64,000 nucleotides of DNA from a virus (lineage: Duplodnaviria; Caudoviricetes), in IMG/VR virus record IMGVR_UViG_3300021256_000056, positions 131,096 through 195,095 of that record. One strand, given 5' to 3'. Of the stretch, positions 1 to 64,000 are shown piece by piece (positions within the stretch are counted from its first letter, which is position 1; each line of letters starts with the position of its first letter). The position numbers were made by a program, and so were the translations under genes. The notes beneath the pieces are model-generated. The model worked only from the letters and a program-made list of their open reading frames with translations. It did not search any database and was not told the origin of the DNA.

Positions 1-64
1 TTTGCCATTTTAAATTTTAAATTAATCTTTTATTTTTAAATTTTTATATCAAAAATGTGATATT

Positions 65-96
65 CAAATATACAAAAAAACAATAAAAAAAACAAC
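65..96 (-). promoter_or_regulatory. Host-type (Bacteroidota) promoter for a gene running off the left edge (ATG at 8-6)
   Basis: Minus strand GTTG-N20-TATATTTG, matching the -33/-7 consensus. Confidence 0.6.
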
Positions 97-126
97 AAGG
101 GTGCCAACACGATGTGGCACCCTGTT
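94..126 (-). terminator. Intrinsic terminator hairpin
   Basis: agggtgcca-loop-tggcaccct stem immediately after stop of 128..943(-), T-rich tail on minus strand. Confidence 0.7.
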
Positions 127-127
127 A

Positions 128-943
128 TTAGAAGTTAAGTATGTCTTTCAGGTTTTGATGGAAAGAACCCTTATCAATTGACTTGTAAATTGAGTTCCAA
201 TCAGTGATATTATCTACATCATTCTTCGTTATTTCGTAACGCTTATCACCTACGCCATCATTATCACTTTCAGGGCTATAATTTCCCTCGGCTTCTTTTT
301 GTGCCCAGAAATCCTTCGGTGTCTGATTAAATGGTTCACCAAGGTCTGACCTTAATGTCATTTTTTCAACCTGTGTAGGATTTCTTTTTTCGATTTCCTG
401 TTTCAATTCATCGATATGGGCATTGTTCTTATCAATATCTGTTTCGAACTTTCCAATAAGCTTAATCAATGCATCAATTTTACCGTCAAGGTTATTGATT
501 TTTGCCTGTGCCTCATCTTGGCTATCTACAAGTTCGTCAACGTCAATAACCTCCTCGTCTTCGTCGCTATTTTCTTCTGGGCTTGAAGTAAGAGGTTCGG
601 GGGCGGCGCCTTGTGGATTAAATTCTTCAACACCATTTTGCGCGTTGGCGGCATTGGGGTCATCACCCATTGCGGGGTCTCCGCCTGGTGCGGGAGCGGC
701 ACCGTTAGGGTCTCCGCCCATCATGGGGTCACCACCTGGTGCTGGGGCGCCAGCATTAGGGTCGCCGCCCATTGCGGGGGCATTACCTGGTGCAGGAGCG
801 CCGCCATCCATTGCTGGGTCGGGTGCGTTCGGTGCATCAGCCTCTAACATATCACTGCCACCTCTTTGGATATATTCTAATATTGACTGAAACCTTTTCT
901 GCTTCTCAGTTAGATTATGTTCTTCCAAAAAATTCTTGTCCAT
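128..943 (-). CDS. Pro/Gly/Ala-rich acidic coiled-coil protein, putative head internal/scaffold protein
   Basis: LTE/ILE/MLE leader, GGDP repeats, acidic tract, coiled coil; in late-promoter operon. Confidence 0.55.
   Translation of the reverse strand: MDKNFLEEHNLTEKQKRFQSILEYIQRGGSDMLEADAPNAPDPAMDGGAPAPGNAPAMGGDPNAGAPAPGGDPMMGGDPNGAAPAPGGDPAMGDDPNAANAQNGVEEFNPQGAAPEPLTSSPEENSDEDEEVIDVDELVDSQDEAQAKINNLDGKIDALIKLIGKFETDIDKNNAHIDELKQEIEKRNPTQVEKMTLRSDLGEPFNQTPKDFWAQKEAEGNYSPESDNDGVGDKRYEITKNDVDNITDWNSIYKSIDKGSFHQNLKDILNF
650..805 (-). repeat. Degenerate ~16-aa tandem coding repeat (APAPGGDPxMGGDPN)
   Basis: Three imperfect copies visible in the translation. Confidence 0.75.
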
Positions 944-959
944 CGCCCTTTGGTGTACA

Positions 960-1241
960 TTAGTCTGTGAGGAGTTGTTTGTTATCCTCAGTTATCATTA
1001 TTTTTGAAGATTCGGTCCTTTCTATGAGGCCCTTGTCTTTCTTAATTCTCTTTGTTGTCTGGTCTGGAGTAAGTTCGCTTGCCAGGGCTTCAATTTGGTC
1101 AATATCCATTTTTTCTTGTGTTTTAGATTTCTTATTATTAACGCCAGTCGTAGATTTCTTTATTTCCACAACCTTTGTTTGGGGTGTACTAACCACATAG
1201 TTTTCTACCCGCTTATTTTTATTCAAAAATTTTACTTTCAT
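960..1241 (-). CDS. Hypothetical late protein
   Basis: ORF directly downstream of ACTATTTAT motif. Confidence 0.7.
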   Translation of the reverse strand: MKVKFLNKNKRVENYVVSTPQTKVVEIKKSTTGVNNKKSKTQEKMDIDQIEALASELTPDQTTKRIKKDKGLIERTESSKIMITEDNKQLLTD

Positions 1242-1255
1242 CGTCTATTTTACAT

Positions 1256-1264
1256 ATAAATAGT
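1256..1264 (-). promoter_or_regulatory. Putative late promoter ACTATTTAT
   Basis: ATAAATAGT on plus strand just upstream of ATG 1241. Confidence 0.75.
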
Positions 1265-1289
1265 TTATTAAAAGAAAAAAGCCCCACTT

Positions 1290-1889
1290 TCATCCGTTGA
1301 GGCTTGATAAGTAGGGAATTATATATTTTTTATTCTTTATAAGCTCTCGAGTGTCATATGAAATATAGTCACGCTCTCGAATAATCTTTATTGACGGCGT
1401 TTTTTTAATAATGTTCAACATTTTTTCCCTATCTCCGCCCACATAATCAATATCGTTTAATGATATACCTATCGTTGTTTTGTCGTCGGGAAAATAAACA
1501 TATATGAAATTTTCGTTTATGAGTGCAAATTTTCGTCTACCATCTGAAAGAAAAATCTTTAATCTCATTTTTTCTTCTTTGGTCGCAGTCAAAACATTGA
1601 AAAACCAATAATCCACTGATTTAATGGCATGTTCAATCACTAGTTTTTTGAAAGCTTTTGCATCGGTTTCATTTTTATCCCTACGCACACGTTTTCCGTA
1701 TGTCCAATAAGTGTTCTCATCTATCTTCCATTTCAATATGGATGCCTCTGGGTGTAATTCCTTTGCTCTTTCCCATCCCACAATTAGAGTGAGCGTATCG
1801 GGCTGTAAATTTTTCACCTCGCCCGTTACGTTATAAAATGGGTTATCTTCAAACCCTTCGTTTGTGAGAACGTTGGCTAAATAGTTCAT
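1290..1889 (-). CDS. Hypothetical protein
   Basis: 199-aa ORF with host-type promoter upstream. Confidence 0.75.
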   Translation of the reverse strand: MNYLANVLTNEGFEDNPFYNVTGEVKNLQPDTLTLIVGWERAKELHPEASILKWKIDENTYWTYGKRVRRDKNETDAKAFKKLVIEHAIKSVDYWFFNVLTATKEEKMRLKIFLSDGRRKFALINENFIYVYFPDDKTTIGISLNDIDYVGGDREKMLNIIKKTPSIKIIRERDYISYDTRELIKNKKYIIPYLSSLNG

Positions 1890-1911
1890 AAAATTTTGAC
1901 TAAAGTTTTTG

Positions 1912-1943
1912 CAAAGATATGTTTAATTTAAGAAAAAAACAAG
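1912..1943 (-). promoter_or_regulatory. Host-type Bacteroidota promoter
   Basis: Minus strand CTTG-N20-TATCTTTG. Confidence 0.65.
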
Positions 1944-1944
1944 T

Positions 1945-4900
1945 TTAGAGGTGAATGTATTTGCTGTTCCTCATTAACATTTTTGTACATGGGAGGCTAT
2001 TATCGCCCTTCTTGTAACTAAAGTGTACCCATTTACCTGACGCCTTTTCGTTAATAATTTGACCCCATTTTTTATTTCTACTTTCATAATACTTAATAAT
2101 GAAATCGAAGAGCATGTCGATTGAAGTGTCACCCCAACCTCCTCCTGGTGTTCGCAATTTAATATCAGCTGCCGTTCCGTATGTGTGGTCTGAATTTTTT
2201 GCTCCACCAACGACGCTATTAGGGCTGTCTTCCTCAGTACTATTCGTTTTGGCGGAACGGAATGCGCTTGTAATGTAAAACTCGGTATATTTTGCCCAGT
2301 TTTTACCACTATTTTGCTTACAAAATTGCCTCCAAGCATCTTGTAGTTCATTAAGAGCTTTGGATAATTCTGTAATATTTGTTTCTACTTGGGCGCTATT
2401 TGCCACGTGCGCAGGGTCGTTATCTAGCTTGTCGTTAGGGTGGTCTTTATTGTATTTTGCAAAGCTGCCACCAGTTTGAATCATTCTCTCCCGTGTAAAA
2501 ATAGGCGTTACATTGTCTGCGTGATATTCTGACATGAAACTATCAAAATCCCTGGTGTCTATTGCTTGTGTATACCTAACATAAACATCCCTTTCACCAT
2601 TAACAACAATTGCATTAGTGGATATAAACGGTGTATCATACTTAGACATTCTTACACCAGTAAATCTTGTTACCATGTCGCCAGCGCGAATGCTGTGTTC
2701 TATCTTTATGATGAGATAAACACCCCTGAATAAAGGAATATTATTAAGTTGAAAATATGTTAACGGCATTATTTGAGCATTGCCCATCATTTCAACAACG
2801 CAAGTATAGGAATAGTTAGCATAAATCCTATATAAATCCTGGCCGTAAAGTGCAGTTTGATTTACCCCCTCGGATGCCTTTGATGCAATTAACTGTGTGG
2901 TTGCAATACTGGCTTCCGTTACTTGTGGGTTCTGCATATTAACATTTATCTTCTTGAATACGCTTTGATTCTGTTTTGCATACGTTACTCCAAAAGAAGG
3001 TATATAATAATCCCCATCCCTATATTCAGAAATTTGTGGAATTTGAAATTTGCTTTCTAGTATATTACCCGTTGCGTTTGCAATGTTAAATCCGTCGGAA
3101 GCATACATATAAGATGGATTATTCCAATCGGTATCCAGGAATTGTGAAGCTCTATTTGTGTATATACAAACATAACACGACGTATCTCTTTCGTCCATCT
3201 TTGAATAAGGGATAACATCGAACATATCCGCAATGCCCTGTGGATTCGTAAATTCATTTTCCATAGGTAGGGTAAGGAATAGCATTTCATTTTTTTGACA
3301 TATATTTGCCAAAAATTCATAGAAACTTTGGTTTACGTATTTCATGTTAACCGCGGTATTGTCTATGTTCGATGAGGCCATCATCTGAGACGCTGTTTCC
3401 ACAATACTCTCTGTATTTACGACCATCTGGTCTTCGATATTGTGGTAAAATGAATCAATAAACTTAAAGTGGCTGAACTCACTTTTTTGAATATCCTCTC
3501 TTTTCTTAGCCTCTTCTGGGCTTACTCTTGTAGGTGATAGTGTCCATCTATATTTATTCCTATTGCCACATAGCCACCTATCATAAAGATTTTTAAGCGT
3601 TAAATATGTCGCCAATTTAATGTTATTATCAATAACGGCGTCATTCTCATTTTGATTTCTCAAAACAGGTTCGTTGTTGTCATCTTCTAGTTGGTTTTTA
3701 TACCTTTCCGTTATTTGCTTATAGAATCCTCTAAGAATATTTTTGAGTGAATCCAAAGGTATATTGTTACCAACTTTATTGGTGTTGATATATATGTATT
3801 GTTTCGCAAAGAGTTCATGTATTAAATAACCTTGCCAGTAACTTTCTTTCTTTACTGGTAATTCAACACTAATTCCCCTATTGGGTATGATGAGCCCTTC
3901 CTTATCATAAAATTCCGCGCTGGTATGATTACCCGAAAGGTTGCATATATTACCAAATTTATATTGTGCTTTATCTTTTTGATATATATTAAATGCGTCC
4001 TTGGCCAATTTCTTGATTTGGGATGCGGACATATCCAACTCCAGCTTATTGTTTATATCAGGAAAAACTTTAAGCGCCCAATTTTCAAAAAGAGTCATGA
4101 GTAGTCTCTGTTCCGCGTGTGTTCTGGGAGTTGTTAATAAATCTCCCATCTTAAGATACTCCCGACTAGAAGTAGAACTAATGAATGTACACACTGCGGG
4201 TTCTTTTTGAAGATGTAATTTATTATCTTTATCTGTGAGTGTTTTTACTAGATATACTTCATTTTCCCCAGCAAGTTTATATTTACCGTCACCAAAATTC
4301 AATAATTGTATATCGAAATTATTTTGCCTACGATAATTGTATTCGAAATATAGTGCACCCTCCCATAGCGCTTCCGCTGCACACATTAAATATTGATTAC
4401 TCTCATCGACTGTTGCTATGGGAATGCCCATACAAAGTAGGAATGCCTTTGCTAATTTTTTGTCTCTATCGTCTTCGGTATTATTTTGTTCGTAAAAAAA
4501 AGGATGACCATATAGCTGATGGCGCGTTACGCCTTCTTCGGCTATATCGATATAAGCTGGGGTCTTTATGTAATAACTGCTACTATTTGCTTGTATTGCA
4601 TGGTAATAATTGGGTATTTTTCCGTATTCGGACCCATACGCCTTTTTACCCCCCTCTAATGTGCCAAAACAATACTTATTTGCTGCGGCAAAATCATGTA
4701 ATACAAATTTGTACTGGTCTTTTGTATCATTGTCTAGTTTTTCTTTTTTTTCTATTAAATCTTTTAGACTCTTTGTTAATTCAGTTTCGTTGTTCTCGTC
4801 AATTACAAAAGTTTCTACTAGACCAGCAGTATTATCCCCTTCACTTCCAATGATAGCCCATTTTTCGTCGTCTTTAAAGTTTACCTTTGCGGGGTTGCCG

Positions 4901-7416
4901 TTACCGATGAAAAACAATTTTTTATTTTCATTATTTTCATTTTTCTTTATCCAATCATAAGACATTTCTTTGGTAAAAACAGTCTTATTGACACTAACGC
5001 TGCCCTCTGCTGGTATATCAAAGGCCTTTCTGTCGTTGACTCTACTTTCTGTTGTAAAATAATCAATAACAAAACTAATGAACTTATCTGCGTTATCACA
5101 AGATTTTAACCCCTCTTTAAACGTTGGTGATAGTCTGGGGGATGCTTTGAAAAGGTTTTCAGCCTCTATCCTACCAGCCGCTTCTGTGGTGAGTGTACTA
5201 GTATATGCGCTAGTTGCGCAATAGTACCAGTTATATGCTCTTAGTATTAAAGTTAATAGGGCTGATGGCCACTCTAGATTACCCTGTTTAAGTGTTGAGA
5301 GATAATCGTATGGATTTGCCCCGCCATGAAGAATATCATAGTTGGTTAAAGGAAGGAACTCAATTGAGCCGTCACTGCTTACGTCTTCATCCTGTGGCAA
5401 ATCTTCTCTTATTTTCTCACTATAGCTTTTTGCTGCATCAATAAGTTTATTTACAAAATCTATCTCAAGTAAACCGCTTGAATCTCCAGGTAATTCTCCT
5501 GGCCATATCGGAACCTTTTTTCTACCCTTAAGTGTGGTACTGTTTTCACTACCACCGCCCTCCTCTACTTCTTTATAAAACATTGTGAATGGCGGTACGG
5601 CGTTTGACTCGCTAAAACTGGGTGGTAAATCAGTGTTTTCTTTCGTGAATCCCAGGACTTTTAGGCTTCTTTTTTCTGGGTCATGTTGTTTTATATCATT
5701 AATATCACTAAGATAACGATGGAAAACCGCCATGAAAGTATCAAGGTGGGCAAATGCCATTCTGAAAGCATTACCAATTGTTGGGTTAAACCCGAGATTT
5801 GTGGAAACTTTAACACTTAATGTTTTTTGTCTTTCATTTTCAAGTTGTAGCTTCTCTTCCCTTAGTTTATTTATTCTATCCCCTAAATTAATAATCCACT
5901 CAGGTATTGTGTAACCAAATTCATTTTCAGTTAAAGGTGAATATTGTAAGTATAAATAATAGGTCCCACCTTTACCCTTTATGAAATTATCGTATATGTA
6001 TTTTGTTATGTCTTTCTTGTATTCGTTTGTTATGCCTACAATGTTAATCTTTCCCTCATATAGTCCGCTTGCTCTATATAGTCTATTTTTCACTGCGCCG
6101 TCAATAGCTGCAATTACTACGTCTTCTGATTCGGTAAGCTTATAATCGATTTTAGCTGGCCCCTTTGCTTGTTGCCATCCGTTTACATTCCAACCAAAAC
6201 AATTTAACTGTTCGCTGAGGCTTTCCTGAAATTCTTTGTTATAATTACTTATATTTTCCAATAATGTTCTGTAACTGGTAGCGTCTTTCGGAGTTTTGTC
6301 GCCAAAAACCTTATCAAACCAATCTATAAGTTTACCAAATATATCGAAAGCGCTTCTATTCTTAACATCTAACTTTTCGGTTATTATTATGTTGCCGATG
6401 GTAGAAACCCCGCAAACATAATACGTTTTTGCATTGCCTCTTGTTAATTCGATAAAGAAATAACCGCAATTAAAAGCTTCTTCAAGGCAGGCGTTGAGAC
6501 TGGTCTGAATTTTCTCGAGTGCACTAATCTTCCTAGATAATTTTGATATTTCCTCGCTCCAAATATCGTTTGTGCTCTCAGCATTTTTCGTCGTAGCGCT
6601 TGCTTCGGCCATCAATTTCCTCAATTCTGGGTACGTTTTAATTGTGCTGACATTGTCAAGATACTTAAATCCTCGTTGTGCCCAATATTCTCTACCCTTA
6701 CCCTCAATATATGGCGCAATCATAACTAAATTCATCGGAACATCGGTATATACGCCAAACATATATCCAATAAATTTAGCATCAATTTCGAAGTGACCCG
6801 TTTCTGCGTTAAAGTTTGCTTTAAAATCTTCTACCGATAGATTGTAGGTGACCTCCTTCCCGTAAAACCCCTTTACTTTTAACTTAAACATTGGGTATGG
6901 GAAACTAAAAAGTGCTTTGAAGAAGCTCCCTCCGTTAATTGAGGTGTCAACACTTGCTCCATTTAACTGCTCGTTTTTGACCGTGTTTAGGTAACCTTGT
7001 TCATGGGGAGACATTAGAGATGCACCTCGAACATCCACAAATTTTATGTTAACCTGTGGGATGTACCAGGAGCTATATGTTATATCAATAGATTCAATAC
7101 CCAGGCATTCGTTAGTGTTTCTATCTGGCCTTGTACTCTCTATGTCTGTAAAATTGGTTGTTAAGAACCCATTGGTTCCACCAATGAAATTAATCGTTCC
7201 TTTATCAGAAGAAAAATGAAGGTCATTATCTGATGAATTACCATTTCCGTATCCAATATATCCACAAGAATCCCTGTTACCAAACTCTACGGTAAAGTCA
7301 ACAGAAATGCAATAATCTTCATAGGGATGTGGTATTCCGTTGGGAAGATTATTATATACATTATTGGGTTCTACATATAAAAGTCTGCCTTGGCTTTGTA
7401 TGTTACTGTTCTTCAT
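1945..7416 (-). CDS. Large baseplate hub-like protein with C-terminal peptidase M15 domain
   Basis: Hub-like motifs (VNIKFVDVRGASL; GVYLIIKIEHSIRAGDMVTRFTGVR); C-terminal ITSAFRS...SDHTYGTAADI...WVHFS zinc-peptidase motif; lies downstream of tape measure and wedge genes. Confidence 0.7.
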   Translation of the reverse strand: MKNSNIQSQGRLLYVEPNNVYNNLPNGIPHPYEDYCISVDFTVEFGNRDSCGYIGYGNGNSSDNDLHFSSDKGTINFIGGTNGFLTTNFTDIESTRPDRNTNECLGIESIDITYSSWYIPQVNIKFVDVRGASLMSPHEQGYLNTVKNEQLNGASVDTSINGGSFFKALFSFPYPMFKLKVKGFYGKEVTYNLSVEDFKANFNAETGHFEIDAKFIGYMFGVYTDVPMNLVMIAPYIEGKGREYWAQRGFKYLDNVSTIKTYPELRKLMAEASATTKNAESTNDIWSEEISKLSRKISALEKIQTSLNACLEEAFNCGYFFIELTRGNAKTYYVCGVSTIGNIIITEKLDVKNRSAFDIFGKLIDWFDKVFGDKTPKDATSYRTLLENISNYNKEFQESLSEQLNCFGWNVNGWQQAKGPAKIDYKLTESEDVVIAAIDGAVKNRLYRASGLYEGKINIVGITNEYKKDITKYIYDNFIKGKGGTYYLYLQYSPLTENEFGYTIPEWIINLGDRINKLREEKLQLENERQKTLSVKVSTNLGFNPTIGNAFRMAFAHLDTFMAVFHRYLSDINDIKQHDPEKRSLKVLGFTKENTDLPPSFSESNAVPPFTMFYKEVEEGGGSENSTTLKGRKKVPIWPGELPGDSSGLLEIDFVNKLIDAAKSYSEKIREDLPQDEDVSSDGSIEFLPLTNYDILHGGANPYDYLSTLKQGNLEWPSALLTLILRAYNWYYCATSAYTSTLTTEAAGRIEAENLFKASPRLSPTFKEGLKSCDNADKFISFVIDYFTTESRVNDRKAFDIPAEGSVSVNKTVFTKEMSYDWIKKNENNENKKLFFIGNGNPAKVNFKDDEKWAIIGSEGDNTAGLVETFVIDENNETELTKSLKDLIEKKEKLDNDTKDQYKFVLHDFAAANKYCFGTLEGGKKAYGSEYGKIPNYYHAIQANSSSYYIKTPAYIDIAEEGVTRHQLYGHPFFYEQNNTEDDRDKKLAKAFLLCMGIPIATVDESNQYLMCAAEALWEGALYFEYNYRRQNNFDIQLLNFGDGKYKLAGENEVYLVKTLTDKDNKLHLQKEPAVCTFISSTSSREYLKMGDLLTTPRTHAEQRLLMTLFENWALKVFPDINNKLELDMSASQIKKLAKDAFNIYQKDKAQYKFGNICNLSGNHTSAEFYDKEGLIIPNRGISVELPVKKESYWQGYLIHELFAKQYIYINTNKVGNNIPLDSLKNILRGFYKQITERYKNQLEDDNNEPVLRNQNENDAVIDNNIKLATYLTLKNLYDRWLCGNRNKYRWTLSPTRVSPEEAKKREDIQKSEFSHFKFIDSFYHNIEDQMVVNTESIVETASQMMASSNIDNTAVNMKYVNQSFYEFLANICQKNEMLFLTLPMENEFTNPQGIADMFDVIPYSKMDERDTSCYVCIYTNRASQFLDTDWNNPSYMYASDGFNIANATGNILESKFQIPQISEYRDGDYYIPSFGVTYAKQNQSVFKKINVNMQNPQVTEASIATTQLIASKASEGVNQTALYGQDLYRIYANYSYTCVVEMMGNAQIMPLTYFQLNNIPLFRGVYLIIKIEHSIRAGDMVTRFTGVRMSKYDTPFISTNAIVVNGERDVYVRYTQAIDTRDFDSFMSEYHADNVTPIFTRERMIQTGGSFAKYNKDHPNDKLDNDPAHVANSAQVETNITELSKALNELQDAWRQFCKQNSGKNWAKYTEFYITSAFRSAKTNSTEEDSPNSVVGGAKNSDHTYGTAADIKLRTPGGGWGDTSIDMLFDFIIKYYESRNKKWGQIINEKASGKWVHFSYKKGDNSLPCTKMLMRNSKYIHL

Positions 7417-7732
7417 TACCGTAAAGTTTATAATATTCGTCTATTGAATCTCTGTAATCTTGTAGCGATACCGAAAGTGGGTATGGTATTCTAAGTGTTG
7501 TCCCGTCTTCAATTTCATATTCCATTGAACCAGCTTCGGGATTGGCTTGAAGTATTAACCAACCATAGTTCGGGTTCTTGTAGTAGGTATAAGAAATTAA
7601 ATCCAGGCGGCTCTTATTCTTCGCATATACCTCGAAAAAATCCGTGTCTTTTGGTTTTACTCTTCCAAATGGCACTAGTTCTATTTTACCATCGCCTCTA
7701 AATTGTTCGTATCTATCATATGATGCTACCAT
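7403..7732 (-). CDS. LysM-like baseplate wedge protein (gp53/tail X-like)
   Basis: RLDLISYTYYKNPNYGWLILQANP...GTTLRIP pattern; baseplate context. Confidence 0.7.
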   Translation of the reverse strand: MVASYDRYEQFRGDGKIELVPFGRVKPKDTDFFEVYAKNKSRLDLISYTYYKNPNYGWLILQANPEAGSMEYEIEDGTTLRIPYPLSVSLQDYRDSIDEYYKLYGNEEQ

Positions 7733-7751
7733 AATAACTTCTTTTACTTAC

Positions 7752-10700
7752 TTATTTTTTTTCATCTCTATTTTTAAGCATTGCTTCATATACCTGAACG
7801 TCCCCATCTGGACTTTCCCTATGGTCGGCTCTCCTGTCGTATATTGAAGCGTTGCTGTAATAGTTATATGATACGGCATTCTGTAATCTCTCGATTGGAC
7901 CACTGATATCGCTTCCGCCAATAAATTTAAATCTTAGTGTAATATCTGCCATCATTGGTTGTACACCTATGCCTTCTGGATTGAGGTCCCACTGTACCCC
8001 GCCAGCATTATCATATGAAATTTGAATGCTCTCTATCAATATTTTTGTGTTATAGAAATCTCCAATTCTTAAAACACAGTATGGTGCCCTGCCAAACGCA
8101 AGATTTCCAACTCCTGTATCTTTAGGAGTACCGTTTGCATCGGATGCGGATACCGTTGGCCCTTGCCTTGTACACTGATGAAGGAAAGTTAATCTTGCGT
8201 TAAAACCTTCAGGTGTAATACTGTGATATGCAGGGTCAAAGAACTGTATTTTTTGAATAATACGATTCTTAATGAACGATTCTGATTCCTTAATGTCCCT
8301 AAAATAAGTGTATTCATTATCGTAAGGTTCGTCAGTCTGTTTCTTTCCGCTAACGCTCCTGTAAATATTCCTCGTCTTTGTTACAGTCTCCCGCGCCGCT
8401 TTCTTCTGCTTCTTTTCTTTATTTATATCATAGTAAATTTCTATTACCGCAGAGCGATTTACTTTTGCTTCTAGACTTGAAACATCAAAATTGCCCTTTG
8501 AAACGTTTATTGGTTTTGATTCTCCTGGGTAAATTTTATTTCCATCAACAAAGTATTTCATCCGCCCCTTTAGCCATTCAGACACAGAATATGCTCTATC
8601 TTTAGAGAGCATATCGTTTTTGTTCTCATCGCCGTGACTGGAAGCGTGTCCATAAACCGAAATGTGGTCTATTTTTTCCGCATTATTCAATAATGCTGCA
8701 AGGACAGGATTTACGTTTTCCTGTGTATTGTATGAACCAAAATTTTTAAGGGCGTAATATAAGTCTCCAAAAGAAAATAATGTTTTACCGTAATCAATTG
8801 TCTCATCTATTAGCCCAGAGGTCTTCATTTGCCCTTCTATAAATTTGAAAGAGTCTGCATCAAAATTGTTTAATGTAAAGCCCGTTATGTCGCCATTATT
8901 GGGTAGACCTTCACTTGCGGGTAACTCAACAATTTTTCCCTTTTCTCTCTTATAATATTTATCCCAATTATTGCCTGATTTCGTGGCATAATATACCAAG
9001 GCTTGGTTTTTATATTTATTATCTACTCTATAATACCATGTTTGTCCCACACCCACAATAGGGTTATCTATCTCATGTCCCTCGTTTTCTACCTCATAGC
9101 CATTGGATGCATATCTTCCACCATTCATAAGATAATCGGCAAAATCATCAGGTTTATCGTCTATACCAGAATAATTGTTCGGGAAAAATACAAAAATTTT
9201 AATGGTCTCTAGCTTTGGACTTTCAACTGGTGTTACAGTCCTTTCCACTACATCATCATATGTTTCAGTCTCCACCTCATCCTGGCCAGCTGTTGTATCT
9301 CCTAGGTCATCACAACCCGCAAAGAAACGAAGAATTTTCTGTTCGTTTTCAAAGCTATCAGAAGGATTCTTCCCTCTCCATTTGTTTATGATTGAAGGGT
9401 GGTCAATCAATAGAGTAAATGAAAGACTACCACCTCTTTCCGTATTCACATATGAATATATTTTCTCGCCTCTCCCTATAAATGTATTGTCGCTCCATTG
9501 TGTCGTTATATCCTCTGAGAATTTTAAGTTATATGGAGGAAACCACATAATACGTCCGCCATTGGGGCCTCTTTGCTCCTCAGTAAGTGTTGGCCCTATG
9601 TTATAATTTGTCCTGTCGTTCTGCTTGTTTTGATAGGGTGGTTTTAATTTAAACGTTGTATTTTGTATTTCAACATCCTTCCACGCAAGATTCTCTATTG
9701 AAAACATGCATTTCTTTATACTCTCTTTATCAAGTTCTCCACTTTGTGTTTTATGTGGTGCAATATTAACAAAACCATTAGGTTTTAATACACTCATGTC
9801 AGAAAGGCGTTTTGCTCCATTATATGGACGTAAGCCTTCACCATAATTTCCTTGTATTTCTGCTAGTGTAGCAAAACTTTCCGCACCACCTTCATCTTTT
9901 ATTCTCGGACGAATTAAATCGGTCATCTTACTGTACTGATGATTTACGGTCCATACCCTACAATATGGGTTATCATAACCACCCCCGAGATTTGTTGCGC
10001 CCTCTTTGTATAAATTTCTGCCTCTTGAAAGAAATCTTTTCTTGTCTGTAAAATTATCTTTTTCCTCCGCATAAAAACGGTCGATTATTGAATTGATTTG
10101 ACCGTGTGCGAATAATTGATTTGTTTTATGTAGGAGCCAACCTTTCGAATTTGCCTCGTAATTTGCAAAATTATCAATTTCGGTTGTAAATAAATGCTCG
10201 TCATATGAACGGTCTACGTTGCTGGGCCTCTCAAGCCCCTCGTTATACGTAAACAACATTTCATTATCGTTGGAGTTTACTAATATCGTTGGAGTGTTAA
10301 CCTTGGTTTCAGTATATTCCCCCTCCCAATTGCGCTTGGTGGGCATTGTAATCTTTTTGGGGTCATTGTCTGTACTCCAGCCCGCAGACAATATAGAATC
10401 ATCTATAATGTATCTGTTTTCAGCACGAAGATGTTTGTTTAATTCCGCAAGAGAATCCCCTAAAACTTTTTCGCCGCCCCTTAAGATTGGGCTTTCAGAA
10501 TTAGTAACATATATGTCTTTTTTATTACCGTTGTATTCAACCTTTCTAAAACGGTTCACGGCATCACCGTATATGACCGAGCTTATGTTTATCCCATTAA
10601 GGTTTATATCATCGGTAACTCCATTATTGTAACCAACAAGTCCATTTATACCACCAATATCACTTGGTCTATTAAGCAAGCGCTCATAAACATTATATGC

Positions 10701-10868
10701 CATACCAACCTCTGGATACATAGGCTGGTTGTACATTGAATACTTTCCAATGTTACGCATTAACGCAATGTTTCTTATTAAAAGGTTCTTGTTTAAAAGG
10801 TTGCCTATTTGATAATCATCTAAAAACGTATTTGTTGCGTTTGATATTTTTAATATTGTGGTATCCAT
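7752..10868 (-). CDS. Baseplate/tube-initiator-like protein with inserted OmpA-like peptidoglycan-binding domain
   Basis: WFPPYNLKFSE...W...IGRGEKIYSY and APYCVLRIGDFY motifs; VYGHAS...NDMLSKDRAYSV...NRSAVIEI OmpA_C-like signature. Confidence 0.65.
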   Translation of the reverse strand: MDTTILKISNATNTFLDDYQIGNLLNKNLLIRNIALMRNIGKYSMYNQPMYPEVGMAYNVYERLLNRPSDIGGINGLVGYNNGVTDDINLNGINISSVIYGDAVNRFRKVEYNGNKKDIYVTNSESPILRGGEKVLGDSLAELNKHLRAENRYIIDDSILSAGWSTDNDPKKITMPTKRNWEGEYTETKVNTPTILVNSNDNEMLFTYNEGLERPSNVDRSYDEHLFTTEIDNFANYEANSKGWLLHKTNQLFAHGQINSIIDRFYAEEKDNFTDKKRFLSRGRNLYKEGATNLGGGYDNPYCRVWTVNHQYSKMTDLIRPRIKDEGGAESFATLAEIQGNYGEGLRPYNGAKRLSDMSVLKPNGFVNIAPHKTQSGELDKESIKKCMFSIENLAWKDVEIQNTTFKLKPPYQNKQNDRTNYNIGPTLTEEQRGPNGGRIMWFPPYNLKFSEDITTQWSDNTFIGRGEKIYSYVNTERGGSLSFTLLIDHPSIINKWRGKNPSDSFENEQKILRFFAGCDDLGDTTAGQDEVETETYDDVVERTVTPVESPKLETIKIFVFFPNNYSGIDDKPDDFADYLMNGGRYASNGYEVENEGHEIDNPIVGVGQTWYYRVDNKYKNQALVYYATKSGNNWDKYYKREKGKIVELPASEGLPNNGDITGFTLNNFDADSFKFIEGQMKTSGLIDETIDYGKTLFSFGDLYYALKNFGSYNTQENVNPVLAALLNNAEKIDHISVYGHASSHGDENKNDMLSKDRAYSVSEWLKGRMKYFVDGNKIYPGESKPINVSKGNFDVSSLEAKVNRSAVIEIYYDINKEKKQKKAARETVTKTRNIYRSVSGKKQTDEPYDNEYTYFRDIKESESFIKNRIIQKIQFFDPAYHSITPEGFNARLTFLHQCTRQGPTVSASDANGTPKDTGVGNLAFGRAPYCVLRIGDFYNTKILIESIQISYDNAGGVQWDLNPEGIGVQPMMADITLRFKFIGGSDISGPIERLQNAVSYNYYSNASIYDRRADHRESPDGDVQVYEAMLKNRDEKK

Positions 10869-10903
10869 TTTCTAAAATATAATTTTTACTATTTTAAAAT
10901 CAA

Positions 10904-13885
10904 TTAAACCCCGAATTCATAGCCTCTTTGAGGTACTGTTCTTCCTCCGTGGTTGAGACTATCCATGACTTTTGCAATAATACTTGGCGTTAACGCGTCG
11001 GCAATCTGCGCTTGAAGTTGTTTAGAAAGTGTCTTGTCGACGCCTTCAGTTCCTTTAATATTGATATCATCGCCTCTGAAGTTGAAGTCTATGCTACCAA
11101 ATTCAATCCTTATGGGCTTTTCTGGTGCGGGTACTGATGGTGTAACATTTATTTTTGTATCTGGTCTTGGCACTATTGGGGTAATCGCTCCGTTCGCACT
11201 ATTATTAATAGCGTTAAATAAGGCTTTTTGCTGGCCCATGTTCAATACCATTTCACCCGCATTTGTCATCACTGGTATTCTATCACCAGTCCTAGAATTG
11301 CCCTCGACGATGCCACCGCCAGCTTTTTTCTGTGCTTTAACAACCTGTACCTTAACAACTTCATTCTTGAAGAAGGATTCTATTTCATTAACAGTTTCTG
11401 CGTCACCGTTTTCCTTCATTTTGGCCATAAGCTTGCCACTTAAGAACTCGTTACCTTCTATTGCTGCATTGATTTTCTTAAGTTCGCTTAAACTATAATC
11501 ACCATTAAGATGAAGTCCCTTCTCCTGTATCTTTGATTTCTGATTTGCTTTATCGCGTGCCTTTGTTCCAAAGATGCCTGAGGCTAATCCCCCAATTCCG
11601 CCAATCGCAGCACCAATTGCGGTTCCAATACCTGGTGCAATTGCGCTTCCAATGCTTGCACCCAGGGCACCCATACTGAGCGCTCGACTTCCTGCATGTC
11701 CCACATAATCACCAGCACTACCTGTTTTCATTGCCCCACTAGCCAGGGCGGCATCCAATAATAGTTCTCCGCCTAATCCGACCCAGCCAGCAATGTTTGC
11801 ACCTTTTGCAAATTTTCCTAGTTTTGCGGCGGCGTTTAACGGCTTTCCTTTTGAGAATACTCTTGCAGCATCTTTAGTGTATTTCGGTTTTACGCCAGGC
11901 CTAGACTGATTAACGGCCTTCCAGGTATTATTCGATGTTTTTTCGGCAACATATTGTTCTCCCTTGTATTCGTAAAGCCCTCCTTTTACTATGTTTTTTG
12001 GCATGCCGCCTTTGGTGCCCTTTAGACCTCCACTGAAAATATTTCTTGCGCCAGGAAGTAAATGGCTTCCGCCCCTAACCATATTAAATGCTCCACCGAC
12101 GGCTCCTGCCACTCCGCTAATTACTCTTCCCCCTGCTATGGCATAAAGAATCATCCTCATTTCGCCTACGGTATTAACAAGACTTTGTATTCCCTTGCCA
12201 ATTCCCATAGATTCCACCATATTCGCGTGGGTGGCTTCCTTTTGTGCCTTAAAGCCTTGTATTGAGTCATCCCAACCCCTTAATCTCTGTGCGATGTCCT
12301 TTACATCCTCACTTTCTGTCCTAGCAACCTCTCTAAGATATTTTACATCTGCGCTGGTGATGTTCTTTGCCGACTTAAATTTTCCATTGATAACTGCGCC
12401 AGCGGTTCCATTCTGAATTATACCAACATTTTTGAGTAACTCTGCAGTATCTTTATCAATATTGGTATTACCAGAAATTTGCCGTGCTATTTCGTTTCTC
12501 CTGGCATTTGAGTTTATTGATTCAAAAAGATTATTGGCGTCAAGCCCCATAGATTGGGCGGCAGCTTTAATCCTTTGACGGTTAAATGATGATATCTCGA
12601 CCTCTCCTGTTCTTCTATTGAAACTTCCCAAGTTTCCGAACATCTGTATCATTCGGTCCTGAAGTCCCTCCATATCATTCAACCCCTCATATAGCATTCC
12701 AAGAGGGTCTGCCATCTGAGCAAATGGCCCACCCAATACCTGTAATTGTGCACCAGTTGTAATAGCCCCTTCTACTGTACTCACCTTATCGGCAAATGCT
12801 GCGGCTTGAGACATGTTAAGGTTGATTTGAGAGGCTTTTTCTGCCATACTGGCAAGCCCCTGCAAACCATTCTTAAAAGTGTATCTTTGTGCTAATGAAA
12901 TATTATCAAGAAATGCCTTGGACAAATTTTCCCAGACTAATCCCTTCTTTGAGGCGCTAGCGAACATTTTACCAGCACGTTTTCCTGCTTCCTCCATTGA
13001 GAGGCCGAAATTCTCCAGCCTTCCCATGAACTGTCCAGTATTATCCCCTAGAATCTTGCTGGTGGCAGCCATGCTTTCCATACCAGCATTGGTTGCCATA
13101 ACTTGTCGGCCTGTATTCTTAACGAAACTCTCCTGGAGTTTCATTAGTTGTTCAACACCAACGTTATATTTTATACCAAAACCACCCTTGTCAACAAGTG
13201 AAATTGACCTCTTTCTGAAGTCATCCATTGCTTTGCCAGACAAACCAATTTGTTTTGCATAATTGGCTGCTGCCTGGCTCATCTTGCCCCACGGGCCTAA
13301 TGCTTTGGTAACAGATTCGCCTATTTGTTTGGCTCCTTCACCAATTTCTTTGAAACTTTGTTTTAGGAGCTTGAATCTATTTTCAGTATTTTTAGAAAAG
13401 CGGTCTAAAGAATTATAACCAGTTTTTTCAACTTCAATCTTTTTCTTGGTAAGATTGGTAAGCTCTTCTTCATACTTCTTTTCTAATTGTTTGTCTTTAA
13501 GTAATAACTTTTGAGTTTTGAGTTGGTCCGACCTGGCCCCGTCAATTTCTTTTGATATTTTTCTTCTTTCAGATTGAATTTTTTTTAATTTTTCTTCTGA
13601 ATCTCTTATATCATCTAAAATATCTTTTTCCTTGGTCCCATATTTTATCAATAACTCCCTCTCTCTCTTGGTATCCTTAATTGCATCATTAATAGAATCT
13701 ATAGAATCTTTTATGCCTTCAACTTTTTTCTTTAATTCAGCAGCTTTTTTAACTTCATCAGCAGTTTTCCTTGAGGCGGCACTAGTATTCTCCCTGATAT
13801 CTCTCATAATACCAGTAATCGACTCTAAGACTTGTTTTAAGTCTTGAGAGTTTTGGAGTGTTGTGCCTGTTGTATTATTACCCAT
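10904..13885 (-). CDS. Tape measure protein
   Basis: Long coiled coil, Ala/Gly-rich hydrophobic segments, C-terminal AGGGIV...GDRIPVM...GEMVLN motif; precedes baseplate genes. Confidence 0.75.
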   Translation of the reverse strand: MGNNTTGTTLQNSQDLKQVLESITGIMRDIRENTSAASRKTADEVKKAAELKKKVEGIKDSIDSINDAIKDTKRERELLIKYGTKEKDILDDIRDSEEKLKKIQSERRKISKEIDGARSDQLKTQKLLLKDKQLEKKYEEELTNLTKKKIEVEKTGYNSLDRFSKNTENRFKLLKQSFKEIGEGAKQIGESVTKALGPWGKMSQAAANYAKQIGLSGKAMDDFRKRSISLVDKGGFGIKYNVGVEQLMKLQESFVKNTGRQVMATNAGMESMAATSKILGDNTGQFMGRLENFGLSMEEAGKRAGKMFASASKKGLVWENLSKAFLDNISLAQRYTFKNGLQGLASMAEKASQINLNMSQAAAFADKVSTVEGAITTGAQLQVLGGPFAQMADPLGMLYEGLNDMEGLQDRMIQMFGNLGSFNRRTGEVEISSFNRQRIKAAAQSMGLDANNLFESINSNARRNEIARQISGNTNIDKDTAELLKNVGIIQNGTAGAVINGKFKSAKNITSADVKYLREVARTESEDVKDIAQRLRGWDDSIQGFKAQKEATHANMVESMGIGKGIQSLVNTVGEMRMILYAIAGGRVISGVAGAVGGAFNMVRGGSHLLPGARNIFSGGLKGTKGGMPKNIVKGGLYEYKGEQYVAEKTSNNTWKAVNQSRPGVKPKYTKDAARVFSKGKPLNAAAKLGKFAKGANIAGWVGLGGELLLDAALASGAMKTGSAGDYVGHAGSRALSMGALGASIGSAIAPGIGTAIGAAIGGIGGLASGIFGTKARDKANQKSKIQEKGLHLNGDYSLSELKKINAAIEGNEFLSGKLMAKMKENGDAETVNEIESFFKNEVVKVQVVKAQKKAGGGIVEGNSRTGDRIPVMTNAGEMVLNMGQQKALFNAINNSANGAITPIVPRPDTKINVTPSVPAPEKPIRIEFGSIDFNFRGDDINIKGTEGVDKTLSKQLQAQIADALTPSIIAKVMDSLNHGGRTVPQRGYEFGV

Positions 13886-13909
13886 AAAAACTTTCTAATA
13901 TATTTTCTA

Positions 13910-13918
13910 ATAAATAGG
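13910..13918 (-). promoter_or_regulatory. Putative late promoter variant CCTATTTAT
   Basis: ATAAATAGG upstream of ATG 13885. Confidence 0.6.
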
Positions 13919-13940
13919 TTATTGTGATTTTTCTTAAAAG

Positions 13941-13974
13941 AAAAAACCCACTTCAAAAGAAATGGGTTTATTTT
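13941..13974 (-). terminator. Possible intrinsic terminator
   Basis: aaaccca...tgggttt imperfect stem with T run on minus strand. Confidence 0.45.
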
Positions 13975-14276
13975 TAAAGATTTTGTCTTTTTTGTTGCTC
14001 CATTTTCGCATAGGCATTGAGAGCCACACCATTAACAGTACTTGAATTTCCTCCGTTAGCCTTGTTTTCATTCTTCTTTCTTTCAGCTTCGGCTCCCTCC
14101 TGTTCCATATTATGTTTCATAATAATGAACTTTCTTTGCTGTATTGGCATTTGCCAAAGTGTTTCATAAGGAAGTCCAATATATCTGAAACAGCCCCAGA
14201 GTTCTTCTTGTAGTGCTGCCTCGTAATTATCAGGCAATGTTGAGAAAAATAAATTGGTCAGTCTGAAGAAACACAC
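13974..14276 (-). CDS. Tail assembly chaperone extension (gpT-like), probably reached by frameshift
   Basis: Overlaps end of 14230..15549 in +1 frame; no ATG before conserved-looking YETLWQMPIQQRKF; directly upstream of tape measure. Confidence 0.55.
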   Translation of the reverse strand: MCFFRLTNLFFSTLPDNYEAALQEELWGCFRYIGLPYETLWQMPIQQRKFIIMKHNMEQEGAEAERKKNENKANGGNSSTVNGVALNAYAKMEQQKRQNL

Positions 14277-15549
14277 TCATAGAGCCACCTCCGAGACTCT
14301 CGGGTTTCTCAATTGTTAGATTATAATCAAGTCCTGGCTCATTTTCGTTAATATATTTTCTAAGTGCTGATGAATCTTTGACATTCATTTTTCTTACATA
14401 ATCCCTAATATAACCTCTATCGGTTACACCATTTACGGACATGATAGACATTTCGAGTCTATTGGTAACAGAATGAGTATAAAGAAGCTCTTCTTCATCG
14501 ATGCTGTCAGACCAATTTTCAAGCGTCCTTACAGCCTCTCTTGCTTTAGCCTTTGCTGCGCGGTCGAGTGTCTTATCACTTTCTATAAATTCATCAATTT
14601 CCCCAGCGAAATATGAAAGTCTTGCCTTCTTAAGAACTTCATTTTCCATTTCTTCAAATTTCTGCAAATCAAGATTGTTTTGATGGCTGAGGAATCTAAA
14701 CTTAATTTGGTCTTTTGAGAGTGGTAGTTCATAATCAAAGTATCCATTTGCGTCACCTTTGAGATTAAAGGGCTTAAACTGAATTTGAGAAAGGTCTACT
14801 GTTGTGTCAAATTGCTCACCCGTAACATCGTCCGTTGCAGTAATTGGATATTCATTGCCATAGCCACTTGCCCTTAAGAAAAGAATAATTGCGTCCCTAT
14901 CGCCTTCGAGGAGGTCTCCTGTTGCAACTTCATCACTCATAACCTTCTGCTCAAGAATAGTGTCGATAATGAGGTTGTCTCTATAAAGGTTTGGAGCGAT
15001 AATCATATTTTCATCGTATGCTGTTAAATATGAGACGGGAACTTTGCTAGTTTTGGTTTTATAACATTCTCCCTTTGAGGGAAGTGGAATCATATCAAAA
15101 CTTTCGTGGTTCTCGAAACTATTTTTCTTTGGTATAAAACTTAAATCCCTATTAAATGTTTCTTCGGCCTTAAAAACATTCTTCTCTTCTTTTTTTGGTG
15201 ATGGAGCATTATTTACGCTTTCACTAATTGAAGCTGCAATAGAGTCGGTAATGTTTGACTTCGTTTTTCTAACCCTCTTCTTTTTCTTTAACTCTTCTGG
15301 GTCCCCACCACGAGCTATATAGTCATCGTATATATCTTCCTGGCTCCTCTTGAGGAGGTCTACCTGTTCCTGGATTTTATCATCAGGAAAAATGCGATTG
15401 CCATCCTTATCAATCTTTTCTTTCATGTTTTTGACCGTTTCGGCAATAGTTTTTTCATACATTTCATATGATGCCCTGTCAATTGCGAGCATTTTTTCGT
15501 TTTCAGCATTTTGATTCTGATTAACGGCTTTTTCTTCTATATTATCCAT
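14230..15549 (-). CDS. Tail/baseplate assembly chaperone (T4 gp26-like)
   Basis: IPLPSKG...YLTAYDENMI...LLEGDRDAIILFLRASGYGNEY...LPLSK..IKFRFL motifs. Confidence 0.65.
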   Translation of the reverse strand: MDNIEEKAVNQNQNAENEKMLAIDRASYEMYEKTIAETVKNMKEKIDKDGNRIFPDDKIQEQVDLLKRSQEDIYDDYIARGGDPEELKKKKRVRKTKSNITDSIAASISESVNNAPSPKKEEKNVFKAEETFNRDLSFIPKKNSFENHESFDMIPLPSKGECYKTKTSKVPVSYLTAYDENMIIAPNLYRDNLIIDTILEQKVMSDEVATGDLLEGDRDAIILFLRASGYGNEYPITATDDVTGEQFDTTVDLSQIQFKPFNLKGDANGYFDYELPLSKDQIKFRFLSHQNNLDLQKFEEMENEVLKKARLSYFAGEIDEFIESDKTLDRAAKAKAREAVRTLENWSDSIDEEELLYTHSVTNRLEMSIMSVNGVTDRGYIRDYVRKMNVKDSSALRKYINENEPGLDYNLTIEKPESLGGGSMSVFLQTDQFIFLNIA

Positions 15550-15601
15550 ATTATAACGTTTTTTCTTAATAATTCATGTTTATTAGGCTTTTTCTTAATA
15601 A

Positions 15602-16123
15602 TTAATGCCTTTGCTTTTTTTTCTGCTCTTTTTCGTATTTTTCTCGATATTCAGTAAGTTTTTCGGTTAATACCTTTCTTACGTAATTCGGGTTATTGTT
15701 TATGTCGTGTTCCCAAATTCGTATAACGGGGATTCCGTGTGCCGCGGCCCATAAATCTTTTTCTTTATCTACCCACTCTGTATGCTTCTGCATTTTATTC
15801 TTTTCCTCATGAATAAGACCGTGTCCATGAAAATAATCACCATCCACTTCAATAATAACATTATCTTGAGGGAGATAAAAATCAAAATATCGCCCAATCT
15901 CCACTGCTTTAAACTGATAGACATATTTCACCCCCATCCTGTCTAAAAAATCTTTAGCAAAGCGTTGTTCTAACTTTGAAGTGCCATATTCTGGATGCGG
16001 CCTTTTACTTCTTGGTAAAGGACTTTTCTTAGGGGGCTTGGGTAGCCTTGGGTCTTTTGGTTTAACCGATTTTACCTTAGTATGTTTTATTTTGGGCATT
16101 CCTCTTTTAATCGGTTGTGTCAT
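15602..16123 (-). CDS. DUF559/Vsr-like PD-(D/E)xK endonuclease
   Basis: FDFYLP...IEVDGDYFH...KD...VIRIWEHDI. Confidence 0.8.
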   Translation of the reverse strand: MTQPIKRGMPKIKHTKVKSVKPKDPRLPKPPKKSPLPRSKRPHPEYGTSKLEQRFAKDFLDRMGVKYVYQFKAVEIGRYFDFYLPQDNVIIEVDGDYFHGHGLIHEEKNKMQKHTEWVDKEKDLWAAAHGIPVIRIWEHDINNNPNYVRKVLTEKLTEYREKYEKEQKKKQRH

Positions 16124-16445
16124 TCTCGTATGTCTTTTTGAAAAAATAATTGTCTTTCATTGCGTCAAAAATACCCTCAATTTTCTCGCAATTGTCTTTA
16201 AATTTTATTACATCTTCTGAATCCAATTCAAACCACTCTCCTTTAACTCTTTTTCCCGCATACCATTGATGCAACATATTTTCCATTAAAAATGGATGCT
16301 TTGTCTCAAACTTATTCACTAAATATATTTCACCTGAGTTACCAGTCTGGAGTTTCTTAATTCTCTTCTCTACACTTCCTCTTGTAACCCCAATTTTATA
16401 GTAACCCTCTTTTTCCCAATCTCCTAATATATACACATAGCCCAT
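16107..16445 (-). CDS. GIY-YIG nuclease family protein (T5orf172-like)
   Basis: GYVYIL...YKIGVT...KRIKKLQTGN...E..LH...GEWF. Confidence 0.85.
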   Translation of the reverse strand: MGYVYILGDWEKEGYYKIGVTRGSVEKRIKKLQTGNSGEIYLVNKFETKHPFLMENMLHQWYAGKRVKGEWFELDSEDVIKFKDNCEKIEGIFDAMKDNYFFKKTYENDTTD

Positions 16446-16512
16446 ATGATACTCTTTTACATAGAAAAAATATGTCTTTCTCTTTATTAGTCAAGAAAAA
16501 ACGTTTTTTCAG

Positions 16513-16521
16513 ACTATTTAT
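16513..16521 (+). promoter_or_regulatory. Putative late promoter ACTATTTAT
   Basis: Exact motif upstream of ATG 16553. Confidence 0.75.
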
Positions 16522-16552
16522 GTAAAAATCATAGGACATAATTTTTAATATT

Positions 16553-17047
16553 ATGAAAACAACGAAACAAAATATCAATGAAATAAAAAGAATCGCTAAA
16601 TCTATGCCTAAATCCATAAACGAGGCTGTTTATGAAGAATTTAGTGATGCAAATAGTGATTTGCAACCAGAAGATGATATGAGGAAAAAGATGGCAGTTC
16701 CTGCCGCTCAGGGTCCTGTTGTTGACGGTCCACAGGGTGAAGATGAACCTTCTGCACCTGCAGTAGATAATGGCGCTGTTGAAGCCCCTGTTACTGATGC
16801 TGGGGCTGCTGATATGGGTGCCGCCGCTGATATGGGGGAGGAAAAAGAAGGAGAAGATTCTTTAAACGTTGAGCAATTTGTTGATGATATCCGTAAGAAA
16901 TCACTTAGGGGAATGGCACAACTTGCCGAAAACCCTGATGATGAAAGATATCAGCTTTTGAAAAAGATATGGCAGATTTGTGATAAAAAGCCTGAACAGC
17001 AAACTGCATTTAGTAATCCCAATCAAGTTCCTCAAAAGAAAATATAA
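16553..17047 (+). CDS. Acidic low-complexity late protein, putative head internal protein
   Basis: INEIKRIAKSM...SINE leader; late motif upstream. Confidence 0.6.
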   Translation: MKTTKQNINEIKRIAKSMPKSINEAVYEEFSDANSDLQPEDDMRKKMAVPAAQGPVVDGPQGEDEPSAPAVDNGAVEAPVTDAGAADMGAAADMGEEKEGEDSLNVEQFVDDIRKKSLRGMAQLAENPDDERYQLLKKIWQICDKKPEQQTAFSNPNQVPQKKI

Positions 17048-17061
17048 AAAACATTTTACCT

Positions 17062-17070
17062 ACTATTTAT
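17062..17070 (+). promoter_or_regulatory. Putative late promoter ACTATTTAT
   Basis: Exact motif upstream of tail tube ATG 17112. Confidence 0.8.
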
Positions 17071-17111
17071 AAACAAATCAAAGAATAAACAAAAGAAAAC
17101 ATATATTAGTC

Positions 17112-17600
17112 ATGTCAGATATTCTTTTAAAAATGCCATTGGTTTACGAGCCATTGAAGAAGAATAGATTTGTCCTCCGCTTCCCTGCAGACCTTGGTAT
17201 ACAGGAGTGGACGTTGGTTTCTGCAAAGAGGCCTTCAATAAACCAGAATGCGGTTGAGATTCAGTTTTTAAATACATCTACCTGGGTTCTTGGTCGTTAT
17301 GTTTGGGAAGATATCACAGTAACTTTCCGTGACCCTATTGGACCTTCAACTTCACAGGCCGCAATGGAGTGGATTAGGCTTGGTTCTGAATCACTTACTG
17401 GACGTCAGGGCTATGCTGCTGGCTACAAGCGCGATATTGAACTTGACATGCTCGACCCAAACGGCGTAGTTGCTCAACGTTGGATATTAAAGAACGCATT
17501 TGTAACAGTAGCAGACTTTGGAGAACTTTCTATGAGTGATGATAGCCTCGCCGAGGTAACTGTTACGCTTAAGATGGACTATGCAATTCTTGCTTACTAA
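17112..17600 (+). CDS. Tail tube protein (T4 gp19-like)
   Basis: EPLKKNRFVLRF...GRYVWEDITVTFRDPI...YKRDIELDMLDPNG...WIL...DYA. Confidence 0.88.
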   Translation: MSDILLKMPLVYEPLKKNRFVLRFPADLGIQEWTLVSAKRPSINQNAVEIQFLNTSTWVLGRYVWEDITVTFRDPIGPSTSQAAMEWIRLGSESLTGRQGYAAGYKRDIELDMLDPNGVVAQRWILKNAFVTVADFGELSMSDDSLAEVTVTLKMDYAILAY

Positions 17601-17623
17601 TTGATTGTAATCATTTATATTAT

Positions 17624-17657
17624 AAAAGAGCAGCCTTCCAGGTTGTTCTTTTTTTTT
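17624..17657 (+). terminator. Intrinsic terminator
   Basis: aaaagagcagcct-tcc-aggttgttctttt followed by T run. Confidence 0.7.
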
Positions 17658-17704
17658 ATTAAATATGTTCGGAATTATCCCTGTGTATTGCAAAGATTGA
17701 TAGC

Positions 17705-18805
17705 TTACTTGAACAGGTCTTCCACATCACCAAATTCACCGTTGTTTTCAAAAGGGGATTTTAATTGTTTTGTGGAGAATACTATATATGTTTCACTCAT
17801 ACTGGCCTCTCCATAGAAGCCCTCCCTGATATTATGAAAAACAACACCATCATAACCAAGTTCCTGAGCTAAACAAGCTATTGATTCATTATCTAATGAA
17901 AACCAGCTACCACGCGCATATCTATTGCGGTTTAAGCCGTGCTCACAATATTTGTCAAACAAATCATTATATGCGTTACAGTTCTGCGGGGTTATTGATA
18001 TATCATTCCATGGTCTACCTTCACAATCAATGTGCAATGGATTTAAAACCCTTGCACATAACGGATAAGTACCGCCATGTCCGAGGTATCCGTCTTCTTC
18101 AAACATTTTAGCAGTAAGTTCATCCCTTATCTGTTTTGTCGTTGGAAACACCCTTCTAATCCACGCATCCAAAAATCTTCTGTCATTTGGGCTATCATCG
18201 CATGATGGTGTAAGTATTGGCATACCATTGCGCCCACCAACATAACATAAACGGCCAACATTTTTATTATAATACTTTTCAAAAACCCCCTTGCATATAA
18301 CGAGCCATTTACGCGAGTTTTCAATATTCAAACCATATTTTCTATAACTCTCGATTTTTTCTGGTTCGTATGTTTTTTTTAATTCATCATCATATTCGAG
18401 TTTAATTGTCTCAAACGCATCATCATCAATTAAATAAACTTTATTGGAATCATCACCATGAGTAAAATACTTGTTATACAAATCCAATACATCTTCGTCA
18501 GATAATTTGTTAAGAGTCTCTTTATTTATGAACATGCGCATATTGCCGCCGCTGAAAAAACTAGCGTCGTTAATACTTGAAAGATGTATAAACGGTGTGT
18601 TGAACCTGTTAAAACCGAAAGTCCTCGTAGCATGGCCCAATAATAGTGGCCTGCCATTCTTGTCAACCATCTTCGAACCCGCGAACCAACGCTTGAAGTT
18701 GTCACTCATATATATGTTATCAAGATAATTTTCCCTTAGTATTATCTTTACACATGAGGAAACCATCTCAAATAAATCACTCTCATTTAACATTACTCTA
18801 TTCAT
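17705..18805 (-). CDS. ADP-ribosyltransferase-like (ART-PolyVal type) protein with N-terminal leader
   Basis: NFKRWFAGSKMVDKNGRPLLLGHAT...NPL...LGYDGVVF...YIVFSTKQLKS..NNGEF. Confidence 0.72.
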   Translation of the reverse strand: MNRVMLNESDLFEMVSSCVKIILRENYLDNIYMSDNFKRWFAGSKMVDKNGRPLLLGHATRTFGFNRFNTPFIHLSSINDASFFSGGNMRMFINKETLNKLSDEDVLDLYNKYFTHGDDSNKVYLIDDDAFETIKLEYDDELKKTYEPEKIESYRKYGLNIENSRKWLVICKGVFEKYYNKNVGRLCYVGGRNGMPILTPSCDDSPNDRRFLDAWIRRVFPTTKQIRDELTAKMFEEDGYLGHGGTYPLCARVLNPLHIDCEGRPWNDISITPQNCNAYNDLFDKYCEHGLNRNRYARGSWFSLDNESIACLAQELGYDGVVFHNIREGFYGEASMSETYIVFSTKQLKSPFENNGEFGDVEDLFK

Positions 18806-18823
18806 AAAAACAGGCCGTTTTTA

Positions 18824-18832
18824 ATAAATAGT
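18824..18832 (-). promoter_or_regulatory. Putative late promoter ACTATTTAT
   Basis: ATAAATAGT upstream of ATG 18805. Confidence 0.75.
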
Positions 18833-18839
18833 TATATAA

Positions 18840-18959
18840 TCAGTAAGGTACTGATAATTTCACAAGACTTGCGAATCCGTCCTCAACCTTGCGGTGATTC
18901 ATACGGAAGCAGAATTCATCCATATGGGTTTACATATGCTTTACCGACATATGTTTATA
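18840..18959 (-). pseudogene. Remnant of IS1595-family transposase C-terminus
   Basis: Manual translation YKHMSVKHM*THMDEFCFRMNHRKVEDGF matches IS1595 pattern YH.VS.KHLQ.Y..EF.FR.N.R; internal stop. Confidence 0.7.
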
Positions 18960-18963
18960 TAAA

Positions 18964-18998
18964 AAAAATAAGTAGAGTATTATACTCTACTTATTTTT
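18964..18998 (-). terminator. Terminator of tail sheath gene
   Basis: aaaaataagtagagtat/atactctacttattttt long inverted repeat. Confidence 0.75.
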
Positions 18999-19014
18999 CA
19001 TTATGTTAGTATTT

Positions 19015-21657
19015 TTACTGGTCAAATGAGACGCTTTCTGGATAAATTGTAAATGTGAGGTCGATGTATTCAAGAGTAGGTGTTGGCTTAATCTTGATTG
19101 TGCAAGGGAGAGTGTGTGCATCTCTTGCTTCGACTGAATCATCTACAATAATTTGGTAGTCGTAAATACCTCTATTTGCTTTCACATTAGCAAGGATAGG
19201 GTCAACGATGCTCATGAATTGATTCTTCAAAGTATCATCATACTGGTCGAAGATGAGTTGTTTAGCGCTTGAGCTAATAAGTTTCTTAACTCTAATCATG
19301 AGACGACGTACATTGACACGATTGAGAGGGCTATCTACATTATACATGGTCTTGTTACCCCAAATCTTAACACCGTCAACTGCAAATGTCTTTACGGGGT
19401 TAATACCTGCAGCATATACAGTATCTTCGTCATCAAGTTTGGTCTTAAGGCAAGCACGTACGCAATTAACATTACCGCGGTTAATACCTGCAGGTGCAAA
19501 CCAAGGATATGCGGTGTTATCTGTGTAGGCAAGATTTCTAACAACGTCTTTTGTTACAGGGAGGTCGATGTAGATATTCTCACTTGCATCGAAGAATTTA
19601 ATCCAAGGCCAATATGTTGAAGCGTATGATGAGTTGATTGAAGTATTTTCAAGCTTATCAACAACTTCGTCGGCAGTTTCAGAGTTAGGTGCAGTGGGTA
19701 TATAGAGTGCATCACCACCGCGTCCGTCATCACTATCTTCAATCATATCGAGAGCGTCTTCAACAAGGAGCTCGTTGCGGTCCCAATCAATACCAGGGGT
19801 TGCAAAAATGTTAATATCGTAACCCTCAGGATTTGCGAACTGACGATAGGCACCAAGGAATGCATAGTAATCGCTATTGATTGCATTGATAGGCAGGTCA
19901 AGATTTGCCTCGATATCCCCTTCAATTTGTGTATATGCTGTTCCAGTATACTTGTTAGCTTTAAACTCATCAGTATTGGTTCTTTCTTTCCTGCGAACAT
20001 CCCAACCATCAAATCCACCGTAGAAACATACAGTAAACTTACGGATGTTAGTATCAGCATAAAGTGTATCCTTCATGTATTCCTCTGAAAGAATTCTAGG
20101 AATCTTGTTGGTTTTATCAGCGATGCCCGTTGTTCCATCTACTGCGGTAAATACACATGTACTAATGCCGCTAACACCTAATACGGTAGCGGTTTTTCCG
20201 CCGCAAAGATTCATAATTGAATCAAGATGGAAACCGTTAGACATTTCGGTCCCTGCTACGTCACCCTTAAATTTGAGGACGTCAACATCAACACCGACTC
20301 TGCTTGAGAAACCGAAATATTGTCTCTTTGCTTTGACATTGTAATCAAATGTTGTGTTATAGCATACTGGGAAATTCTTAGTTCCATCTGTGAACTTATG
20401 GAGAGGATATCCAAGGAATCCACAAGGTACTGAATCCGCGATAAGAGCTTCATCTTCATTCATTTCAAGAGCAATGTACTTAGACTTAAGCTCGTATGCT
20501 CCGTCGATAGTACCAATGCGAAGAGCAACATAATTCTTGCTTCCCTTTACGAGATTACATCCAGAGAATTTCTCAAGAATGACGGGTGAACTATCGCTGT
20601 CGCCCATTGGCCTTACAACAAGGTCGAAAGTCTTCTCGTTTGGTTTAATATTCTGAATGGAGATTTTAACTTCGGAATTAGCATTGTCACCATCAGAGAG
20701 CGTGTATGCACGGAAGAGTGCGAGTACGCTGGCAGTACTACTTGTGGTTCCCGTTACTTTGGAATCAGCTTGTGAGACAAGCCAAGGTGTAACGGCGCAT
20801 TTATAAGCAGATTTATAGTCATTCAATTTGGCTTCAGCTGTTAATTTCTCAACTTTAATTGTGAAACTTGCTCCACTATCAAGCTTTTCAATCATATCCC
20901 TGATTGCATAGTCGTAAACCTCCTCAACATAGAGAAGACCGTTACCACCTAGAGGGTCACCACCAAGTACATTATAGATATAATCCTTGTCGCCATAATT
21001 CAATGAAACGCTATACTCACTAGTAGCGGTACTAGCGCTCACACTCACTTTAAGAGTGAATTTACCTAAATTTTCGGATGTTATGGTTGTACCACTTGTT
21101 TCTGCGGTGGTTGCCTTAATTACATTACAATTGCCGTCATAAATAACTTCCTTATATTCAGAAACTTCAACACCAGCAACATACTCATTGTATGCATCAC
21201 CACTAGGGGTTGCGCACCCGCCACCCTGGCTTTTACCGAATTTGCCTTTTGAGCGTAATACGGCTACTGCATAAGTACCGTTGAGTGCTGTATTGCTAGT
21301 ATTATTAGAAACCGTAGCCCTTACAACCCATGCTTTTCCTGCTTCGTAGCCAGAAAGACCAAGTACGCGGCAAACATAGAGTTGTTTCGACTCTTTTAGG
21401 TATTCTTTTGCAATATATGGCAATTCATATTTAGGTAGGCCATTACCCTTATACTTCTCTGCAGAAGTAGGGCCAAAATAGTCTTCATATTCAGACCATT
21501 TTTCTACTTTAATAGGTTCGAACGCGGGTCCCTTTACTGTTTCACCAGCAAGACCAAGGCTGGTTATACCCAGGCTTTTAACTGAATAAGTAACATCCTG
21601 TTCCTTACTGTAAATACCTGGAGAAACATGGTTCCCTCTTGCATTGTTTATAATCAT
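19015..21657 (-). CDS. Contractile tail sheath protein (gp18-like)
   Basis: VSPGIYSKE..., GETVKGPAFEP, PWFAPAGINRG, WGNKT, RVNVRRL, IKPTPTLEYI. Confidence 0.93.
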   Translation of the reverse strand: MIINNARGNHVSPGIYSKEQDVTYSVKSLGITSLGLAGETVKGPAFEPIKVEKWSEYEDYFGPTSAEKYKGNGLPKYELPYIAKEYLKESKQLYVCRVLGLSGYEAGKAWVVRATVSNNTSNTALNGTYAVAVLRSKGKFGKSQGGGCATPSGDAYNEYVAGVEVSEYKEVIYDGNCNVIKATTAETSGTTITSENLGKFTLKVSVSASTATSEYSVSLNYGDKDYIYNVLGGDPLGGNGLLYVEEVYDYAIRDMIEKLDSGASFTIKVEKLTAEAKLNDYKSAYKCAVTPWLVSQADSKVTGTTSSTASVLALFRAYTLSDGDNANSEVKISIQNIKPNEKTFDLVVRPMGDSDSSPVILEKFSGCNLVKGSKNYVALRIGTIDGAYELKSKYIALEMNEDEALIADSVPCGFLGYPLHKFTDGTKNFPVCYNTTFDYNVKAKRQYFGFSSRVGVDVDVLKFKGDVAGTEMSNGFHLDSIMNLCGGKTATVLGVSGISTCVFTAVDGTTGIADKTNKIPRILSEEYMKDTLYADTNIRKFTVCFYGGFDGWDVRRKERTNTDEFKANKYTGTAYTQIEGDIEANLDLPINAINSDYYAFLGAYRQFANPEGYDINIFATPGIDWDRNELLVEDALDMIEDSDDGRGGDALYIPTAPNSETADEVVDKLENTSINSSYASTYWPWIKFFDASENIYIDLPVTKDVVRNLAYTDNTAYPWFAPAGINRGNVNCVRACLKTKLDDEDTVYAAGINPVKTFAVDGVKIWGNKTMYNVDSPLNRVNVRRLMIRVKKLISSSAKQLIFDQYDDTLKNQFMSIVDPILANVKANRGIYDYQIIVDDSVEARDAHTLPCTIKIKPTPTLEYIDLTFTIYPESVSFDQ

Positions 21658-21694
21658 CTTTTTAAGCCTTTATAATTGTCTTATTATTTTCTTA

Positions 21695-21703
21695 ATAAAT
21701 AGC
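21695..21703 (-). promoter_or_regulatory. Putative late promoter variant GCTATTTAT
   Basis: ATAAATAGC upstream of sheath ATG. Confidence 0.65.
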
Positions 21704-21750
21704 GTTAAATATCCAAAAAATCTAAATAGTACATGTGAAAAACATTAATT

Positions 21751-22953
21751 TTAAAGTAATTCGCATTTTACATCTTTCTCTTCAACTATAGTTTCGTCAT
21801 CTTTTGTTTCAACGTTAATGTCTTTACATAGTTGTTTTCTATCTAGTTCGCTTTCTACATCATCTTCTCTTTGGTCAAATACCACATCTGGATTATATCC
21901 TCGTATGATTATACTACCCTCGGAATCTTTCTTAGTTTTGGATAATCCATAAAATCTCAGACTATCACCTTCCTTGAACTCCATTCCTGGTATGAATTCT
22001 GCCATCGCGCCATTGATTCTGATTTTAAAGTCGGTAATATTATCTAATACTACATCCTCAACCTTAAAATGTGTATTCATGGTAAATGTCACCTCATTTT
22101 CACAGGGTTTAAAATACATATTCAGTTTCAGTGGTTGGAAATAATATGGTGTTTCTTGGGTACCACAAGGGTCTATTTCCTCTATTTCAACATATGCACT
22201 ATTTTTAATATTTTCTGGTCCTCCAAAGCGCATTTTTAATACTGGAACCTCTTCGGTTATCATATCTTCCTCGTTAATTATATACGCCATTACCCTGATT
22301 TCATATGATTGAGAGAAGTATTGTCTGTCGTCCATACTATACTCTGACTCATCGGATATGTTTTCAAGTTTCATTGGAATAAAGTGCCCATTTGGGCGTA
22401 TATAACACTGTATGGCTTTAAATTTATCATTAACCAGTAAGTTAAAGTCATTAAGGAGTTCATATTTGTTAGTTACAAGACTTACAGTATATATCAAATC
22501 AACGCAATAAGGCTGCCTCATCCTATAATCCAAGAAATAGGGGCGTCCATTTTTATCCTGCATTAATGCTCTCTTCATCAAATATGTTCTATTCCCTGGT
22601 ATGTTCATGTTTTTATCATGAAGCGTACCTTGTTGGGGGTTGTTTTCCCTTGTAAGAACTTTAAAATTCATCAGCATATTTTTCTGGTCGTCATTGTTCT
22701 CCCAAGTTTCCATGTATTCAGAAAATCGCTGAGCGGAAAAGAGCGCAACGGTAGGTATATCTTTATCTTCAAAAGTAATAGCTAAATCTTTTTCAACCCA
22801 TTCCTTAAATGCAATATCAATGTCTTTATATACTAGCGTATTAGGGAGAGGCGTGGAATCTTTGAGGACCTCCTTTACAAGGTTCTCTCTTCCCTCGATT
22901 GGGTCGGGAGTTCTCTTTAATTTGATTATATTTTTATATTTTCTCTGTCCCAT
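21751..22953 (-). CDS. Putative tail completion/sheath terminator protein (gp15-like)
   Basis: DIDIAFKEWV, QPYCVDLIYTVSL motifs; position between neck-like gene and sheath. Confidence 0.5.
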   Translation of the reverse strand: MGQRKYKNIIKLKRTPDPIEGRENLVKEVLKDSTPLPNTLVYKDIDIAFKEWVEKDLAITFEDKDIPTVALFSAQRFSEYMETWENNDDQKNMLMNFKVLTRENNPQQGTLHDKNMNIPGNRTYLMKRALMQDKNGRPYFLDYRMRQPYCVDLIYTVSLVTNKYELLNDFNLLVNDKFKAIQCYIRPNGHFIPMKLENISDESEYSMDDRQYFSQSYEIRVMAYIINEEDMITEEVPVLKMRFGGPENIKNSAYVEIEEIDPCGTQETPYYFQPLKLNMYFKPCENEVTFTMNTHFKVEDVVLDNITDFKIRINGAMAEFIPGMEFKEGDSLRFYGLSKTKKDSEGSIIIRGYNPDVVFDQREDDVESELDRKQLCKDINVETKDDETIVEEKDVKCELL

Positions 22954-23499
22954 TTATCCATTAAACTCATTAGCATCTACGGGTGCGCAACTTATATCTC
23001 GGTATAGTGGTCGCGTACCGTACAACGTATTCTTATTGGCATATGAATCAACTCTTCCATCATCCGTTACAGTCCAGAATTCAATATGTTCAGGAGTAAC
23101 TTGAACTCCGACATAATCACCTCTCTTAATATCACAGCCATATTCTTCAAGGGTTGATATAAATACCCCAAACGTAAGTTTTCCGATTTTAGCATACCTT
23201 CCCCTTACTTGTTTTGAGTCGTACGCCTTCATTTCAGCTTCATCGACTGTGAAAACGACTGGCAATTCTATCGGCTCCTTGAATCGTATCGCATTTTTCT
23301 GGGCCTCCTGGTAAATATCACTGACTTTAGTCTTATCCATATCTACTTGATAAAGTATAATAGTCTGATTCATATCCTCTTCTATATACTCTTTACCAAA
23401 GTCAACCTCCAAGTCAAACTCTTCCTTGCAAAAGAATTTGTTGTTACGTTTAATAGGATTACGCCTACGCATAGAGGTATTATTAAATTGTACACCCAT
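22954..23499 (-). CDS. Putative neck/head-closure protein (gp14-like)
   Basis: IILYQVD...DIYQEA...F..PIEL...DIKRGDYV; late promoter. Confidence 0.55.
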   Translation of the reverse strand: MGVQFNNTSMRRRNPIKRNNKFFCKEEFDLEVDFGKEYIEEDMNQTIILYQVDMDKTKVSDIYQEAQKNAIRFKEPIELPVVFTVDEAEMKAYDSKQVRGRYAKIGKLTFGVFISTLEEYGCDIKRGDYVGVQVTPEHIEFWTVTDDGRVDSYANKNTLYGTRPLYRDISCAPVDANEFNG

Positions 23500-23519
23500 A
23501 ATCTTCAGAGTCTTTCTTG

Positions 23520-23528
23520 ATAAATAGT
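23520..23528 (-). promoter_or_regulatory. Putative late promoter ACTATTTAT
   Basis: ATAAATAGT upstream of ATG 23499. Confidence 0.75.
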
Positions 23529-23654
23529 TTGGAAAATGTAATTAGCGGATTTATGGGTCCCTGTTCATATGGTTAGAAGAGGTCATTCCTATTCATAATT
23601 TACTAGTAGATGATTTATATAGTAATACTGTTCTTTCTTTTTTTTTCTTTTTTA

Positions 23655-23701
23655 ATTTAATAATATATTATTAAATAATATTAATTAACCGCGTGCACGC
23701 G
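23655..23701. repeat. Cluster of perfect palindromes (22-bp AT-only, TTAATTAA, CGCGTGCACGCG)
   Basis: ATTTAATAATATATTATTAAAT 23655-23676; TTAATTAA 23681-23688; CGCGTGCACGCG 23690-23701. Confidence 0.85.
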
Positions 23702-23777
23702 TGTAATGCCTTTAAAGTCCTATCCTTTTCTTGTTTTTTTAAAGTAAAATTTGTATTTTTTAGCATATTGTATAGAA

Positions 23778-25802
23778 ATGGCAACAGTAAAAGCGACGAA
23801 TAGCGCCTTAGAGCATTTAAAAACATATGAGGGTAATAATCCGTACCTCCACATGCTTAAACGTGATATTTTTGTAAAAAATATATCTAGTGCTCTAACG
23901 GATAATACTATTGAATACATCAACTCGAATTATGATAAAGAGCCAATACCAATAAATCGAATCACAAAAGTCGCCGATTGGTTTGCTAAGACATGTCAGG
24001 AGAAGTGGGATTGCGATATTCTTCCAAACAAATTAAAAATCATCAGTTTAATCGGAGAAACAAAAGAGGCATATCATTGCTATGTTCAATATCGTAAAAG
24101 TGTTGAACCTCAAATGCTATTCATACCCAAAAAGGCTGTCTTGCGCAACTTTTTAGTAGATGATTACACGAAACTTGTTGTCAATTTTGAAAGATATGAC
24201 CGTCTTTCCGCTTCTAGAAATCCAGAAGCACCAAGAAATCTTATGGAACACCAAAAAGAAGCAATCAAATTTCTTCTATCAAGGAAGAAATGCGTCTTGG
24301 CTGATGATATGGGATTAGGAAAAAGCACGGAGGCTACCGTCGCGGCGATAGAAGGAAATTTCGACGCAGTTCTCATTATATGTCCCGCTGGATTAAAATC
24401 AAATTGGTTGAAAGAACTAAGTGTGTATATCCCCGAACGTGAAATTACAATTATTGGCGGGTGCGCAGACATGAAGAAACCAGAAATTGAGAAATATCTC
24501 GGATATGGTGTTGGGCGCTCAGGAAAAAACCTACCTGAGTTACTTGCAGAGGCAAAAGAAAGGGGAAAATGGAACGATAATCGTTTTGTAATCATCAATT
24601 ACGATATTTTAGGGGATGTCTATTCAATTCCCGAGACGCGGAGTAAGGAAAATATTGAAAAAGCGCTCAATGAAAGCCCAATGCTTCAGTATGTAAAGGG
24701 TAAAAAAACGCTAATCATAATCGACGAGGCACATAAGTTATCAAATTTAAAGGCAGGACGCTATAAAATCGTAAACGACTTGATTAAAAGGTGTAATCCA
24801 GATAGTTTATATTTACTTACGGGAACGCCAATCACGAACGACCCTGAAAATTTCTTCAATTTGTTATATCTTTTGGGTGACTCAATAACAGATAATTGGC
24901 AATATTACATGGAGCGTTATTGTGATGCCATAAAAGTACCGAAAGATGAGTTTGAAAAAGCTAAAAGAGATAGAATAACACGAGAATACTTAACAAAGAA
25001 AGGCAAAAATTCTTGGCACGATTTGTCTGGAGACGAAAAGAAGGTACTTTCCGATAAAATAGCACGTGAATGTAAAATGAGGACCATACCGAAAGGCGCC
25101 TCGAATTTAGAGGAGTTAAAGGATAGAACATCACATCTCTACCTAAGGCGCACCAAGGAAGATTTAAATACTCTACCCCCAATTTTTACCCACGAAAGAT
25201 TCTTTAATCTAACAAGTGAACAGCAGGCAGAATATGATAGGCTATGGGAAGAATATGAGATTGCAAAGAAAGAAGAAGGAATAAACGGCGACCTTAACAA
25301 AGAACTTCTCGAAGGTGGACTTTATCGTAAATATCTATCCAATCAAATGGTCCCGCATACGATTAGTCTGGTAAATAAATGTCTTGAACGCGGAGAGAAG
25401 GTTGTGATTGCATGTTGCTATGATGAAGAACTCTATACTTTACGGGACTATTATAAAGAGCAGTGCGTAATATATAACGGAAAAATTTCTCTTAAAGAAA
25501 AGGATGAGGCAGTACAAAAATTTAATAATGACCCCAATGTAAATGTGTTTATTGGAAACATAAACGCTGCTGGCGTTGGAATTACGCTAATCGGCGGGCG
25601 TGTGCTAGTATTTAACAATATCTCATTTGTCCCAGGCGATAATGACCAGATGCGTGATAGAATCTACAGGATTGGCCAAAAGCGGGATGTCCATATTTTC
25701 TATCAAATTTTTAGAAATACTCAATACGAAAAAATGTGGAATATAGTGCTCAGAAAAGCTTTAATAATAAATGAAGTTATTAAAAAAGAAAGTGAAAAAT
25801 GA
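23778..25802 (+). CDS. SNF2-family (SF2) helicase
   Basis: LADDMGLGKS, DEAH, LLTGTP, YLRRTK, GVGITL, Q..DRIYRIGQ; start moved to ATG 23778. Confidence 0.92.
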   Translation: MATVKATNSALEHLKTYEGNNPYLHMLKRDIFVKNISSALTDNTIEYINSNYDKEPIPINRITKVADWFAKTCQEKWDCDILPNKLKIISLIGETKEAYHCYVQYRKSVEPQMLFIPKKAVLRNFLVDDYTKLVVNFERYDRLSASRNPEAPRNLMEHQKEAIKFLLSRKKCVLADDMGLGKSTEATVAAIEGNFDAVLIICPAGLKSNWLKELSVYIPEREITIIGGCADMKKPEIEKYLGYGVGRSGKNLPELLAEAKERGKWNDNRFVIINYDILGDVYSIPETRSKENIEKALNESPMLQYVKGKKTLIIIDEAHKLSNLKAGRYKIVNDLIKRCNPDSLYLLTGTPITNDPENFFNLLYLLGDSITDNWQYYMERYCDAIKVPKDEFEKAKRDRITREYLTKKGKNSWHDLSGDEKKVLSDKIARECKMRTIPKGASNLEELKDRTSHLYLRRTKEDLNTLPPIFTHERFFNLTSEQQAEYDRLWEEYEIAKKEEGINGDLNKELLEGGLYRKYLSNQMVPHTISLVNKCLERGEKVVIACCYDEELYTLRDYYKEQCVIYNGKISLKEKDEAVQKFNNDPNVNVFIGNINAAGVGITLIGGRVLVFNNISFVPGDNDQMRDRIYRIGQKRDVHIFYQIFRNTQYEKMWNIVLRKALIINEVIKKESEK

Positions 25803-26281
25803 AAACAAAAGTTAAGTGGAACAAACTTAAATGGGTAACAGAACTTATTGATAGTGAAAATGTTAAGGTAGAGAGGCCCAATATGGTAGAAGAAACCATA
25901 TATAATTTTGACGATATGGTTGATGCTTGGACTCTTTTTATGCATAACATTGAATTAGAAAAATATACCGCCTATTGGGATGTATCGGAAACCCCTGATG
26001 TGCTAGGTGTAACAATTTATGATGAAGACGGTGGCATTATGACAACCATAATGAAGTGGAATACTTGGGATGAAGATGTAATTTCTACGTATGGTATTCA
26101 TTATCTGTATCCAAATAGCAATGTAGAGATATACCATAACAGACAAGAATGGGTGGATAGAATTAATGAATTAGACCCCGAATTCTCCTGGGAGCCAGCA
26201 GAAAACAATATGATGGTTTATATTGGCTCAAAATTCATTGTTACGGTAGATTATCAACTTAAAAAGAAAGAAAATGATTGA
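25799..26281 (+). CDS. Hypothetical protein
   Basis: ORF coupled to helicase stop (ATGA overlap). Confidence 0.75.
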   Translation: MKTKVKWNKLKWVTELIDSENVKVERPNMVEETIYNFDDMVDAWTLFMHNIELEKYTAYWDVSETPDVLGVTIYDEDGGIMTTIMKWNTWDEDVISTYGIHYLYPNSNVEIYHNRQEWVDRINELDPEFSWEPAENNMMVYIGSKFIVTVDYQLKKKEND

Positions 26282-26753
26282 GGACCAGCAATATTTAGCA
26301 TTCGCAGACTTCATTGGTACCACAATTGATGGACAATACCGCTATCGTCTAGATTTTTCACAAGCACCCGAAGTTGTATGGGGTGAGGACTGGAACAGTA
26401 CACCAGCGGGAATAATTCCGAATATTGCCCCCGATGCAAATACACTTTCAATTACAGGGGAAATTGTATCAGAAAAACGTTTCCTTTTAGCCAAAGAGAA
26501 TACATGTTTTTCAATGCAGGACTGTATTGATGGAATAATCCCTCTTTTATTCACAGATATAAATGACAATGACATGATAGTGTTACCTTTTGGGATGAAA
26601 AAAGAGGATGTCGAGGAAGTGCTTTCTCAAAACAATATAGTCTTAGAAAACATCAAACGGGTAAACGAGGAAAAAGATAATGCAGTTATAAACAGCCTTA
26701 TAAACACCCTCGAACAACAAAATGATGAAGGAGGAGAAGATAATGAACAATAA
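26274..26753 (+). CDS. Hypothetical protein, paralogue of next gene
   Basis: GQYRYRLDFS..PEVVWGEDW...CFSMQDCIDGIIPL. Confidence 0.75.
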   Translation: MIEDQQYLAFADFIGTTIDGQYRYRLDFSQAPEVVWGEDWNSTPAGIIPNIAPDANTLSITGEIVSEKRFLLAKENTCFSMQDCIDGIIPLLFTDINDNDMIVLPFGMKKEDVEEVLSQNNIVLENIKRVNEEKDNAVINSLINTLEQQNDEGGEDNEQ

Positions 26754-27141
26754 AAATGCGCAATTAATTTTCATTAAGCCCAAGGGAACCGTTTTGGGGC
26801 AATATGAATATGATTTTCTTTTTAGCGAAACACCCGAAATTGTCTACGGACCCGACTGGGACTACCCCAACCCCTCCATATGCAGCAATGTAAACCCAGA
26901 CCCAACAACATACGACATTATTAAAAGTGTTAGGACAACCCTTCCGTTAAAAACCATACAAGAAACATCCTGTTATTCCATGGAATATGCCATGAATGGT
27001 ATTATCGCCTTAGGGTGGATTGATATAGAAGGCCTTGAAGAATATCCAGAAAATGGACGCATGGTTTTTCATTATGGTGATGATATGGAAAAAGTTATAA
27101 GTCTATTAGACTTATATGACTATCATTTTGACGAAGAATAA
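26743..27141 (+). CDS. Hypothetical protein, paralogue of previous gene
   Basis: GQYEYDFLFS..PEIVYGPDW...CYSMEYAMNGIIAL; likely start ATG 26743. Confidence 0.75.
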   Translation: MNNKNAQLIFIKPKGTVLGQYEYDFLFSETPEIVYGPDWDYPNPSICSNVNPDPTTYDIIKSVRTTLPLKTIQETSCYSMEYAMNGIIALGWIDIEGLEEYPENGRMVFHYGDDMEKVISLLDLYDYHFDEE

Positions 27142-27148
27142 TTGTTTA

Positions 27149-27180
27149 TTTGTTTTTATCTTTTTTTCTTTATACTTTTG
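27149..27180 (+). promoter_or_regulatory. Host-type Bacteroidota promoter for DNA polymerase
   Basis: TTTG-N20-TACTTTTG. Confidence 0.75.
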
Positions 27181-27231
27181 TTGTGGGAAACTCGAGAGAT
27201 TCGGGTTATTGTTTAATTTAAAGAAAAATTT

Positions 27232-30200
27232 ATGGCACTTAAACAGCCTGTAACACAGGAAGAAATCTACTCTTTTTTGGAGGGACGAGACCCTCAGGAA
27301 AGAATTGTAAATCTTGATTATAGTTATAAAAATGACTACATTACGGTAATCTATCGTAATGAAAATGATGAGAAATGCAAGCATCAAGCACCGTTCCACC
27401 CCTTCTTATGGGCAACCAGGAATGCATGTAATAAACTCATAGGTGAAAATAGGGAAAGAGAGGCAAACCTTAGATTTCTCTTACGCAAATACGGAATAAA
27501 ATGCGAAGCACTTGACATTGAAAATGTCGAGGGTGTTCCTTGCGAAAAAATGAAAGATGGTTACACCTTCCTTTTCAGGGCTAAAAGTGCCATGAGTTAC
27601 AGCCGATTCCTTAATTTCTTCAAAGAGGCAGGATATCCCGTATTCTCAGATAAAAAAGATGGTGATACTACTACAAGAGAATCGAATAAAAATGATTATC
27701 TTACAGTAACACCACAAGAACAATTCCTTATTTCAACTGGCAAACGTTTCTTCAAGGGGTATGATGATTACAATGACATACTCCGAATGATTTTCGACTT
27801 GGAAACCGAAGGTCTTGACCCCTCAAAGCATCGCATTGAATGGTACGGTATTCGTTTTAATCGTCCTATTACTTTCAATGGAACTTCAAGGGAATTTGAA
27901 ACCGAGATGCAAATAAAGGGGGTGACCAAGGAGGAAAAAGATGCTAGTGAGTTAAAGTTGATAGATACCGCTCTTCGTATAATATATACTTTTAGGCCAG
28001 ATGTCATTACCGCCCATAATGGAGAGCAATTCGACTGGAACTTTATAATTGAAAGATGTAAGCAACTAGGGACGTCCATTGAAGAGATGTCCTCCAAATA
28101 CTTTAATGGCCGTTCAATTTGTAAGAACCAGAGAGAAAGTGTACTTAAACTCGGAGGGGAGGTAGAACACTTCTATCAAACTATTGTGCCAGGCATTACT
28201 GTTACAGATTCCCTCCATGCAGTAAGACGTGCCCAAGCAACAGATAGTAACTTCAAGAAAGGTGATTTGAAATATGCGACAAAATACCTTAAAATGGTTA
28301 AACCCAATCGTGTATACATCCCTGGAGACAAAATTAGTCAGCTAACAAATGACTATGAAGAACACTATGCTTTTAATAATAAAAATGGTAAATGGTATCT
28401 CATTGATGAAAAGCATCCATTATTGGCCGACGGAAATTATAAAGCCGTAAGCGGGCATTATATTGTTGAGAGATATCTGGGCGATGACCTTTGGGAGTGT
28501 GATAAAGTCGAATATGCGCTCAATAGTACAGATTTTATGCTTTGTAAAATTGTCCCAGTACCATTTAGCAAGTGCGTCACGATGGGTACCGCTGGACAGT
28601 GGAAAGCAATTATGCTTGCTTGGAGCTACGAAAGAGGACTAGCAATACCAAAGCCTGAGAATACAGGTGCATTTACAGGAGGACTATCCCGACTCCTACG
28701 CGTTGGGTATGTTGATAAAGTAATTAAACTTGACTATAACTCACTTTACCCTTCGATTATTCTTACCTGGGCAATCAGCGATGACACTGACCTCATGGGA
28801 GCCATGTTGGATATGCTTGAATATGTCCTAACAACACGTGAAACCCATAAGGGCCTCAAAAAGAAGGCAGGTAAGATTGTGGATAAGTATGAAGAGGAAA
28901 TGAATAAGGGCGTGGAATTGACCGCGGCGGAAATTGAAGAATATAATAAAGCAAGTAACGATTACAAGATTGAGGATAATAGGCAGGCCTCAGTTAAGAA
29001 ACTTGGAAACTCATTCTTCGGGTCCTACGGTTCAAACAATGGTAGTGTTTTTCCTTGGAAATCCGTTAAATGTGCAGAAAGAACCACTTGCACAGGGCGT
29101 ATGGCCTTGCGATTAATGATTTCACATTTCCACAAACTTGGTTACGAACCTATCGTGGGTGATACTGATGGTTTCAACTTTAAATTACCAGACAGTTCTA
29201 AATATCGTTATACCGAAGAGAATCCGTATATTGGTAAGGGCTTGAGTCGTGAAACGAAAGAGGGTAAGGAATATAGTGGTTATGAAGCAGATGTCGCCGA
29301 ATTTAACGACATGTATATGAGAGATTTCCATTATGCTCCTAGGGCTGTAAATAAGATGGGTCTTGGCATAGATGAAGTTGTTTCAGCAACCATAAACTTT
29401 AGTAGAAAGAACTACGCTGACTACTTCCCTGAAAAACCGTATCCAGAGGATGTAAAACTTGTAGGTAATACGGTTAAATCTAAGAAAATGCCAGAATATA
29501 TCTCCAATTTCTTGGATAAGGGAATACGCTTACTTCTTCAAAACAAGGGGCATGAATTCCTTGAAGAGTATTATAATTATATCGAGAAAATTTATAATTA
29601 CCAGATTCCCCTTAAAGATATTGCATCTAAAGGAAAAGTTAAAAAAAGTGTAAACGATTACATTACAGATTGTAAAACGATAACCAAGGCTGGGCGCCCA
29701 AAATCTCGACAGGCTTGGATGGAGCTAGCAATTCGTGATGGCGTTAAAGCCGATATGGGAGAAACTCTATATTATATAAATGTAGGGAAAACCAAATCTC
29801 AGGCCGACGTTAAAAAAGTAACCCACTATTATGAAACCGTTGACGGTGAAAAGAAAGATGTCGTAACCAAGATTGAGAAAGAATATAAAGCATATAAAAA
29901 GGAGAGTAAAGAGAGCGGAAAAAAGGACGTTCTAACAAAAGATGAGTTTATTAAGAAAAACTATCCGAACGTAAGGGCAGAAGAAGAGATAATTCTTAAC
30001 GCAATCCTACTTCCAAGAGAAATGGTTGAATCCGATGAGGAATTTTTCTGTAAAGAAGGCCAGGAATATAATGTTCCTAAATATATTGCTCAATTTAACA
30101 GCCGTATTACACCACTTCTTGTCTGTTTCTCAAGGGAAATTAGAGATAGCATCCTAATAAGTAATCCTTCAGAACGTAAATATTTCACCATGGAAGAAGC

Positions 30201-30624
30201 CGAACTTTCAAGTGGTGAACCCAATAACCCTGGAGACCAGGATACTTATGAACAACTCATGACAATGGAAGATAAAGAAATTAAGTTCTGGTCAAAATAC
30301 CCTGAATTTAAAATACCCTACCTTGAAGAATGCGGTATGAATTGGGAGGAAATAAAGGGTGATTACGACAAACGCCAGGAAGAGGAAAAGCAACGTGGAA
30401 TTGATATTGTGAGAAAGATATATGACGAAACCTTAAGTAATCTGACAAAGACAGAGAAGGAAGAACTTCTTGAAGAGGGGGTTTTACCGAGTAAACTCGA
30501 ATCAGTAATCTTCCTCGACCCTGTTACAGGCGAATTCATGTGTAAGCAATATCCTGACTACAAAATAGGTAGCTGTCTTGATATTCTTGAACTTAACGAG
30601 GGGTTCTCTTCTGACGATGATTAG
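27232..30624 (+). CDS. polB: Family B DNA polymerase with 3'-5' exonuclease
   Basis: FDLETEG, HNGEQFDW, LDYNSLYPS, KKLGNSFFGS, GDTDG. Confidence 0.95.
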   Translation: MALKQPVTQEEIYSFLEGRDPQERIVNLDYSYKNDYITVIYRNENDEKCKHQAPFHPFLWATRNACNKLIGENREREANLRFLLRKYGIKCEALDIENVEGVPCEKMKDGYTFLFRAKSAMSYSRFLNFFKEAGYPVFSDKKDGDTTTRESNKNDYLTVTPQEQFLISTGKRFFKGYDDYNDILRMIFDLETEGLDPSKHRIEWYGIRFNRPITFNGTSREFETEMQIKGVTKEEKDASELKLIDTALRIIYTFRPDVITAHNGEQFDWNFIIERCKQLGTSIEEMSSKYFNGRSICKNQRESVLKLGGEVEHFYQTIVPGITVTDSLHAVRRAQATDSNFKKGDLKYATKYLKMVKPNRVYIPGDKISQLTNDYEEHYAFNNKNGKWYLIDEKHPLLADGNYKAVSGHYIVERYLGDDLWECDKVEYALNSTDFMLCKIVPVPFSKCVTMGTAGQWKAIMLAWSYERGLAIPKPENTGAFTGGLSRLLRVGYVDKVIKLDYNSLYPSIILTWAISDDTDLMGAMLDMLEYVLTTRETHKGLKKKAGKIVDKYEEEMNKGVELTAAEIEEYNKASNDYKIEDNRQASVKKLGNSFFGSYGSNNGSVFPWKSVKCAERTTCTGRMALRLMISHFHKLGYEPIVGDTDGFNFKLPDSSKYRYTEENPYIGKGLSRETKEGKEYSGYEADVAEFNDMYMRDFHYAPRAVNKMGLGIDEVVSATINFSRKNYADYFPEKPYPEDVKLVGNTVKSKKMPEYISNFLDKGIRLLLQNKGHEFLEEYYNYIEKIYNYQIPLKDIASKGKVKKSVNDYITDCKTITKAGRPKSRQAWMELAIRDGVKADMGETLYYINVGKTKSQADVKKVTHYYETVDGEKKDVVTKIEKEYKAYKKESKESGKKDVLTKDEFIKKNYPNVRAEEEIILNAILLPREMVESDEEFFCKEGQEYNVPKYIAQFNSRITPLLVCFSREIRDSILISNPSERKYFTMEEAELSSGEPNNPGDQDTYEQLMTMEDKEIKFWSKYPEFKIPYLEECGMNWEEIKGDYDKRQEEEKQRGIDIVRKIYDETLSNLTKTEKEELLEEGVLPSKLESVIFLDPVTGEFMCKQYPDYKIGSCLDILELNEGFSSDDD

Positions 30625-30630
30625 GTAAGT

Positions 30631-30662
30631 TTTGTTTTTTTCAGAAAAAAACTATACATTTG
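30631..30662 (+). promoter_or_regulatory. Host-type Bacteroidota promoter
   Basis: TTTG-N20-TACATTTG. Confidence 0.75.
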
Positions 30663-30690
30663 AACAAAATAACATTTAAAAAAATTTAAA

Positions 30691-31839
30691 ATGAATAATT
30701 TTACTAGACCATCTGTCGCTAACAAAGTTTACGATAATGATGGACATGTTTACAAGAGCGTTAGGCAACTTTCCTCTAAAATAGGTGTTGCCAAGAGTAC
30801 GATTCTAAATAAATTTAGAAAGGGTGAGCCCTTTAAATACAATGGTAACACCTATATGTTGGTTGGTGTACCTGTTAATACTGAGAATGTCGAAAATGAG
30901 GCCCCGCAGTTTAATGTCCCCACTGAATACCAGGAGGATTATGAACAATTTCTCAAGACCAAGGATGTAGAGAATCTCCCGTTTGTCGTCTCTGATTTCA
31001 AATTCTCCTCACACGACTTGGGGCATCGTTATGCTGTTGCGCTTTTCTCGGATGCACATATTGAAGAGACTGTTACAAGGGACTCAGTCCTTGGTCTTAA
31101 TGAATATAATATTAAGATTGCTAGGGAACGAATTGAAAAGTACTTCGTTAATTTAGCCAACTGTCTTAACGAAGACGAGGTAGAAGACCTTATTTTCGCT
31201 TCGCTTGGAGACGCCATTAGCGGCTACATACATGAAGAATTGTCTCAGACAAACGGCCTTAGTCCACTCGAGGCTACATATGAGGCGCAGAATCTTATAT
31301 ATAATGGCCTCCGTTACCTTTGTGAAAATACTGACCTTAAAAGTATTAAATTCATCGGTATCGTAGGAAATCATAGCCGTGTCACTAAAAAAGTGCAACA
31401 TATCAACGGATATGCAATGAGCTATGAGTGGCTCATGTATAAAAATATCCAGAGAGAATGTGAATGCACTGGCCTTCCAATTAGCTTCTGCCTCCCCAAT
31501 AGTGAAATGGCAATTGTTGACACCGAAGACAAGAAAAGGTTTATCTTCATTCACGGTTTCCAGATTAAATCCAGCGGCAGCGGCACTGTCTGTGGTATAT
31601 ATCCTGCACTCAACAGGCTCGCAATGAAATGGTCTAAGACGTTCAAACAGGATAAGATTTATCTCGGACATTTCCACACATGTGTTTCAATTCCCAACGC
31701 AGTTGTTAACGGGTCCATTATTGGTTACAATTCCTTTGCCATGACAAATGGTTTCGAATATGAGGAGCCAGCACAGCAATATGAAGTATATGACACCAAA
31801 ATGGGTCAACTTTTATCAAGGAAAATTTATTGCAAATAA
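30691..31839 (+). CDS. Calcineurin-like metallophosphoesterase with N-terminal HTH-like region
   Basis: SDAH, LGD, GNH, HG, GHFH motifs; YKSVRQLSSKIGVAKSTI. Confidence 0.85.
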   Translation: MNNFTRPSVANKVYDNDGHVYKSVRQLSSKIGVAKSTILNKFRKGEPFKYNGNTYMLVGVPVNTENVENEAPQFNVPTEYQEDYEQFLKTKDVENLPFVVSDFKFSSHDLGHRYAVALFSDAHIEETVTRDSVLGLNEYNIKIARERIEKYFVNLANCLNEDEVEDLIFASLGDAISGYIHEELSQTNGLSPLEATYEAQNLIYNGLRYLCENTDLKSIKFIGIVGNHSRVTKKVQHINGYAMSYEWLMYKNIQRECECTGLPISFCLPNSEMAIVDTEDKKRFIFIHGFQIKSSGSGTVCGIYPALNRLAMKWSKTFKQDKIYLGHFHTCVSIPNAVVNGSIIGYNSFAMTNGFEYEEPAQQYEVYDTKMGQLLSRKIYCK

Positions 31840-32363
31840 TGGATAACCTTAGCAAACTCATAAAAGATACTAAGATATTTGGGAAATATGTTACCTTTTG
31901 GGGGTCATGTTTCTCAAATTTTTACCCCTGTTCCTTCGATTTGGATGGGAGGACCTGGAATTGCAGCGAGCAATACTTCATGTATATGAAGGCAAAGCTT
32001 TTCGGTGATGAAGAAGTGGCGCAAGATATACTTGAAACCAGTGACCCAAAGGAAATAAAACGGCTTGGACGTATGGTTAAAAATTTTAATGCCAATACAT
32101 GGAGTAACATATCTCGCAATATAATGTATGCTGCAGTATATAGTAAGTTTTCTCAAAATCAGGACCTGAAGGACGCCTTACTATACGAGAAATTCGCCGA
32201 CAAGCACTTTGTGGAAGGCAATCCTTTTGATAAAATTTGGTCAGTGGGGCTCCCGTGGGACAATCCCCTTATCGGTGACGAACGAAATTGGAACGGCACT
32301 AATTGGCTAGGCAAAATCTTGGACGAGGTTCGTGAGAAGTTAAAAGAAAAGGTGGTTGATTAA
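31839..32363 (+). CDS. NADAR (YbiA-like) family protein
   Basis: FSNFY, SEQYFM..KAKLFGD, KRLGR.VKNF, KFSQN, VE..P.DKIW..G, G.NWLGKIL..VR. Confidence 0.92.
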   Translation: MDNLSKLIKDTKIFGKYVTFWGSCFSNFYPCSFDLDGRTWNCSEQYFMYMKAKLFGDEEVAQDILETSDPKEIKRLGRMVKNFNANTWSNISRNIMYAAVYSKFSQNQDLKDALLYEKFADKHFVEGNPFDKIWSVGLPWDNPLIGDERNWNGTNWLGKILDEVREKLKEKVVD

Positions 32364-32374
32364 CCACCTTTTTT
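32347..32374. terminator. Bidirectional intrinsic terminator
   Basis: aaaaggtggtt-gatt-aaccacctttt between convergent genes. Confidence 0.8.
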
Positions 32375-32375
32375 A

Positions 32376-34523
32376 TTAGAACTCAGTATTATTCATTCTA
32401 TCCAAAATAGAATTAAAGCTTTGTTTATGCTCTTGTAGTTTTTGTTGCTGCGATGTAAATAAACCGTTCAAATGAGTATTCACACTATAAATTGCGTTAT
32501 TTGAGATACACTCAATTGCACATTTTTCCGCATAATTATCTTGTTCAGGCAAATCAAAAACTTCAGCAATTAATCCTAAATTACCATTTTTATCTTTTTG
32601 AATCGGCGCAACATATTCCTTTTTATTGAGATTAAAATAATTTTTTCTGAAATTAAGACTTTCCCCATAAGCAAGTGGCTTTTCCTCCAGTTTAGACGCC
32701 GCACTACCATGAACCCTAACGAATACATAATAAGGTTTTTCACTTGGTTCATAGCAAAGATTACATTGATAACAGTTAATTTTCTTGTCCTCTGATGCTT
32801 CATAAGGTTTTCCGTCAAAACCTCTCCCACAGGGGCATTTATAATAAAAATTACCCGTCGGTACCTTTTTATCCCCTTCAACGGCATATAGCGGCTGGAG
32901 ATTAGGTGTTAAAACCTCACTTTTGCTGTTTATATTTATTGTATTATTTGGTCCATTATAAGTATCATCAAACGCATCGTAAATACTTTCAGGGAGCGCA
33001 ATAAAATACCTCGCAATTGCACCTGCAATAGTATTGTCTTGGGCATTACGTCCAATATAATCCCTAGAGGCATTTATTATAATGTTTTTAATTTTGCTAT
33101 AATTTAACAGCCTACAAGTATAAGCCGATGCTTGTATTCCCAGAAGTTTAATATCCCCACAAATTTCATCAATTTTATCAAGTAAAGCCTGATTTATAAA
33201 ATCACCGTTTTCATTAAGACGAATGTTTTTTATACCCCTATTTGCGGTTTTCACAATCTCTAATTCTTCATTAGAGTACTCACTAAATTTTAATTTTCTC
33301 AGTACGTCAATGGAAGGGACACCCTGTAAGGTCACTTTTTTATCTTGAATGTTCTTTCTTGCAGCTATGAGGTTTTTTCTTAAAACTGAATAATCAACAA
33401 TGTATGTTCTAAGAAGATTTTCAATCAAAACCATCATATTAGGGTCAGCCAAACCAGCTTCCCACATTAAATTTCTTTGTGAGTTTGCTTGGAATACATT
33501 GTTATGTGATTTCTCCTCTGCTCTGGCATAACATGCATTTTTAACCAAACACTCAGCCCACGCTGGGCATCTTTGGGCGCTTGTGAAGTTTATTATTAAT
33601 GTAGAATTGGGCAATTTTGCATTTCCTGCGGAGAAAGTAGAAGCGGGTAATGATACCGCCAACCCATACTTAGACATCATGTATTTATCTAAAATAGAGG
33701 TTAGCATTTTTTGTTTGAGTTCCGAATCCGTTAAAATTTTCTTATCCTTAGTATTCACTAAAACATAGTAAGCGCCATCTACTTTAATATATAATGGAGA
33801 ATCAAAGTCTACTGCTATTTTCGTCTTTTTAGAATTATCTGGGACATATGGTAAAGTAACAACATCATCCATAAATTCGCTCGGAACAACACCAATTGGC
33901 ACATATTTAAATGCCCCCATTGCATATGCACGATATTTTTTGAACTCTGGGCTATCGTATGAAACATTAAAATTGAAATCGTCAAAATTCAAATCATCAC
34001 CATCAGCTTTAATACCATAAGTTTTACTATTGTTTCTTTTAGTGATAGAAGGATTATAGGTCCATTCTAACCCCTGAGAATCGATAAAATCTTGCATTTT
34101 CATCACAAAGTCAACTTCTTCCTTTGGGAGGTCTCTGGACATTCGACTATAATTTATAGTATAACCAGCGCCAGCAGCACTAGATTTTTGTATATATTGC
34201 CTCAATATTTGAATAGCCTTTTTAACATCATCCATTACGGATTGATTAATTTCTTGGCCACTACCTGCTTTGTTTTTAATTCTTATGGCTTGTATTGGGT
34301 TATAGTCGACATTTACTCCAATATTCCTGCCAGCAGCACGTATCTTCCTGGAAATATCATTATCAGTGTTAAGTACTCCGCCTTTTCCGTTGTCTCCATA
34401 CAAATGTGCCATAATATCGCTTTTGGCATTAACAACAGCGGCGTCATTATTAACATCAACTCCTTCAAAGAGCCCACTAATGATTTCTTGAAGTATTGTT
34501 TTATGTATTTTTTCTTGTTTCAT
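32376..34523 (-). CDS. Late protein with GP88-like Cys-rich (possible Fe-S) domain
   Basis: GNAKLP...CPAWAECLVKNACYA...IRLNENGDF...AYT...KCPC...CYQCNLCY...VH. Confidence 0.6.
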   Translation of the reverse strand: MKQEKIHKTILQEIISGLFEGVDVNNDAAVVNAKSDIMAHLYGDNGKGGVLNTDNDISRKIRAAGRNIGVNVDYNPIQAIRIKNKAGSGQEINQSVMDDVKKAIQILRQYIQKSSAAGAGYTINYSRMSRDLPKEEVDFVMKMQDFIDSQGLEWTYNPSITKRNNSKTYGIKADGDDLNFDDFNFNVSYDSPEFKKYRAYAMGAFKYVPIGVVPSEFMDDVVTLPYVPDNSKKTKIAVDFDSPLYIKVDGAYYVLVNTKDKKILTDSELKQKMLTSILDKYMMSKYGLAVSLPASTFSAGNAKLPNSTLIINFTSAQRCPAWAECLVKNACYARAEEKSHNNVFQANSQRNLMWEAGLADPNMMVLIENLLRTYIVDYSVLRKNLIAARKNIQDKKVTLQGVPSIDVLRKLKFSEYSNEELEIVKTANRGIKNIRLNENGDFINQALLDKIDEICGDIKLLGIQASAYTCRLLNYSKIKNIIINASRDYIGRNAQDNTIAGAIARYFIALPESIYDAFDDTYNGPNNTININSKSEVLTPNLQPLYAVEGDKKVPTGNFYYKCPCGRGFDGKPYEASEDKKINCYQCNLCYEPSEKPYYVFVRVHGSAASKLEEKPLAYGESLNFRKNYFNLNKKEYVAPIQKDKNGNLGLIAEVFDLPEQDNYAEKCAIECISNNAIYSVNTHLNGLFTSQQQKLQEHKQSFNSILDRMNNTEF

Positions 34524-34541
34524 TATTAATTAAAATTTTAA

Positions 34542-34550
34542 ATAAATAGT
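34542..34550 (-). promoter_or_regulatory. Putative late promoter ACTATTTAT
   Basis: ATAAATAGT upstream of ATG 34523. Confidence 0.75.
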
Positions 34551-34563
34551 CTAAACCACCAAT

Positions 34564-35184
34564 TTAACCCACAATACTCCACGCTTCCACTAACTTACCG
34601 AAATCTTCACCCTTAAGGAGTGTGTAACCATTTTCCCCAAAACCACGTCCCCAGGAGTTTCTAATAATTAATCCGTTTTCGGTATATCCCACTAACGCTA
34701 TTGCATGGTACCCGAGTAACCTTTCATAAGGTCTCTTCTTCCAAAACTCTTTAGTTTCGTTATATACAGGCAAGGCCCCAAAACAAGGTCCATTAGCAAG
34801 TATAGCATAACGAAGTTCTAAAGAATTTCTAAGCATGACATATTCCCCAATTTTAAGATTTCCCTTGTTAGAGGAAACCCCCTCATGCCTTAAGAAATAA
34901 AACGCCTCTTTGAAAGTCATTCCTTCACCATCGACACTTTTCGAGTTATAAATACTATATAAGTCAATTTTATTATCTCTGGGTTCACCGTCGATAAGAT
35001 TTTCTCGCCAATTAAGATATGCTGAAACGCTACAAGGTACACAAATGGGGTCAACCCCCTGGTCAAGAACGCCTGGAAGTATATCCTCATATGTATATTC
35101 AAGAGGCAAGTCCAAACTAGCAGGCAAATTTAAAACATGTTCTGTTCCATCAATGACAGATGCCTTAAAACCGTAATTTTTCAT
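34564..35184 (-). CDS. Papain-like (C1) cysteine peptidase
   Basis: DQG..PICV, YHAIALVGY, IRNSWG...GENGY catalytic Q/C/H/N. Confidence 0.88.
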   Translation of the reverse strand: MKNYGFKASVIDGTEHVLNLPASLDLPLEYTYEDILPGVLDQGVDPICVPCSVSAYLNWRENLIDGEPRDNKIDLYSIYNSKSVDGEGMTFKEAFYFLRHEGVSSNKGNLKIGEYVMLRNSLELRYAILANGPCFGALPVYNETKEFWKKRPYERLLGYHAIALVGYTENGLIIRNSWGRGFGENGYTLLKGEDFGKLVEAWSIVG

Positions 35185-35187
35185 TTA

Positions 35188-35553
35188 TTATTTCGTTACT
35201 CTTTTTATAATTGCAAGACTATCTTTCCATTCGGTTACAACATATATAACCTCATTTTTACCCCCTGTTGATTTTATGAACGTATGCTTAAAAATAGTAT
35301 CTCGTGTTTCGTAATCAACAAAGAAAGTGTTAAGCCAATCATTAAAATCCATTGATAATGTATCGGCAACACAAATAGAGTCAAGCTGGGCATTTGTTAT
35401 ACCTTTATTATATAAAGCAACCATTTTTCGCCCGCTTCCTAAAACATTCTCAGTCCCCGTTGGTTTCTTCTTACAAAACCAGTGGCAATTACCACACCCT
35501 ATGGTAGAAAAAATCAACACGAATATAACCAAAAAACCAATAATTTTTTTCAT
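35188..35553 (-). CDS. Putative lipoprotein
   Basis: MKK + hydrophobic stretch + TIGC lipobox-like. Confidence 0.65.
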   Translation of the reverse strand: MKKIIGFLVIFVLIFSTIGCGNCHWFCKKKPTGTENVLGSGRKMVALYNKGITNAQLDSICVADTLSMDFNDWLNTFFVDYETRDTIFKHTFIKSTGGKNEVIYVVTEWKDSLAIIKRVTK

Positions 35554-35567
35554 ATCTCGTTTTTATG

Positions 35568-35576
35568 ATAAATAGT
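35568..35576 (-). promoter_or_regulatory. Putative late promoter ACTATTTAT
   Basis: ATAAATAGT upstream of ATG 35553. Confidence 0.75.
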
Positions 35577-35629
35577 TTGGAAACAAGAGAAAGAGTATTA
35601 TAAGCCTGCCTTTCTTTTTCTTACAAGAA

Positions 35630-35638
35630 ACTATTTAT
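35630..35638 (+). promoter_or_regulatory. Putative late promoter ACTATTTAT
   Basis: Exact motif upstream of ATG 35660, divergent from the 35568 copy. Confidence 0.75.
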
Positions 35639-35659
35639 TTACAAATAAAAAGAGTTTAA

Positions 35660-36316
35660 ATGGGAAAAACTTTAATCATAAATAAAGAGCAATTAGATGA
35701 AATTATCGAAGGTACTCCATATTTGGATACTACCGAAAAAGGTAATATACCACCTAACAGTCATTTAAATGTAACAACAACATCTGGTGGGGTTTTACCC
35801 TCGGATTTTGCCGACCCCAAGACTGGTAAAGGCCACGCAAAGCCATATAAGACAGATGATGCTGCCGATGCGATGGGTCCTCCTACAAATAACTGGTCCC
35901 TAAAAGGTCGAACTGGACAATTTGGTGGCATTCCAATTGCCGCACCCCTTGAAGAGAGGTATTCAAAGAAAGAATTCGAAGCTAAACTTCTTTCTGAAAT
36001 GAATAGCCAGTTACAGAATATTACAATGACTGCAAACATCACTAATCAACAAGACCCCAATAATCCGATACAAATAAGCGGAAAGGAGGGGAAATTAGCA
36101 AAAGAGAAAACGCTAGCAAAACAGCGTGGTGATATTCAAACCTATAATGCAGTAAGTAAAGTATTAGACGGGCGCAGACAGGCAATTAAAAACAGTAAAA
36201 AAATAAATGCCCAGGCGGGAATGGTAAACCAATTCCAAAAACCAGGAGGCAATAAAATAATGGGGAATGGTCAGGCACATACTAAAAAGAATGAGCCAGG
36301 CATCGTTACTTATTAA
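35660..36316 (+). CDS. Hypothetical late protein with leader motif
   Basis: MGKTLIINKEQLDEIIE N-terminus. Confidence 0.7.
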   Translation: MGKTLIINKEQLDEIIEGTPYLDTTEKGNIPPNSHLNVTTTSGGVLPSDFADPKTGKGHAKPYKTDDAADAMGPPTNNWSLKGRTGQFGGIPIAAPLEERYSKKEFEAKLLSEMNSQLQNITMTANITNQQDPNNPIQISGKEGKLAKEKTLAKQRGDIQTYNAVSKVLDGRRQAIKNSKKINAQAGMVNQFQKPGGNKIMGNGQAHTKKNEPGIVTY

Positions 36317-36342
36317 GAATAAAAAGAAAATTCATTAAAACC

Positions 36343-36771
36343 ATGGATAAACAAAGCAAACTAGAAAAGATTGGTAAGAAATATAGAGATAACTCTCTTA
36401 TTGTTCAAGGTCAGCAAGTAAACGCTCTTGCAAGGAACGATTATAATAAAAACGAGCCTTACAACGACAGACATGTTGATGCACATTGGGATGAGAATAA
36501 CACAGACCCCGACGGAAAGCCACTCGGAAAAGGAACTAATAATGGCGGTCATAAGTTCTCCATTCCAAATCAGGCTCTTTCATCTGATATTATAGTACCT
36601 CAATTTGACACTGAGAATGGTGGAGGTAGCCATGATATATTTGGAAGAAGGGAATTTGAAAGCGGCAGAAATTATCTCCAAAATATTAGTCTTTATAATA
36701 AAAACCGTCAATATGGAAAGCACAGTGTCGATATTGACGATATGATTGACGGACAATTTCTTGTTAAGTAA
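36343..36771 (+). CDS. Hypothetical protein
   Basis: ORF in late operon. Confidence 0.7.
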   Translation: MDKQSKLEKIGKKYRDNSLIVQGQQVNALARNDYNKNEPYNDRHVDAHWDENNTDPDGKPLGKGTNNGGHKFSIPNQALSSDIIVPQFDTENGGGSHDIFGRREFESGRNYLQNISLYNKNRQYGKHSVDIDDMIDGQFLVK

Positions 36772-37622
36772 TGAATCTTTTCGGGGAAATACTTAAAGAA
36801 TGCAATCTACTTCTCGAAAAAAAGAACGAAGTAACAGAGGATAAAATTAAAGATGCGATAGAGAACTGTAAGATTGTATCAATAATGTATAACGACGGAA
36901 CGCCCAATGGCGGGAAAAGCTGGCGTTATATATATCCTGTTGTTTTTGGTGAACTTAAAAAGACTGGCAACAAAGCCATTCGTGCATATCAGGACGGAGG
37001 GTCAACAAGTAAAATCAAGGAAAAAGGAACAAACCACGGAATGAAACAAGGATGGAAACTCTTCAGACTTGATAGGATTGTTGCCTGGTACAACCAAGAA
37101 AACACAGAAACTGATTTAAGTCACGTATTTACGCCCCAAAATCTTGCCGATTTAAATACCACAGGAGATAAATCATTTAGTAAAATTTATTACCATTCCC
37201 CCGCAATAAAGGTTGAATATGGCATAGATTCTAATCCAGTAACAAAGACAGATATTAATGGCGGTGAACCCGTTAAACCCGAAGCACAAAAGGAACCTAT
37301 TGTTAAATATACATTTAATCCAGACTGGAAAAATCAATATAGCGAAAAAACAAATGGGGTTTCTCTTGATAATTCAGGAAATATTAATTATAATTCAAAT
37401 AAAGAGGATAAACTCACTGCTCCACAAACGAAACCAATTCTTAAGACCGATTTAGTGCCGCAAAACGAGATACCTCAAAATGAAGAGCCCAAAAACAAAC
37501 AAATGACCGCTGATGAAACACCTGTTTCAAAGGATGAGGTTAATGGCGAAGAAGATAATACTTTAACCAAAACCTTTAACGATTATTTGGATAGATGGGA
37601 AAAAGTTGAAACACAAGATTAA
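36771..37622 (+). CDS. WYL-domain protein
   Basis: IKDAIEN.KIVSIMY...RYIYPVVFG...IRAYQ...GWKLFRLDRI. Confidence 0.75.
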   Translation: MNLFGEILKECNLLLEKKNEVTEDKIKDAIENCKIVSIMYNDGTPNGGKSWRYIYPVVFGELKKTGNKAIRAYQDGGSTSKIKEKGTNHGMKQGWKLFRLDRIVAWYNQENTETDLSHVFTPQNLADLNTTGDKSFSKIYYHSPAIKVEYGIDSNPVTKTDINGGEPVKPEAQKEPIVKYTFNPDWKNQYSEKTNGVSLDNSGNINYNSNKEDKLTAPQTKPILKTDLVPQNEIPQNEEPKNKQMTADETPVSKDEVNGEEDNTLTKTFNDYLDRWEKVETQD

Positions 37623-37624
37623 TT

Positions 37625-38266
37625 ATGACACCAGAAGAATTTCAAAAAAATATAGTTGCGGCACGTGCGTTATGCAATGAAAACGTGGATAAAAAAATGA
37701 ACAAGACAGCTAAGAGTGCAAGGTCACAAATAAATAGTGCCCTAGACCAAGGCGCCGATAACAGCGTTGTGGTAAAAGCAACAGCACAAGATGATGCCTG
37801 GGACAGGATGTTCTTAAGCGACGCAGCATACGATTCAACCCCCGCCCCCGCAACAACCGTCAACCCAATGACCAAAGCAACTGTCAGCAAAAGTCGAGTA
37901 CCAGATTTTATTAAACAATCAATGGTTAATGAAAGAATTGATACAAGTGCCCTTTCATCAAATCCACTCGACAGAATGGACCTCAGCGCTGTTCAACAGC
38001 CAATTAATGAACAGAGGCCTTCAGCACCAGTAACAATTCCAACCCCACAAGCTAATACAACAGGAATTGACTACTCAATATTGAGAGCAATCATCTTGGA
38101 ATGCATAGATAGCAAATTTAAAGAATTAGGGATAACAAAAGAACTACTCTCAGAAAACACACTTAAAACGATACATCTTTCTGGCGGAAACATTAATCTT
38201 GTAGATAATAAAGGAAATGTATTTGGGGCCAAGTTAGAAATGAAAGGAAATGTAAATAAAAAATAA
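37625..38266 (+). CDS. Hypothetical late protein
   Basis: ORF; contains VNE/INE/LSE motifs. Confidence 0.7.
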   Translation: MTPEEFQKNIVAARALCNENVDKKMNKTAKSARSQINSALDQGADNSVVVKATAQDDAWDRMFLSDAAYDSTPAPATTVNPMTKATVSKSRVPDFIKQSMVNERIDTSALSSNPLDRMDLSAVQQPINEQRPSAPVTIPTPQANTTGIDYSILRAIILECIDSKFKELGITKELLSENTLKTIHLSGGNINLVDNKGNVFGAKLEMKGNVNKK

Positions 38267-38267
38267 C

Positions 38268-38297
38268 AAATCCGCGACCTAAATGGTTGCGGTTTTT
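38268..38297 (+). terminator. Intrinsic terminator
   Basis: ccgcgacc-taaat-ggttgcgg followed by T run. Confidence 0.65.
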
Positions 38298-38342
38298 ATT
38301 TACTTTTTATCTAAGGCGCTTTATTTTTTTAGAAAAAAAAGC

Positions 38343-39170
38343 ATGCCAATAGAAGAAAAGATTCAACAAAGCATAGATGCTCTTAAAATATACGAAGAAG
38401 CTCTTCGGGAAATAAATGACATTAGTAAACTCTTCAAAGAAAGGCTTGGTGAGAATTTAAGAGAATATCAAAAAGAATTTATTTTCAATATTATAACTTC
38501 TGCATCTGGTTGTTTTGTGAAGAAATGTAGACAAGCTGGTATAAGCACGGCTTATGCCGCTCATGTATATAATAAAATCAAAAAAAACACTGACGGCCAC
38601 TATAAAGTTTTAATTTGTTGCAGAGACTTAAGCCTTTCTAAAGAAAATTACAATAAAATAGCAGGGTTTTGTTCAAATCTATCAGAGATAAAATTAATGC
38701 AAAAATGTGTGACTTTCTGTAGCGAGGGCATGCTAATTAATAAATTATGTGGTAGTCGATTCGACGAGGTTTATTTAGATGAAGCCTCCTTTCTTAAAGA
38801 GTTTTCTCATGTTTGGGATGATGTTATGGCCTCAATATGTCAGACCGACGGCAAAGTAATTATTGTTTCAACACCCAAAAATGAAGATGAGAACGAAGAT
38901 GATTTCGTTAAAATGTACAACCGAGTTATTGAGCACCCTGGAAGTTGGAAATATCAACAAATTGATTGGTATGAAGTCCCATGTTTTAACAAACATCTTA
39001 TTTGGAAAAAAATTTTAGTTGAACCGACAATAGATGAAGAAGGTAATGTGAAATATGACAAAGAACGATGGGTAAAACTAATGAAAGAAGGTTGGATGCC
39101 AACGTCACCTAAATACGAAAAGTTAAAAACACTGATAGGTGAAAACATAAAAAATGAATTATTAAATTAA
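38343..39170 (+). CDS. Terminase-like ATPase domain only (TerL paralogue lacking nuclease)
   Basis: LREYQ, KCRQAGIST, YLDEASF, IIVSTP; EPTIDEEGNVKYD..W...GWMP.SP shared with 61054..62931; likely start ATG 38343. Confidence 0.85.
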   Translation: MPIEEKIQQSIDALKIYEEALREINDISKLFKERLGENLREYQKEFIFNIITSASGCFVKKCRQAGISTAYAAHVYNKIKKNTDGHYKVLICCRDLSLSKENYNKIAGFCSNLSEIKLMQKCVTFCSEGMLINKLCGSRFDEVYLDEASFLKEFSHVWDDVMASICQTDGKVIIVSTPKNEDENEDDFVKMYNRVIEHPGSWKYQQIDWYEVPCFNKHLIWKKILVEPTIDEEGNVKYDKERWVKLMKEGWMPTSPKYEKLKTLIGENIKNELLN

Positions 39171-39182
39171 AAAACATAAAAT

Positions 39183-40424
39183 ATGACAGAAAATAAGAAA
39201 ATTCGGGTACTTGTTGCCCCTGATGACCACGGTGGAGTAGCTTACTGGAGAATGGAACAGCCCCACCTTAAACTTGACCAACTTTTTGGTAATGAATTTG
39301 ATGTTATTATTAACCACAATGTTAATTGGAGAGACTTAGATTACATAAAACAGTTTGACATATTGGTTTACCACAAGGGGCTATTCCCCGATTTTGAAGG
39401 ATTTAGGGCCGCCCTTAAGTTTTGCAATGAGAACAACATTACAACAGTAATGGATATTGACGATTATTGGGACCTCGGACAGTGGCACCCACAAACGCTT
39501 CACAATAAGGCAAGCGGAGGTATCGAAAAAACCACTGGCAATCTCCGTTTAACGGACTATATCACAACAACAACGAACCTTTTTGCAAAAGATATTGCAA
39601 AATACAATCCTAATGTTAAGGTTTTCCCTAACGCAGTAAATAAAGATGAGCCACAGTGGGCACCAGATTTCTCAAGGACAGATAAACTTCGTATTGGGTA
39701 TATAATGGGAAGCACGCACGAGCGCGATATGGCCCAAGTTTATGGACTAACCAACAGACTATACGGCGAAGGACTTCTGTCAAAGGTCCAAATAGTGCTA
39801 TGTGGATATGATTTAAGGGGTACAATGACCGTCATCGGTCCAGATAAGCAAGTACAGGGACAAAGGCCAATCCGCCCCGAAGAATCCGTTTGGTATAAAT
39901 ACGAAAAAATAGTCACAGACGACTATAAGATATGCAGCCCAGCTTACAAGGAGCATCTTCAGAGATTTATTCCAGAACTACAATATCCTGGTGTTGAAAA
40001 TGAAACGTATCGCCGAGAATGGACAAAGAATCTATCTTCATTCGGTACACACTATAACAATATTGATATTCTTTTGGTACCCCTTGATGAAAATGAGTTT
40101 AATTACCACAAATCCGAACTCAAACTAGCTGAAGCAGGAACCAAACATAAGGGTGTGATATGTTCAAATTTCGGACCATATACTATCGGTACCAAATCCC
40201 TACTAAAAAAAGGCGGTGAAATTGACCCCGAAGGAAATTGTATTTTAATCAACCCGCAAAGGGCACATAAAGAATGGCTAAAAGCCATCAAGACGCTTGT
40301 AAATCACCCTGAATATGTAACAATGCTTCAAGATAATCTAGCAAAACATATTGAAGAAAATTATAATTTAGAGAAATGGACAGCAGAGCGTGCTAATTGG
40401 TACAAATCAATAGTAAAACGTTAA
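39183..40424 (+). CDS. Glycosyltransferase (GT-B fold)
   Basis: GVAYWR..QP, MDIDDYW, VFPNAV, RIGY.GS.H..D, DILLVPL..NEFN..KSELKL.EA. Confidence 0.82.
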   Translation: MTENKKIRVLVAPDDHGGVAYWRMEQPHLKLDQLFGNEFDVIINHNVNWRDLDYIKQFDILVYHKGLFPDFEGFRAALKFCNENNITTVMDIDDYWDLGQWHPQTLHNKASGGIEKTTGNLRLTDYITTTTNLFAKDIAKYNPNVKVFPNAVNKDEPQWAPDFSRTDKLRIGYIMGSTHERDMAQVYGLTNRLYGEGLLSKVQIVLCGYDLRGTMTVIGPDKQVQGQRPIRPEESVWYKYEKIVTDDYKICSPAYKEHLQRFIPELQYPGVENETYRREWTKNLSSFGTHYNNIDILLVPLDENEFNYHKSELKLAEAGTKHKGVICSNFGPYTIGTKSLLKKGGEIDPEGNCILINPQRAHKEWLKAIKTLVNHPEYVTMLQDNLAKHIEENYNLEKWTAERANWYKSIVKR

Positions 40425-40459
40425 ATGTCATAGTTTTATTGTTTTTAATTATTATTGTG

Positions 40460-40483
40460 AAAGGGTGCAGAGATGCACCCTTT
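40460..40483 (+). terminator. Intrinsic terminator
   Basis: aaagggtgca-gaga-tgcacccttt. Confidence 0.75.
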
Positions 40484-40512
40484 GCTTTTTTTGTTGTTTT
40501 TTTGTATATTTG
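40481..40512 (+). promoter_or_regulatory. Host-type Bacteroidota promoter
   Basis: TTTG-N20-TATATTTG, ending 7 nt before ATG 40520. Confidence 0.72.
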
Positions 40513-40519
40513 TTTTGTT

Positions 40520-40975
40520 ATGAAAGTTTTACTTGAAAAATTAGATGAAAAAGCTAGACTACCAGAAAAAGGCAAGCCTGGCGATTTTTGTTATGATGTT
40601 TGGGCCGTTTCAGAAGAAGAAATCGCCCCTAATGTGTGGAGGTATGGACTCGGATTCAGATATGAAATAAATAGAGGATTCCCCGATGAATTCCGCGACT
40701 TCAACATCTCAATAGATTTCCGTCCCAGGAGCAGCATTTGGCAGACAGGGATGTCGCTCTCTAATGGTCCTGGAACACTAGATGAATTTTATAGAGGACA
40801 GGCTATGGCAATTTTTTATCATATAATGCCTAACATGCCAAGATATAAGAAAGGAGATAAAATTGGACAAATTAAAATAGGCCTTACCCCTAAGGTTAAT
40901 TTTGAATTCGTGGATAAAATTAACACCGATACGGAAAGAGGAGAAGGCGGTTTTGGAAGTACTGGTAAAAAATAA
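40520..40975 (+). CDS. dut: Trimeric dUTPase
   Basis: YD, RPRSS, GTLDEFYRG, GDKIGQ, TERGEGGFGSTG; start at ATG 40520. Confidence 0.92.
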   Translation: MKVLLEKLDEKARLPEKGKPGDFCYDVWAVSEEEIAPNVWRYGLGFRYEINRGFPDEFRDFNISIDFRPRSSIWQTGMSLSNGPGTLDEFYRGQAMAIFYHIMPNMPRYKKGDKIGQIKIGLTPKVNFEFVDKINTDTERGEGGFGSTGKK

Positions 40976-40980
40976 GAAAT

Positions 40981-42156
40981 ATGAGTAAATTAACTAAAGT
41001 AGGCTACGAATTGGAGAGCGTCCACATTGTTCAGGCTCCTATTTCAGATATTGAACACAGGTGCGAATGCGACCCAATGATTGATTTCTATGGCAGGAAG
41101 GTTTATCCTGTAATAGTTTCTCCTATGGGTTCCGTAACGGATGAAAAAAATTATAAGGTATGGCTTGAACATGGATTCTTATGCGTTGTTCCAAGGACAG
41201 TTCAAAAGACTGAAAATAACCCCAATGGAATAAGTTTTGAGGAACGTCTTAAAATATCACAAGAAACTTTCGTATCCTTTTCGCTCAACGAGGCGAGATA
41301 TCTAACAGAACACCTCCTTATTAATAGGGATAAGCGTCATTTTATTTGCATAGACATTGCGCATGGTACAATGAAATGCCTTTATGATGTGTGTGCAAAT
41401 CTAAAAAAGTTGCTCGGCGATAAGATTGTTATCATGACAGGTAACGTGGCAAATCCCGATGCCTATCCTTTCTATGCTGCAAATGAAATAGATTATATGA
41501 GGGCGACAATCGGTACAGGAAGTCGCTGTACAACATCTTGCAACGTAGGAATACATTATCCCACTGCTACTCTTATAGACGAACTCCGTATGAATAAGGA
41601 GACATGGGAAGAAAACCACAGTGAAGGCACCAAAATTATCGTCGATGGCGGAATACAAAACTTTGATGATATTCAAAAGTGTATCGCCCTCGGCGCATGG
41701 GCTGTAATGAGTGGTAGCATTTTTGCCAAAGCTCAGGAGGCGTGCGAACCGATTGTATTTCTACAGCCCGACAATCTCAATATGGCTGATGCTATTCCCG
41801 CTGATGAGTATTTTGAGAAACTCGGTGAATTAAAAGAACGAAGCGCCAACTTTGAAACCGACGAAAATGAGTATTGGATGGCATATAAGAAACTTAGCCA
41901 GCGTAAACCATACCGCCTCTATTACGGAATGAGCACGAAGCTTGCACAGAAGAAAACAGGCGGCAAGGGTACCACTACTGCAGAAGGCATCGCAAAGCCA
42001 ATACCCGTAGAATATCCTATCGCTAAGTGGGCAGATAATATGGCTTCGTATATGAGGAGCTGTATGTCATATACGGGTTGCAGGACAATTGAAGAAATGC
42101 GCAATGAAACAGAATTAATTATTAATCTGTCAGGAGACCGCTCATTTAGAAAATAA
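40981..42156 (+). CDS. GMP reductase / IMP dehydrogenase family
   Basis: SPM, CIDIAHG, GNVA, IGTGSRCTT, DGGI, VMSGS, YYGMS, AEG, RS.MSY.G. Confidence 0.88.
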   Translation: MSKLTKVGYELESVHIVQAPISDIEHRCECDPMIDFYGRKVYPVIVSPMGSVTDEKNYKVWLEHGFLCVVPRTVQKTENNPNGISFEERLKISQETFVSFSLNEARYLTEHLLINRDKRHFICIDIAHGTMKCLYDVCANLKKLLGDKIVIMTGNVANPDAYPFYAANEIDYMRATIGTGSRCTTSCNVGIHYPTATLIDELRMNKETWEENHSEGTKIIVDGGIQNFDDIQKCIALGAWAVMSGSIFAKAQEACEPIVFLQPDNLNMADAIPADEYFEKLGELKERSANFETDENEYWMAYKKLSQRKPYRLYYGMSTKLAQKKTGGKGTTTAEGIAKPIPVEYPIAKWADNMASYMRSCMSYTGCRTIEEMRNETELIINLSGDRSFRK

Positions 42157-42173
42157 CAATTCAAATAATGTTA

Positions 42174-42202
42174 AGAAAACAGTCCTTAAGGGCTGTTTTT
42201 TT
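42174..42202 (+). terminator. Intrinsic terminator
   Basis: aaaacagtcc-ttaa-gggctgtttt. Confidence 0.7.
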
Positions 42203-42250
42203 GTTGATTTTTAATGTTTAATAGAATATCTTTTCGTAAAGAAAGATTAT

Positions 42251-42454
42251 ATGGCAAAACTTAAGGAAAAATCCATGCGGGAATTACTAGAACTCCAACA
42301 GGGAGCACATCTCATCTGTGCAAAATATGAAAACCTTAATAAAATGAATCAGTTTGATTCCAGAGAACTCAACGAAACTTTCGTCAAATTTAAGGAAAAA
42401 TACGACCTTATTATTGATGAAATAGAAAAAAGAATCGAGGCAGAAATATGTTAA
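42251..42454 (+). CDS. Small hypothetical protein
   Basis: ORF overlapping next start. Confidence 0.7.
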   Translation: MAKLKEKSMRELLELQQGAHLICAKYENLNKMNQFDSRELNETFVKFKEKYDLIIDEIEKRIEAEIC

Positions 42455-43425
42455 AAAAATTTGGAAGAAATCTTAGGCTCGGAATCGCTAGTCTCTTTTA
42501 TGGAATGAAGGGGGCTAACGATACAATTATTAATCCCGCCACCACAAGTTCATCAGAGGAAGTTAATCAAAAGCAAGAGCTTAAAGGTAACGTTTTTTCT
42601 GAAATGCTACAAGAACAAGAAACACAACAGGTCCAGGAAACGAGGGATGCATATTACCGCGCCTATAGGGAAGCCGATAAATACAGCGTCCAAATTTCAG
42701 GAATTGGAGAGGACGGAGAGATAGCGGGCGACTTATCGGCTGTGGCCGTAAAGAAAACAGTATTCGAAAAGCCCAGAATCCCCGTATATGAGACCAAGGG
42801 CTACCGACCCAGAATCGTCCAAAACGCAAAAGATTATGAAAACGATGAGGAAACAAAGTTTGAAGAGGCCATAAAGGGAGAAGCAATTGATAATAAGGAT
42901 ACATTTATATACAGCATTAAATATAAAGACGGAATATTACCGCGTTTTTATGTTGAAAAATACATAACAAAACTGGTTGTAAAGGAAAATAGTAAAGGAA
43001 AAATAAAACTCGACCTGTATTTTTCAATGTATGCCCGTCAATTCGTTAAGCGCGATAGCTTGTTTATTGCAGAACTAAACGGAATATATAATAACACAAA
43101 GACCATTAGTGTTATTAGCGACATCGAGGAGTTATCTTTTGTAAGTGACAAAGCGTTTGGTATTGAAAATCTTCATAAGATAACATTCTCAAATATTAAA
43201 TACAAGAAAGCAGTAATATTTGATGGGTGTTTCGTTTTAGAATTCGATGCCAATATGACGGATGAAGATATTACTGCAAAATACCATATGGACTCGCTTG
43301 ATGAGAAGTATAAGAATAAAGCCCCCAAGAAGCAAACAACCGATATTAACGCCATTACCAGGCGCATTGAAAAAGAAGAGGAAGAAAAAAATAATTTTGA
43401 AACAACAACATTAAAGTTAAAATGA
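42448..43425 (+). CDS. Hypothetical protein
   Basis: 325-aa ORF in operon. Confidence 0.75.
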   Translation: MLKKFGRNLRLGIASLFYGMKGANDTIINPATTSSSEEVNQKQELKGNVFSEMLQEQETQQVQETRDAYYRAYREADKYSVQISGIGEDGEIAGDLSAVAVKKTVFEKPRIPVYETKGYRPRIVQNAKDYENDEETKFEEAIKGEAIDNKDTFIYSIKYKDGILPRFYVEKYITKLVVKENSKGKIKLDLYFSMYARQFVKRDSLFIAELNGIYNNTKTISVISDIEELSFVSDKAFGIENLHKITFSNIKYKKAVIFDGCFVLEFDANMTDEDITAKYHMDSLDEKYKNKAPKKQTTDINAITRRIEKEEEEKNNFETTTLKLK

Positions 43426-44030
43426 GAATTGCAATAGATTTAAATGATGTTTTACGAGATTTTACAATGAATTTCGCTAAATATTATCGACAAGGTTACG
43501 ACCACACGTTCGATTACGACGAGTTGGAATTGTGGACCAATGACCCACAAGCCCTGTTTAGTTTCAAGAGCACTAAGGCATATGAAAAGTTCACGTATGA
43601 AGACTATGCTTATGAGCTTTTCGGTGCCTGTCCAACTTGCGAGTTACAATTGACTGCAGCTTTTAACGAGTGGGTTACAGAAACAGTTCCCAATATCGAT
43701 ACAGACGAGCCAATAGAATTACTCATTGTATCTCCAATGGAATATGGCCTATCAATTCCCAGCACCTATTTTTTCCTCTCTAAAATCGGGTGTAAGATAC
43801 GAAAAATATTCCTCCCCTCCGACTCTTCGGAAATATGGGATAAATGCGACGCCCTTATCACGGCCAACCCAGTCTTGATTAGCAATAAACCAGAGGACAA
43901 AATTTCTATTAAGATAGAAACCGAATATAATAAAGACGTTGAATCTGATTTTTCCTTTGCTACAATGAAGGAATTTGTGGGAGACGAAGAAAATGTTAAA
44001 GAAATTATTGAAAAAAGAAATGAAAAGTAA
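43422..44030 (+). CDS. HAD-superfamily 5'(3')-deoxyribonucleotidase-like protein
   Basis: MRIAIDLNDVLRDF N-terminus (DxN variant), C-terminal YN. Confidence 0.65.
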   Translation: MRIAIDLNDVLRDFTMNFAKYYRQGYDHTFDYDELELWTNDPQALFSFKSTKAYEKFTYEDYAYELFGACPTCELQLTAAFNEWVTETVPNIDTDEPIELLIVSPMEYGLSIPSTYFFLSKIGCKIRKIFLPSDSSEIWDKCDALITANPVLISNKPEDKISIKIETEYNKDVESDFSFATMKEFVGDEENVKEIIEKRNEK

Positions 44031-44400
44031 TTCTGATTCACTTGTAATTATTGGCAATAAGAAATATGCCTTTGATTTAAGCAAAATAAAAGATTTTTGC
44101 TTAATGTCTGACAAAGAGAAGGGTGGCGAGGTAGAAATAATGGAAGTTCACGAGCCGAACGAAAGAGGAAACCTCACACTATCAAGCAAAACGGTACACG
44201 AAGTCAAGGGTACTGGCAATCCACAAAATGACACAATCATGTATGACTTGATTAAAGTTTTTATTGTCACTCTACTGAATAGCGAGATAGACGTTAATTC
44301 CCCCGAAAAAACGGTTATAAGTCACATGGATTTTGCAACAAGACTTGCTTTTAATACCTTGATTGAAATGGGATTTTTATATGAAATAAAGGAAAATTAA
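44020..44400 (+). CDS. Hypothetical protein
   Basis: Likely start ATG 44020. Confidence 0.7.
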   Translation: MKSNSDSLVIIGNKKYAFDLSKIKDFCLMSDKEKGGEVEIMEVHEPNERGNLTLSSKTVHEVKGTGNPQNDTIMYDLIKVFIVTLLNSEIDVNSPEKTVISHMDFATRLAFNTLIEMGFLYEIKEN

Positions 44401-44415
44401 AAAAAAACTAAAATA

Positions 44416-45519
44416 ATGGAACAAGAAAAATTACAGAGCACTATTTTTACGCTTGAAAACGAGCTTAAAAAATATGACGACAAAGAGTTTAATCTATATT
44501 TCTTTGTGCTTGATACCAAAGGGAATCCCTCTGGCACCCTAAGGTATATTTACCAGACCGCAAAAACACTGGCGGATAAAGGTTACAAGGTGACAATGCT
44601 ACACCAGGAAAAAGATTTTGTTGGTGTTGCAGATTGGCTTGGAGAAGAGTATGCTTCACTGCCCCACAAAAACGTTGAAAAGGAAAATGTTGAAATCGGG
44701 GCAGCAGATTTTCTCTTTATCCCCGAGATTTACGCAAACGTTATGTCTCAAACCAAGAATCTACCCTGTAAGAGAGTTGCGATATTATCCAACATGAATT
44801 ATCTAACCGAGGTTATACCCGTCGGTGTAACATGGCCTAATATGGGTATCAATGAGGTTGTTACAACATCTAAATCTTACGAGGCAACAATTAATGATTA
44901 TTTCCCAGATGTAAGGTCACACGTTGTTTCACCATTTATCCCAGAGGTGTTCAAAAAGAACGACAAGCCCAAGAATCTCATTATTAACTGTATTTGCAAA
45001 GAACCTTCGGACATTAATAAAATCATTAAGCCCTTCTTCTGGAAATATCCCGTGTACAAATGGATTTCCTTTAGAGACCTTCGCGGCCTTCCACAGGATG
45101 TTTTCGCCGAGGCATTAAAAGACAGTGCGCTCACAATATGGGTTGATGATGACACCAGTTTCGGACTCTCCCTCATGGAATCAATCAAGTGCGGTTGTTT
45201 GACTTTCGCTAAAGTACCTGATAACATCTGCGATTGGATGATTGATGATAAAAACACATTAAATCGTGCCGCTATTTGGTTTGAGGATATTCAAAATCTT
45301 CCCAATATGATAGCAAGCGTAGTAAGAAGTTGGCTTATAGATGATATTCCCGCCGAAATAGATGAAGAGGCAGGAAAATTTGCGGGACTATACACCAAGG
45401 AAGAACATGTGCGCCAGGTTGAGGAAGTATATATTAACGGACTTTTTAGCGAGAGACAGAAGGAACTTGCTGAAGCAATTAAACAGTTCAAATCAGGCCT
45501 TAATAATACAGAAAAGTAA
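44416..45519 (+). CDS. Glycosyltransferase-like protein (GT-B)
   Basis: PSG..RYIYQ.AK.L...GY.V, DFLFIPE, SFGLSLMESIKCGC. Confidence 0.7.
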   Translation: MEQEKLQSTIFTLENELKKYDDKEFNLYFFVLDTKGNPSGTLRYIYQTAKTLADKGYKVTMLHQEKDFVGVADWLGEEYASLPHKNVEKENVEIGAADFLFIPEIYANVMSQTKNLPCKRVAILSNMNYLTEVIPVGVTWPNMGINEVVTTSKSYEATINDYFPDVRSHVVSPFIPEVFKKNDKPKNLIINCICKEPSDINKIIKPFFWKYPVYKWISFRDLRGLPQDVFAEALKDSALTIWVDDDTSFGLSLMESIKCGCLTFAKVPDNICDWMIDDKNTLNRAAIWFEDIQNLPNMIASVVRSWLIDDIPAEIDEEAGKFAGLYTKEEHVRQVEEVYINGLFSERQKELAEAIKQFKSGLNNTEK

Positions 45520-45527
45520 TTAAAAAC

Positions 45528-46295
45528 ATGAACGAATTAACAGTAATTATTCCAATAGATAAGTTCAACGAGGAAGTTTCCACGTTGCTTACATCAGCAA
45601 TTTCAAGTGTCGAGGAAGGCACCAAGCTCATTCTTGTAGGTCCCCACGACACACTTGAAGCCACCAAATCACTAGATGTTGTAAAGAACAAGAAACATCT
45701 AAAATTTCTAGACAACGAGAACATTAACTTGCCAACCCAAATAAATTTGGCAGTAAACGAGGTTAAAACCAAGTATTTCAGCGTCCTCGAATACGATGAT
45801 ACGTTCACACCTAATTGGTTTAAAAATGTTGCTGAACGCATAGAGTCAGAGCCAGGCGTTTTTGCCTATCTCCCAATTTATGAAGTTTTCACTTATGGTG
45901 ATAATACAAATGCTATTGGGTATGTCAACGAACCAGTCTGGGCAAGCTCATTCTCAGAAAAAATTGGCTATTTTGACACCGAAAGCCTCGAGAACTATGT
46001 TGATATCGGGTGCAGTGGCGCCCTTTTTGATAAAGATACATTTATTGAGCTTGGCGGCCTGAAGGAAAGCATGAAAGTGTCTTTCTGGTATGAGTTCATG
46101 CTCAGGGCCGACTATAAATCTAAGAAAATTTACGTTGTACCCAAGGTGGGTTACAGACACTGTCTGGGCAGGCCAGGCTCATTGCTTGAAATCTACAAGC
46201 AAACACTTACATCCGAAGAGGCCACATGGTGGATTGCGCTCGCAAAACAAGAGCACTTCTTCAAGAAGGATAGAAATAAAACATATAAAAAATAA
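45528..46295 (+). CDS. Glycosyltransferase family 2 (GT-A)
   Basis: LTVIIP, KYFSVLEYDD, FIELGGL, EFMLR. Confidence 0.75.
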   Translation: MNELTVIIPIDKFNEEVSTLLTSAISSVEEGTKLILVGPHDTLEATKSLDVVKNKKHLKFLDNENINLPTQINLAVNEVKTKYFSVLEYDDTFTPNWFKNVAERIESEPGVFAYLPIYEVFTYGDNTNAIGYVNEPVWASSFSEKIGYFDTESLENYVDIGCSGALFDKDTFIELGGLKESMKVSFWYEFMLRADYKSKKIYVVPKVGYRHCLGRPGSLLEIYKQTLTSEEATWWIALAKQEHFFKKDRNKTYKK

Positions 46296-46314
46296 GGATT
46301 ACATTGCAATCTTT

Positions 46315-46343
46315 GGTGAGGGGAGATTTCTCCTCTCACCTTT
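46315..46343 (+). terminator. Hairpin/terminator before sigma gene
   Basis: ggtgaggggag-loop-ctcctctcacc followed by ttt. Confidence 0.6.
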
Positions 46344-46448
46344 AATCATCATAGGAGAGGCCCACTAATGGGATACCAAAGGAAAGCATATTGTAATTAT
46401 ATGAATAAATGATGCCGCAACGTTCCATGCTAAAACGCATAGAATAGA

Positions 46449-47168
46449 ATGGCAAAGAAAGGAAGAAAACCAAGCAATAAAAGAAAGGGATATTTTTTTG
46501 AAGCAGAAGAAGAAGCTGTAAAACTATATCTAGAAGCTGAAAGCAAAGAAACAAAGGACTACATTTACGAGACCATGTTACGGTCGGCCTTTGAGAAAAT
46601 GATAAACTCTATAATTCGAAGGTATGCTATGTACATACCCGATGAAGAGTATGAGCAAACGTTTAACGACACACTCTCGTATCTACTCACAAAATTAGGT
46701 AATTTCAATCCAGACAAAGGCTGTAAAGCTTTTTCGTATTGTGGCACAGTAGCCAGGAATTATCTTAAATATAAAAAGTTCCAATACGTTAAAAAGACAC
46801 TTCGAGACCTTCCTTACGAGGAAATGGTGGAAGATTTAAATAGAGACACTTTTTACGTGACAGACGAAACATCATTCAAAAGCGAAGCGCCTGAACTCAT
46901 AAAGGAAACGGCGCGGGGCATTGAAAAAATGATAAAAGAACCCAGCAAAAACAACTTAAATGAAAATGAAATAAAAGTTGGCATCGCCCTCGTAGAACTT
47001 TTGAATAATTGGGAAGAAATTTTCGTGGATGGCAGCAATAAAATGAACAAAAGTTCGGTTCTTTATTTTTTAAGAGAAGAAACGATGATGACAACAAAGG
47101 AGCTACGTGATAATATGAGAAAGTATAAAGGCATATATAAAATTTTACGCGACGCAGCCCTTAGTTAG
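46449..47168 (+). CDS. Phage sigma factor (T4 gp55-like, probable late sigma)
   Basis: KLGNFNPDKGCKAFSYCGTVARNYL sigma region-2-like motif. Confidence 0.7.
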   Translation: MAKKGRKPSNKRKGYFFEAEEEAVKLYLEAESKETKDYIYETMLRSAFEKMINSIIRRYAMYIPDEEYEQTFNDTLSYLLTKLGNFNPDKGCKAFSYCGTVARNYLKYKKFQYVKKTLRDLPYEEMVEDLNRDTFYVTDETSFKSEAPELIKETARGIEKMIKEPSKNNLNENEIKVGIALVELLNNWEEIFVDGSNKMNKSSVLYFLREETMMTTKELRDNMRKYKGIYKILRDAALS

Positions 47169-47181
47169 AAACTGCTTTTTA

Positions 47182-47190
47182 ACTATTTAT
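47182..47190 (+). promoter_or_regulatory. Putative late promoter ACTATTTAT
   Basis: Exact motif upstream of ATG 47208. Confidence 0.75.
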
Positions 47191-47207
47191 AAAAAAATAG
47201 AATAGTT

Positions 47208-47615
47208 ATGTCAGAAACTAAAATACGAGTAAACTCCCTGGAGAGAATTGAGCAAATTCTCCAGGAAACTTATGACCTCACAGTAAAAGAAATCAACGAG
47301 ATTCAGAATGAAATGAACAAACTCGTTAATTCAAGCCCATTAGCGACGGCAACTTTTGATGATAAAGCTAAATACGCTAAAGCCGTTCATGATTTTATAA
47401 AAGATAAAACAGAAGCAATTAAAATGCGTTTAGATATCGCGAAATTCATGGGCGAAATTTACAAGTATGATGGAAACGTCACCAAAGCAATCAATGACCC
47501 CGCAATAAGTAAATCAACCAGCCTAAATCTTAAAAGTTTACGAAGTGACGTAAAAAAAATACTAGACGAAGGTAACGGAGGTAAAACATATAACATAAAA
47601 GACCACAATAACTAA
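47208..47615 (+). CDS. Hypothetical helical late protein
   Basis: ORF after late motif. Confidence 0.7.
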   Translation: MSETKIRVNSLERIEQILQETYDLTVKEINEIQNEMNKLVNSSPLATATFDDKAKYAKAVHDFIKDKTEAIKMRLDIAKFMGEIYKYDGNVTKAINDPAISKSTSLNLKSLRSDVKKILDEGNGGKTYNIKDHNN

Positions 47616-49270
47616 TGGCGAACAAGCAATCCACGGACGTATTATCAACAATTGGCGCAATGCAAACACTTGTTGAGAATTTTCCTATGGGCATTACTAC
47701 TGTCCATAATATTAAATCGTATACTTCCACAATGGATTTTCTAATGGATTGCTTCAAAACTGTTGGTGTTACCGACAGTGAAATAATCGAACTTATTCTA
47801 AAGAAGATTACTGGTGTTAATGATTTAAGCGTTGAAGAAACAGAGAACCCAGAAGATATTGATGAGAATAAATTTCAGAACAATAAATTCATCGATGCCT
47901 TAGAGAAAACATTAAAGTTTACTATTGCACAAATTTTAGCCAATATTGTTTCGTGTGACGTATGGCCCCTAGTACCCGAGAATGCAATAAGAGAAGGAAT
48001 CGATATCCCCATTGATTTATTGGATTCTAATAAATTATTTAACACTTGTCCTGTATCACCAGAAGGATTACGCCTATACCAAGGAATTGTTAAGGGTCAA
48101 AAAATTAGCGACCTGGTCAATACAACAGACCTCAATGCGGTTATGTGGTACTGTATAAACATGACAAATATTAAAGGCGTAACCAGCAATAGCGTTGTAT
48201 GGAGCGATAGGAAAAAGCCCACCAGTGGCAACATTTGTACACTCAACAACCGCGGAATGCAAAAAATCAATATCCAAATTGGTGAAAATTATTTAGGAAG
48301 AGCACTCCATACGTTCAATATGAGGTATTTGGATAATATTCAGATATTATCCCCCAAATCTATCCTAATGAATGTTTTATATGAATATGCCTATGGAAGA
48401 CCCAACATTAATGTTGATATGGGATTTAACGATATTTACCAGGAGGCGATGTTCAAAAAAATGATAACCACAATCGTTAGCAATAATGATTTGGGTGTTG
48501 AGGATTGTTATTACACTTTTTCCAATGAAGAATGGTATCGTCTCCTAGAGGAAAGCGAATTGAGGAAATACAATGCTAAAAAAATGGGCGAAAAAAGTAA
48601 TACTGCGGTCCCAATGGATAAAGATAGTATGCTTAAAGCTATGGAAGAAGCGTCAAGCGCATCTTCAATTTACGCGAGAACTAGCGTTATTAATGATGCA
48701 ATCATGGACGCAGCATCAACTAGAACCGTAGAGAACAATGTACTGGTTTCCGAGGGCGGTGTTTCAAGAAACTTCACGTTCGATTTCGCATATAATTCCG
48801 AATGGCTGTATAATATATTATCAACGATAATCACACCAATTATGCGAGCCGTTTTAACCCCCAAGGTGATGGCTCTGGTTATTATTAATTATAATATTGC
48901 TGGTGCGATAAATTTAAGTGAGATTAGTGAAGCGCAATTAGGTGTTATAATTGAGGGTGTACGAAGAAAATTATTGGGAATAATTGCAGCACTCACTAAA
49001 AAGGTTTCCGATTGGATAATCGATATCCTTCTTTCGTTCTTTAATGAGAAAATAATGCCGCTAATCACTAAATATTTAGCAAGCAAGCTACGAGAACAGT
49101 TGGATTACTATTTAGATTTATTAAGACAGGCACTAGAGTGCGTATCATTATTCGGTTGGCCGCAAACACGAATGAGGGGAAACGCTACTACTGGAATTGA
49201 TGATGTTAGGTATGCCGACATTATTGAAGACACAACAGTAAAAAATAACCCACAAAAAACTGACTGCTAA
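47615..49270 (+). CDS. Hypothetical late (probable virion) protein
   Basis: 551-aa ORF in operon with baseplate spike. Confidence 0.7.
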   Translation: MANKQSTDVLSTIGAMQTLVENFPMGITTVHNIKSYTSTMDFLMDCFKTVGVTDSEIIELILKKITGVNDLSVEETENPEDIDENKFQNNKFIDALEKTLKFTIAQILANIVSCDVWPLVPENAIREGIDIPIDLLDSNKLFNTCPVSPEGLRLYQGIVKGQKISDLVNTTDLNAVMWYCINMTNIKGVTSNSVVWSDRKKPTSGNICTLNNRGMQKINIQIGENYLGRALHTFNMRYLDNIQILSPKSILMNVLYEYAYGRPNINVDMGFNDIYQEAMFKKMITTIVSNNDLGVEDCYYTFSNEEWYRLLEESELRKYNAKKMGEKSNTAVPMDKDSMLKAMEEASSASSIYARTSVINDAIMDAASTRTVENNVLVSEGGVSRNFTFDFAYNSEWLYNILSTIITPIMRAVLTPKVMALVIINYNIAGAINLSEISEAQLGVIIEGVRRKLLGIIAALTKKVSDWIIDILLSFFNEKIMPLITKYLASKLREQLDYYLDLLRQALECVSLFGWPQTRMRGNATTGIDDVRYADIIEDTTVKNNPQKTDC

Positions 49271-49669
49271 ATGAGTACATTATCATCAGTTATAGACTCT
49301 ATTAAAAACAGTGTGAGCTCAGGAAAGTTTAAACCAATGAAACTTTTGCCTGCAGCACTACTTTTATCTACAGAATTGAAAAGACCAGGCCTTTCAGCCA
49401 TGGATATCACTGCTGAGTATATTCGTTTAAATGGTGAACTCGGAATCCCAACTGGTTCAAATCCCGATGGAACCCCCAATTTAATCAATGCATCTGCTTA
49501 TGCCCTAATATCCTCAATGGTGAAGGGAATTAAAATGAATGGGTCCGTAAGCTTCGCACTGCCCCCTGGCAGCATAACATTTACTGGTTTTGGCGCAAAC
49601 GCTGGTGGCCCAGTAACAATAAAAGGATTCAACGACGGAATCGTAAGAGGACAAGGAATACCAGGATAA
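49271..49669 (+). CDS. Hypothetical probable virion protein
   Basis: Gly-rich C-terminus GANAGGPV; spike operon. Confidence 0.65.
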   Translation: MSTLSSVIDSIKNSVSSGKFKPMKLLPAALLLSTELKRPGLSAMDITAEYIRLNGELGIPTGSNPDGTPNLINASAYALISSMVKGIKMNGSVSFALPPGSITFTGFGANAGGPVTIKGFNDGIVRGQGIPG

Positions 49670-49670
49670 T

Positions 49671-49847
49671 ATGGAAGATTTAAGAAATTTAAGTAATAGC
49701 GAGCTTCGCGTATATCAAGAAACTTTAAAAAACGAATACGAAGCAATAAAAAATGAAATAAATGCCAAATTTAAAAAACTCGACGAAATGGACGCCGAGT
49801 ACAATAAAATTGAGGCAGAATTAAATAGGAGAAAGAATAGGATATAA
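49671..49847 (+). CDS. 58-aa coiled-coil protein (absent from ORF track)
   Basis: ATG 49671 to TAA 49847, MEDLRNLSNSELRVYQETLKNEYEAIK..., fills the operon gap exactly. Confidence 0.75.
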   Translation: MEDLRNLSNSELRVYQETLKNEYEAIKNEINAKFKKLDEMDAEYNKIEAELNRRKNRI

Positions 49848-49849
49848 AC

Positions 49850-50722
49850 ATGACAAACGAAATTCAAACTTTCAGATTCTGCGAAGTTGAAAGCATCGAT
49901 GACCCAACCGATTGCAATCGTATAAAAGTACGATTACAACCAGAGGACGGAAACGTCCCGCTGGAAAAACTTCCATATGCTATACCCTTACTCCCACAAA
50001 TTTTTCATGTGAAGCCCAAAGTCCACGAAGCTGTATTGATTATAACCGCCATAGCAAACAACGGCTACAGTCAAAGATATTACATAGGCCCAGTTATCTC
50101 TCAAATCAATCATTTACCCTACGAGCCAATAGAAGATGTCGAAAAAGAACAATTAGGGTCTGACAGGAAGTTGGATGCCGCCATAACTATGGACGTTGAT
50201 AAAACAAGCGGAACGCTTCCTAAAGATGAAGATATTGCGGTTAACGGTAGAAAATATAGTGACATCATTCTTACTGATGACGATTTAAGAATTAGATGTG
50301 GAGTTAAGAATATTAATACGGTTGATGAACGCGACTTTTCCTTCAATGGAACAACGTCTTCTTATATTAAACTAAAATATTATCCAGAGGGCCTGGACGG
50401 TGTTGATAGATGCCATAGCACCGCAACAATCATAGCCGATAAAATTAATTTAATTGGTAATAATTCATCCTATGGGGCGTATAAACCAACAACGACACCC
50501 GATGAACTTATTAGTGATGAGGAAATGACAAAAATGATTAATACTGCCCACAATTTGCCATATGGCGACTTGCTTGTTAATTTTTTAATACTTTTCAGAC
50601 GAGCATTTTTAAATCACACACACCCATTCCCGATGTTGCCCCCATGTTCAGTGAATGTTTACAAAGCGGTGAAGAACTACGATTTAAACAAAATACTTTC
50701 TGATAGTGTAAGAATAAGTTAA
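49850..50722 (+). CDS. Baseplate central spike (gp5/gpV-like OB-fold)
   Basis: VESIDDP...RIKVRL...LPYAIPLLP...PKV.EAVLI; C-terminal NHTHPF. Confidence 0.72.
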   Translation: MTNEIQTFRFCEVESIDDPTDCNRIKVRLQPEDGNVPLEKLPYAIPLLPQIFHVKPKVHEAVLIITAIANNGYSQRYYIGPVISQINHLPYEPIEDVEKEQLGSDRKLDAAITMDVDKTSGTLPKDEDIAVNGRKYSDIILTDDDLRIRCGVKNINTVDERDFSFNGTTSSYIKLKYYPEGLDGVDRCHSTATIIADKINLIGNNSSYGAYKPTTTPDELISDEEMTKMINTAHNLPYGDLLVNFLILFRRAFLNHTHPFPMLPPCSVNVYKAVKNYDLNKILSDSVRIS

Positions 50723-50746
50723 GGATTGACATTAAGCCAATCCTTA
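50720..50746 (+). terminator. Intrinsic terminator
   Basis: taaggattg...caatcctta inverted repeat at the stop codon. Confidence 0.55.
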
Positions 50747-50853
50747 TTTATTTTCTATTACGAAGAAAAATTTATTCCCTACAATATTTTATTTGTTGAT
50801 AATAAGTATCCCATCTTTTAGATGAGCAATACTTCTCAAAAGTATATTTATGT

Positions 50854-52413
50854 TTAGGCATATCTTTCTGTTACATTATTCCGAATATTAAAATGAAGCA
50901 CATCCTCGTAAAACATCTCCTCTCTACCCTCCAACACCTTTATGTCTACGTAATATTTGCCAGGGACCAAATCTTGAGCATATAGAATGAAATAGTTATG
51001 TAAAAATGAATGCTCAATTGGCTGATATCCATTAAGGATATCTATTTGCTGATTTCCATTTTTAACATAAAGCCTATAAAATGATTTATTTGTTGTTGCT
51101 CTTTCATTTGTCGTATATTTTTTTCTAAAATCAACAACAATTTCTCTTACATCCTCTTGACTCACATTTTCATCATCATTAATTCCATAGACACTGGGGA
51201 CAATATGAGGTACTTTAATCGAGCCGCTAGAAACATTGAAATGTTTAGCGCTGGGTAATACCACGACTTCCATCTCAGTTTCCCCCAAGTCCTGTCCCTG
51301 GTATTTCAAATTCCTCCAGACATCATATAAAATTTGGTTATCCTTCGCGATTAGTGAGACGTTTGCACAATAAACACCCTTAGTAACTTGGCAAACCCCG
51401 TAAACTCCATTTCCGATTTCACAGACTGGAATTTCGTCGAGATTAATTGGTTCTCCCTCTATGCTACTATACAAATATAGTTTATTGGATTTACCAGAAA
51501 AAAATGTTTCCCTATCATCAAAAATATATTCTTTATAGTCAACTTCAAGATATGGATGGAAGAATGTGTTTGTGTGGTCGGTGAAAAATCCGACATACTG
51601 TTGCTCTATTTCTGGAATTGTTTTTTTATACAAGGTTTCCCCAGAAGCATCTACCAAATAAAAATAATCTGGAACTGTAATATCTTTAGTTGATGGCATT
51701 TCGGTATAAGTCTCGGCAGTAACACCCTCAGGAAGTTTCGTAACCTCTATAAACTTAGCACCACCATTTAAAACTTCTAAAACAGGAGTAAAACATAAAA
51801 GTAGTCCAGTATTACTTTCACCGTTTAATACAGAGTTGACATATGCCGTTATATCTACGTCCAAATTTTCATCCCCGAAATCAAAGTGCTGACGGGCAAC
51901 AACCAAAGACTCTTCGCCTGCAGAAAATTTATCATACTCCCATTTTATTGTTTCTGGCGAATACACCCCAGGTTCTGGCCAATCTTTACCATTTGATGAT
52001 TGAAACCAATTCACCCCCGACATCGAAAATGAACGCCTATCGCCAATCCAAGTATCATCAATGAATTCATATCCCCTACCTTCATCAAAAGTCTGGGGGA
52101 GCTTCATCACTAATATATCGAACGAAGAAGCCCTACTCTTGACGCCGCTTGTATTACCGTAGAAAAGTTTTTTTTCATACGGAACACCATTAATTGATGT
52201 ACAATTCGTCATTTTAAGACGGTATTCAACTTTATCCGATTGAGCGATGGTTTTATCTTCAACCATTGTTTTAATTTGCTCCTCACTAAAATGAAGAACA
52301 ATTCTGGTCACTGCATCTCCGTAGTTAAGTTCGACCACAGGATTTAAACCCGTATTGGTCTCAGAATTCTTTATAATTGTCGCAGTTTTATCTAAAAAAA
52401 TATGTCTAATCAT
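50854..52413 (-). CDS. Probable beta-rich virion structural protein
   Basis: NTGLNPVVELNYG, QHFDFGDENL..DIT..V, FFT.HTNTFF.PYLE; late promoter. Confidence 0.55.
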   Translation of the reverse strand: MIRHIFLDKTATIIKNSETNTGLNPVVELNYGDAVTRIVLHFSEEQIKTMVEDKTIAQSDKVEYRLKMTNCTSINGVPYEKKLFYGNTSGVKSRASSFDILVMKLPQTFDEGRGYEFIDDTWIGDRRSFSMSGVNWFQSSNGKDWPEPGVYSPETIKWEYDKFSAGEESLVVARQHFDFGDENLDVDITAYVNSVLNGESNTGLLLCFTPVLEVLNGGAKFIEVTKLPEGVTAETYTEMPSTKDITVPDYFYLVDASGETLYKKTIPEIEQQYVGFFTDHTNTFFHPYLEVDYKEYIFDDRETFFSGKSNKLYLYSSIEGEPINLDEIPVCEIGNGVYGVCQVTKGVYCANVSLIAKDNQILYDVWRNLKYQGQDLGETEMEVVVLPSAKHFNVSSGSIKVPHIVPSVYGINDDENVSQEDVREIVVDFRKKYTTNERATTNKSFYRLYVKNGNQQIDILNGYQPIEHSFLHNYFILYAQDLVPGKYYVDIKVLEGREEMFYEDVLHFNIRNNVTERYA

Positions 52414-52426
52414 ATCTGAGTTTTAA

Positions 52427-52876
52427 CTATAAATAGTTGGCGCCTTTAGTTTTGGTGCACTTAAACCCGTGTTTTTCGATTACATTGTTAAATATGCGAC
52501 ACAAATAAGAACACGCCTCTGAAAATTCATCAGATATTTCAGTAAAAGACTTATTTTCGATTATTTTACCCTTTGACGGTCTGAAATAAAGCTGGATAGC
52601 ATAATGAACTTTACGCTTTGGGGAAATTCTGGCAACTGGAGCCTCTGTTACCATTAGGAAATCATCATTGATTATTGAACCTTTGCGAAGCAGGTCCTTA
52701 GTTGAAAGCTTCAAGTCTTTATCAAGTGATGTAATATCCTTATCATATCGGTCAGATTCAAATGTGGGTGAAAGATATGTAGAAACAAAAAGATACATGG
52801 TTTTAGGATTTTTCTTATCCATTGTCCCCAATTTAGCTTTAAAAGTTTCCGATTTAACGCTTTTTTCTGATGTCAT
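52427..52876 (-). CDS. Hypothetical protein
   Basis: 149-aa ORF. Confidence 0.7.
   Translation of the reverse strand: MTSEKSVKSETFKAKLGTMDKKNPKTMYLFVSTYLSPTFESDRYDKDITSLDKDLKLSTKDLLRKGSIINDDFLMVTEAPVARISPKRKVHYAIQLYFRPSKGKIIENKSFTEISDEFSEACSYLCRIFNNVIEKHGFKCTKTKGANYL
52429..52437 (-). promoter_or_regulatory. Putative late promoter embedded in last codons of upstream gene
   Basis: AAC TAT TTA TAG (NYL*) contains ACTATTTAT. Confidence 0.7.
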
Positions 52877-52937
52877 AGTTTTACTGTTTATTAAAAAAAT
52901 AGAGAAATTTTTTAAAAAGTCAAATTGAGGTTATTGT

Positions 52938-52946
52938 ACTATTTAT
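52938..52946 (+). promoter_or_regulatory. Putative late promoter ACTATTTAT
   Basis: Exact motif 6 nt before ATG 52953. Confidence 0.7.
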
Positions 52947-52952
52947 ATATAA

Positions 52953-53318
52953 ATGGTACAAGAATTTTACATAAATACAGCGGCAACTCTACCCCTTCTA
53001 AGGATGGAGTTAATTAGCGACGGCAGAAATGACTATGATAATTTTTATGATGCAGTCAAAGATGCTGATATAACCTTCTCAATGAAAGATACCGAAACTG
53101 GTATTCTAAAAGTATCCGAAGCCGAGGTCGTTCCAGTCCTTGCAGAAGACACGGGCTGTGAAGAAAAATATATTCTTGAATATAGGTGGAACGAAAGAGA
53201 TACCAGAAAACCAGGCATATATAAAGGCTGGTTCACCATTAATTTCAGGGGTGATATTGGAGAAGCAGGAAAACTCGTCGTCCCAATACAAGAGGACTTA
53301 ATAATTTATATAAAATAA
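52953..53318 (+). CDS. BppU-N-like small virion protein
   Basis: FYI...TLP.L.MEL...YRW...DT..PG.Y.G.FTI. Confidence 0.55.
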   Translation: MVQEFYINTAATLPLLRMELISDGRNDYDNFYDAVKDADITFSMKDTETGILKVSEAEVVPVLAEDTGCEEKYILEYRWNERDTRKPGIYKGWFTINFRGDIGEAGKLVVPIQEDLIIYIK

Positions 53319-53344
53319 AACCTCAGCCAAAAGCTGAGGTTTTT
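53317..53344. terminator. Bidirectional intrinsic terminator
   Basis: aaaacctcagc-caaaa-gctgaggtttt between convergent genes. Confidence 0.8.
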
Positions 53345-53346
53345 TC

Positions 53347-54012
53347 CTAGAAGCCCAAAATTTCTTTAGCTTCACTTTTAGTTTTTTTGTCTTGGGGTAC
53401 CGATACAGTCACATTACTCCATTTCCCAAGCGTCGTGTCTTTTGGTACCAATATATCAATTTTGTGTTGTCCAGCAAAACGTTTATTCATGGTATCTTCA
53501 ATTCTCCAAAGACCATCCCATTTACCTGCCCCCTCAATTTTGACAACATCACCATATTTTAAGCCAAACTCCTTCATCATCGTTCTTTCCATTGCTATGA
53601 TTCTATGGGAAAGAACATCATTGAGATTGAGTTTAAACATTGATGCAGTATGTATAACGTCTTTGTTACATTGAGCGGGAACTGCATTATATACGGTTGC
53701 TAAAACGTCATTTGCAATAGGTGTCCACTTACCTGGAGGATTAGCCAGGTTCTCTTCCCTTGTTTTTTCGGGCTCTTGAGCAACCTCTTCCGTCTGCGCA
53801 GCCTGCTGCAGTAATTGTTTTTGTGCATTATTAAGGTTGAATGATAAAACAATATTTGCTATCAAACTTGCGGTAAGAAGCCCCTTCTTACCCAAATCCT
53901 TAACATTTGCCAAAATTTCATTAAAGGACATCCCTTTATGAAAGAAGCTTTCCATGATAACCTCTTCTCTTAGTAGTGTCCTCATTTGATTTTCTGTTAA
54001 AACGACTTTCAT
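53347..54012 (-). CDS. 3D-domain (MltA-like) peptidoglycan hydrolase with N-terminal leader
   Basis: ATVYN...TAS...IIA...YGDVVKIEG...IEDTM...KIDIL; MKVVLTENQMRTLLRE leader. Confidence 0.78.
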   Translation of the reverse strand: MKVVLTENQMRTLLREEVIMESFFHKGMSFNEILANVKDLGKKGLLTASLIANIVLSFNLNNAQKQLLQQAAQTEEVAQEPEKTREENLANPPGKWTPIANDVLATVYNAVPAQCNKDVIHTASMFKLNLNDVLSHRIIAMERTMMKEFGLKYGDVVKIEGAGKWDGLWRIEDTMNKRFAGQHKIDILVPKDTTLGKWSNVTVSVPQDKKTKSEAKEILGF

Positions 54013-54022
54013 TTCTTTTTTT

Positions 54023-54955
54023 TTACTCCATTGAATTAGTCATTTCAAATAAATTAAAAACATCTGTATTAACAGTCTCTGGGTCAAATCTTTTACGCTC
54101 TACTTTTTCAAGAATAACGTTCATACGGTCAACAGACATGGCATCTCCGCCATTCTTGAAGGCGTCTCGCCTCTCACATAATTTTGCCATGCAATTTTTC
54201 TTGTATTTATTAAAAACAACTTCTTTATCACTATTTTCCATGAGTTCTTTTACTAAAAGTTGCTCATTCTCAGAAAGTTCAACTCCATATTTTTTATTAA
54301 AATCGTCTATGGATTTATCAATATCAATGGTTTGGGGGGCACTAGACGAAACGTTTGAGCCATGTTGCTTTATATGTTCCTTAATTACATCACAGGACGT
54401 CGTGTATTCCAACAGTGTTTTAGGTGTTTTTTTATTAAGGCAAACATATTCAACCGCTTCATTAAGTTTGTTAAGGTCACTTGAAAGTCCAGCGTTTAAA
54501 GCGTCAGCCCTATCTTTTCCTAAATTAATACAGGCTTCTCCAAGAATAGAACCCAATTTTTGAGTAGCAGACAAGTAATCTTTCTTACTAATCCTACCAA
54601 TCATGGAAATAGCCTCGTTTATGTATGCCGTTGCATCAATATCACCACTCGCCTTTCTAATGCATTCATATAAGACATGCATCTTTTTAATATCTTCACT
54701 TTCTTTTATAGCGGTAATATATTTACCAATGATTACACGGCCCTCTTTTGTTTTAAAGAGCTCGGGAGCGAAATTCTCAAAAGATTCCTTAATGTAGCCA
54801 AACTTTTTTCCTTTCATTTCCTTGGCTAACTCCAAAGTTTCCACAACCTTTTTCTGCTTCTCATAATCCTTATTGAAATTTTCTTTCAATAAGTTTAAAG
54901 TTACGAGGTCTTTAACCTTGGTTATATCATTATAATTAACTATTTTTTCAGACAT
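54023..54955 (-). CDS. Putative prohead core/scaffold-like protein
   Basis: Helical, many [LI]xE sites (LLKE, YIKE, AIKE, YINE, KLNE, LME); downstream of portal. Confidence 0.45.
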   Translation of the reverse strand: MSEKIVNYNDITKVKDLVTLNLLKENFNKDYEKQKKVVETLELAKEMKGKKFGYIKESFENFAPELFKTKEGRVIIGKYITAIKESEDIKKMHVLYECIRKASGDIDATAYINEAISMIGRISKKDYLSATQKLGSILGEACINLGKDRADALNAGLSSDLNKLNEAVEYVCLNKKTPKTLLEYTTSCDVIKEHIKQHGSNVSSSAPQTIDIDKSIDDFNKKYGVELSENEQLLVKELMENSDKEVVFNKYKKNCMAKLCERRDAFKNGGDAMSVDRMNVILEKVERKRFDPETVNTDVFNLFEMTNSME

Positions 54956-54972
54956 TGTTTAATACTTTCTTT

Positions 54973-54981
54973 ATAAATAGT
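54973..54981 (-). promoter_or_regulatory. Putative late promoter ACTATTTAT
   Basis: ATAAATAGT upstream of ATG 54955. Confidence 0.75.
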
Positions 54982-57060
54982 TTATTCGTCGTCAAAAACT
55001 GACACATCCTCAGTTATCTGTCCCGTGCCCTCATCATCTTTGAAAATCTCGTCAAATTTAACACTCAACTCTTCCAATGTGGCTATAGACTTTTTGAGCT
55101 GCTCGCTTATTGATGCACTTTTACCGACATAATCAACCACTTCGGGTTCTCCGCTATTACGCTTCGCAACTTCATTCAACATGTCAAAATATTGGGCCGC
55201 AATTGTCTTTGGCTGTGAATTTTTGCTTTCGCGAATTCCTGCAAATCGAGACAATGTTTCTTGAAGAACATTACCAGAATCAACGGCAGGAGCATTACTC
55301 ATTGGGGCTGCCGCAGATTCGCCGCCAATTGAAGAGGATGTATCTTCCCCAGGTGCACCAAGAGAGTCCATATGAAGAGAACTTCCTACACCTTCTCCAC
55401 CCCCAAAGCCCCCACCGCCTGGGCCACCAGGGCCACCCTGTTGCTGCTGCTGCCCCATTTGTGGCTTATTCATTGCGTCGGGGTCACCATAAATTCTATC
55501 AACAGGGTCAAAGATACCAGTTTTCTTGATAACACTAGCGGTGTTAGCCAACTCAGCGGCCATAGCCGATTCGAGTCGTATCTCATTAAACATATCTTTT
55601 ATGTCACTATCATTCATCTTCATAATTTCCTTAAGAATTCTGTGTAGCGACATCAATGGAATACCATTTGCCAATGGCTGTGCAGCCGCTAAGGCAACTT
55701 GCACTCTTTTAGATGTATCCTCAAGCTCAAGTGTTTCAATCTGCGCAGAGGGATTGTTCATTCCTAAAGTAAAGTTTGTGATATCATCTTCAAATCCAAG
55801 TAAATAAAGATGTATCATTGCAATCTTATTCAACTCAAGAAGAAGGTACTGTTGTATTTTATTTACCATTCTGCAGAACCGAATATCTAGGAGTGAAAGA
55901 TTTTGGCCCCTGCCCTGTGGCTCCTGGAAGTTAAGATATGTTTTAGGCACACGCAACGCAGCGAAAATCTTGTTTTCCATGTGCTGTATATCTTCCATAC
56001 TGTCGGTGTTATGTGCAGCTTGAAGGGTTTCAATAGGATTAGGGGCATCCTCTCTACGTACAGGGATAAAATAATCCGTAGAAACATCCATGAAATTCTT
56101 CCTTAGGTCAACTTGTCCAGTGAGAGGGTCAATTATTGGAGTTCTCTTGAAATTATTAGCGACATCCTGTATGAAGGCAGGCACGTCCGCATCGTCAATT
56201 GCTCCAACATAAATTTTAAACACACGTCGCTCAATACTCTTATCCAAACGATAAATAAGCATTGCATCCTCCATCATTGAAAGCATTCTCCATGCCCTAC
56301 GGGCCTTATGTAAAATACTTGTTCCATATGGAAGGAAGAAAGAATCGGCAAGCATTCTAAAATGTGCTACCTGCCAATTATAGAATGGTGTATTATTGTT
56401 ATGCCCAACCCACACGAATTTTGTTTCGTCGTTAGTTAAAACGTTAGTTTGAGTTGTAACAGCAACAGATGCTCCTGCGGCTCCGCCATAACCATTTTCC
56501 AGTCGGTCCATCTCGTATGGGCTAATCCTTCTCCAACCAAGTATTCCGTGCTCCTTATTGAGGTTGAGGAACATGTAGTCATTACCATATTTACACATAC
56601 CACGGCAAACCATAGGTAAATCTACATTAACGTGGAGTCTATTATAGAACAAATCTTCGAGAACAGCCTTAATTCGTGGCGATTTGGAATAAACTTTAAG
56701 CATTTTGCCATCAGACGCAATATTACATGCTTCCTCAGCATATATATCAAGTGCAGCGCCAATCTCAGGCATAGTTTCCATCAAATCAGCATCTCTAAGC
56801 ATGAGCTTTACTGCGGTGTATCCCGCAAGACTCTCCATTGCATTATCGGCACCAACCTTCAACCACTGATATGAAAGCAACTTTTGCTGCCTCAATTCAG
56901 CAAGCTTAGCCTCATAATCAGCCTTATTATTTGTTGAATATAATACTCTATTTGGTGTTACAAAACCACTAGTGTTATCTGGGGTGAAAATTTCAGGCAC
57001 ACTTGCACCGTTAACAACCCTTCCTAGGTTTTGAAAAACCGTTTTTCCATTACTAGCCAT
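54982..57060 (-). CDS. Portal protein (T4 gp20-like)
   Basis: PEIGAALDIYAEE, PYGTSILHKARR.W..L.MMEDAMLIYR...ERRVF.I.VG, DYFIPVR, ALRVPK.YL, DIRF. Confidence 0.93.
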   Translation of the reverse strand: MASNGKTVFQNLGRVVNGASVPEIFTPDNTSGFVTPNRVLYSTNNKADYEAKLAELRQQKLLSYQWLKVGADNAMESLAGYTAVKLMLRDADLMETMPEIGAALDIYAEEACNIASDGKMLKVYSKSPRIKAVLEDLFYNRLHVNVDLPMVCRGMCKYGNDYMFLNLNKEHGILGWRRISPYEMDRLENGYGGAAGASVAVTTQTNVLTNDETKFVWVGHNNNTPFYNWQVAHFRMLADSFFLPYGTSILHKARRAWRMLSMMEDAMLIYRLDKSIERRVFKIYVGAIDDADVPAFIQDVANNFKRTPIIDPLTGQVDLRKNFMDVSTDYFIPVRREDAPNPIETLQAAHNTDSMEDIQHMENKIFAALRVPKTYLNFQEPQGRGQNLSLLDIRFCRMVNKIQQYLLLELNKIAMIHLYLLGFEDDITNFTLGMNNPSAQIETLELEDTSKRVQVALAAAQPLANGIPLMSLHRILKEIMKMNDSDIKDMFNEIRLESAMAAELANTASVIKKTGIFDPVDRIYGDPDAMNKPQMGQQQQQGGPGGPGGGGFGGGEGVGSSLHMDSLGAPGEDTSSSIGGESAAAPMSNAPAVDSGNVLQETLSRFAGIRESKNSQPKTIAAQYFDMLNEVAKRNSGEPEVVDYVGKSASISEQLKKSIATLEELSVKFDEIFKDDEGTGQITEDVSVFDDE

Positions 57061-57081
57061 TACATTTTTAGTTTATATCTT

Positions 57082-57090
57082 ATAAATAGT
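57082..57090 (-). promoter_or_regulatory. Putative late promoter ACTATTTAT
   Basis: ATAAATAGT upstream of portal ATG. Confidence 0.8.
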
Positions 57091-57143
57091 TAGAAATACC
57101 ATTTCTCTAAAATATAGCCGCTTAGGCTTCCACAATCAAGATA

Positions 57144-57175
57144 TTTGGTTTTCATTAATTTTATTCATATTTTTG
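57144..57175 (+). promoter_or_regulatory. Host-type Bacteroidota promoter
   Basis: TTTG-N20-TATTTTTG, ending 4 nt before ATG 57180. Confidence 0.7.
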
Positions 57176-57179
57176 AAAT

Positions 57180-57839
57180 ATGAGAAAATTAATTGATAAA
57201 TGGGTGGATAAAAAAATTCACCGATTAACAGAAAATAAGGACCTTTTAAGAGGTGTAAAAGACGAAATAATGAAACCCTTCGCCAAAGCCCTTAAAGTCT
57301 TCGTAGAGCCCCATTATGACGTCTTAGTGAAGGATTATGAGGGCGAACCAGAATACTTCAAAGTTTTCAACATAAAACTCTTTAAAAAACCTCATTTTTT
57401 AATAAGCAAACCATGGAAATATATTAAGCTCAATTATACTTTCAGGTTGGGTGAATTTGTTATATACGGATTACCAGAGGCAAGTGCGGTTTTTTATGGA
57501 AAAAAAATTTCCGTAATACCGTATATACCCCACACTAACACTACGAGCAGCCATAATTATTGGCTCTCAATACTTGAGTACACAGAAGGCCATGGAGTCC
57601 ACGCGGGGAGTATTATTAAAACGGTAATGTACCTCGGAAAAGCCAGCATGGGTATTCAATTTAACGAATACAACCCTCATATAATGGAAGTATCCGAAGG
57701 TTCAGATACAATACACGCTGATGCTCCCAACTCCCTTTATTTCATTGTCGACAGGTCGTACATTAAATCAGACTATCAAAACGATTATGATTTTGCGGTA
57801 AAAAGATACAACCAAGAAGAAAGTCCTCTAATGATTTAG
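57180..57839 (+). CDS. Hypothetical protein
   Basis: 219-aa ORF with own promoter, antisense to the structural cluster. Confidence 0.7.
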   Translation: MRKLIDKWVDKKIHRLTENKDLLRGVKDEIMKPFAKALKVFVEPHYDVLVKDYEGEPEYFKVFNIKLFKKPHFLISKPWKYIKLNYTFRLGEFVIYGLPEASAVFYGKKISVIPYIPHTNTTSSHNYWLSILEYTEGHGVHAGSIIKTVMYLGKASMGIQFNEYNPHIMEVSEGSDTIHADAPNSLYFIVDRSYIKSDYQNDYDFAVKRYNQEESPLMI

Positions 57840-59827
57840 AAACTTTCTAATTTTTCCGCCGTGATTTGTGGCAACAAATATTTACCCGTATTTCGCAAGA
57901 CTTGGTCAATGGCAACATTAAGCGCTGCTCTCCCACGTTCTCTTTGATAGGCTACCAAATAGCAAAACTCAAGAGCGGGAATCCCCTCTTTATATTTTTT
58001 AAGATAATCCACTGTTTTGTATATGGCAGGTGCAATGAAGGCAAAATTATAATAACATCTCTTTAATTCATTTAATATGTTAGGATAATAACGAAGTTTA
58101 TCTTCAATCACACTCCACTCCTTCTTGCTTATCACTTTCCTATCATCATTCCACTTTAAATTTTTGATACGCTGTAGAATATTGTTACCGAAACCCGTTT
58201 TTTCCATAACAATCTTCAACGTGCCTACCAATTCGTCCCACTCGTTACCGACTGATTGTCCAACGGCAAAGGGAGTGATATTTAATAATCGAAAAGCAAC
58301 CTTTTCTAAAATCATATCCATTGTGATACCAAATTTAGTATCACCGATAAGGCCTAGAAACCATTTTTTACCGTTATCGGATAATTCAACTCCCGTCCTC
58401 CTTTCAATGACATTCATCAGCTTTGCACTATATTGGGAAAGATTTGTATTTTCATTTAATGCATCCGTTTGCTCTTTTTTGACTATCTTGATGTTTTGCG
58501 GGTTAAATATCATATAATTATGGAATTTTTCCCCCGTAATACCATTATCAGATAATATTCTCAAACCAACATAGCCCCTAGAATCCAAGTATTCTGATGC
58601 GTCTTTATCACTACCAAGTATTGAACTAATTGTATTATAAACTTGAACTCCATTATCAGCCTTTTCTATATATTGGCACTCCATATCCCAGAACTCCTTT
58701 TCATGGCCAGCATATGCTTCTTTACCATAATCGGTTTGAAGGTAATAATTATAGAAATCCCTAGCTATTTTTCTAACTTCTATTGGTGAAATTACTTCAC
58801 TGTCAAGGAACCTATTCCCTGTTATTTCCGCGGTATACATATAATGTCCTGCAGAATATTCCCTTGCCGTTTCTGGGTTGTCACTGAGATATACCCCGTA
58901 ACCATAATCGGCCTGGCCAACGCCCGTTAAAACATATTTCAAATCAAAATAGTCAAAATCACTAAAAGAGCCATGATATAATGTTAAAGGCTGCTTTGGA
59001 GTCCTATTTTCGTATAGTGAATTATATTCGTTACCAAGACTACCTCTCGAATAATAGTTATATAAATCATCAGATAATTCAGAGAAATCCAAGCCAACGT
59101 AACGCTTATCGGCGCGTCCATTCCTACCACCCAAGAAATCAACATCTATAATGTCCTGAGCATGATATTCACAAAATTGTCTCACTTGTTGCAATTGTTC
59201 CTGTGTTGGGTATTTTCCAAATTCCAAACTAACATTAGAAAAACGAACATTACCCAACTTGGTGAAATCCTCGCGATATTTTATTTCAGAACTTATTCTG
59301 AAGCAGGCATTATGGTCCCAACCAGCGTCCAGAACGGTTCCATCAGTTAAAATCCAACCGCGGAATTGCCCACAAGGACTATCTACTACCCCCATCACCC
59401 TTTTCGCAGCCTTATTAAGAGATTGTGGATTATGTATATCAACCTCCTCATCGCCTCTGTATTCTGAAAATTCAAATGAATGCTCACGCTCGTCCATACA
59501 ATCATTCAATATTGCCGCCGCAAGTGTCTCACCAAATTCATCTTCCATTTCAGAATAATTTAATGTTCCAGACTCACAAGTATGCCAGGTTTCGCCATTG
59601 AGGTAATCAATATCCCAATCACAATTATCTTTCACATACGCAAGCTTAACCGCAGGCGAGTCTTGTAAACCGTTATCTTGGAGATACTCTTCATAATAAT
59701 CCTCGTCAAAATTAAGCGTACAATTCACGCCCCCATAAAAGCCATTGTCAATAGCAGCCCCTTCTTTAAGAAGTGCCGCCCTTATCGCCTTTATTTGGCC
59801 TTCGGTTATTATAAGCTTCTTTTTCAT
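57836..59827 (-). CDS. Multidomain protein with central ART-PolyVal-like ADP-ribosyltransferase domain and N-terminal leader
   Basis: LYHGS..DFDYFD....TG.G...YGYGVYLSD...A..Y...ASEYL...GY.G...NYMIFNPQNIKI; MKKKLIITEGQ leader. Confidence 0.72.
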   Translation of the reverse strand: MKKKLIITEGQIKAIRAALLKEGAAIDNGFYGGVNCTLNFDEDYYEEYLQDNGLQDSPAVKLAYVKDNCDWDIDYLNGETWHTCESGTLNYSEMEDEFGETLAAAILNDCMDEREHSFEFSEYRGDEEVDIHNPQSLNKAAKRVMGVVDSPCGQFRGWILTDGTVLDAGWDHNACFRISSEIKYREDFTKLGNVRFSNVSLEFGKYPTQEQLQQVRQFCEYHAQDIIDVDFLGGRNGRADKRYVGLDFSELSDDLYNYYSRGSLGNEYNSLYENRTPKQPLTLYHGSFSDFDYFDLKYVLTGVGQADYGYGVYLSDNPETAREYSAGHYMYTAEITGNRFLDSEVISPIEVRKIARDFYNYYLQTDYGKEAYAGHEKEFWDMECQYIEKADNGVQVYNTISSILGSDKDASEYLDSRGYVGLRILSDNGITGEKFHNYMIFNPQNIKIVKKEQTDALNENTNLSQYSAKLMNVIERRTGVELSDNGKKWFLGLIGDTKFGITMDMILEKVAFRLLNITPFAVGQSVGNEWDELVGTLKIVMEKTGFGNNILQRIKNLKWNDDRKVISKKEWSVIEDKLRYYPNILNELKRCYYNFAFIAPAIYKTVDYLKKYKEGIPALEFCYLVAYQRERGRAALNVAIDQVLRNTGKYLLPQITAEKLESF

Positions 59828-60957
59828 TATATTACATAGATTCCAAGAGGAGTAAGTTTTTGAATCTCGTGATTTTGCTGCATGAGTTCTGCATTCTCCT
59901 TCATAATATTTACTGGCTTAAGGGCCTCAAGACGCTTATCAAGCCTGTCCATCGTTTGTTTCCACTCTTCATTACCCTGTTGGAAAAGCATCTGATATTC
60001 CAAATTTGCTTCAGCCTGAGGAATATTTACTTTGCCCTGATATTTACCGCGAATCCAACCCAACGTTGTCTTGGCTTTAGCTACGAGAAGCTGACGAACA
60101 ATAGCCTTTGTCGGGTCGTTCAAAAATGCATAGTCAAGTTTAGAAAGGGGAACCTGGTCAGGGGAAAGAACAACATCATCAGCATGTGCCCTTATACAGT
60201 TATCCTCGTCCTCTTTAGAAGAAACGTCGTAATATGTATACCAAACCTCACAACCAATAAGAGAAAGTGCGCCAGCTGAACCGTTCGACATACCAAACGT
60301 TAATTTACTACCAGGTGTGGACATAAGATGAAGGAGATGAGTGCCATCAGGACCAGCCGTCACCTTGTAAACGAGGTCACTTCTCAAAAGTCGGTTTTTG
60401 TAGTTAATATCCGTAGAAAGATATGCAACATCAGCAGCGGGTGCAGTGTAGAATCCACCAACGGGTCCATAAGCGCCGCCACCAAGCTGTGCATAACCGC
60501 CACCAAAACCTATATCAATACCACCATAATTAGCGAAGAGAGCGGCCTGTGTTGTAGAGGGGTTTACATACATAACCTTATTGATTACACGACCAGCGGG
60601 AATAACATAAACCTGCTTTCCTTTTTCAATGGTAACAAAATCCTTTTTCAGTTCCCAAGGGCCCTCCTGTTGCAGGCCAACTTGTTTTGAAAACCAATAG
60701 GAGTAATCCTTGGTCATGTCAAGCGTACGCGTTGAAAGCGCAAACGCCATATCCTTTGCATTAAGGGTCTTCCCATAAAGAGTAATCCACTGGGTATCAA
60801 TCTTCCAGTTACCAACCCTTTCAGCATAATCCTCCATGCATATATCTAAAAGCTCACAAAGCTGCTCATCCTCAAGTTCAACTTTCCTAACTGGAGCACC
60901 GAGGCTTACACGAACTTTTCTAAAAACATCTTTTACTTCGTCTGTTACTTTTGTCAT
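59827..60957 (-). CDS. Neck protein (T4 gp13-like)
   Basis: LGAPVRKVELEDEQL, VRQLLVAKAK..LG.IRGKY. Confidence 0.75.
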   Translation of the reverse strand: MTKVTDEVKDVFRKVRVSLGAPVRKVELEDEQLCELLDICMEDYAERVGNWKIDTQWITLYGKTLNAKDMAFALSTRTLDMTKDYSYWFSKQVGLQQEGPWELKKDFVTIEKGKQVYVIPAGRVINKVMYVNPSTTQAALFANYGGIDIGFGGGYAQLGGGAYGPVGGFYTAPAADVAYLSTDINYKNRLLRSDLVYKVTAGPDGTHLLHLMSTPGSKLTFGMSNGSAGALSLIGCEVWYTYYDVSSKEDEDNCIRAHADDVVLSPDQVPLSKLDYAFLNDPTKAIVRQLLVAKAKTTLGWIRGKYQGKVNIPQAEANLEYQMLFQQGNEEWKQTMDRLDKRLEALKPVNIMKENAELMQQNHEIQKLTPLGIYVI

Positions 60958-60979
60958 AATTGTGACTTGTTTTTATTAT

Positions 60980-60988
60980 ATAAATAGT
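60980..60988 (-). promoter_or_regulatory. Putative late promoter ACTATTTAT
   Basis: ATAAATAGT upstream of ATG 60957. Confidence 0.75.
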
Positions 60989-61023
60989 CTCAATGGCGCA
61001 TTAAAAACAAATGTTGGATTTCG

Positions 61024-61045
61024 AACTATTTATTAATAAATAGTT
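61024..61045. promoter_or_regulatory. 22-bp perfect palindrome made of two inverted late-promoter motifs
   Basis: AACTATTTATTAATAAATAGTT, 8 nt before terL ATG. Confidence 0.8.
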
Positions 61046-61053
61046 AACGGAAT

Positions 61054-62931
61054 ATGATTGACTACGATTTATTAAGGGAGGAATATGTTAAATGTATTAG
61101 TGACACCAGTCGCATATACATGATTGAACATTACCTCAAGACATATGACGCCACCCAGAAAAGAGAAGTGCCATTCATGTTATTCCCAAGACAAAAAGAC
61201 CTTTGCCAAACGTTGGGTAATGCCAGTAACGTTGTTACCACGAAAGCCCGTCAGATGGGTATCACCACAACCGCAGGCGCATTCATAGCATGTGAAATGG
61301 GGCTTGCAGACCCCGAGTCTCCACAAACAGTTCTAATTATTGGTAACACAATAGACCTGGCGCAACAGATGCTAACCAAAATAAGGGATTTCCTACTACA
61401 ATTTCCCTGTTGGTTGTGGGGCGATGAATTTATCAAACCAGACACAACAATGGACAGCGTCCCAACAAAAAAACAGATATTCAATATTTGCAACACCAAG
61501 GAGTTAGTCCTAAAGAACGGATGTCGAGTAGTAGCGCGTTCCTCAGGCCCTGATGCGTCTCGAGGTGTCGGTGGTGTTACATGGCTTATTTTTGACGAAG
61601 CGGCCTTCATTGAGAACGGACGCGATGTCTATACATCTGCACTACCTACCGTATCCACTGGTGGACACGTGATTATGATATCCACCCCCAATGGTAAGGA
61701 CCAGCTATATTACGAAACCTGCCGCCTAGCAAAACTTAAAGGAACCAAAGATTGGAACGAGTTTGAGCTCGTAGAAATGAAATGGTATCAAGATTTGAGA
61801 TATAATAAATTTCTTGAGTGGACAAAGAAAAACACCGAAACGGGAGAGGTTGAAGTATATAAAGAGCCCACAATTGATAATGAGGGTAACATTAAGTACG
61901 ACCAGGCCCACTGGGACGAAATGCTTAAGGACGGCTGGATGCCACGTTCACCTTGGTATCTTAAAATGTGTCACCAGTTCAATAATGATAGTATGAAAAT
62001 TGCACAGGAACTTGACGTTTCGTTCTTGGGCTCTGCCGCAAACGTTGTTGAGCCAGAGGCGATTCAAATGCAACTCGACCTGAACGTCAGGGAACCACTA
62101 TACGTCGACCCGCTTTGTGAAGATACGTGGATTTGGAAAGAGGCTATTGAAGGCCACAGATATTTAATGTCCATAGACTGCTCCCGTGGTGACGCTGCGG
62201 ATAGAACCGCAATTGAAATTCTTGATATGGATGGCGTCGACGATGACGGTACCCCATGCTTGGAACAGGTTCTCGAATATCACGGCAAAAAACTAGGCGA
62301 TACGATTGGTGAGATGGCATTCCATTATGGTAGGATGTATGGGGAGGCATACGCGGTTGTTGATTGCGTCGGCGGCACAGGTGACGCTTGCGTGCTTATG
62401 ATGCAGCGCCTTGGTTACAAGAACCTATTCTATGATGATGTAAATCTTAAAACATACACCATACAAAGAGAGGCATCTTCAATACCAGTTTCTACCGAAG
62501 GCAGGGCGCCTGGCTTCCACACAAATGCCGTTCGCGACCAAATGTTAACTGGATTTGCCGATATGGTTAGAACTAACGCTATCAAAATTCGTTCAAAACG
62601 CGTTATCGCGGAACTTGACACTTGGATTTATAAGGGTCCCTCCGCACGTATCGACCACCAGGATGGGTGTCATGACGATACTCTAACTTGTCTCGCGATG
62701 GGTACGTTTGTCATGAAATTCAGCATGAATAAACTTATTGCGGCAAAGAACAGAGATAAGGCCCTACTCAAATCTTGGGTTGCGGGGGTTAATGTTGAGG
62801 AAAGGCCTGTATCCACTAAGGCTGGAAGCATCTCAGTGGCCCCAAAACGCCACGCAATGCCCATATATTCAAACAACATGGTATCAAACAGCAACCCCAT
62901 CTTTGATGCATATAAATGGCTAATCAAATAA
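61054..62931 (+). CDS. terL: Terminase large subunit
   Basis: FPRQ, KARQMGITT, IFDEAAF, ISTPNG, QELDVSF, SIDCSRGD..D, HDD nuclease motifs. Confidence 0.93.
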   Translation: MIDYDLLREEYVKCISDTSRIYMIEHYLKTYDATQKREVPFMLFPRQKDLCQTLGNASNVVTTKARQMGITTTAGAFIACEMGLADPESPQTVLIIGNTIDLAQQMLTKIRDFLLQFPCWLWGDEFIKPDTTMDSVPTKKQIFNICNTKELVLKNGCRVVARSSGPDASRGVGGVTWLIFDEAAFIENGRDVYTSALPTVSTGGHVIMISTPNGKDQLYYETCRLAKLKGTKDWNEFELVEMKWYQDLRYNKFLEWTKKNTETGEVEVYKEPTIDNEGNIKYDQAHWDEMLKDGWMPRSPWYLKMCHQFNNDSMKIAQELDVSFLGSAANVVEPEAIQMQLDLNVREPLYVDPLCEDTWIWKEAIEGHRYLMSIDCSRGDAADRTAIEILDMDGVDDDGTPCLEQVLEYHGKKLGDTIGEMAFHYGRMYGEAYAVVDCVGGTGDACVLMMQRLGYKNLFYDDVNLKTYTIQREASSIPVSTEGRAPGFHTNAVRDQMLTGFADMVRTNAIKIRSKRVIAELDTWIYKGPSARIDHQDGCHDDTLTCLAMGTFVMKFSMNKLIAAKNRDKALLKSWVAGVNVEERPVSTKAGSISVAPKRHAMPIYSNNMVSNSNPIFDAYKWLIK

Positions 62932-62979
62932 TATTTGGAAAATTAAGAAAAATAATGTATTTTTAACAAAAATATAAAA

Positions 62980-63957
62980 ATGGCAAAAAATCAATTAAAT
63001 GAAATGAAGTCACTCATTAACCGTATGGAAAATCCACAAAGCGGTTGGGCGACGTTGATACAAGAAGGAATATCTGAGCTAAACGCACAAGATAGAGAAG
63101 ACGTTCCTACTGACCAATTTTTTGATATGGTCGCTGGAATGCGCGGCGGCTGTAAAGCCACAATTGGCTATATATCAAAAGCCAGCCTTGCATATCCACA
63201 GGAGAAGAGGCTTAATCCAGCAACTGGCAGAATGAAAAATTTCGATGATATGGCAAGCTTCGGAAAAGCACTTGGCGAAGAGAAGGAAATTGTGGGCGTT
63301 ATTAAATTTGGATGCTATACTCTAAACTGGAGAAGCCCCAAGAACATGAACAAGCATTATAATCGCGACTATGTTGATGTTGTCAACCCAATTCGTTCAA
63401 AATATGGTTTATCACCAATAGAGAAAAGAAAGGGTTATACCGATACCGCCGATTTTGGAAAGGGAGGAATAAGTGTTTATAATGGTGGAAACGAAGAACT
63501 TGCGGGACACTCTTACAGCCCCCAGGATATCGGAGGAAAAGATGTAACTAAAAAAGAAGTTACATATTATCTTATTTTCTCGGATGGAAGCATGAAAGCC
63601 GTAGAAGATATCAACCTTCTTAAGCCCTATTTTAAGGAAAGGTCCGTTAGTGGAGTCGGCGAATTGAGGAAGCTCGGTAAGAGTGATGAGGAGATAAAGG
63701 CATATGCCGACGAAATTGCCGCAGTTCCATTCAAATACACACAATTCGAACACTCTTCCGTTGTATTTGTGATAACAAAGGTTAATGGAGAGGAAAAACG
63801 CTATTTCAACGATAATCTCAGAAATATCATCAAGGATGTGACCATAAATCCTGAAGAGTTTGTTAATATTGCTAAACAAAAATATCAAGTTGAAACACAA
63901 AAGGTCGATAATGACCTTGGGGAATTCGAAGACGAGTATCCCGAAGTTGGAGAATAA
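62980..63957 (+). CDS. Hypothetical protein with leader motif, putative head protein
   Basis: MAKNQLNEMKSLINRME...LIQE N-terminus. Confidence 0.7.
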   Translation: MAKNQLNEMKSLINRMENPQSGWATLIQEGISELNAQDREDVPTDQFFDMVAGMRGGCKATIGYISKASLAYPQEKRLNPATGRMKNFDDMASFGKALGEEKEIVGVIKFGCYTLNWRSPKNMNKHYNRDYVDVVNPIRSKYGLSPIEKRKGYTDTADFGKGGISVYNGGNEELAGHSYSPQDIGGKDVTKKEVTYYLIFSDGSMKAVEDINLLKPYFKERSVSGVGELRKLGKSDEEIKAYADEIAAVPFKYTQFEHSSVVFVITKVNGEEKRYFNDNLRNIIKDVTINPEEFVNIAKQKYQVETQKVDNDLGEFEDEYPEVGE

Positions 63958-64000
63958 TTTGAGAGTTTCAAAAAAAAAAATAAACGCGAGGGGTTAACCT

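Follow-up and report, generated by a model that had tools for sequence, protein, structure and literature searches.

The capsid targeting sequence (CTS) of phage T4 is the textbook case of ready-made proteins, such as the anti-restriction protein IPI* and the ADP-ribosyltransferase (ART) Alt, being sent into the host with the DNA, and its presence on internal proteins was reportedly described by Mullaney and Black in 1996. The CTS on IPI, IPII and IPIII and the propeptides of Alt are removed by the prohead protease gp21 (PMC9026906, PMC3012670), which cuts past L/I-x-E, and Alt is a packaged and processed ART (PMC9026906). The internal proteins are diverse and counter host defences, and the CTS is their sole common feature (PMC3012670). 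In phiKZ, 201phi2-1 and SPN3US, propeptides of inner-body or ejection proteins are cut by diverged gp21 homologues (PMC9026906, PMC5694885, PMC7411985, PMC10052503). For the polyvalent proteins of phages and conjugative elements, entry into the host together with the DNA has reportedly been proposed, and the ART-PolyVal and InPase domains were defined in such proteins (Iyer et al. 2017, cited in PMC7824862).

The stretch of DNA analysed here (the window, 64 kb) is the final part of a 195-kb fragment that represents about half of a genome (53%-complete contig, G000). The source is an uncultured rumen/gut-type megaphage related to T4, whose portal, terminase and contractile tail are T4-like. The portal has tblastn matches in 2,217 T4-like phages, and megablast of 16 kb of the contig against cultured phages gave no match. 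Pfam searches for T4 gp21/gp23 found no head protease, capsid protein or scaffold on this contig, and the protease and capsid protein of Flavobacterium phage immuto, used as phmmer/tblastn queries, retrieved nothing on it. No head protease is visible, probably because the contig ends about 7 kb beyond the portal gene; synteny with a complete relative (G001) puts the gp21-type protease outside the contig end. From the relatives and the position of this end, we infer that the phage encodes a prohead protease, a capsid protein and a scaffold. When the last gene of the contig was used to scan viral and metagenome sequences, only contigs of 1.5-7.5 kb came back. A 519-aa late protein, considered as a candidate capsid gene, was set aside after tblastn against phages gave no match. 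A papain-like peptidase (34564-35184) was rejected as the leader-processing enzyme because it sits beside a lipoprotein gene and belongs to no family of head proteases, and because cutting specific for Glu points to S77 instead.

Table 1 Features of the window, with positions counted from its first nucleotide
Feature	Position	Strand	Remarks
366-aa leader protein	17705..18805	-	Leader residues 1-25 (nt 18731-18805), then ART-PolyVal-like domain with insert
218-aa leader protein	35660..36316	+	Leader residues 1-17 (nt 35660-35710), then basic low-complexity body
221-aa leader protein	53347..54012	-	Leader residues 1-16 or 1-21 (nt 53965-54012), helical region, C-terminal double-psi beta-barrel; second gene 3' of portal
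663-aa leader protein	57836..59827	-	Leader residues 1-22 (nt 59762-59827), then domain without assignment, ART-PolyVal-like 279-453, C-terminal module 460-663
271-aa very acidic protein, end of tail/baseplate operon	128..943	-	PSSM 1.7; outside leader family
164-aa acidic low-complexity protein	16553..17047	+	PSSM 1.7; outside leader family
GP88-like 715-aa protein	32376..34523	-	PSSM 2.8; outside leader family, degenerate look-alike at most
283-aa protein with WYL-like motif	36771..37622	+	PSSM -5.7; outside leader family
325-aa protein 3' of terminase gene	62980..63957	+	PSSM -4.9; outside leader family
T4 gp20-type portal gene	54982..57060	-	phrog_213 at 1.6e-49; anchor of head module
Large terminase gene	61054..62931	+	phrog_2 at 1.3e-34
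ACTATTTAT virion-gene (late-type) promoter motif	18824..18832	-	Upstream of 366-aa gene
ACTATTTAT motif	35630..35638	+	Upstream of 218-aa gene
ACTATTTAT motif	54973..54981	-	Heads operon: 310-aa gene, then 221-aa leader gene
ACTATTTAT motif	60980..60988	-	Heads operon: 376-aa head-completion-like gene, then 663-aa leader gene

Four proteins of the window belong to a real, portable N-terminal leader family that ends in the T4 prohead-protease motif. The leader forms an amphipathic N-terminal helix, 16-27 residues long, that follows the pattern h-h-[T/N]-E-x-[Q/D]-h-x-x-h-h ... L/I-x-E. Some leaders have a second turn resembling E-S-V-K-K-h-L and others lack it, and L/I-x-E always closes (4/4 leaders in the window, 9/9 on the contig, where five further members lie outside the window). 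In all nine, the core begins 3-6 residues past the ORF's first Met; in alignment A2 the closing E is invariant and the L at least 90% conserved. PSSM scores are bimodally distributed, with seven proteins at 19.9 or above and the next at 9.7, and the four window members score 21-24. A matrix derived from G001 alone recovers the members on our contig (12 matches of at least 11 bits versus 0 in reversed sequence), and in the portal regions of relatives (465 kb) 27 of 33 matrix matches are N-terminal. Behind the leader the proteins share nothing detectable by blastp, as none of 21 leader-stripped cargos matches another. Different codons encode 47% of identical leader residues, which argues for selection on the protein. 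Pairwise 12-mer comparison of all N-termini revealed no second leader class on the contig.

Two of the four proteins are ART-PolyVal-like, and neither has a sequence match in the PDB. The 366-aa protein (PSSM 22.5, core 4 residues past Met, late motif 18 nt upstream of the ATG) matches PF18760 over profile positions 49-140 with 34.6 bits, above the 31.2 cut-off; the 663-aa protein (PSSM 22.6) reaches 28.8 bits, which is under it. The gene for the 366-aa protein lies between the sheath and tube genes. The 221-aa protein (PSSM 21.1) has 947 homologues with a conserved leader, in which T6 and E7 are nearly invariant. Its C-terminal domain folds as a double-psi beta-barrel (DPBB), the fold class of 3D, RlpA and expansin domains, with a weak Atlas lead (0.88). 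The 218-aa protein (PSSM 24.0, or 23.4 with the G001-only matrix; late motif 21 nt upstream of the ATG) has no Pfam, PHROG or usable Atlas match.

The preliminary description had assigned a common leader to nine proteins. All nine N-termini lie at the starts given, and the shared motif is found in these four; the other five score at most 2.8, within the range of internal control windows. The [LI]-x-E ending that was to unify the nine carries little information. It occurs in 24% of the internal 23-residue windows of this phage, about 14 of 60 window proteins would have it ending at residues 8-30 by chance, and a bare [LI]-x-E is too common to mean much. One of the quoted leaders, at 62980, ends in R-M-E. 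The cargo list fared unevenly: two ART-PolyVal-like proteins and a protein of the 3D fold class are tagged, the GP88-like and WYL-like proteins are untagged, and WYL and 3D have no Pfam detection (PF13280 in the 283-aa protein, 8.3 bits, E 0.56, over 13 residues; PF06725, no match anywhere on the contig). What does exist at the level of sequence is the proposed modular address tag on unrelated late proteins, ending in the T4 prohead-protease motif. For this window the system comprises four genes, not nine, and the acting protease would lie off the contig.

The remaining five are ordinary late proteins with an incidental N-terminal [LI]-x-E, or bearers of propeptides of their own. Chance is the likely reading for the 325-aa and 283-aa proteins and a plausible one for the 271-aa, 164-aa and 715-aa proteins. 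The 715-aa protein reaches 31.5 bits against PF17338 (GP88, cut-off 24.4) when summed as a whole, with no single stretch above the cut-off, and its faint likeness to the leader of the 218-aa protein is non-significant (12-mer score 29, below 31, the 99.9th percentile of shuffles). The 164-aa protein has its own N-terminus, conserved in a G001 orthologue whose match is limited to residues 3-61. The 271-aa protein (net charge -34) has a full-length G001 orthologue at 6e-58. The orthologue of the 325-aa protein is located in the G001 head region.

All nine genes do follow ACTATTTAT/CTATTTAT directly or lie in an operon so headed, as had been described. ACTATTTAT occurs 17 times in the window, with 1.4 copies expected, and the virion-gene motif governs 9/9 leader genes of the contig versus 0/106 other genes (p = 1.5e-4). 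Equal frequency of [LI]-x-E in early proteins had been named beforehand as the refuting outcome. We found it commoner in late-type N-termini (31/68 versus 20/106, p = 2e-4), also when the strong family is left out (22/59, p = 0.008), and the equal-frequency test therefore does not refute the proposal.

Relatives supply the head genes. All five large relatives encode Peptidase_S77, the T4 gp21-type protease, above the cut-off, as well as gp23 and scaffold, and the protease of G001 matches 5JBL, a structure of T4 gp21, at 4e-18. The relatives' capsid proteins retain L-L-[S/R]-E, with Ala next to it, near residue 59, and their proteases retain L-L-I-E near residue 20. Leader genes in G001 are interleaved with portal, scaffold, protease and capsid genes. 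The leader cargos there are ArdA, SAM-lyase-like, pyrophosphatase (InPase) and ART-like proteins, and the Pfam domains of the ArdA and InPase cargos start at profile position 1, directly behind the leader. In another relative (L005), a module matching residues 446-529 of the 663-aa protein stands alone as a gene and has its own leader.

The spread of the leader became visible through profile search, not word-based search: the former yielded 3,998 public cluster representatives at E <= 1e-3, and the latter, run with the leader region, 9 candidates near query length and 2 among longer proteins. Seven public proteins have a near-identical 27-residue leader and diverge directly past L-x-E. The best 150 public matches contain 308 leader copies, all 308 of which end in [LIVMA]-x-E (283 in L/I-x-E, 251 in L-x-E). 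Many public proteins also carry the motif internally, and as a signal it is therefore not strictly N-terminal. In tandem polyprotein-like ORFs with cargos of about 100 residues, a Glu-Ser-Lys site is enriched 17-fold upstream of the leader. Pfam gave almost no cargo annotation for the 150 proteins. In four of them the first 23 of 43 profile positions of PF25734 (RelB_like_antitoxin, "putative antitoxin family") align with the leader, and a 112-aa protein of our contig also matches weakly. All these scores are weak (best 1.2e-5; 17 bits, cut-off 27). This is probably the same helix by chance or family contamination, and we draw no functional link from it.

We read the leader as a putative prohead-targeting propeptide of the T4 CTS kind; capsid loading with cleavage appears to be the best reading, with a probability of about 0.6. 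Since their shared helix of 16-25 residues ends in the cutting motif of the T4-type head protease, the four proteins are most likely loaded into the capsid in the way that T4 loads its internal proteins. Packaging, cleavage and injection are what we infer, and the steps would be as follows. Leader genes would be transcribed together with virion genes, and during prohead assembly the helix would dock each protein on the scaffolding core, possibly as a mimic of a similar helix that the scaffold protein has near its N-terminus; the likeness between leader and scaffold helix is weak (0.7-6.8 bits). A gp21-type serine protease, active solely inside the prohead, would then cut past the closing Glu and release the cargo inside the head. 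Some of it, at least, may exit with the DNA at infection, candidates being the ART-like proteins here and the ArdA, SAM-lyase-like and pyrophosphatase proteins of a relative.

An unlikely reading, though the strongest of the alternatives, takes the helix as an uncleaved assembly or docking element, either for oligomerisation or as a handle for the portal, neck, tail lumen, baseplate or a phage chaperone, and the tagged proteins as structural or tail-associated. The AF2 model of the 221-aa protein (pLDDT 82, helix 7-23) packs the leader helix into a four-helix N-terminal bundle, where it may therefore be a retained structural element. This protein and its positional counterpart in G001 look like cell-wall hydrolases, which in myoviruses are usually located in the tail; Foldseek returns DPBB, expansin and RlpA-like chains, with baseplate chains among the top matches and listed first. 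The siting of the 366-aa gene and the internal copies of the motif point the same way. Left unexplained by such an element are the end of similarity at an L-x-E that is invariant and identical to the motif of the T4 protease, the simple prefixing of the tag to full-length ArdA and pyrophosphatase domains, and the clustering of leader genes with scaffold, protease and capsid genes in G001.

It is quite improbable that the tagged proteins are diverged paralogues that retain only an ancestral N-terminal helix, with no addressing role. Most cargos lack a recognisable family, and phage accessory genes duplicate and diverge quickly; against this, the cargos include unrelated known folds (ART-PolyVal, ArdA, InPase, SAM-lyase-like, DPBB), share no residual similarity, and include one module that has a leader of its own in one case and is fused behind another protein in the other. 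Least probable of all, as an account of the leaders, is the chance occurrence of N-terminal [LI]-x-E in an AT-rich phage with Lys/Glu/Ile-rich proteins, which suits the motif frequency and the five control-like scores given above and is excluded for the four strong members by the cross-genome recovery, the reversed-sequence null, the bimodal scores and the 3,998 public representatives.

If capsid loading is taken together with the public proteins, the leader may be a portable packaging code that uncultured gut and rumen megaphages use on thousands of protein families. It would derive from, and co-assemble with, the N-terminal helix of the scaffold, and the prohead protease would cut it at its closing L-x-E and, in tandem "polyproteins", on both its sides. 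We hold this joint reading tentatively, at somewhat less than even odds. Were it true, the packaged and injected proteome of phages that have not been grown (ARTs, ArdA, SAM-lyase-like enzymes and many small proteins of no known kind) could be read from sequence. A tag working like the T4 CTS would mark a large reservoir of effectors for host takeover and anti-defence in the first minute, mostly without a known family, and would give T4-type capsids a second natural tag by which foreign proteins could be loaded. We found no paper that describes the leaders: literature searches returned no biological paper with the leader hexapeptides (n = 6) in its full text, none of the papers listed treats a capsid targeting sequence together with a megaphage, jumbo phage or huge phage, and the Jug-phage paper does not mention the leaders.

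The principle is known from T4, and the tag itself is a distinct and very widespread version (~4,000 public metagenome clusters). As with the T4 CTS, a short N-terminal peptide with an L/I-x-E end stands on otherwise unrelated late proteins; the megaphage lineage has head genes of the gp20, gp21, gp22 and gp23 types, an ART-like enzyme is among the cargo, and anti-restriction proteins are found in a relative. The CTS (MKTYQEFIAE) is shorter, with 10 residues versus 16-27, and shows no evident similarity by eye, although the design of a Met-Lys start, an amphipathic body and an h-x-E end is shared. T4 has a handful of copies, whereas there are about 9 on this half genome and about 16 in the complete relative; the megaphage leader, known here by its sequence, also often recurs inside polyprotein-like ORFs. 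In phiKZ, 201phi2-1 and SPN3US, likewise giant myoviruses, many head proteins are cut past the Glu of a short motif and many are ejected into the host. Their cleavage motifs are S/A/G-x-E or A-x-E. Their propeptides differ in being long and non-uniform, and we know of no single portable leader sequence described for them. The polyvalent proteins share the ART-PolyVal and InPase domains that we find behind the leader; they are giant and multidomain with embedded proteases, whereas the megaphage cargos are mostly separate small tagged genes or short tandem fusions.

The window makes up the final 64 kb of one virus contig, 195,095 bp long (CheckV completeness 53%). Besides the portal and terminase genes (see table), it encodes a tail sheath, tube, tape measure, baseplate parts, a family-B DNA polymerase and a helicase. 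By tblastn, the portal matched 2,217 T4-like phages; among cultured phages, Microcystis phage Mel-JY01 and the Flavobacterium 'immuto' phages come nearest. Uncultured contigs measuring 300-363 kb are more closely related (portal identity 55-61%). Based on gene content, portal matches and these large uncultured relatives, we read the contig as a fragment of a T4-superfamily megaphage. The motif CTATTTAT occurs in 46 copies on the contig and usually stops 10-30 nt 5' of the ATG of a virion gene (portal, sheath, tube, tape measure, terminase and baseplate included). We treated it as a virion-gene promoter motif of presumably late type. Two copies lie face to face between the divergent terminase gene and the operon of the head-completion gene and the 663-aa protein; in G001, a complete relative of 363 kb, the terminase gene has the opposite orientation.

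Features of the window and of related phages (bare coordinates are window positions)
Feature	Location	Strand	Content
T4 gp20-type portal gene	54982-57060	minus	
Large terminase gene	61054-62931		
Facing promoter-motif copies	61025-61044		near-perfect palindrome
1823-aa baseplate-operon protein	1945-7416	minus	C-terminal endolysin-like domain (phrog_894, residues 1712-1805)
Late-motif operon directly upstream of GP88-like 715-aa gene	34564-35553	minus	121-aa protein with lipoprotein-type signal (hydrophobic stretch then Gly-Cys); 206-aa papain-family peptidase (Peptidase_C1, 31 bits)
Two overlapping small genes between baseplate hub and tail tube genes	15602-16445	minus	homing-endonuclease-type matches (HNH-like; endonuclease N-terminal domain)
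Acidic late protein	128-943	minus	net charge -34
Acidic late protein	16553-17047	plus	net charge -11
ORF of Flavobacterium phage immuto 3-5A	L003:2851-3315		leader-like core, score 18, about 18 residues from annotated start
S77 protease ORFs of two relatives (loci L087-L090)	G003:C1:79573-81243; G004:C1:190923-192566		about 607 aa, uninterrupted (open frame about 620 codons)

The preliminary description had proposed that nine otherwise unrelated proteins share an N-terminal leader helix closing in [LI]-x-E. All nine N-termini were confirmed, with gene starts derived from ORF logic and the promoter motif, and that motif lies directly before the gene or heads its operon in every case. The common leader itself was confirmed for the proteins of 366, 663, 221 and 218 aa (gene starts 18805, 59827, 54012 and 35660; matrix scores 21-24), whereas the other five (34523, 16553, 62980, 943 and 36771, named by gene start) score at most 2.8 on the position matrix, in the range of internal control windows; for several of these five, chance is the likely explanation. 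As a basis for joining proteins the [LI]-x-E ending is weak: 24% of internal 23-residue windows have it, chance alone should give about 14 of the 60 window proteins one that ends at residues 8-30, and the leader quoted for 62980 ends in R-M-E. Across all 174 contig proteins the best N-terminal matrix scores are bimodal, with seven proteins at 19.9 or above and the next at 9.7. The comparison of late with other genes came out in favor of the proposal, N-terminal [LI]-x-E being found in 31 of 68 late-type vs 20 of 106 other proteins (p = 2e-4) and, with the strong family excluded, in 22 of 59 late-type proteins (p = 0.008). Pairwise comparison of all N-termini of the contig revealed no second shared leader class.

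The leader follows the motif h-h-[T/N]-E-x-[Q/D]-h-x-x-h-h and always closes in L/I-x-E. In the short form (16-17 residues) this ending comes directly after the core; in the long form (22-27 residues) a second turn similar to E-S-V-K-K-h-L stands between the two. Five further leader genes lie outside the window on the same contig: a 112-aa gene in a tRNA island, a 488-aa gene and three clustered near contig 80-84 kb. The virion-gene motif stands over 9/9 leader genes of the contig, and 0/106 other genes have a leader (p = 1.5e-4). A matrix built from G001 only recovered the members on our contig 3-6 residues past the first Met, with 12 matches of at least 11 bits vs none in reversed sequence; conversely, the matrix trained on our contig placed its top G001 matches 1-5 residues past the first Met. 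Identical leader residues are encoded by differing codons in 47% of cases, so it is the peptide that is constrained and not the DNA or mRNA. In the portal regions of 31 close relatives (465 kb), 27 of 33 leader matches are N-terminal, vs only 3 of 18 weak matches in more distant T4-like lineages (623 kb). Thus, we conclude that this version of the tag is lineage-specific. The long-form profile matched 3,998 cluster representatives at E <= 1e-3 (1.84 billion proteins, 50%-identity clusters), although multi-copy proteins raise the significance of E-values for this 32-position profile. In immuto 3-5A, several small genes between portal and protease open with short peptides ending h-x-E; this cultured distant relative is a possible experimental entry point.

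Conservation is concentrated at the end of the leader. Of the columns in an alignment of 15 long-form leaders, only the closing Glu is invariant, and the Leu two residues earlier is at least 90% conserved. A near-identical 27-residue leader is common to the 112-aa protein and seven public proteins, which are unrelated right past the closing L-x-E. The best 150 public profile matches contain 308 leader copies; each ends in [LIVMA]-x-E, with L-x-E accounting for 251, and the next residue is mostly Gly, Ser, Asn or Ala. Unexpectedly, 178 of these 308 copies lie inside proteins, and successive copies are separated by about 100 residues (median). A Met stands at the projected start of 23% of internal copies, and Glu-[S/N/G]-[K/R] occurs within 14 residues upstream of 36%, vs 2% of control positions. 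Internal copies look like tandem fusions of leader-cargo cassettes (the cargo being the protein remainder), each internal leader lying between two putative protease-type sites. One rearrangement of this kind is seen in the window: the part of the 663-aa protein past residue 459 is a separate gene with its own leader in relative L005. Many of the public leader proteins P0131-P0280 are tandem units of about 100 residues, each behind its own leader, and almost no cargo among them has a Pfam family.

No T4 gp21-type prohead protease (Peptidase_S77, S77), capsid protein (Gp23) or scaffold gene was found on this 53%-complete contig. S77 and Gp23 score above curated cut-offs in 5/5 large relatives, and the G001 protease (gene at L112:944-1669, minus strand) matches crystal structure 5JBL of T4 gp21 at 4e-18. 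Away from the portal, G001 carries in order a leader-tagged ART-like gene, a head-completion gene, terminase, the 62980 orthologue, capsid protein, scaffold, a leader gene, protease, a 249-aa gene with an internal leader copy, leader-ArdA and a gene with a leader-like start; a 312-aa gene and a leader-tagged wall-hydrolase-like gene lie on the opposite side. In G001 the S77, Gp23 and scaffold genes thus come after the orthologue of the last window gene, and by this order the protease of our phage is most probably encoded a few kb beyond position 64000. In the relatives, capsid proteins conserve L-L-[S/R]-E then Ala near residue 59, proteases conserve L-L-I-E near residue 20 and scaffolds are rich in h-x-E sites, the same pattern as described for T4 gp23, gp21 and gp22 (PMC9026906). 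In 5/5 relatives, a helix at scaffold residues 31-46 lines up in register with the leader's second half, at only 0.7-6.8 bits; we regard this likeness as a lead, not a result. In G003 and G004 the S77 Pfam match falls into N-terminal and C-terminal parts about 900 nt apart, which suggests an in-frame insertion (an intein or inserted domain); in G001, by contrast, homing-endonuclease-like genes flank the protease gene.

We propose that the leader is a propeptide resembling the T4 capsid targeting sequence (CTS). It would dock the protein onto the scaffolding core, a gp21-type protease would cut behind the closing Glu, and the cargo would stay in the head, part of it to be ejected. We assign prohead targeting plus cleavage a probability of about 0.6. 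The main rival, a helix that serves docking or oligomerisation without being cleaved and perhaps belongs to tail or portal assembly, is unlikely; the internal copies, the wall-hydrolase-like cargos (a kind usual in tails) and the modelled position of the 221-aa protein's leader helix within a four-helix bundle speak for it, but it leaves the invariant protease-type ending and the placement among head genes unexplained. With leaders removed, the 21 tagged proteins of our contig and G001 gave no mutual blastp match, and divergent paralogy is improbable. Chance is more improbable still for the four strong members.

Injection of the cargo as effectors is less probable than targeting plus cleavage and falls slightly short of even odds. 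The 366-aa protein has an ART-PolyVal domain above cut-off and the 663-aa protein one just under it, and the 218-aa protein is basic and low-complexity. The 221-aa protein has 947 homologues, and its C-terminal domain is predicted to adopt the double-psi beta-barrel fold seen in expansin, RlpA and 3D domains (one AF2 model, pLDDT 82). Tagged cargo in G001 includes a full-length ArdA antirestriction domain (3e-30), an S-adenosylmethionine-lyase-like domain (4e-7), a polyvalent-protein-type inorganic pyrophosphatase (2e-48), DUF5856 and, at the position of the 221-aa gene, a glucosaminidase-like domain just under cut-off. ArdA, SAM lyase and ARTs benefit from presence at DNA entry. Injection with phage DNA has been proposed for ART domains of this type (PMC7824862). 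WYL and 3D cargo, as first suggested, are unsupported by Pfam, and the GP88-like and WYL-like proteins carry no leader.

Other genes of the window merit mention. The 1823-aa baseplate-operon protein is a candidate tail-associated wall hydrolase, which would make the leader-tagged beta-barrel protein a second wall-active virion protein. The papain-family operon would place a secreted or membrane cysteine protease among virion genes, which is unusual, and the two overlapping small genes might together encode a mobile endonuclease that is split or consists of two parts. The two acidic proteins, each with a conserved N-terminal helix, a very acidic, Ala/Pro/Gly/Asp-rich low-complexity middle and a helical C-terminus, appear scaffold- or chaperone-like in architecture; conservation of the 16553 protein in G001 is limited to the first ~60 residues.

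The T4 CTS has ten residues (MKTYQEFIAE), is sufficient for packaging and is removed after I-A-E. In T-even phages it is the only common part of the internal proteins, which are diverse anti-defence proteins (PMC3012670, PMC9026906). A literature search found no published description of the present leader. This leader is like the T4 CTS in its proposed working and differs from it in sequence, length and copy number, in its spread over thousands of protein clusters and in its frequent internal copies. The leader would be a distinct version of the known CTS principle, not a new principle.

Follow-up and report, generated by a model that had tools for sequence, protein, structure and literature searches.

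A stand-alone terminase-type ATPase-domain gene of a jumbo-myophage lineage, with an intact nucleotide pocket, a lost arginine and a highly conserved lid

The DNA analysed here (hereafter the window) is a stretch of 64,000 nucleotides, positions 131,096 to 195,095 of the IMG/VR record IMGVR_UViG_3300021256_000056, a 195-kb fragment (about 53% complete) of a jumbo myophage. Along with tail sheath, tape-measure, helicase and PolB genes, the window carries a full-length gene for the large terminase subunit (TerL) and, elsewhere, a short gene whose product resembles the ATPase domain of TerL. The features discussed below are the following (coordinates are those of the window).

38272..38292, + strand: intrinsic-terminator hairpin that ends the upstream late operon (218-, 142-, 283- and 213-aa genes)
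38295..38312, + strand: T-rich box (TTTATTTACTTT...) that follows the terminator and precedes the start of the short gene, conserved in orthologous loci
38343..39170, + strand, including the stop codon: the short gene, a stand-alone TerL-type ATPase-domain gene of 275 aa (BLASTP to the window TerL; AlphaFold2 model)
38466..38471, + strand: adenine-binding Y42-Q43 (Q motif), aligned with YQ of T4 gp17 and at least 90% conserved in 30 family members
38523..38549, + strand: deviant Walker A, K61-x-R63-Q-x-G66-I-S-T69, with a front Lys and the cis-arginine R63
38748..38750, + strand: C136, where TerLs have the conserved arginine of DAxRG, immediately ahead of the Walker B strand
38778..38783, + strand: Walker B D146 (invariant) and catalytic E147 (kept in at least 90% of the 30 members)
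38868..38876, + strand: C (coupling) motif S176-T177-P178, present in the window protein
38964..39116, + strand: lid, residues 208–258, the best-conserved stretch in the family, containing a beta-hairpin and a GWxPTSP loop
39183..40424, + strand: glycosyltransferase-like gene (phrog_7162 glycosyltransferase, 7.5e-30), starting 12 nt after the stop codon of the short gene
54982..57060, - strand: portal protein gene (phrog_213 portal, 1.5e-49), a candidate shared docking partner
61054..62931, + strand: full-length T4-type TerL of 625 aa, of the type from which the short copy stems (phrog_2, 1.3e-34; nuclease-domain matches of gp17 and RB49)
61864..61953, + strand: TerL lid hairpin segment in common with the short protein

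The reading frame of the short gene is open from 38283 to 39170 (+ strand, 295 codons), and the 20 codons ahead of 38343 overlap the terminator hairpin. We take the product to be the 275-aa protein that begins at 38343, because the Met codon at this position is the start in all homologues and the hairpin occupies the preceding 60 nt; the start assigned in a preliminary description of this DNA is thereby borne out.

That description had also called the short gene a paralogue of the phage's own TerL, and BLASTP confirms the homology (78 bits, E-value 1e-20, 25% identity), with residues 11–261 of the short protein aligned to residues 2–305 of TerL. PHROG_2 ('terminase large subunit') matches the short protein at 8e-14. 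The short gene and TerL are the only terminase matches in the 195-kb record, in which neither a second copy nor a full-length version of the short gene was found. With the Pfam family PF03237 (Terminase_6N) the short protein scores 13.8 bits, below the gathering threshold of 22 bits; only 4 of the 30 family members reach an E-value below 0.01 with this profile, and NCBIfam has no matches for the short protein. An AlphaFold2 model built from a 75-sequence alignment (pLDDT 94.1, pTM 0.84) has 2o0h, 3cpe and 4znk as its top Foldseek matches. It aligns with the ATPase domain of T4 gp17 (2o0h) at a VIA Z of 20.4 over 202 residues (model 12–222 versus gp17 106–339), and with that of P74-26 TerL (4znl) at a VIA Z of 18.4. 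The ESM Atlas has its own model of this protein, residues 18–275 of which align with a 629-aa TerL cluster (TM 0.80), and the Atlas also holds many viral clusters of 260–300-aa 'hypothetical proteins' with a partial Terminase_6N signal. Going by the model, the short protein is a complete TerL-type ATPase domain, comprising the Rossmann core and the lid, with no nuclease domain.

The C-terminal boundary is sharp. The protein was described as stopping where TerL reads QELDVSF, at the ATPase/nuclease junction, and its C-terminal NELLN does align with TerL residues 318–322, inside QELDVSF. The fused C-terminal nuclease domain with the RNase H fold is absent, as the protein ends at the equivalent of TerL residue 322, and the nuclease-domain matches of T4 gp17 and RB49 to the window TerL begin at about residues 345–361. 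The 'extra helical N-terminus' reported earlier has to be withdrawn: the helix at residues 3–35 has a counterpart in the N-terminus of TerL and in gp17 starting at residue 106, and only about 10 N-terminal residues of the short protein are truly extra.

The Q motif, Walker A, Walker B and STP motifs that had been listed for the short protein are all present in it, and the first three are strongly conserved across the family, while STP is degenerate. K61, R63 and G66 are invariant in all 30 family members, and the P-loop type KxRQxG[IV][ST]T is common to the short protein, the window TerL and the clade to which that TerL belongs. YQ, the cis-arginine P-loop and the Walker B DE of T4 gp17 align with their counterparts in the short protein. 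With its nucleotide pocket intact, the short protein probably binds ATP. The C-motif differs between the two sets: STPN is strict in TerLs, whereas the short family keeps one or two Ser/Thr residues (SS, TS or ST, then anything). A second difference lies just before the Walker B strand, where C136 is matched by the Arg of the T4 gp17 sequence DAVRG. Of 30 full-length TerLs, 28 have Arg at this position; of 27 short proteins, 26 have Cys, Ile or Met there. In the short family the position is preceded by an 8-residue deletion. The DAxRG arginine corresponds to the position of the R139-type trans finger of P74-26, between alpha2 and beta3 (PMC5727402). About 60% of both the short proteins and the TerLs have a Lys or Arg directly ahead of beta4, which in this protein is K171; the same site is the alternative finger position of D6E R158 and phi29 R146 (PMC5727402), and K171 may act as an alternative trans finger.

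The lid shows the opposite trend from the rest of the ATPase domain. Mean pairwise identity in the lid (residues 208–258) is 0.53 for the short family versus 0.40 for the TerL set; in the ATPase core (residues 76–207) it is 0.17–0.22 versus 0.33–0.45. The distinctive segment that had been reported as shared with TerL is found within the lid, short-protein residues 227–256 being identical to the TerL segment at 61864–61953 in 21 of 30 positions. Recent gene conversion was considered as its source and rejected: since identity at third codon positions is only 31% (the same codon is used in 10 of the 21 identical residues), the segment has been kept at the protein level and not recently copied. 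The hairpin itself is a clade-specific insertion common to a subset of TerLs, and it is more variable among close TerLs (EPTLNDKGD... versus EPTIDNEGN...) than in the short family. Because TerL's own hairpin varies in this way, the argument that the short protein and TerL meet the same partner rests on the broader lid and not on the hairpin by itself.

Structural alignment places residues 208–222 of the short protein on gp17 residues ~325–339. Residues D325, E326, N338, N341 and S344 of T4 gp17 are turned towards the portal clip, and packaging is impaired by mutations at 330–331 and 342–344 (PMC4493910). In the ring of the ascc-phi28 packaging ATPase, most inter-subunit contacts are made via the lid (PMC8216284). 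Judging from the pattern of conservation, the short protein works through its lid and its nucleotide pocket.

A word-indexed search returned seven relatives of 275–298 aa with 31–89% identity. The profile search (1.84 billion representatives) extended the family to about 26–30 clusters at 50% identity, all of 262–306 aa and covering the whole profile; the first full-length TerLs rank after these short clusters, at an E-value of about 1e-27. No full-length version of the short family was found among the 1.84 billion representatives, the longest member having 306 aa. A maximum-likelihood tree calculated from 75 rows of the ATPase region has a single branch (support 100/99) that separates the 30 short proteins from all TerLs. 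The short family is thus old and of single origin, with about 30 clusters in one jumbo-myophage lineage. Other collections gave little: among GenBank phages only TerLs were matched (at most 26% identity), the IMG/VR scan returned TerLs and no short genes, and the metagenome scan yielded two short contigs only.

Between the window and L024 (88% nucleotide identity), the only close pair for which DNA was available, dN is 0.066 and dS is 0.50, giving a dN/dS of 0.13 that refers to this one pair; L006/L007 and L003/L004 are DNA-identical pairs. The short family is under purifying selection, and its catalytic columns are unchanged although more than one substitution per site has accumulated across the family. 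The 25% identity to TerL and the loss of several TerL motifs could have pointed to a duplicated TerL that is decaying or survives as a neutral remnant. The preliminary description had proposed a retained function, and had named full-length relatives or a dN/dS near 1 as signs of decay; we found no full-length clusters, the short form in all of the approximately 30 relative clusters, the dN/dS given above, and a clade distinct from the TerLs, all of which bear the proposal out. The remnant reading, to which we give next to no probability, is already contradicted by these data, that is, by intact reading frames of constant length in about 30 deeply diverged clusters, by the low dN/dS, by the invariant catalytic and lid residues, and by the conserved synteny and upstream regulatory region described next.

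The late motif CTATTTAT occurs 20 times versus 5.2 expected. It sits 15–40 nt upstream of TerL, portal, sheath, tape-measure and other structural genes (at 61026–61033 for TerL and 57082–57089 for portal), and it also precedes the 218-aa gene that opens the operon upstream of the short gene. The short gene itself is not preceded by it, as had been noted earlier. Hairpins equivalent to the terminator are found at the same place in five relatives with this locus (L003, L005, L006, L037 and L024), and the T-rich box that follows it is a possible non-late promoter. The PolB gene at 27145 has a similar T-rich box in front of it, and the pattern shared by the two is not significantly enriched (5 matches versus 1.5 expected; 4 of 100 shuffles had as many). 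Expression of the short gene is probably non-late, and probably precedes that of the late proteins, because the gene follows a terminator, has no late motif in front of it and comes first in a unit for nucleotide and sugar metabolism.

In five syntenic relatives the short gene has the same position, in the order of late operon (218-, 142-, 283- and 213-aa genes), terminator, short gene and a 411–413-aa glycosyltransferase-like gene, followed by a dUTPase/dCTP-deaminase-like gene and then an IMPDH/GMP-reductase-like gene. The short gene and the glycosyltransferase-like gene are probably on one transcript. A 271-aa family member is also found in a differently organised phage (L038), among NUDIX, SAM-synthetase and glycosyltransferase-type genes. 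By contrast, the short gene is missing from this slot in the complete genomes of two relatives, G001 (412 kb) and G002 (401 kb): there a 228- or 242-aa gene, its terminator and the glycosyltransferase gene are directly adjacent. TerL identity is 49–52% for these two, and glycosyltransferase identity 43–44%. The short gene is therefore optional.

This neighbourhood raises the question of whether the protein is a DNA- or nucleotide-handling ATPase that was recruited to some other task, for example with the adjacent glycosyltransferase/dUTPase/IMPDH-like module (DNA modification or precursor supply), and that has no link to packaging. The short gene is indeed the first of the unit that contains these genes, glycosyltransferase-type genes adjoin the copy in L038 too, and the catalytic residues are intact. 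We nonetheless regard such a recruitment as quite unlikely, as G001 and G002 keep the glycosyltransferase without the short gene, the most conserved part of the protein is a TerL-type lid and nothing new, and no domain has been added.

The short gene is also changing much faster than its neighbours. Among the five syntenic relatives, identity is 73–78% for the adjacent glycosyltransferase, 69–80% for the 142-aa gene, 55–70% for the 283-aa gene, 40–71% for the 213-aa gene and 33–44% for the short gene. The TerL clusters of relatives are 88–92% identical to the window TerL, and from the matching contig sizes (363,917, 44,964 and 47,291 bp) we infer that these TerLs and short proteins of 31–37% identity (BLAST) lie on the same contigs; the short gene evolves about 15 times faster than TerL. 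Between the window and L024 it has 31 changed residues versus 45 silent codons, compared with 6 changed residues versus 41 silent codons in the glycosyltransferase gene. The changes in the short protein cluster at residues 153–174 and 20–39, and only 2 fall in the lid. Exchange of the gene as a cassette, another candidate cause of the low identity, is not supported, as all pairs of short genes are uniformly 33–44% identical and the flanks are star-like at 73–78%. Fast vertical evolution would suffice to explain the low identity, and the fast evolution of the core is as compatible with an arms race as with relaxed constraint. The loss of the arginine, the family-wide decay of the C-motif, the hyper-conservation of the lid, the fast evolution elsewhere in the protein and the absence from complete relatives had not been raised in the preliminary description.

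Tempo and distribution also bear on whether the short protein could be an essential heteromeric subunit of the packaging motor of this lineage, e.g. a substitute for the small terminase subunit (TerS) or a fixed 'special' subunit of the ring. The conserved lid and nucleotide pocket would suit such a subunit, and no small terminase gene was recognised beside TerL within the window. We consider this role very unlikely: the gene is missing from the two complete genomes, which have the same 626-aa TerL architecture, it lacks the late motif, and it changes about 15 times faster than TerL.

The closest known system is the ATPase domain of T4-type TerLs (gp17 N360; 2O0H, 2O0J and 3CPE; Terminase_6N), with which the short protein has in common the fold, including the lid subdomain. 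The short family has its origin in the TerL clade of the phage lineage that carries it, and the lid hairpin insertion is common to both. The short protein differs from T4-type TerL in being encoded by a separate gene without a nuclease, in having Cys for the DAxRG Arg, in the 8-residue deletion, in scoring under the Pfam threshold and in the lack of a late motif before its gene; the family as a whole does not conserve STPN, and its evolution is far faster than that of TerL. This TerL-derived family lacks two defining marks of a TerL, the nuclease and the conserved arginine, and falls short of the Pfam threshold. From its sequences we regard it as a distinct variant in which the catalytic pocket is intact, the arginine is lost and the lid is hyper-conserved.

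The sole published case of a stand-alone TerL-ATPase-like paralogue that we found in the literature is T4 vs.8, an uncharacterised early-region protein homologous to the T4 terminase ATPase domain (PMC13601566); it is the only stand-alone terminase motor domain mentioned in print (2026). Isolated TerL ATPase domains and vs.8 activate EcAvs2/Upx, and the authors call the function of TerL-like proteins such as vs.8 an open question (PMC13601566). The short protein is like vs.8 in being stand-alone and TerL-ATPase-like with Walker A and B, in accompanying a full TerL in the same phage, in being lineage-restricted, and in being encoded outside the late structural genes. Membership in the vs.8 family was examined and rejected: hhalign gives a probability of 1.6% (E-value 0.031) over 20 P-loop columns only, and BLASTP gives an E-value of 0.34. 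In the 219-aa T4 vs.8, Walker A lies near residue 91, which leaves no room for a lid, whereas the lid is the best conserved part of the short family. Also, vs.8 has been shown to activate EcAvs2.

Taking the fold, the motifs and the constraint together, our preferred reading, which we hold tentatively and at somewhat less than an even chance, is that the short protein is an optional, nucleotide-dependent mimic of TerL that acts by docking and modulates the packaging machine or another recogniser of TerL. Such a protein would bind ATP, with turnover that may be slow or switch-like. Having no nuclease, it would not cut DNA, and it would probably neither power a ring motor nor fire the subunit next to it; the pattern of kept and lost residues predicts a binding mimic unable to fire a ring. 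Its lid would dock where TerL's lid normally goes, either on the portal clip (cf. T4 gp17 325–344) or on a neighbouring TerL subunit, the latter being a candidate because the lid makes most of the ring contacts in packaging ATPases. Docking would then cap, delay or modulate the packaging machine, or affect whatever else recognises TerL. Early or middle expression fits poorly with the mimic reading, as its partners, portal and TerL, are made late.

The same mechanism could serve in conflict. The short protein might be an early-made look-alike of TerL directed at host immunity or at competing phages and not at the phage's own motor, soaking up or mis-assembling terminase sensors (Avs1-3, Upx) or poisoning the motors of co-infecting relatives. 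The gene is optional, is among the fastest-evolving of its block, is probably non-late, and has a second, unrelated gene context among auxiliary genes (in L038). The features that it keeps, the ATP pocket and the shape of the ATPase domain, are those read by Avs2 and Avs3 (PMC13601566), and the authors of that study speculate that TerL-like proteins (vs.8, Ksap1/2) may be anti-defence factors. Still, we think a conflict role possible but rather unlikely. Published ATPase-only TerL fragments and vs.8 trigger Avs2/Upx and do not block them (PMC13601566), and we found no TerL-derived anti-Avs protein reported in the literature. A dN/dS of 0.13 means no overall positive selection, and the strongest constraint is on the lid and not on a variable surface. 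Of the three roles put forward in the preliminary description (a motor regulator, an inhibitor of competing phages, or a decoy for terminase-sensing defences), the decoy for Avs sensors is weakened by the published activation of Avs2/Upx (PMC13601566). A modulator of the motor and a conflict protein are not separable here; both readings rest on the same mechanism.

A more specific form of the docking idea, which we consider unlikely, is a capping subunit that would be loaded with ATP, would have no arginine finger, and would place its lid on the portal clip or on the end of a growing TerL ring; it would be made early to blind terminase sensors or to stop the motors of co-infecting relatives. 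If true, it would be the first interference protein derived from TerL whose mechanism is defined. The family is a good test case, being large and old, with a clear boundary to TerL, an intact pocket, the arginine lost and the constraint on the lid. Confirmation of the docking would have implications for the regulation or sabotage of packaging motors in jumbo phages, and for the question of why terminase-sensing immune receptors respond to 'non-terminase' triggers.

A further comparison, made by description, is with the ATPases of the phi29/ascc-phi28 gp16 family, which are likewise packaging-type ASCE ATPases with no active nuclease and with lid-mediated ring contacts (PMC8216284). These, however, are the sole essential motor of their phages and have trans Lys/Arg fingers, whereas the short protein coexists with a full TerL and has lost the arginine.

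Matches to the motif CTATTTAT number 20 in the window as compared to 5.2 expected, and they are found 15-40 nt upstream of the genes for the large terminase (TerL), portal, sheath, tape measure and further structural proteins. The motif resembles the T4 late TATAAATA and is probably the late promoter element of the window's phage. Examples of the matches are:
61026-61033, plus strand
57082-57089, minus strand
21695-21702, minus strand
13910-13917, minus strand
35631-35638, plus strand
34542-34549, minus strand

The late operon upstream of the short gene (the stand-alone, nuclease-less TerL-type ATPase) includes two genes that are also conserved in both complete relatives lacking the short gene (G001 and G002):
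36343-36771, plus strand, 142-aa protein, 69-80% identical in relatives
36771-37622, plus strand, conserved protein of 283 aa that shows a faint WYL-like match

Besides the short gene, another gene is evolving fast, with only 32-36% identity across relatives, as compared to 60-77% for its neighbors:
32376-34523, minus strand, 715-aa late gene with the late motif upstream
Its Pfam matches are weak (GP88 and collagen-binding-like), and its product is possibly host-interacting.

One plus-strand block, possibly a module for DNA or precursor modification, contains a dUTPase-like gene together with:
39183-40424 and 45528-46295, both plus strand, two glycosyltransferase-like genes (phrog_7162; Glyco_tranf_2)
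40981-42156, plus strand, IMPDH/GMP-reductase-like gene, 391 aa
In one relative (a 273,963-bp contig, GCA_016648615.1) the latter gene encodes 507 aa, with Pfam matches to Hint/intein, which looks like an intein inserted into an auxiliary metabolic gene. Several TerLs of the same clade as the window's TerL (P0031, P0044, P0049, P0050 and P0069; 920-1022 aa) exceed the normal length by 300-400 aa, and they are intein-bearing, given that LAGLIDADG_3 and Terminase_6N are both present in the 1022-aa proteins of one Atlas cluster.

In the tree of the ATPase region, proteins of about 300 aa (P0028, P0029, P0045, P0061 and P0070; 262-312 aa) also group with the TerLs; they end just past the QELDxxF junction between ATPase and nuclease. 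The conserved arginine before Walker B (DAxRG) is missing in some of them (e.g. P0070 has QQMCG). They may be more nuclease-less forms, split TerL genes, or truncations at contig ends.
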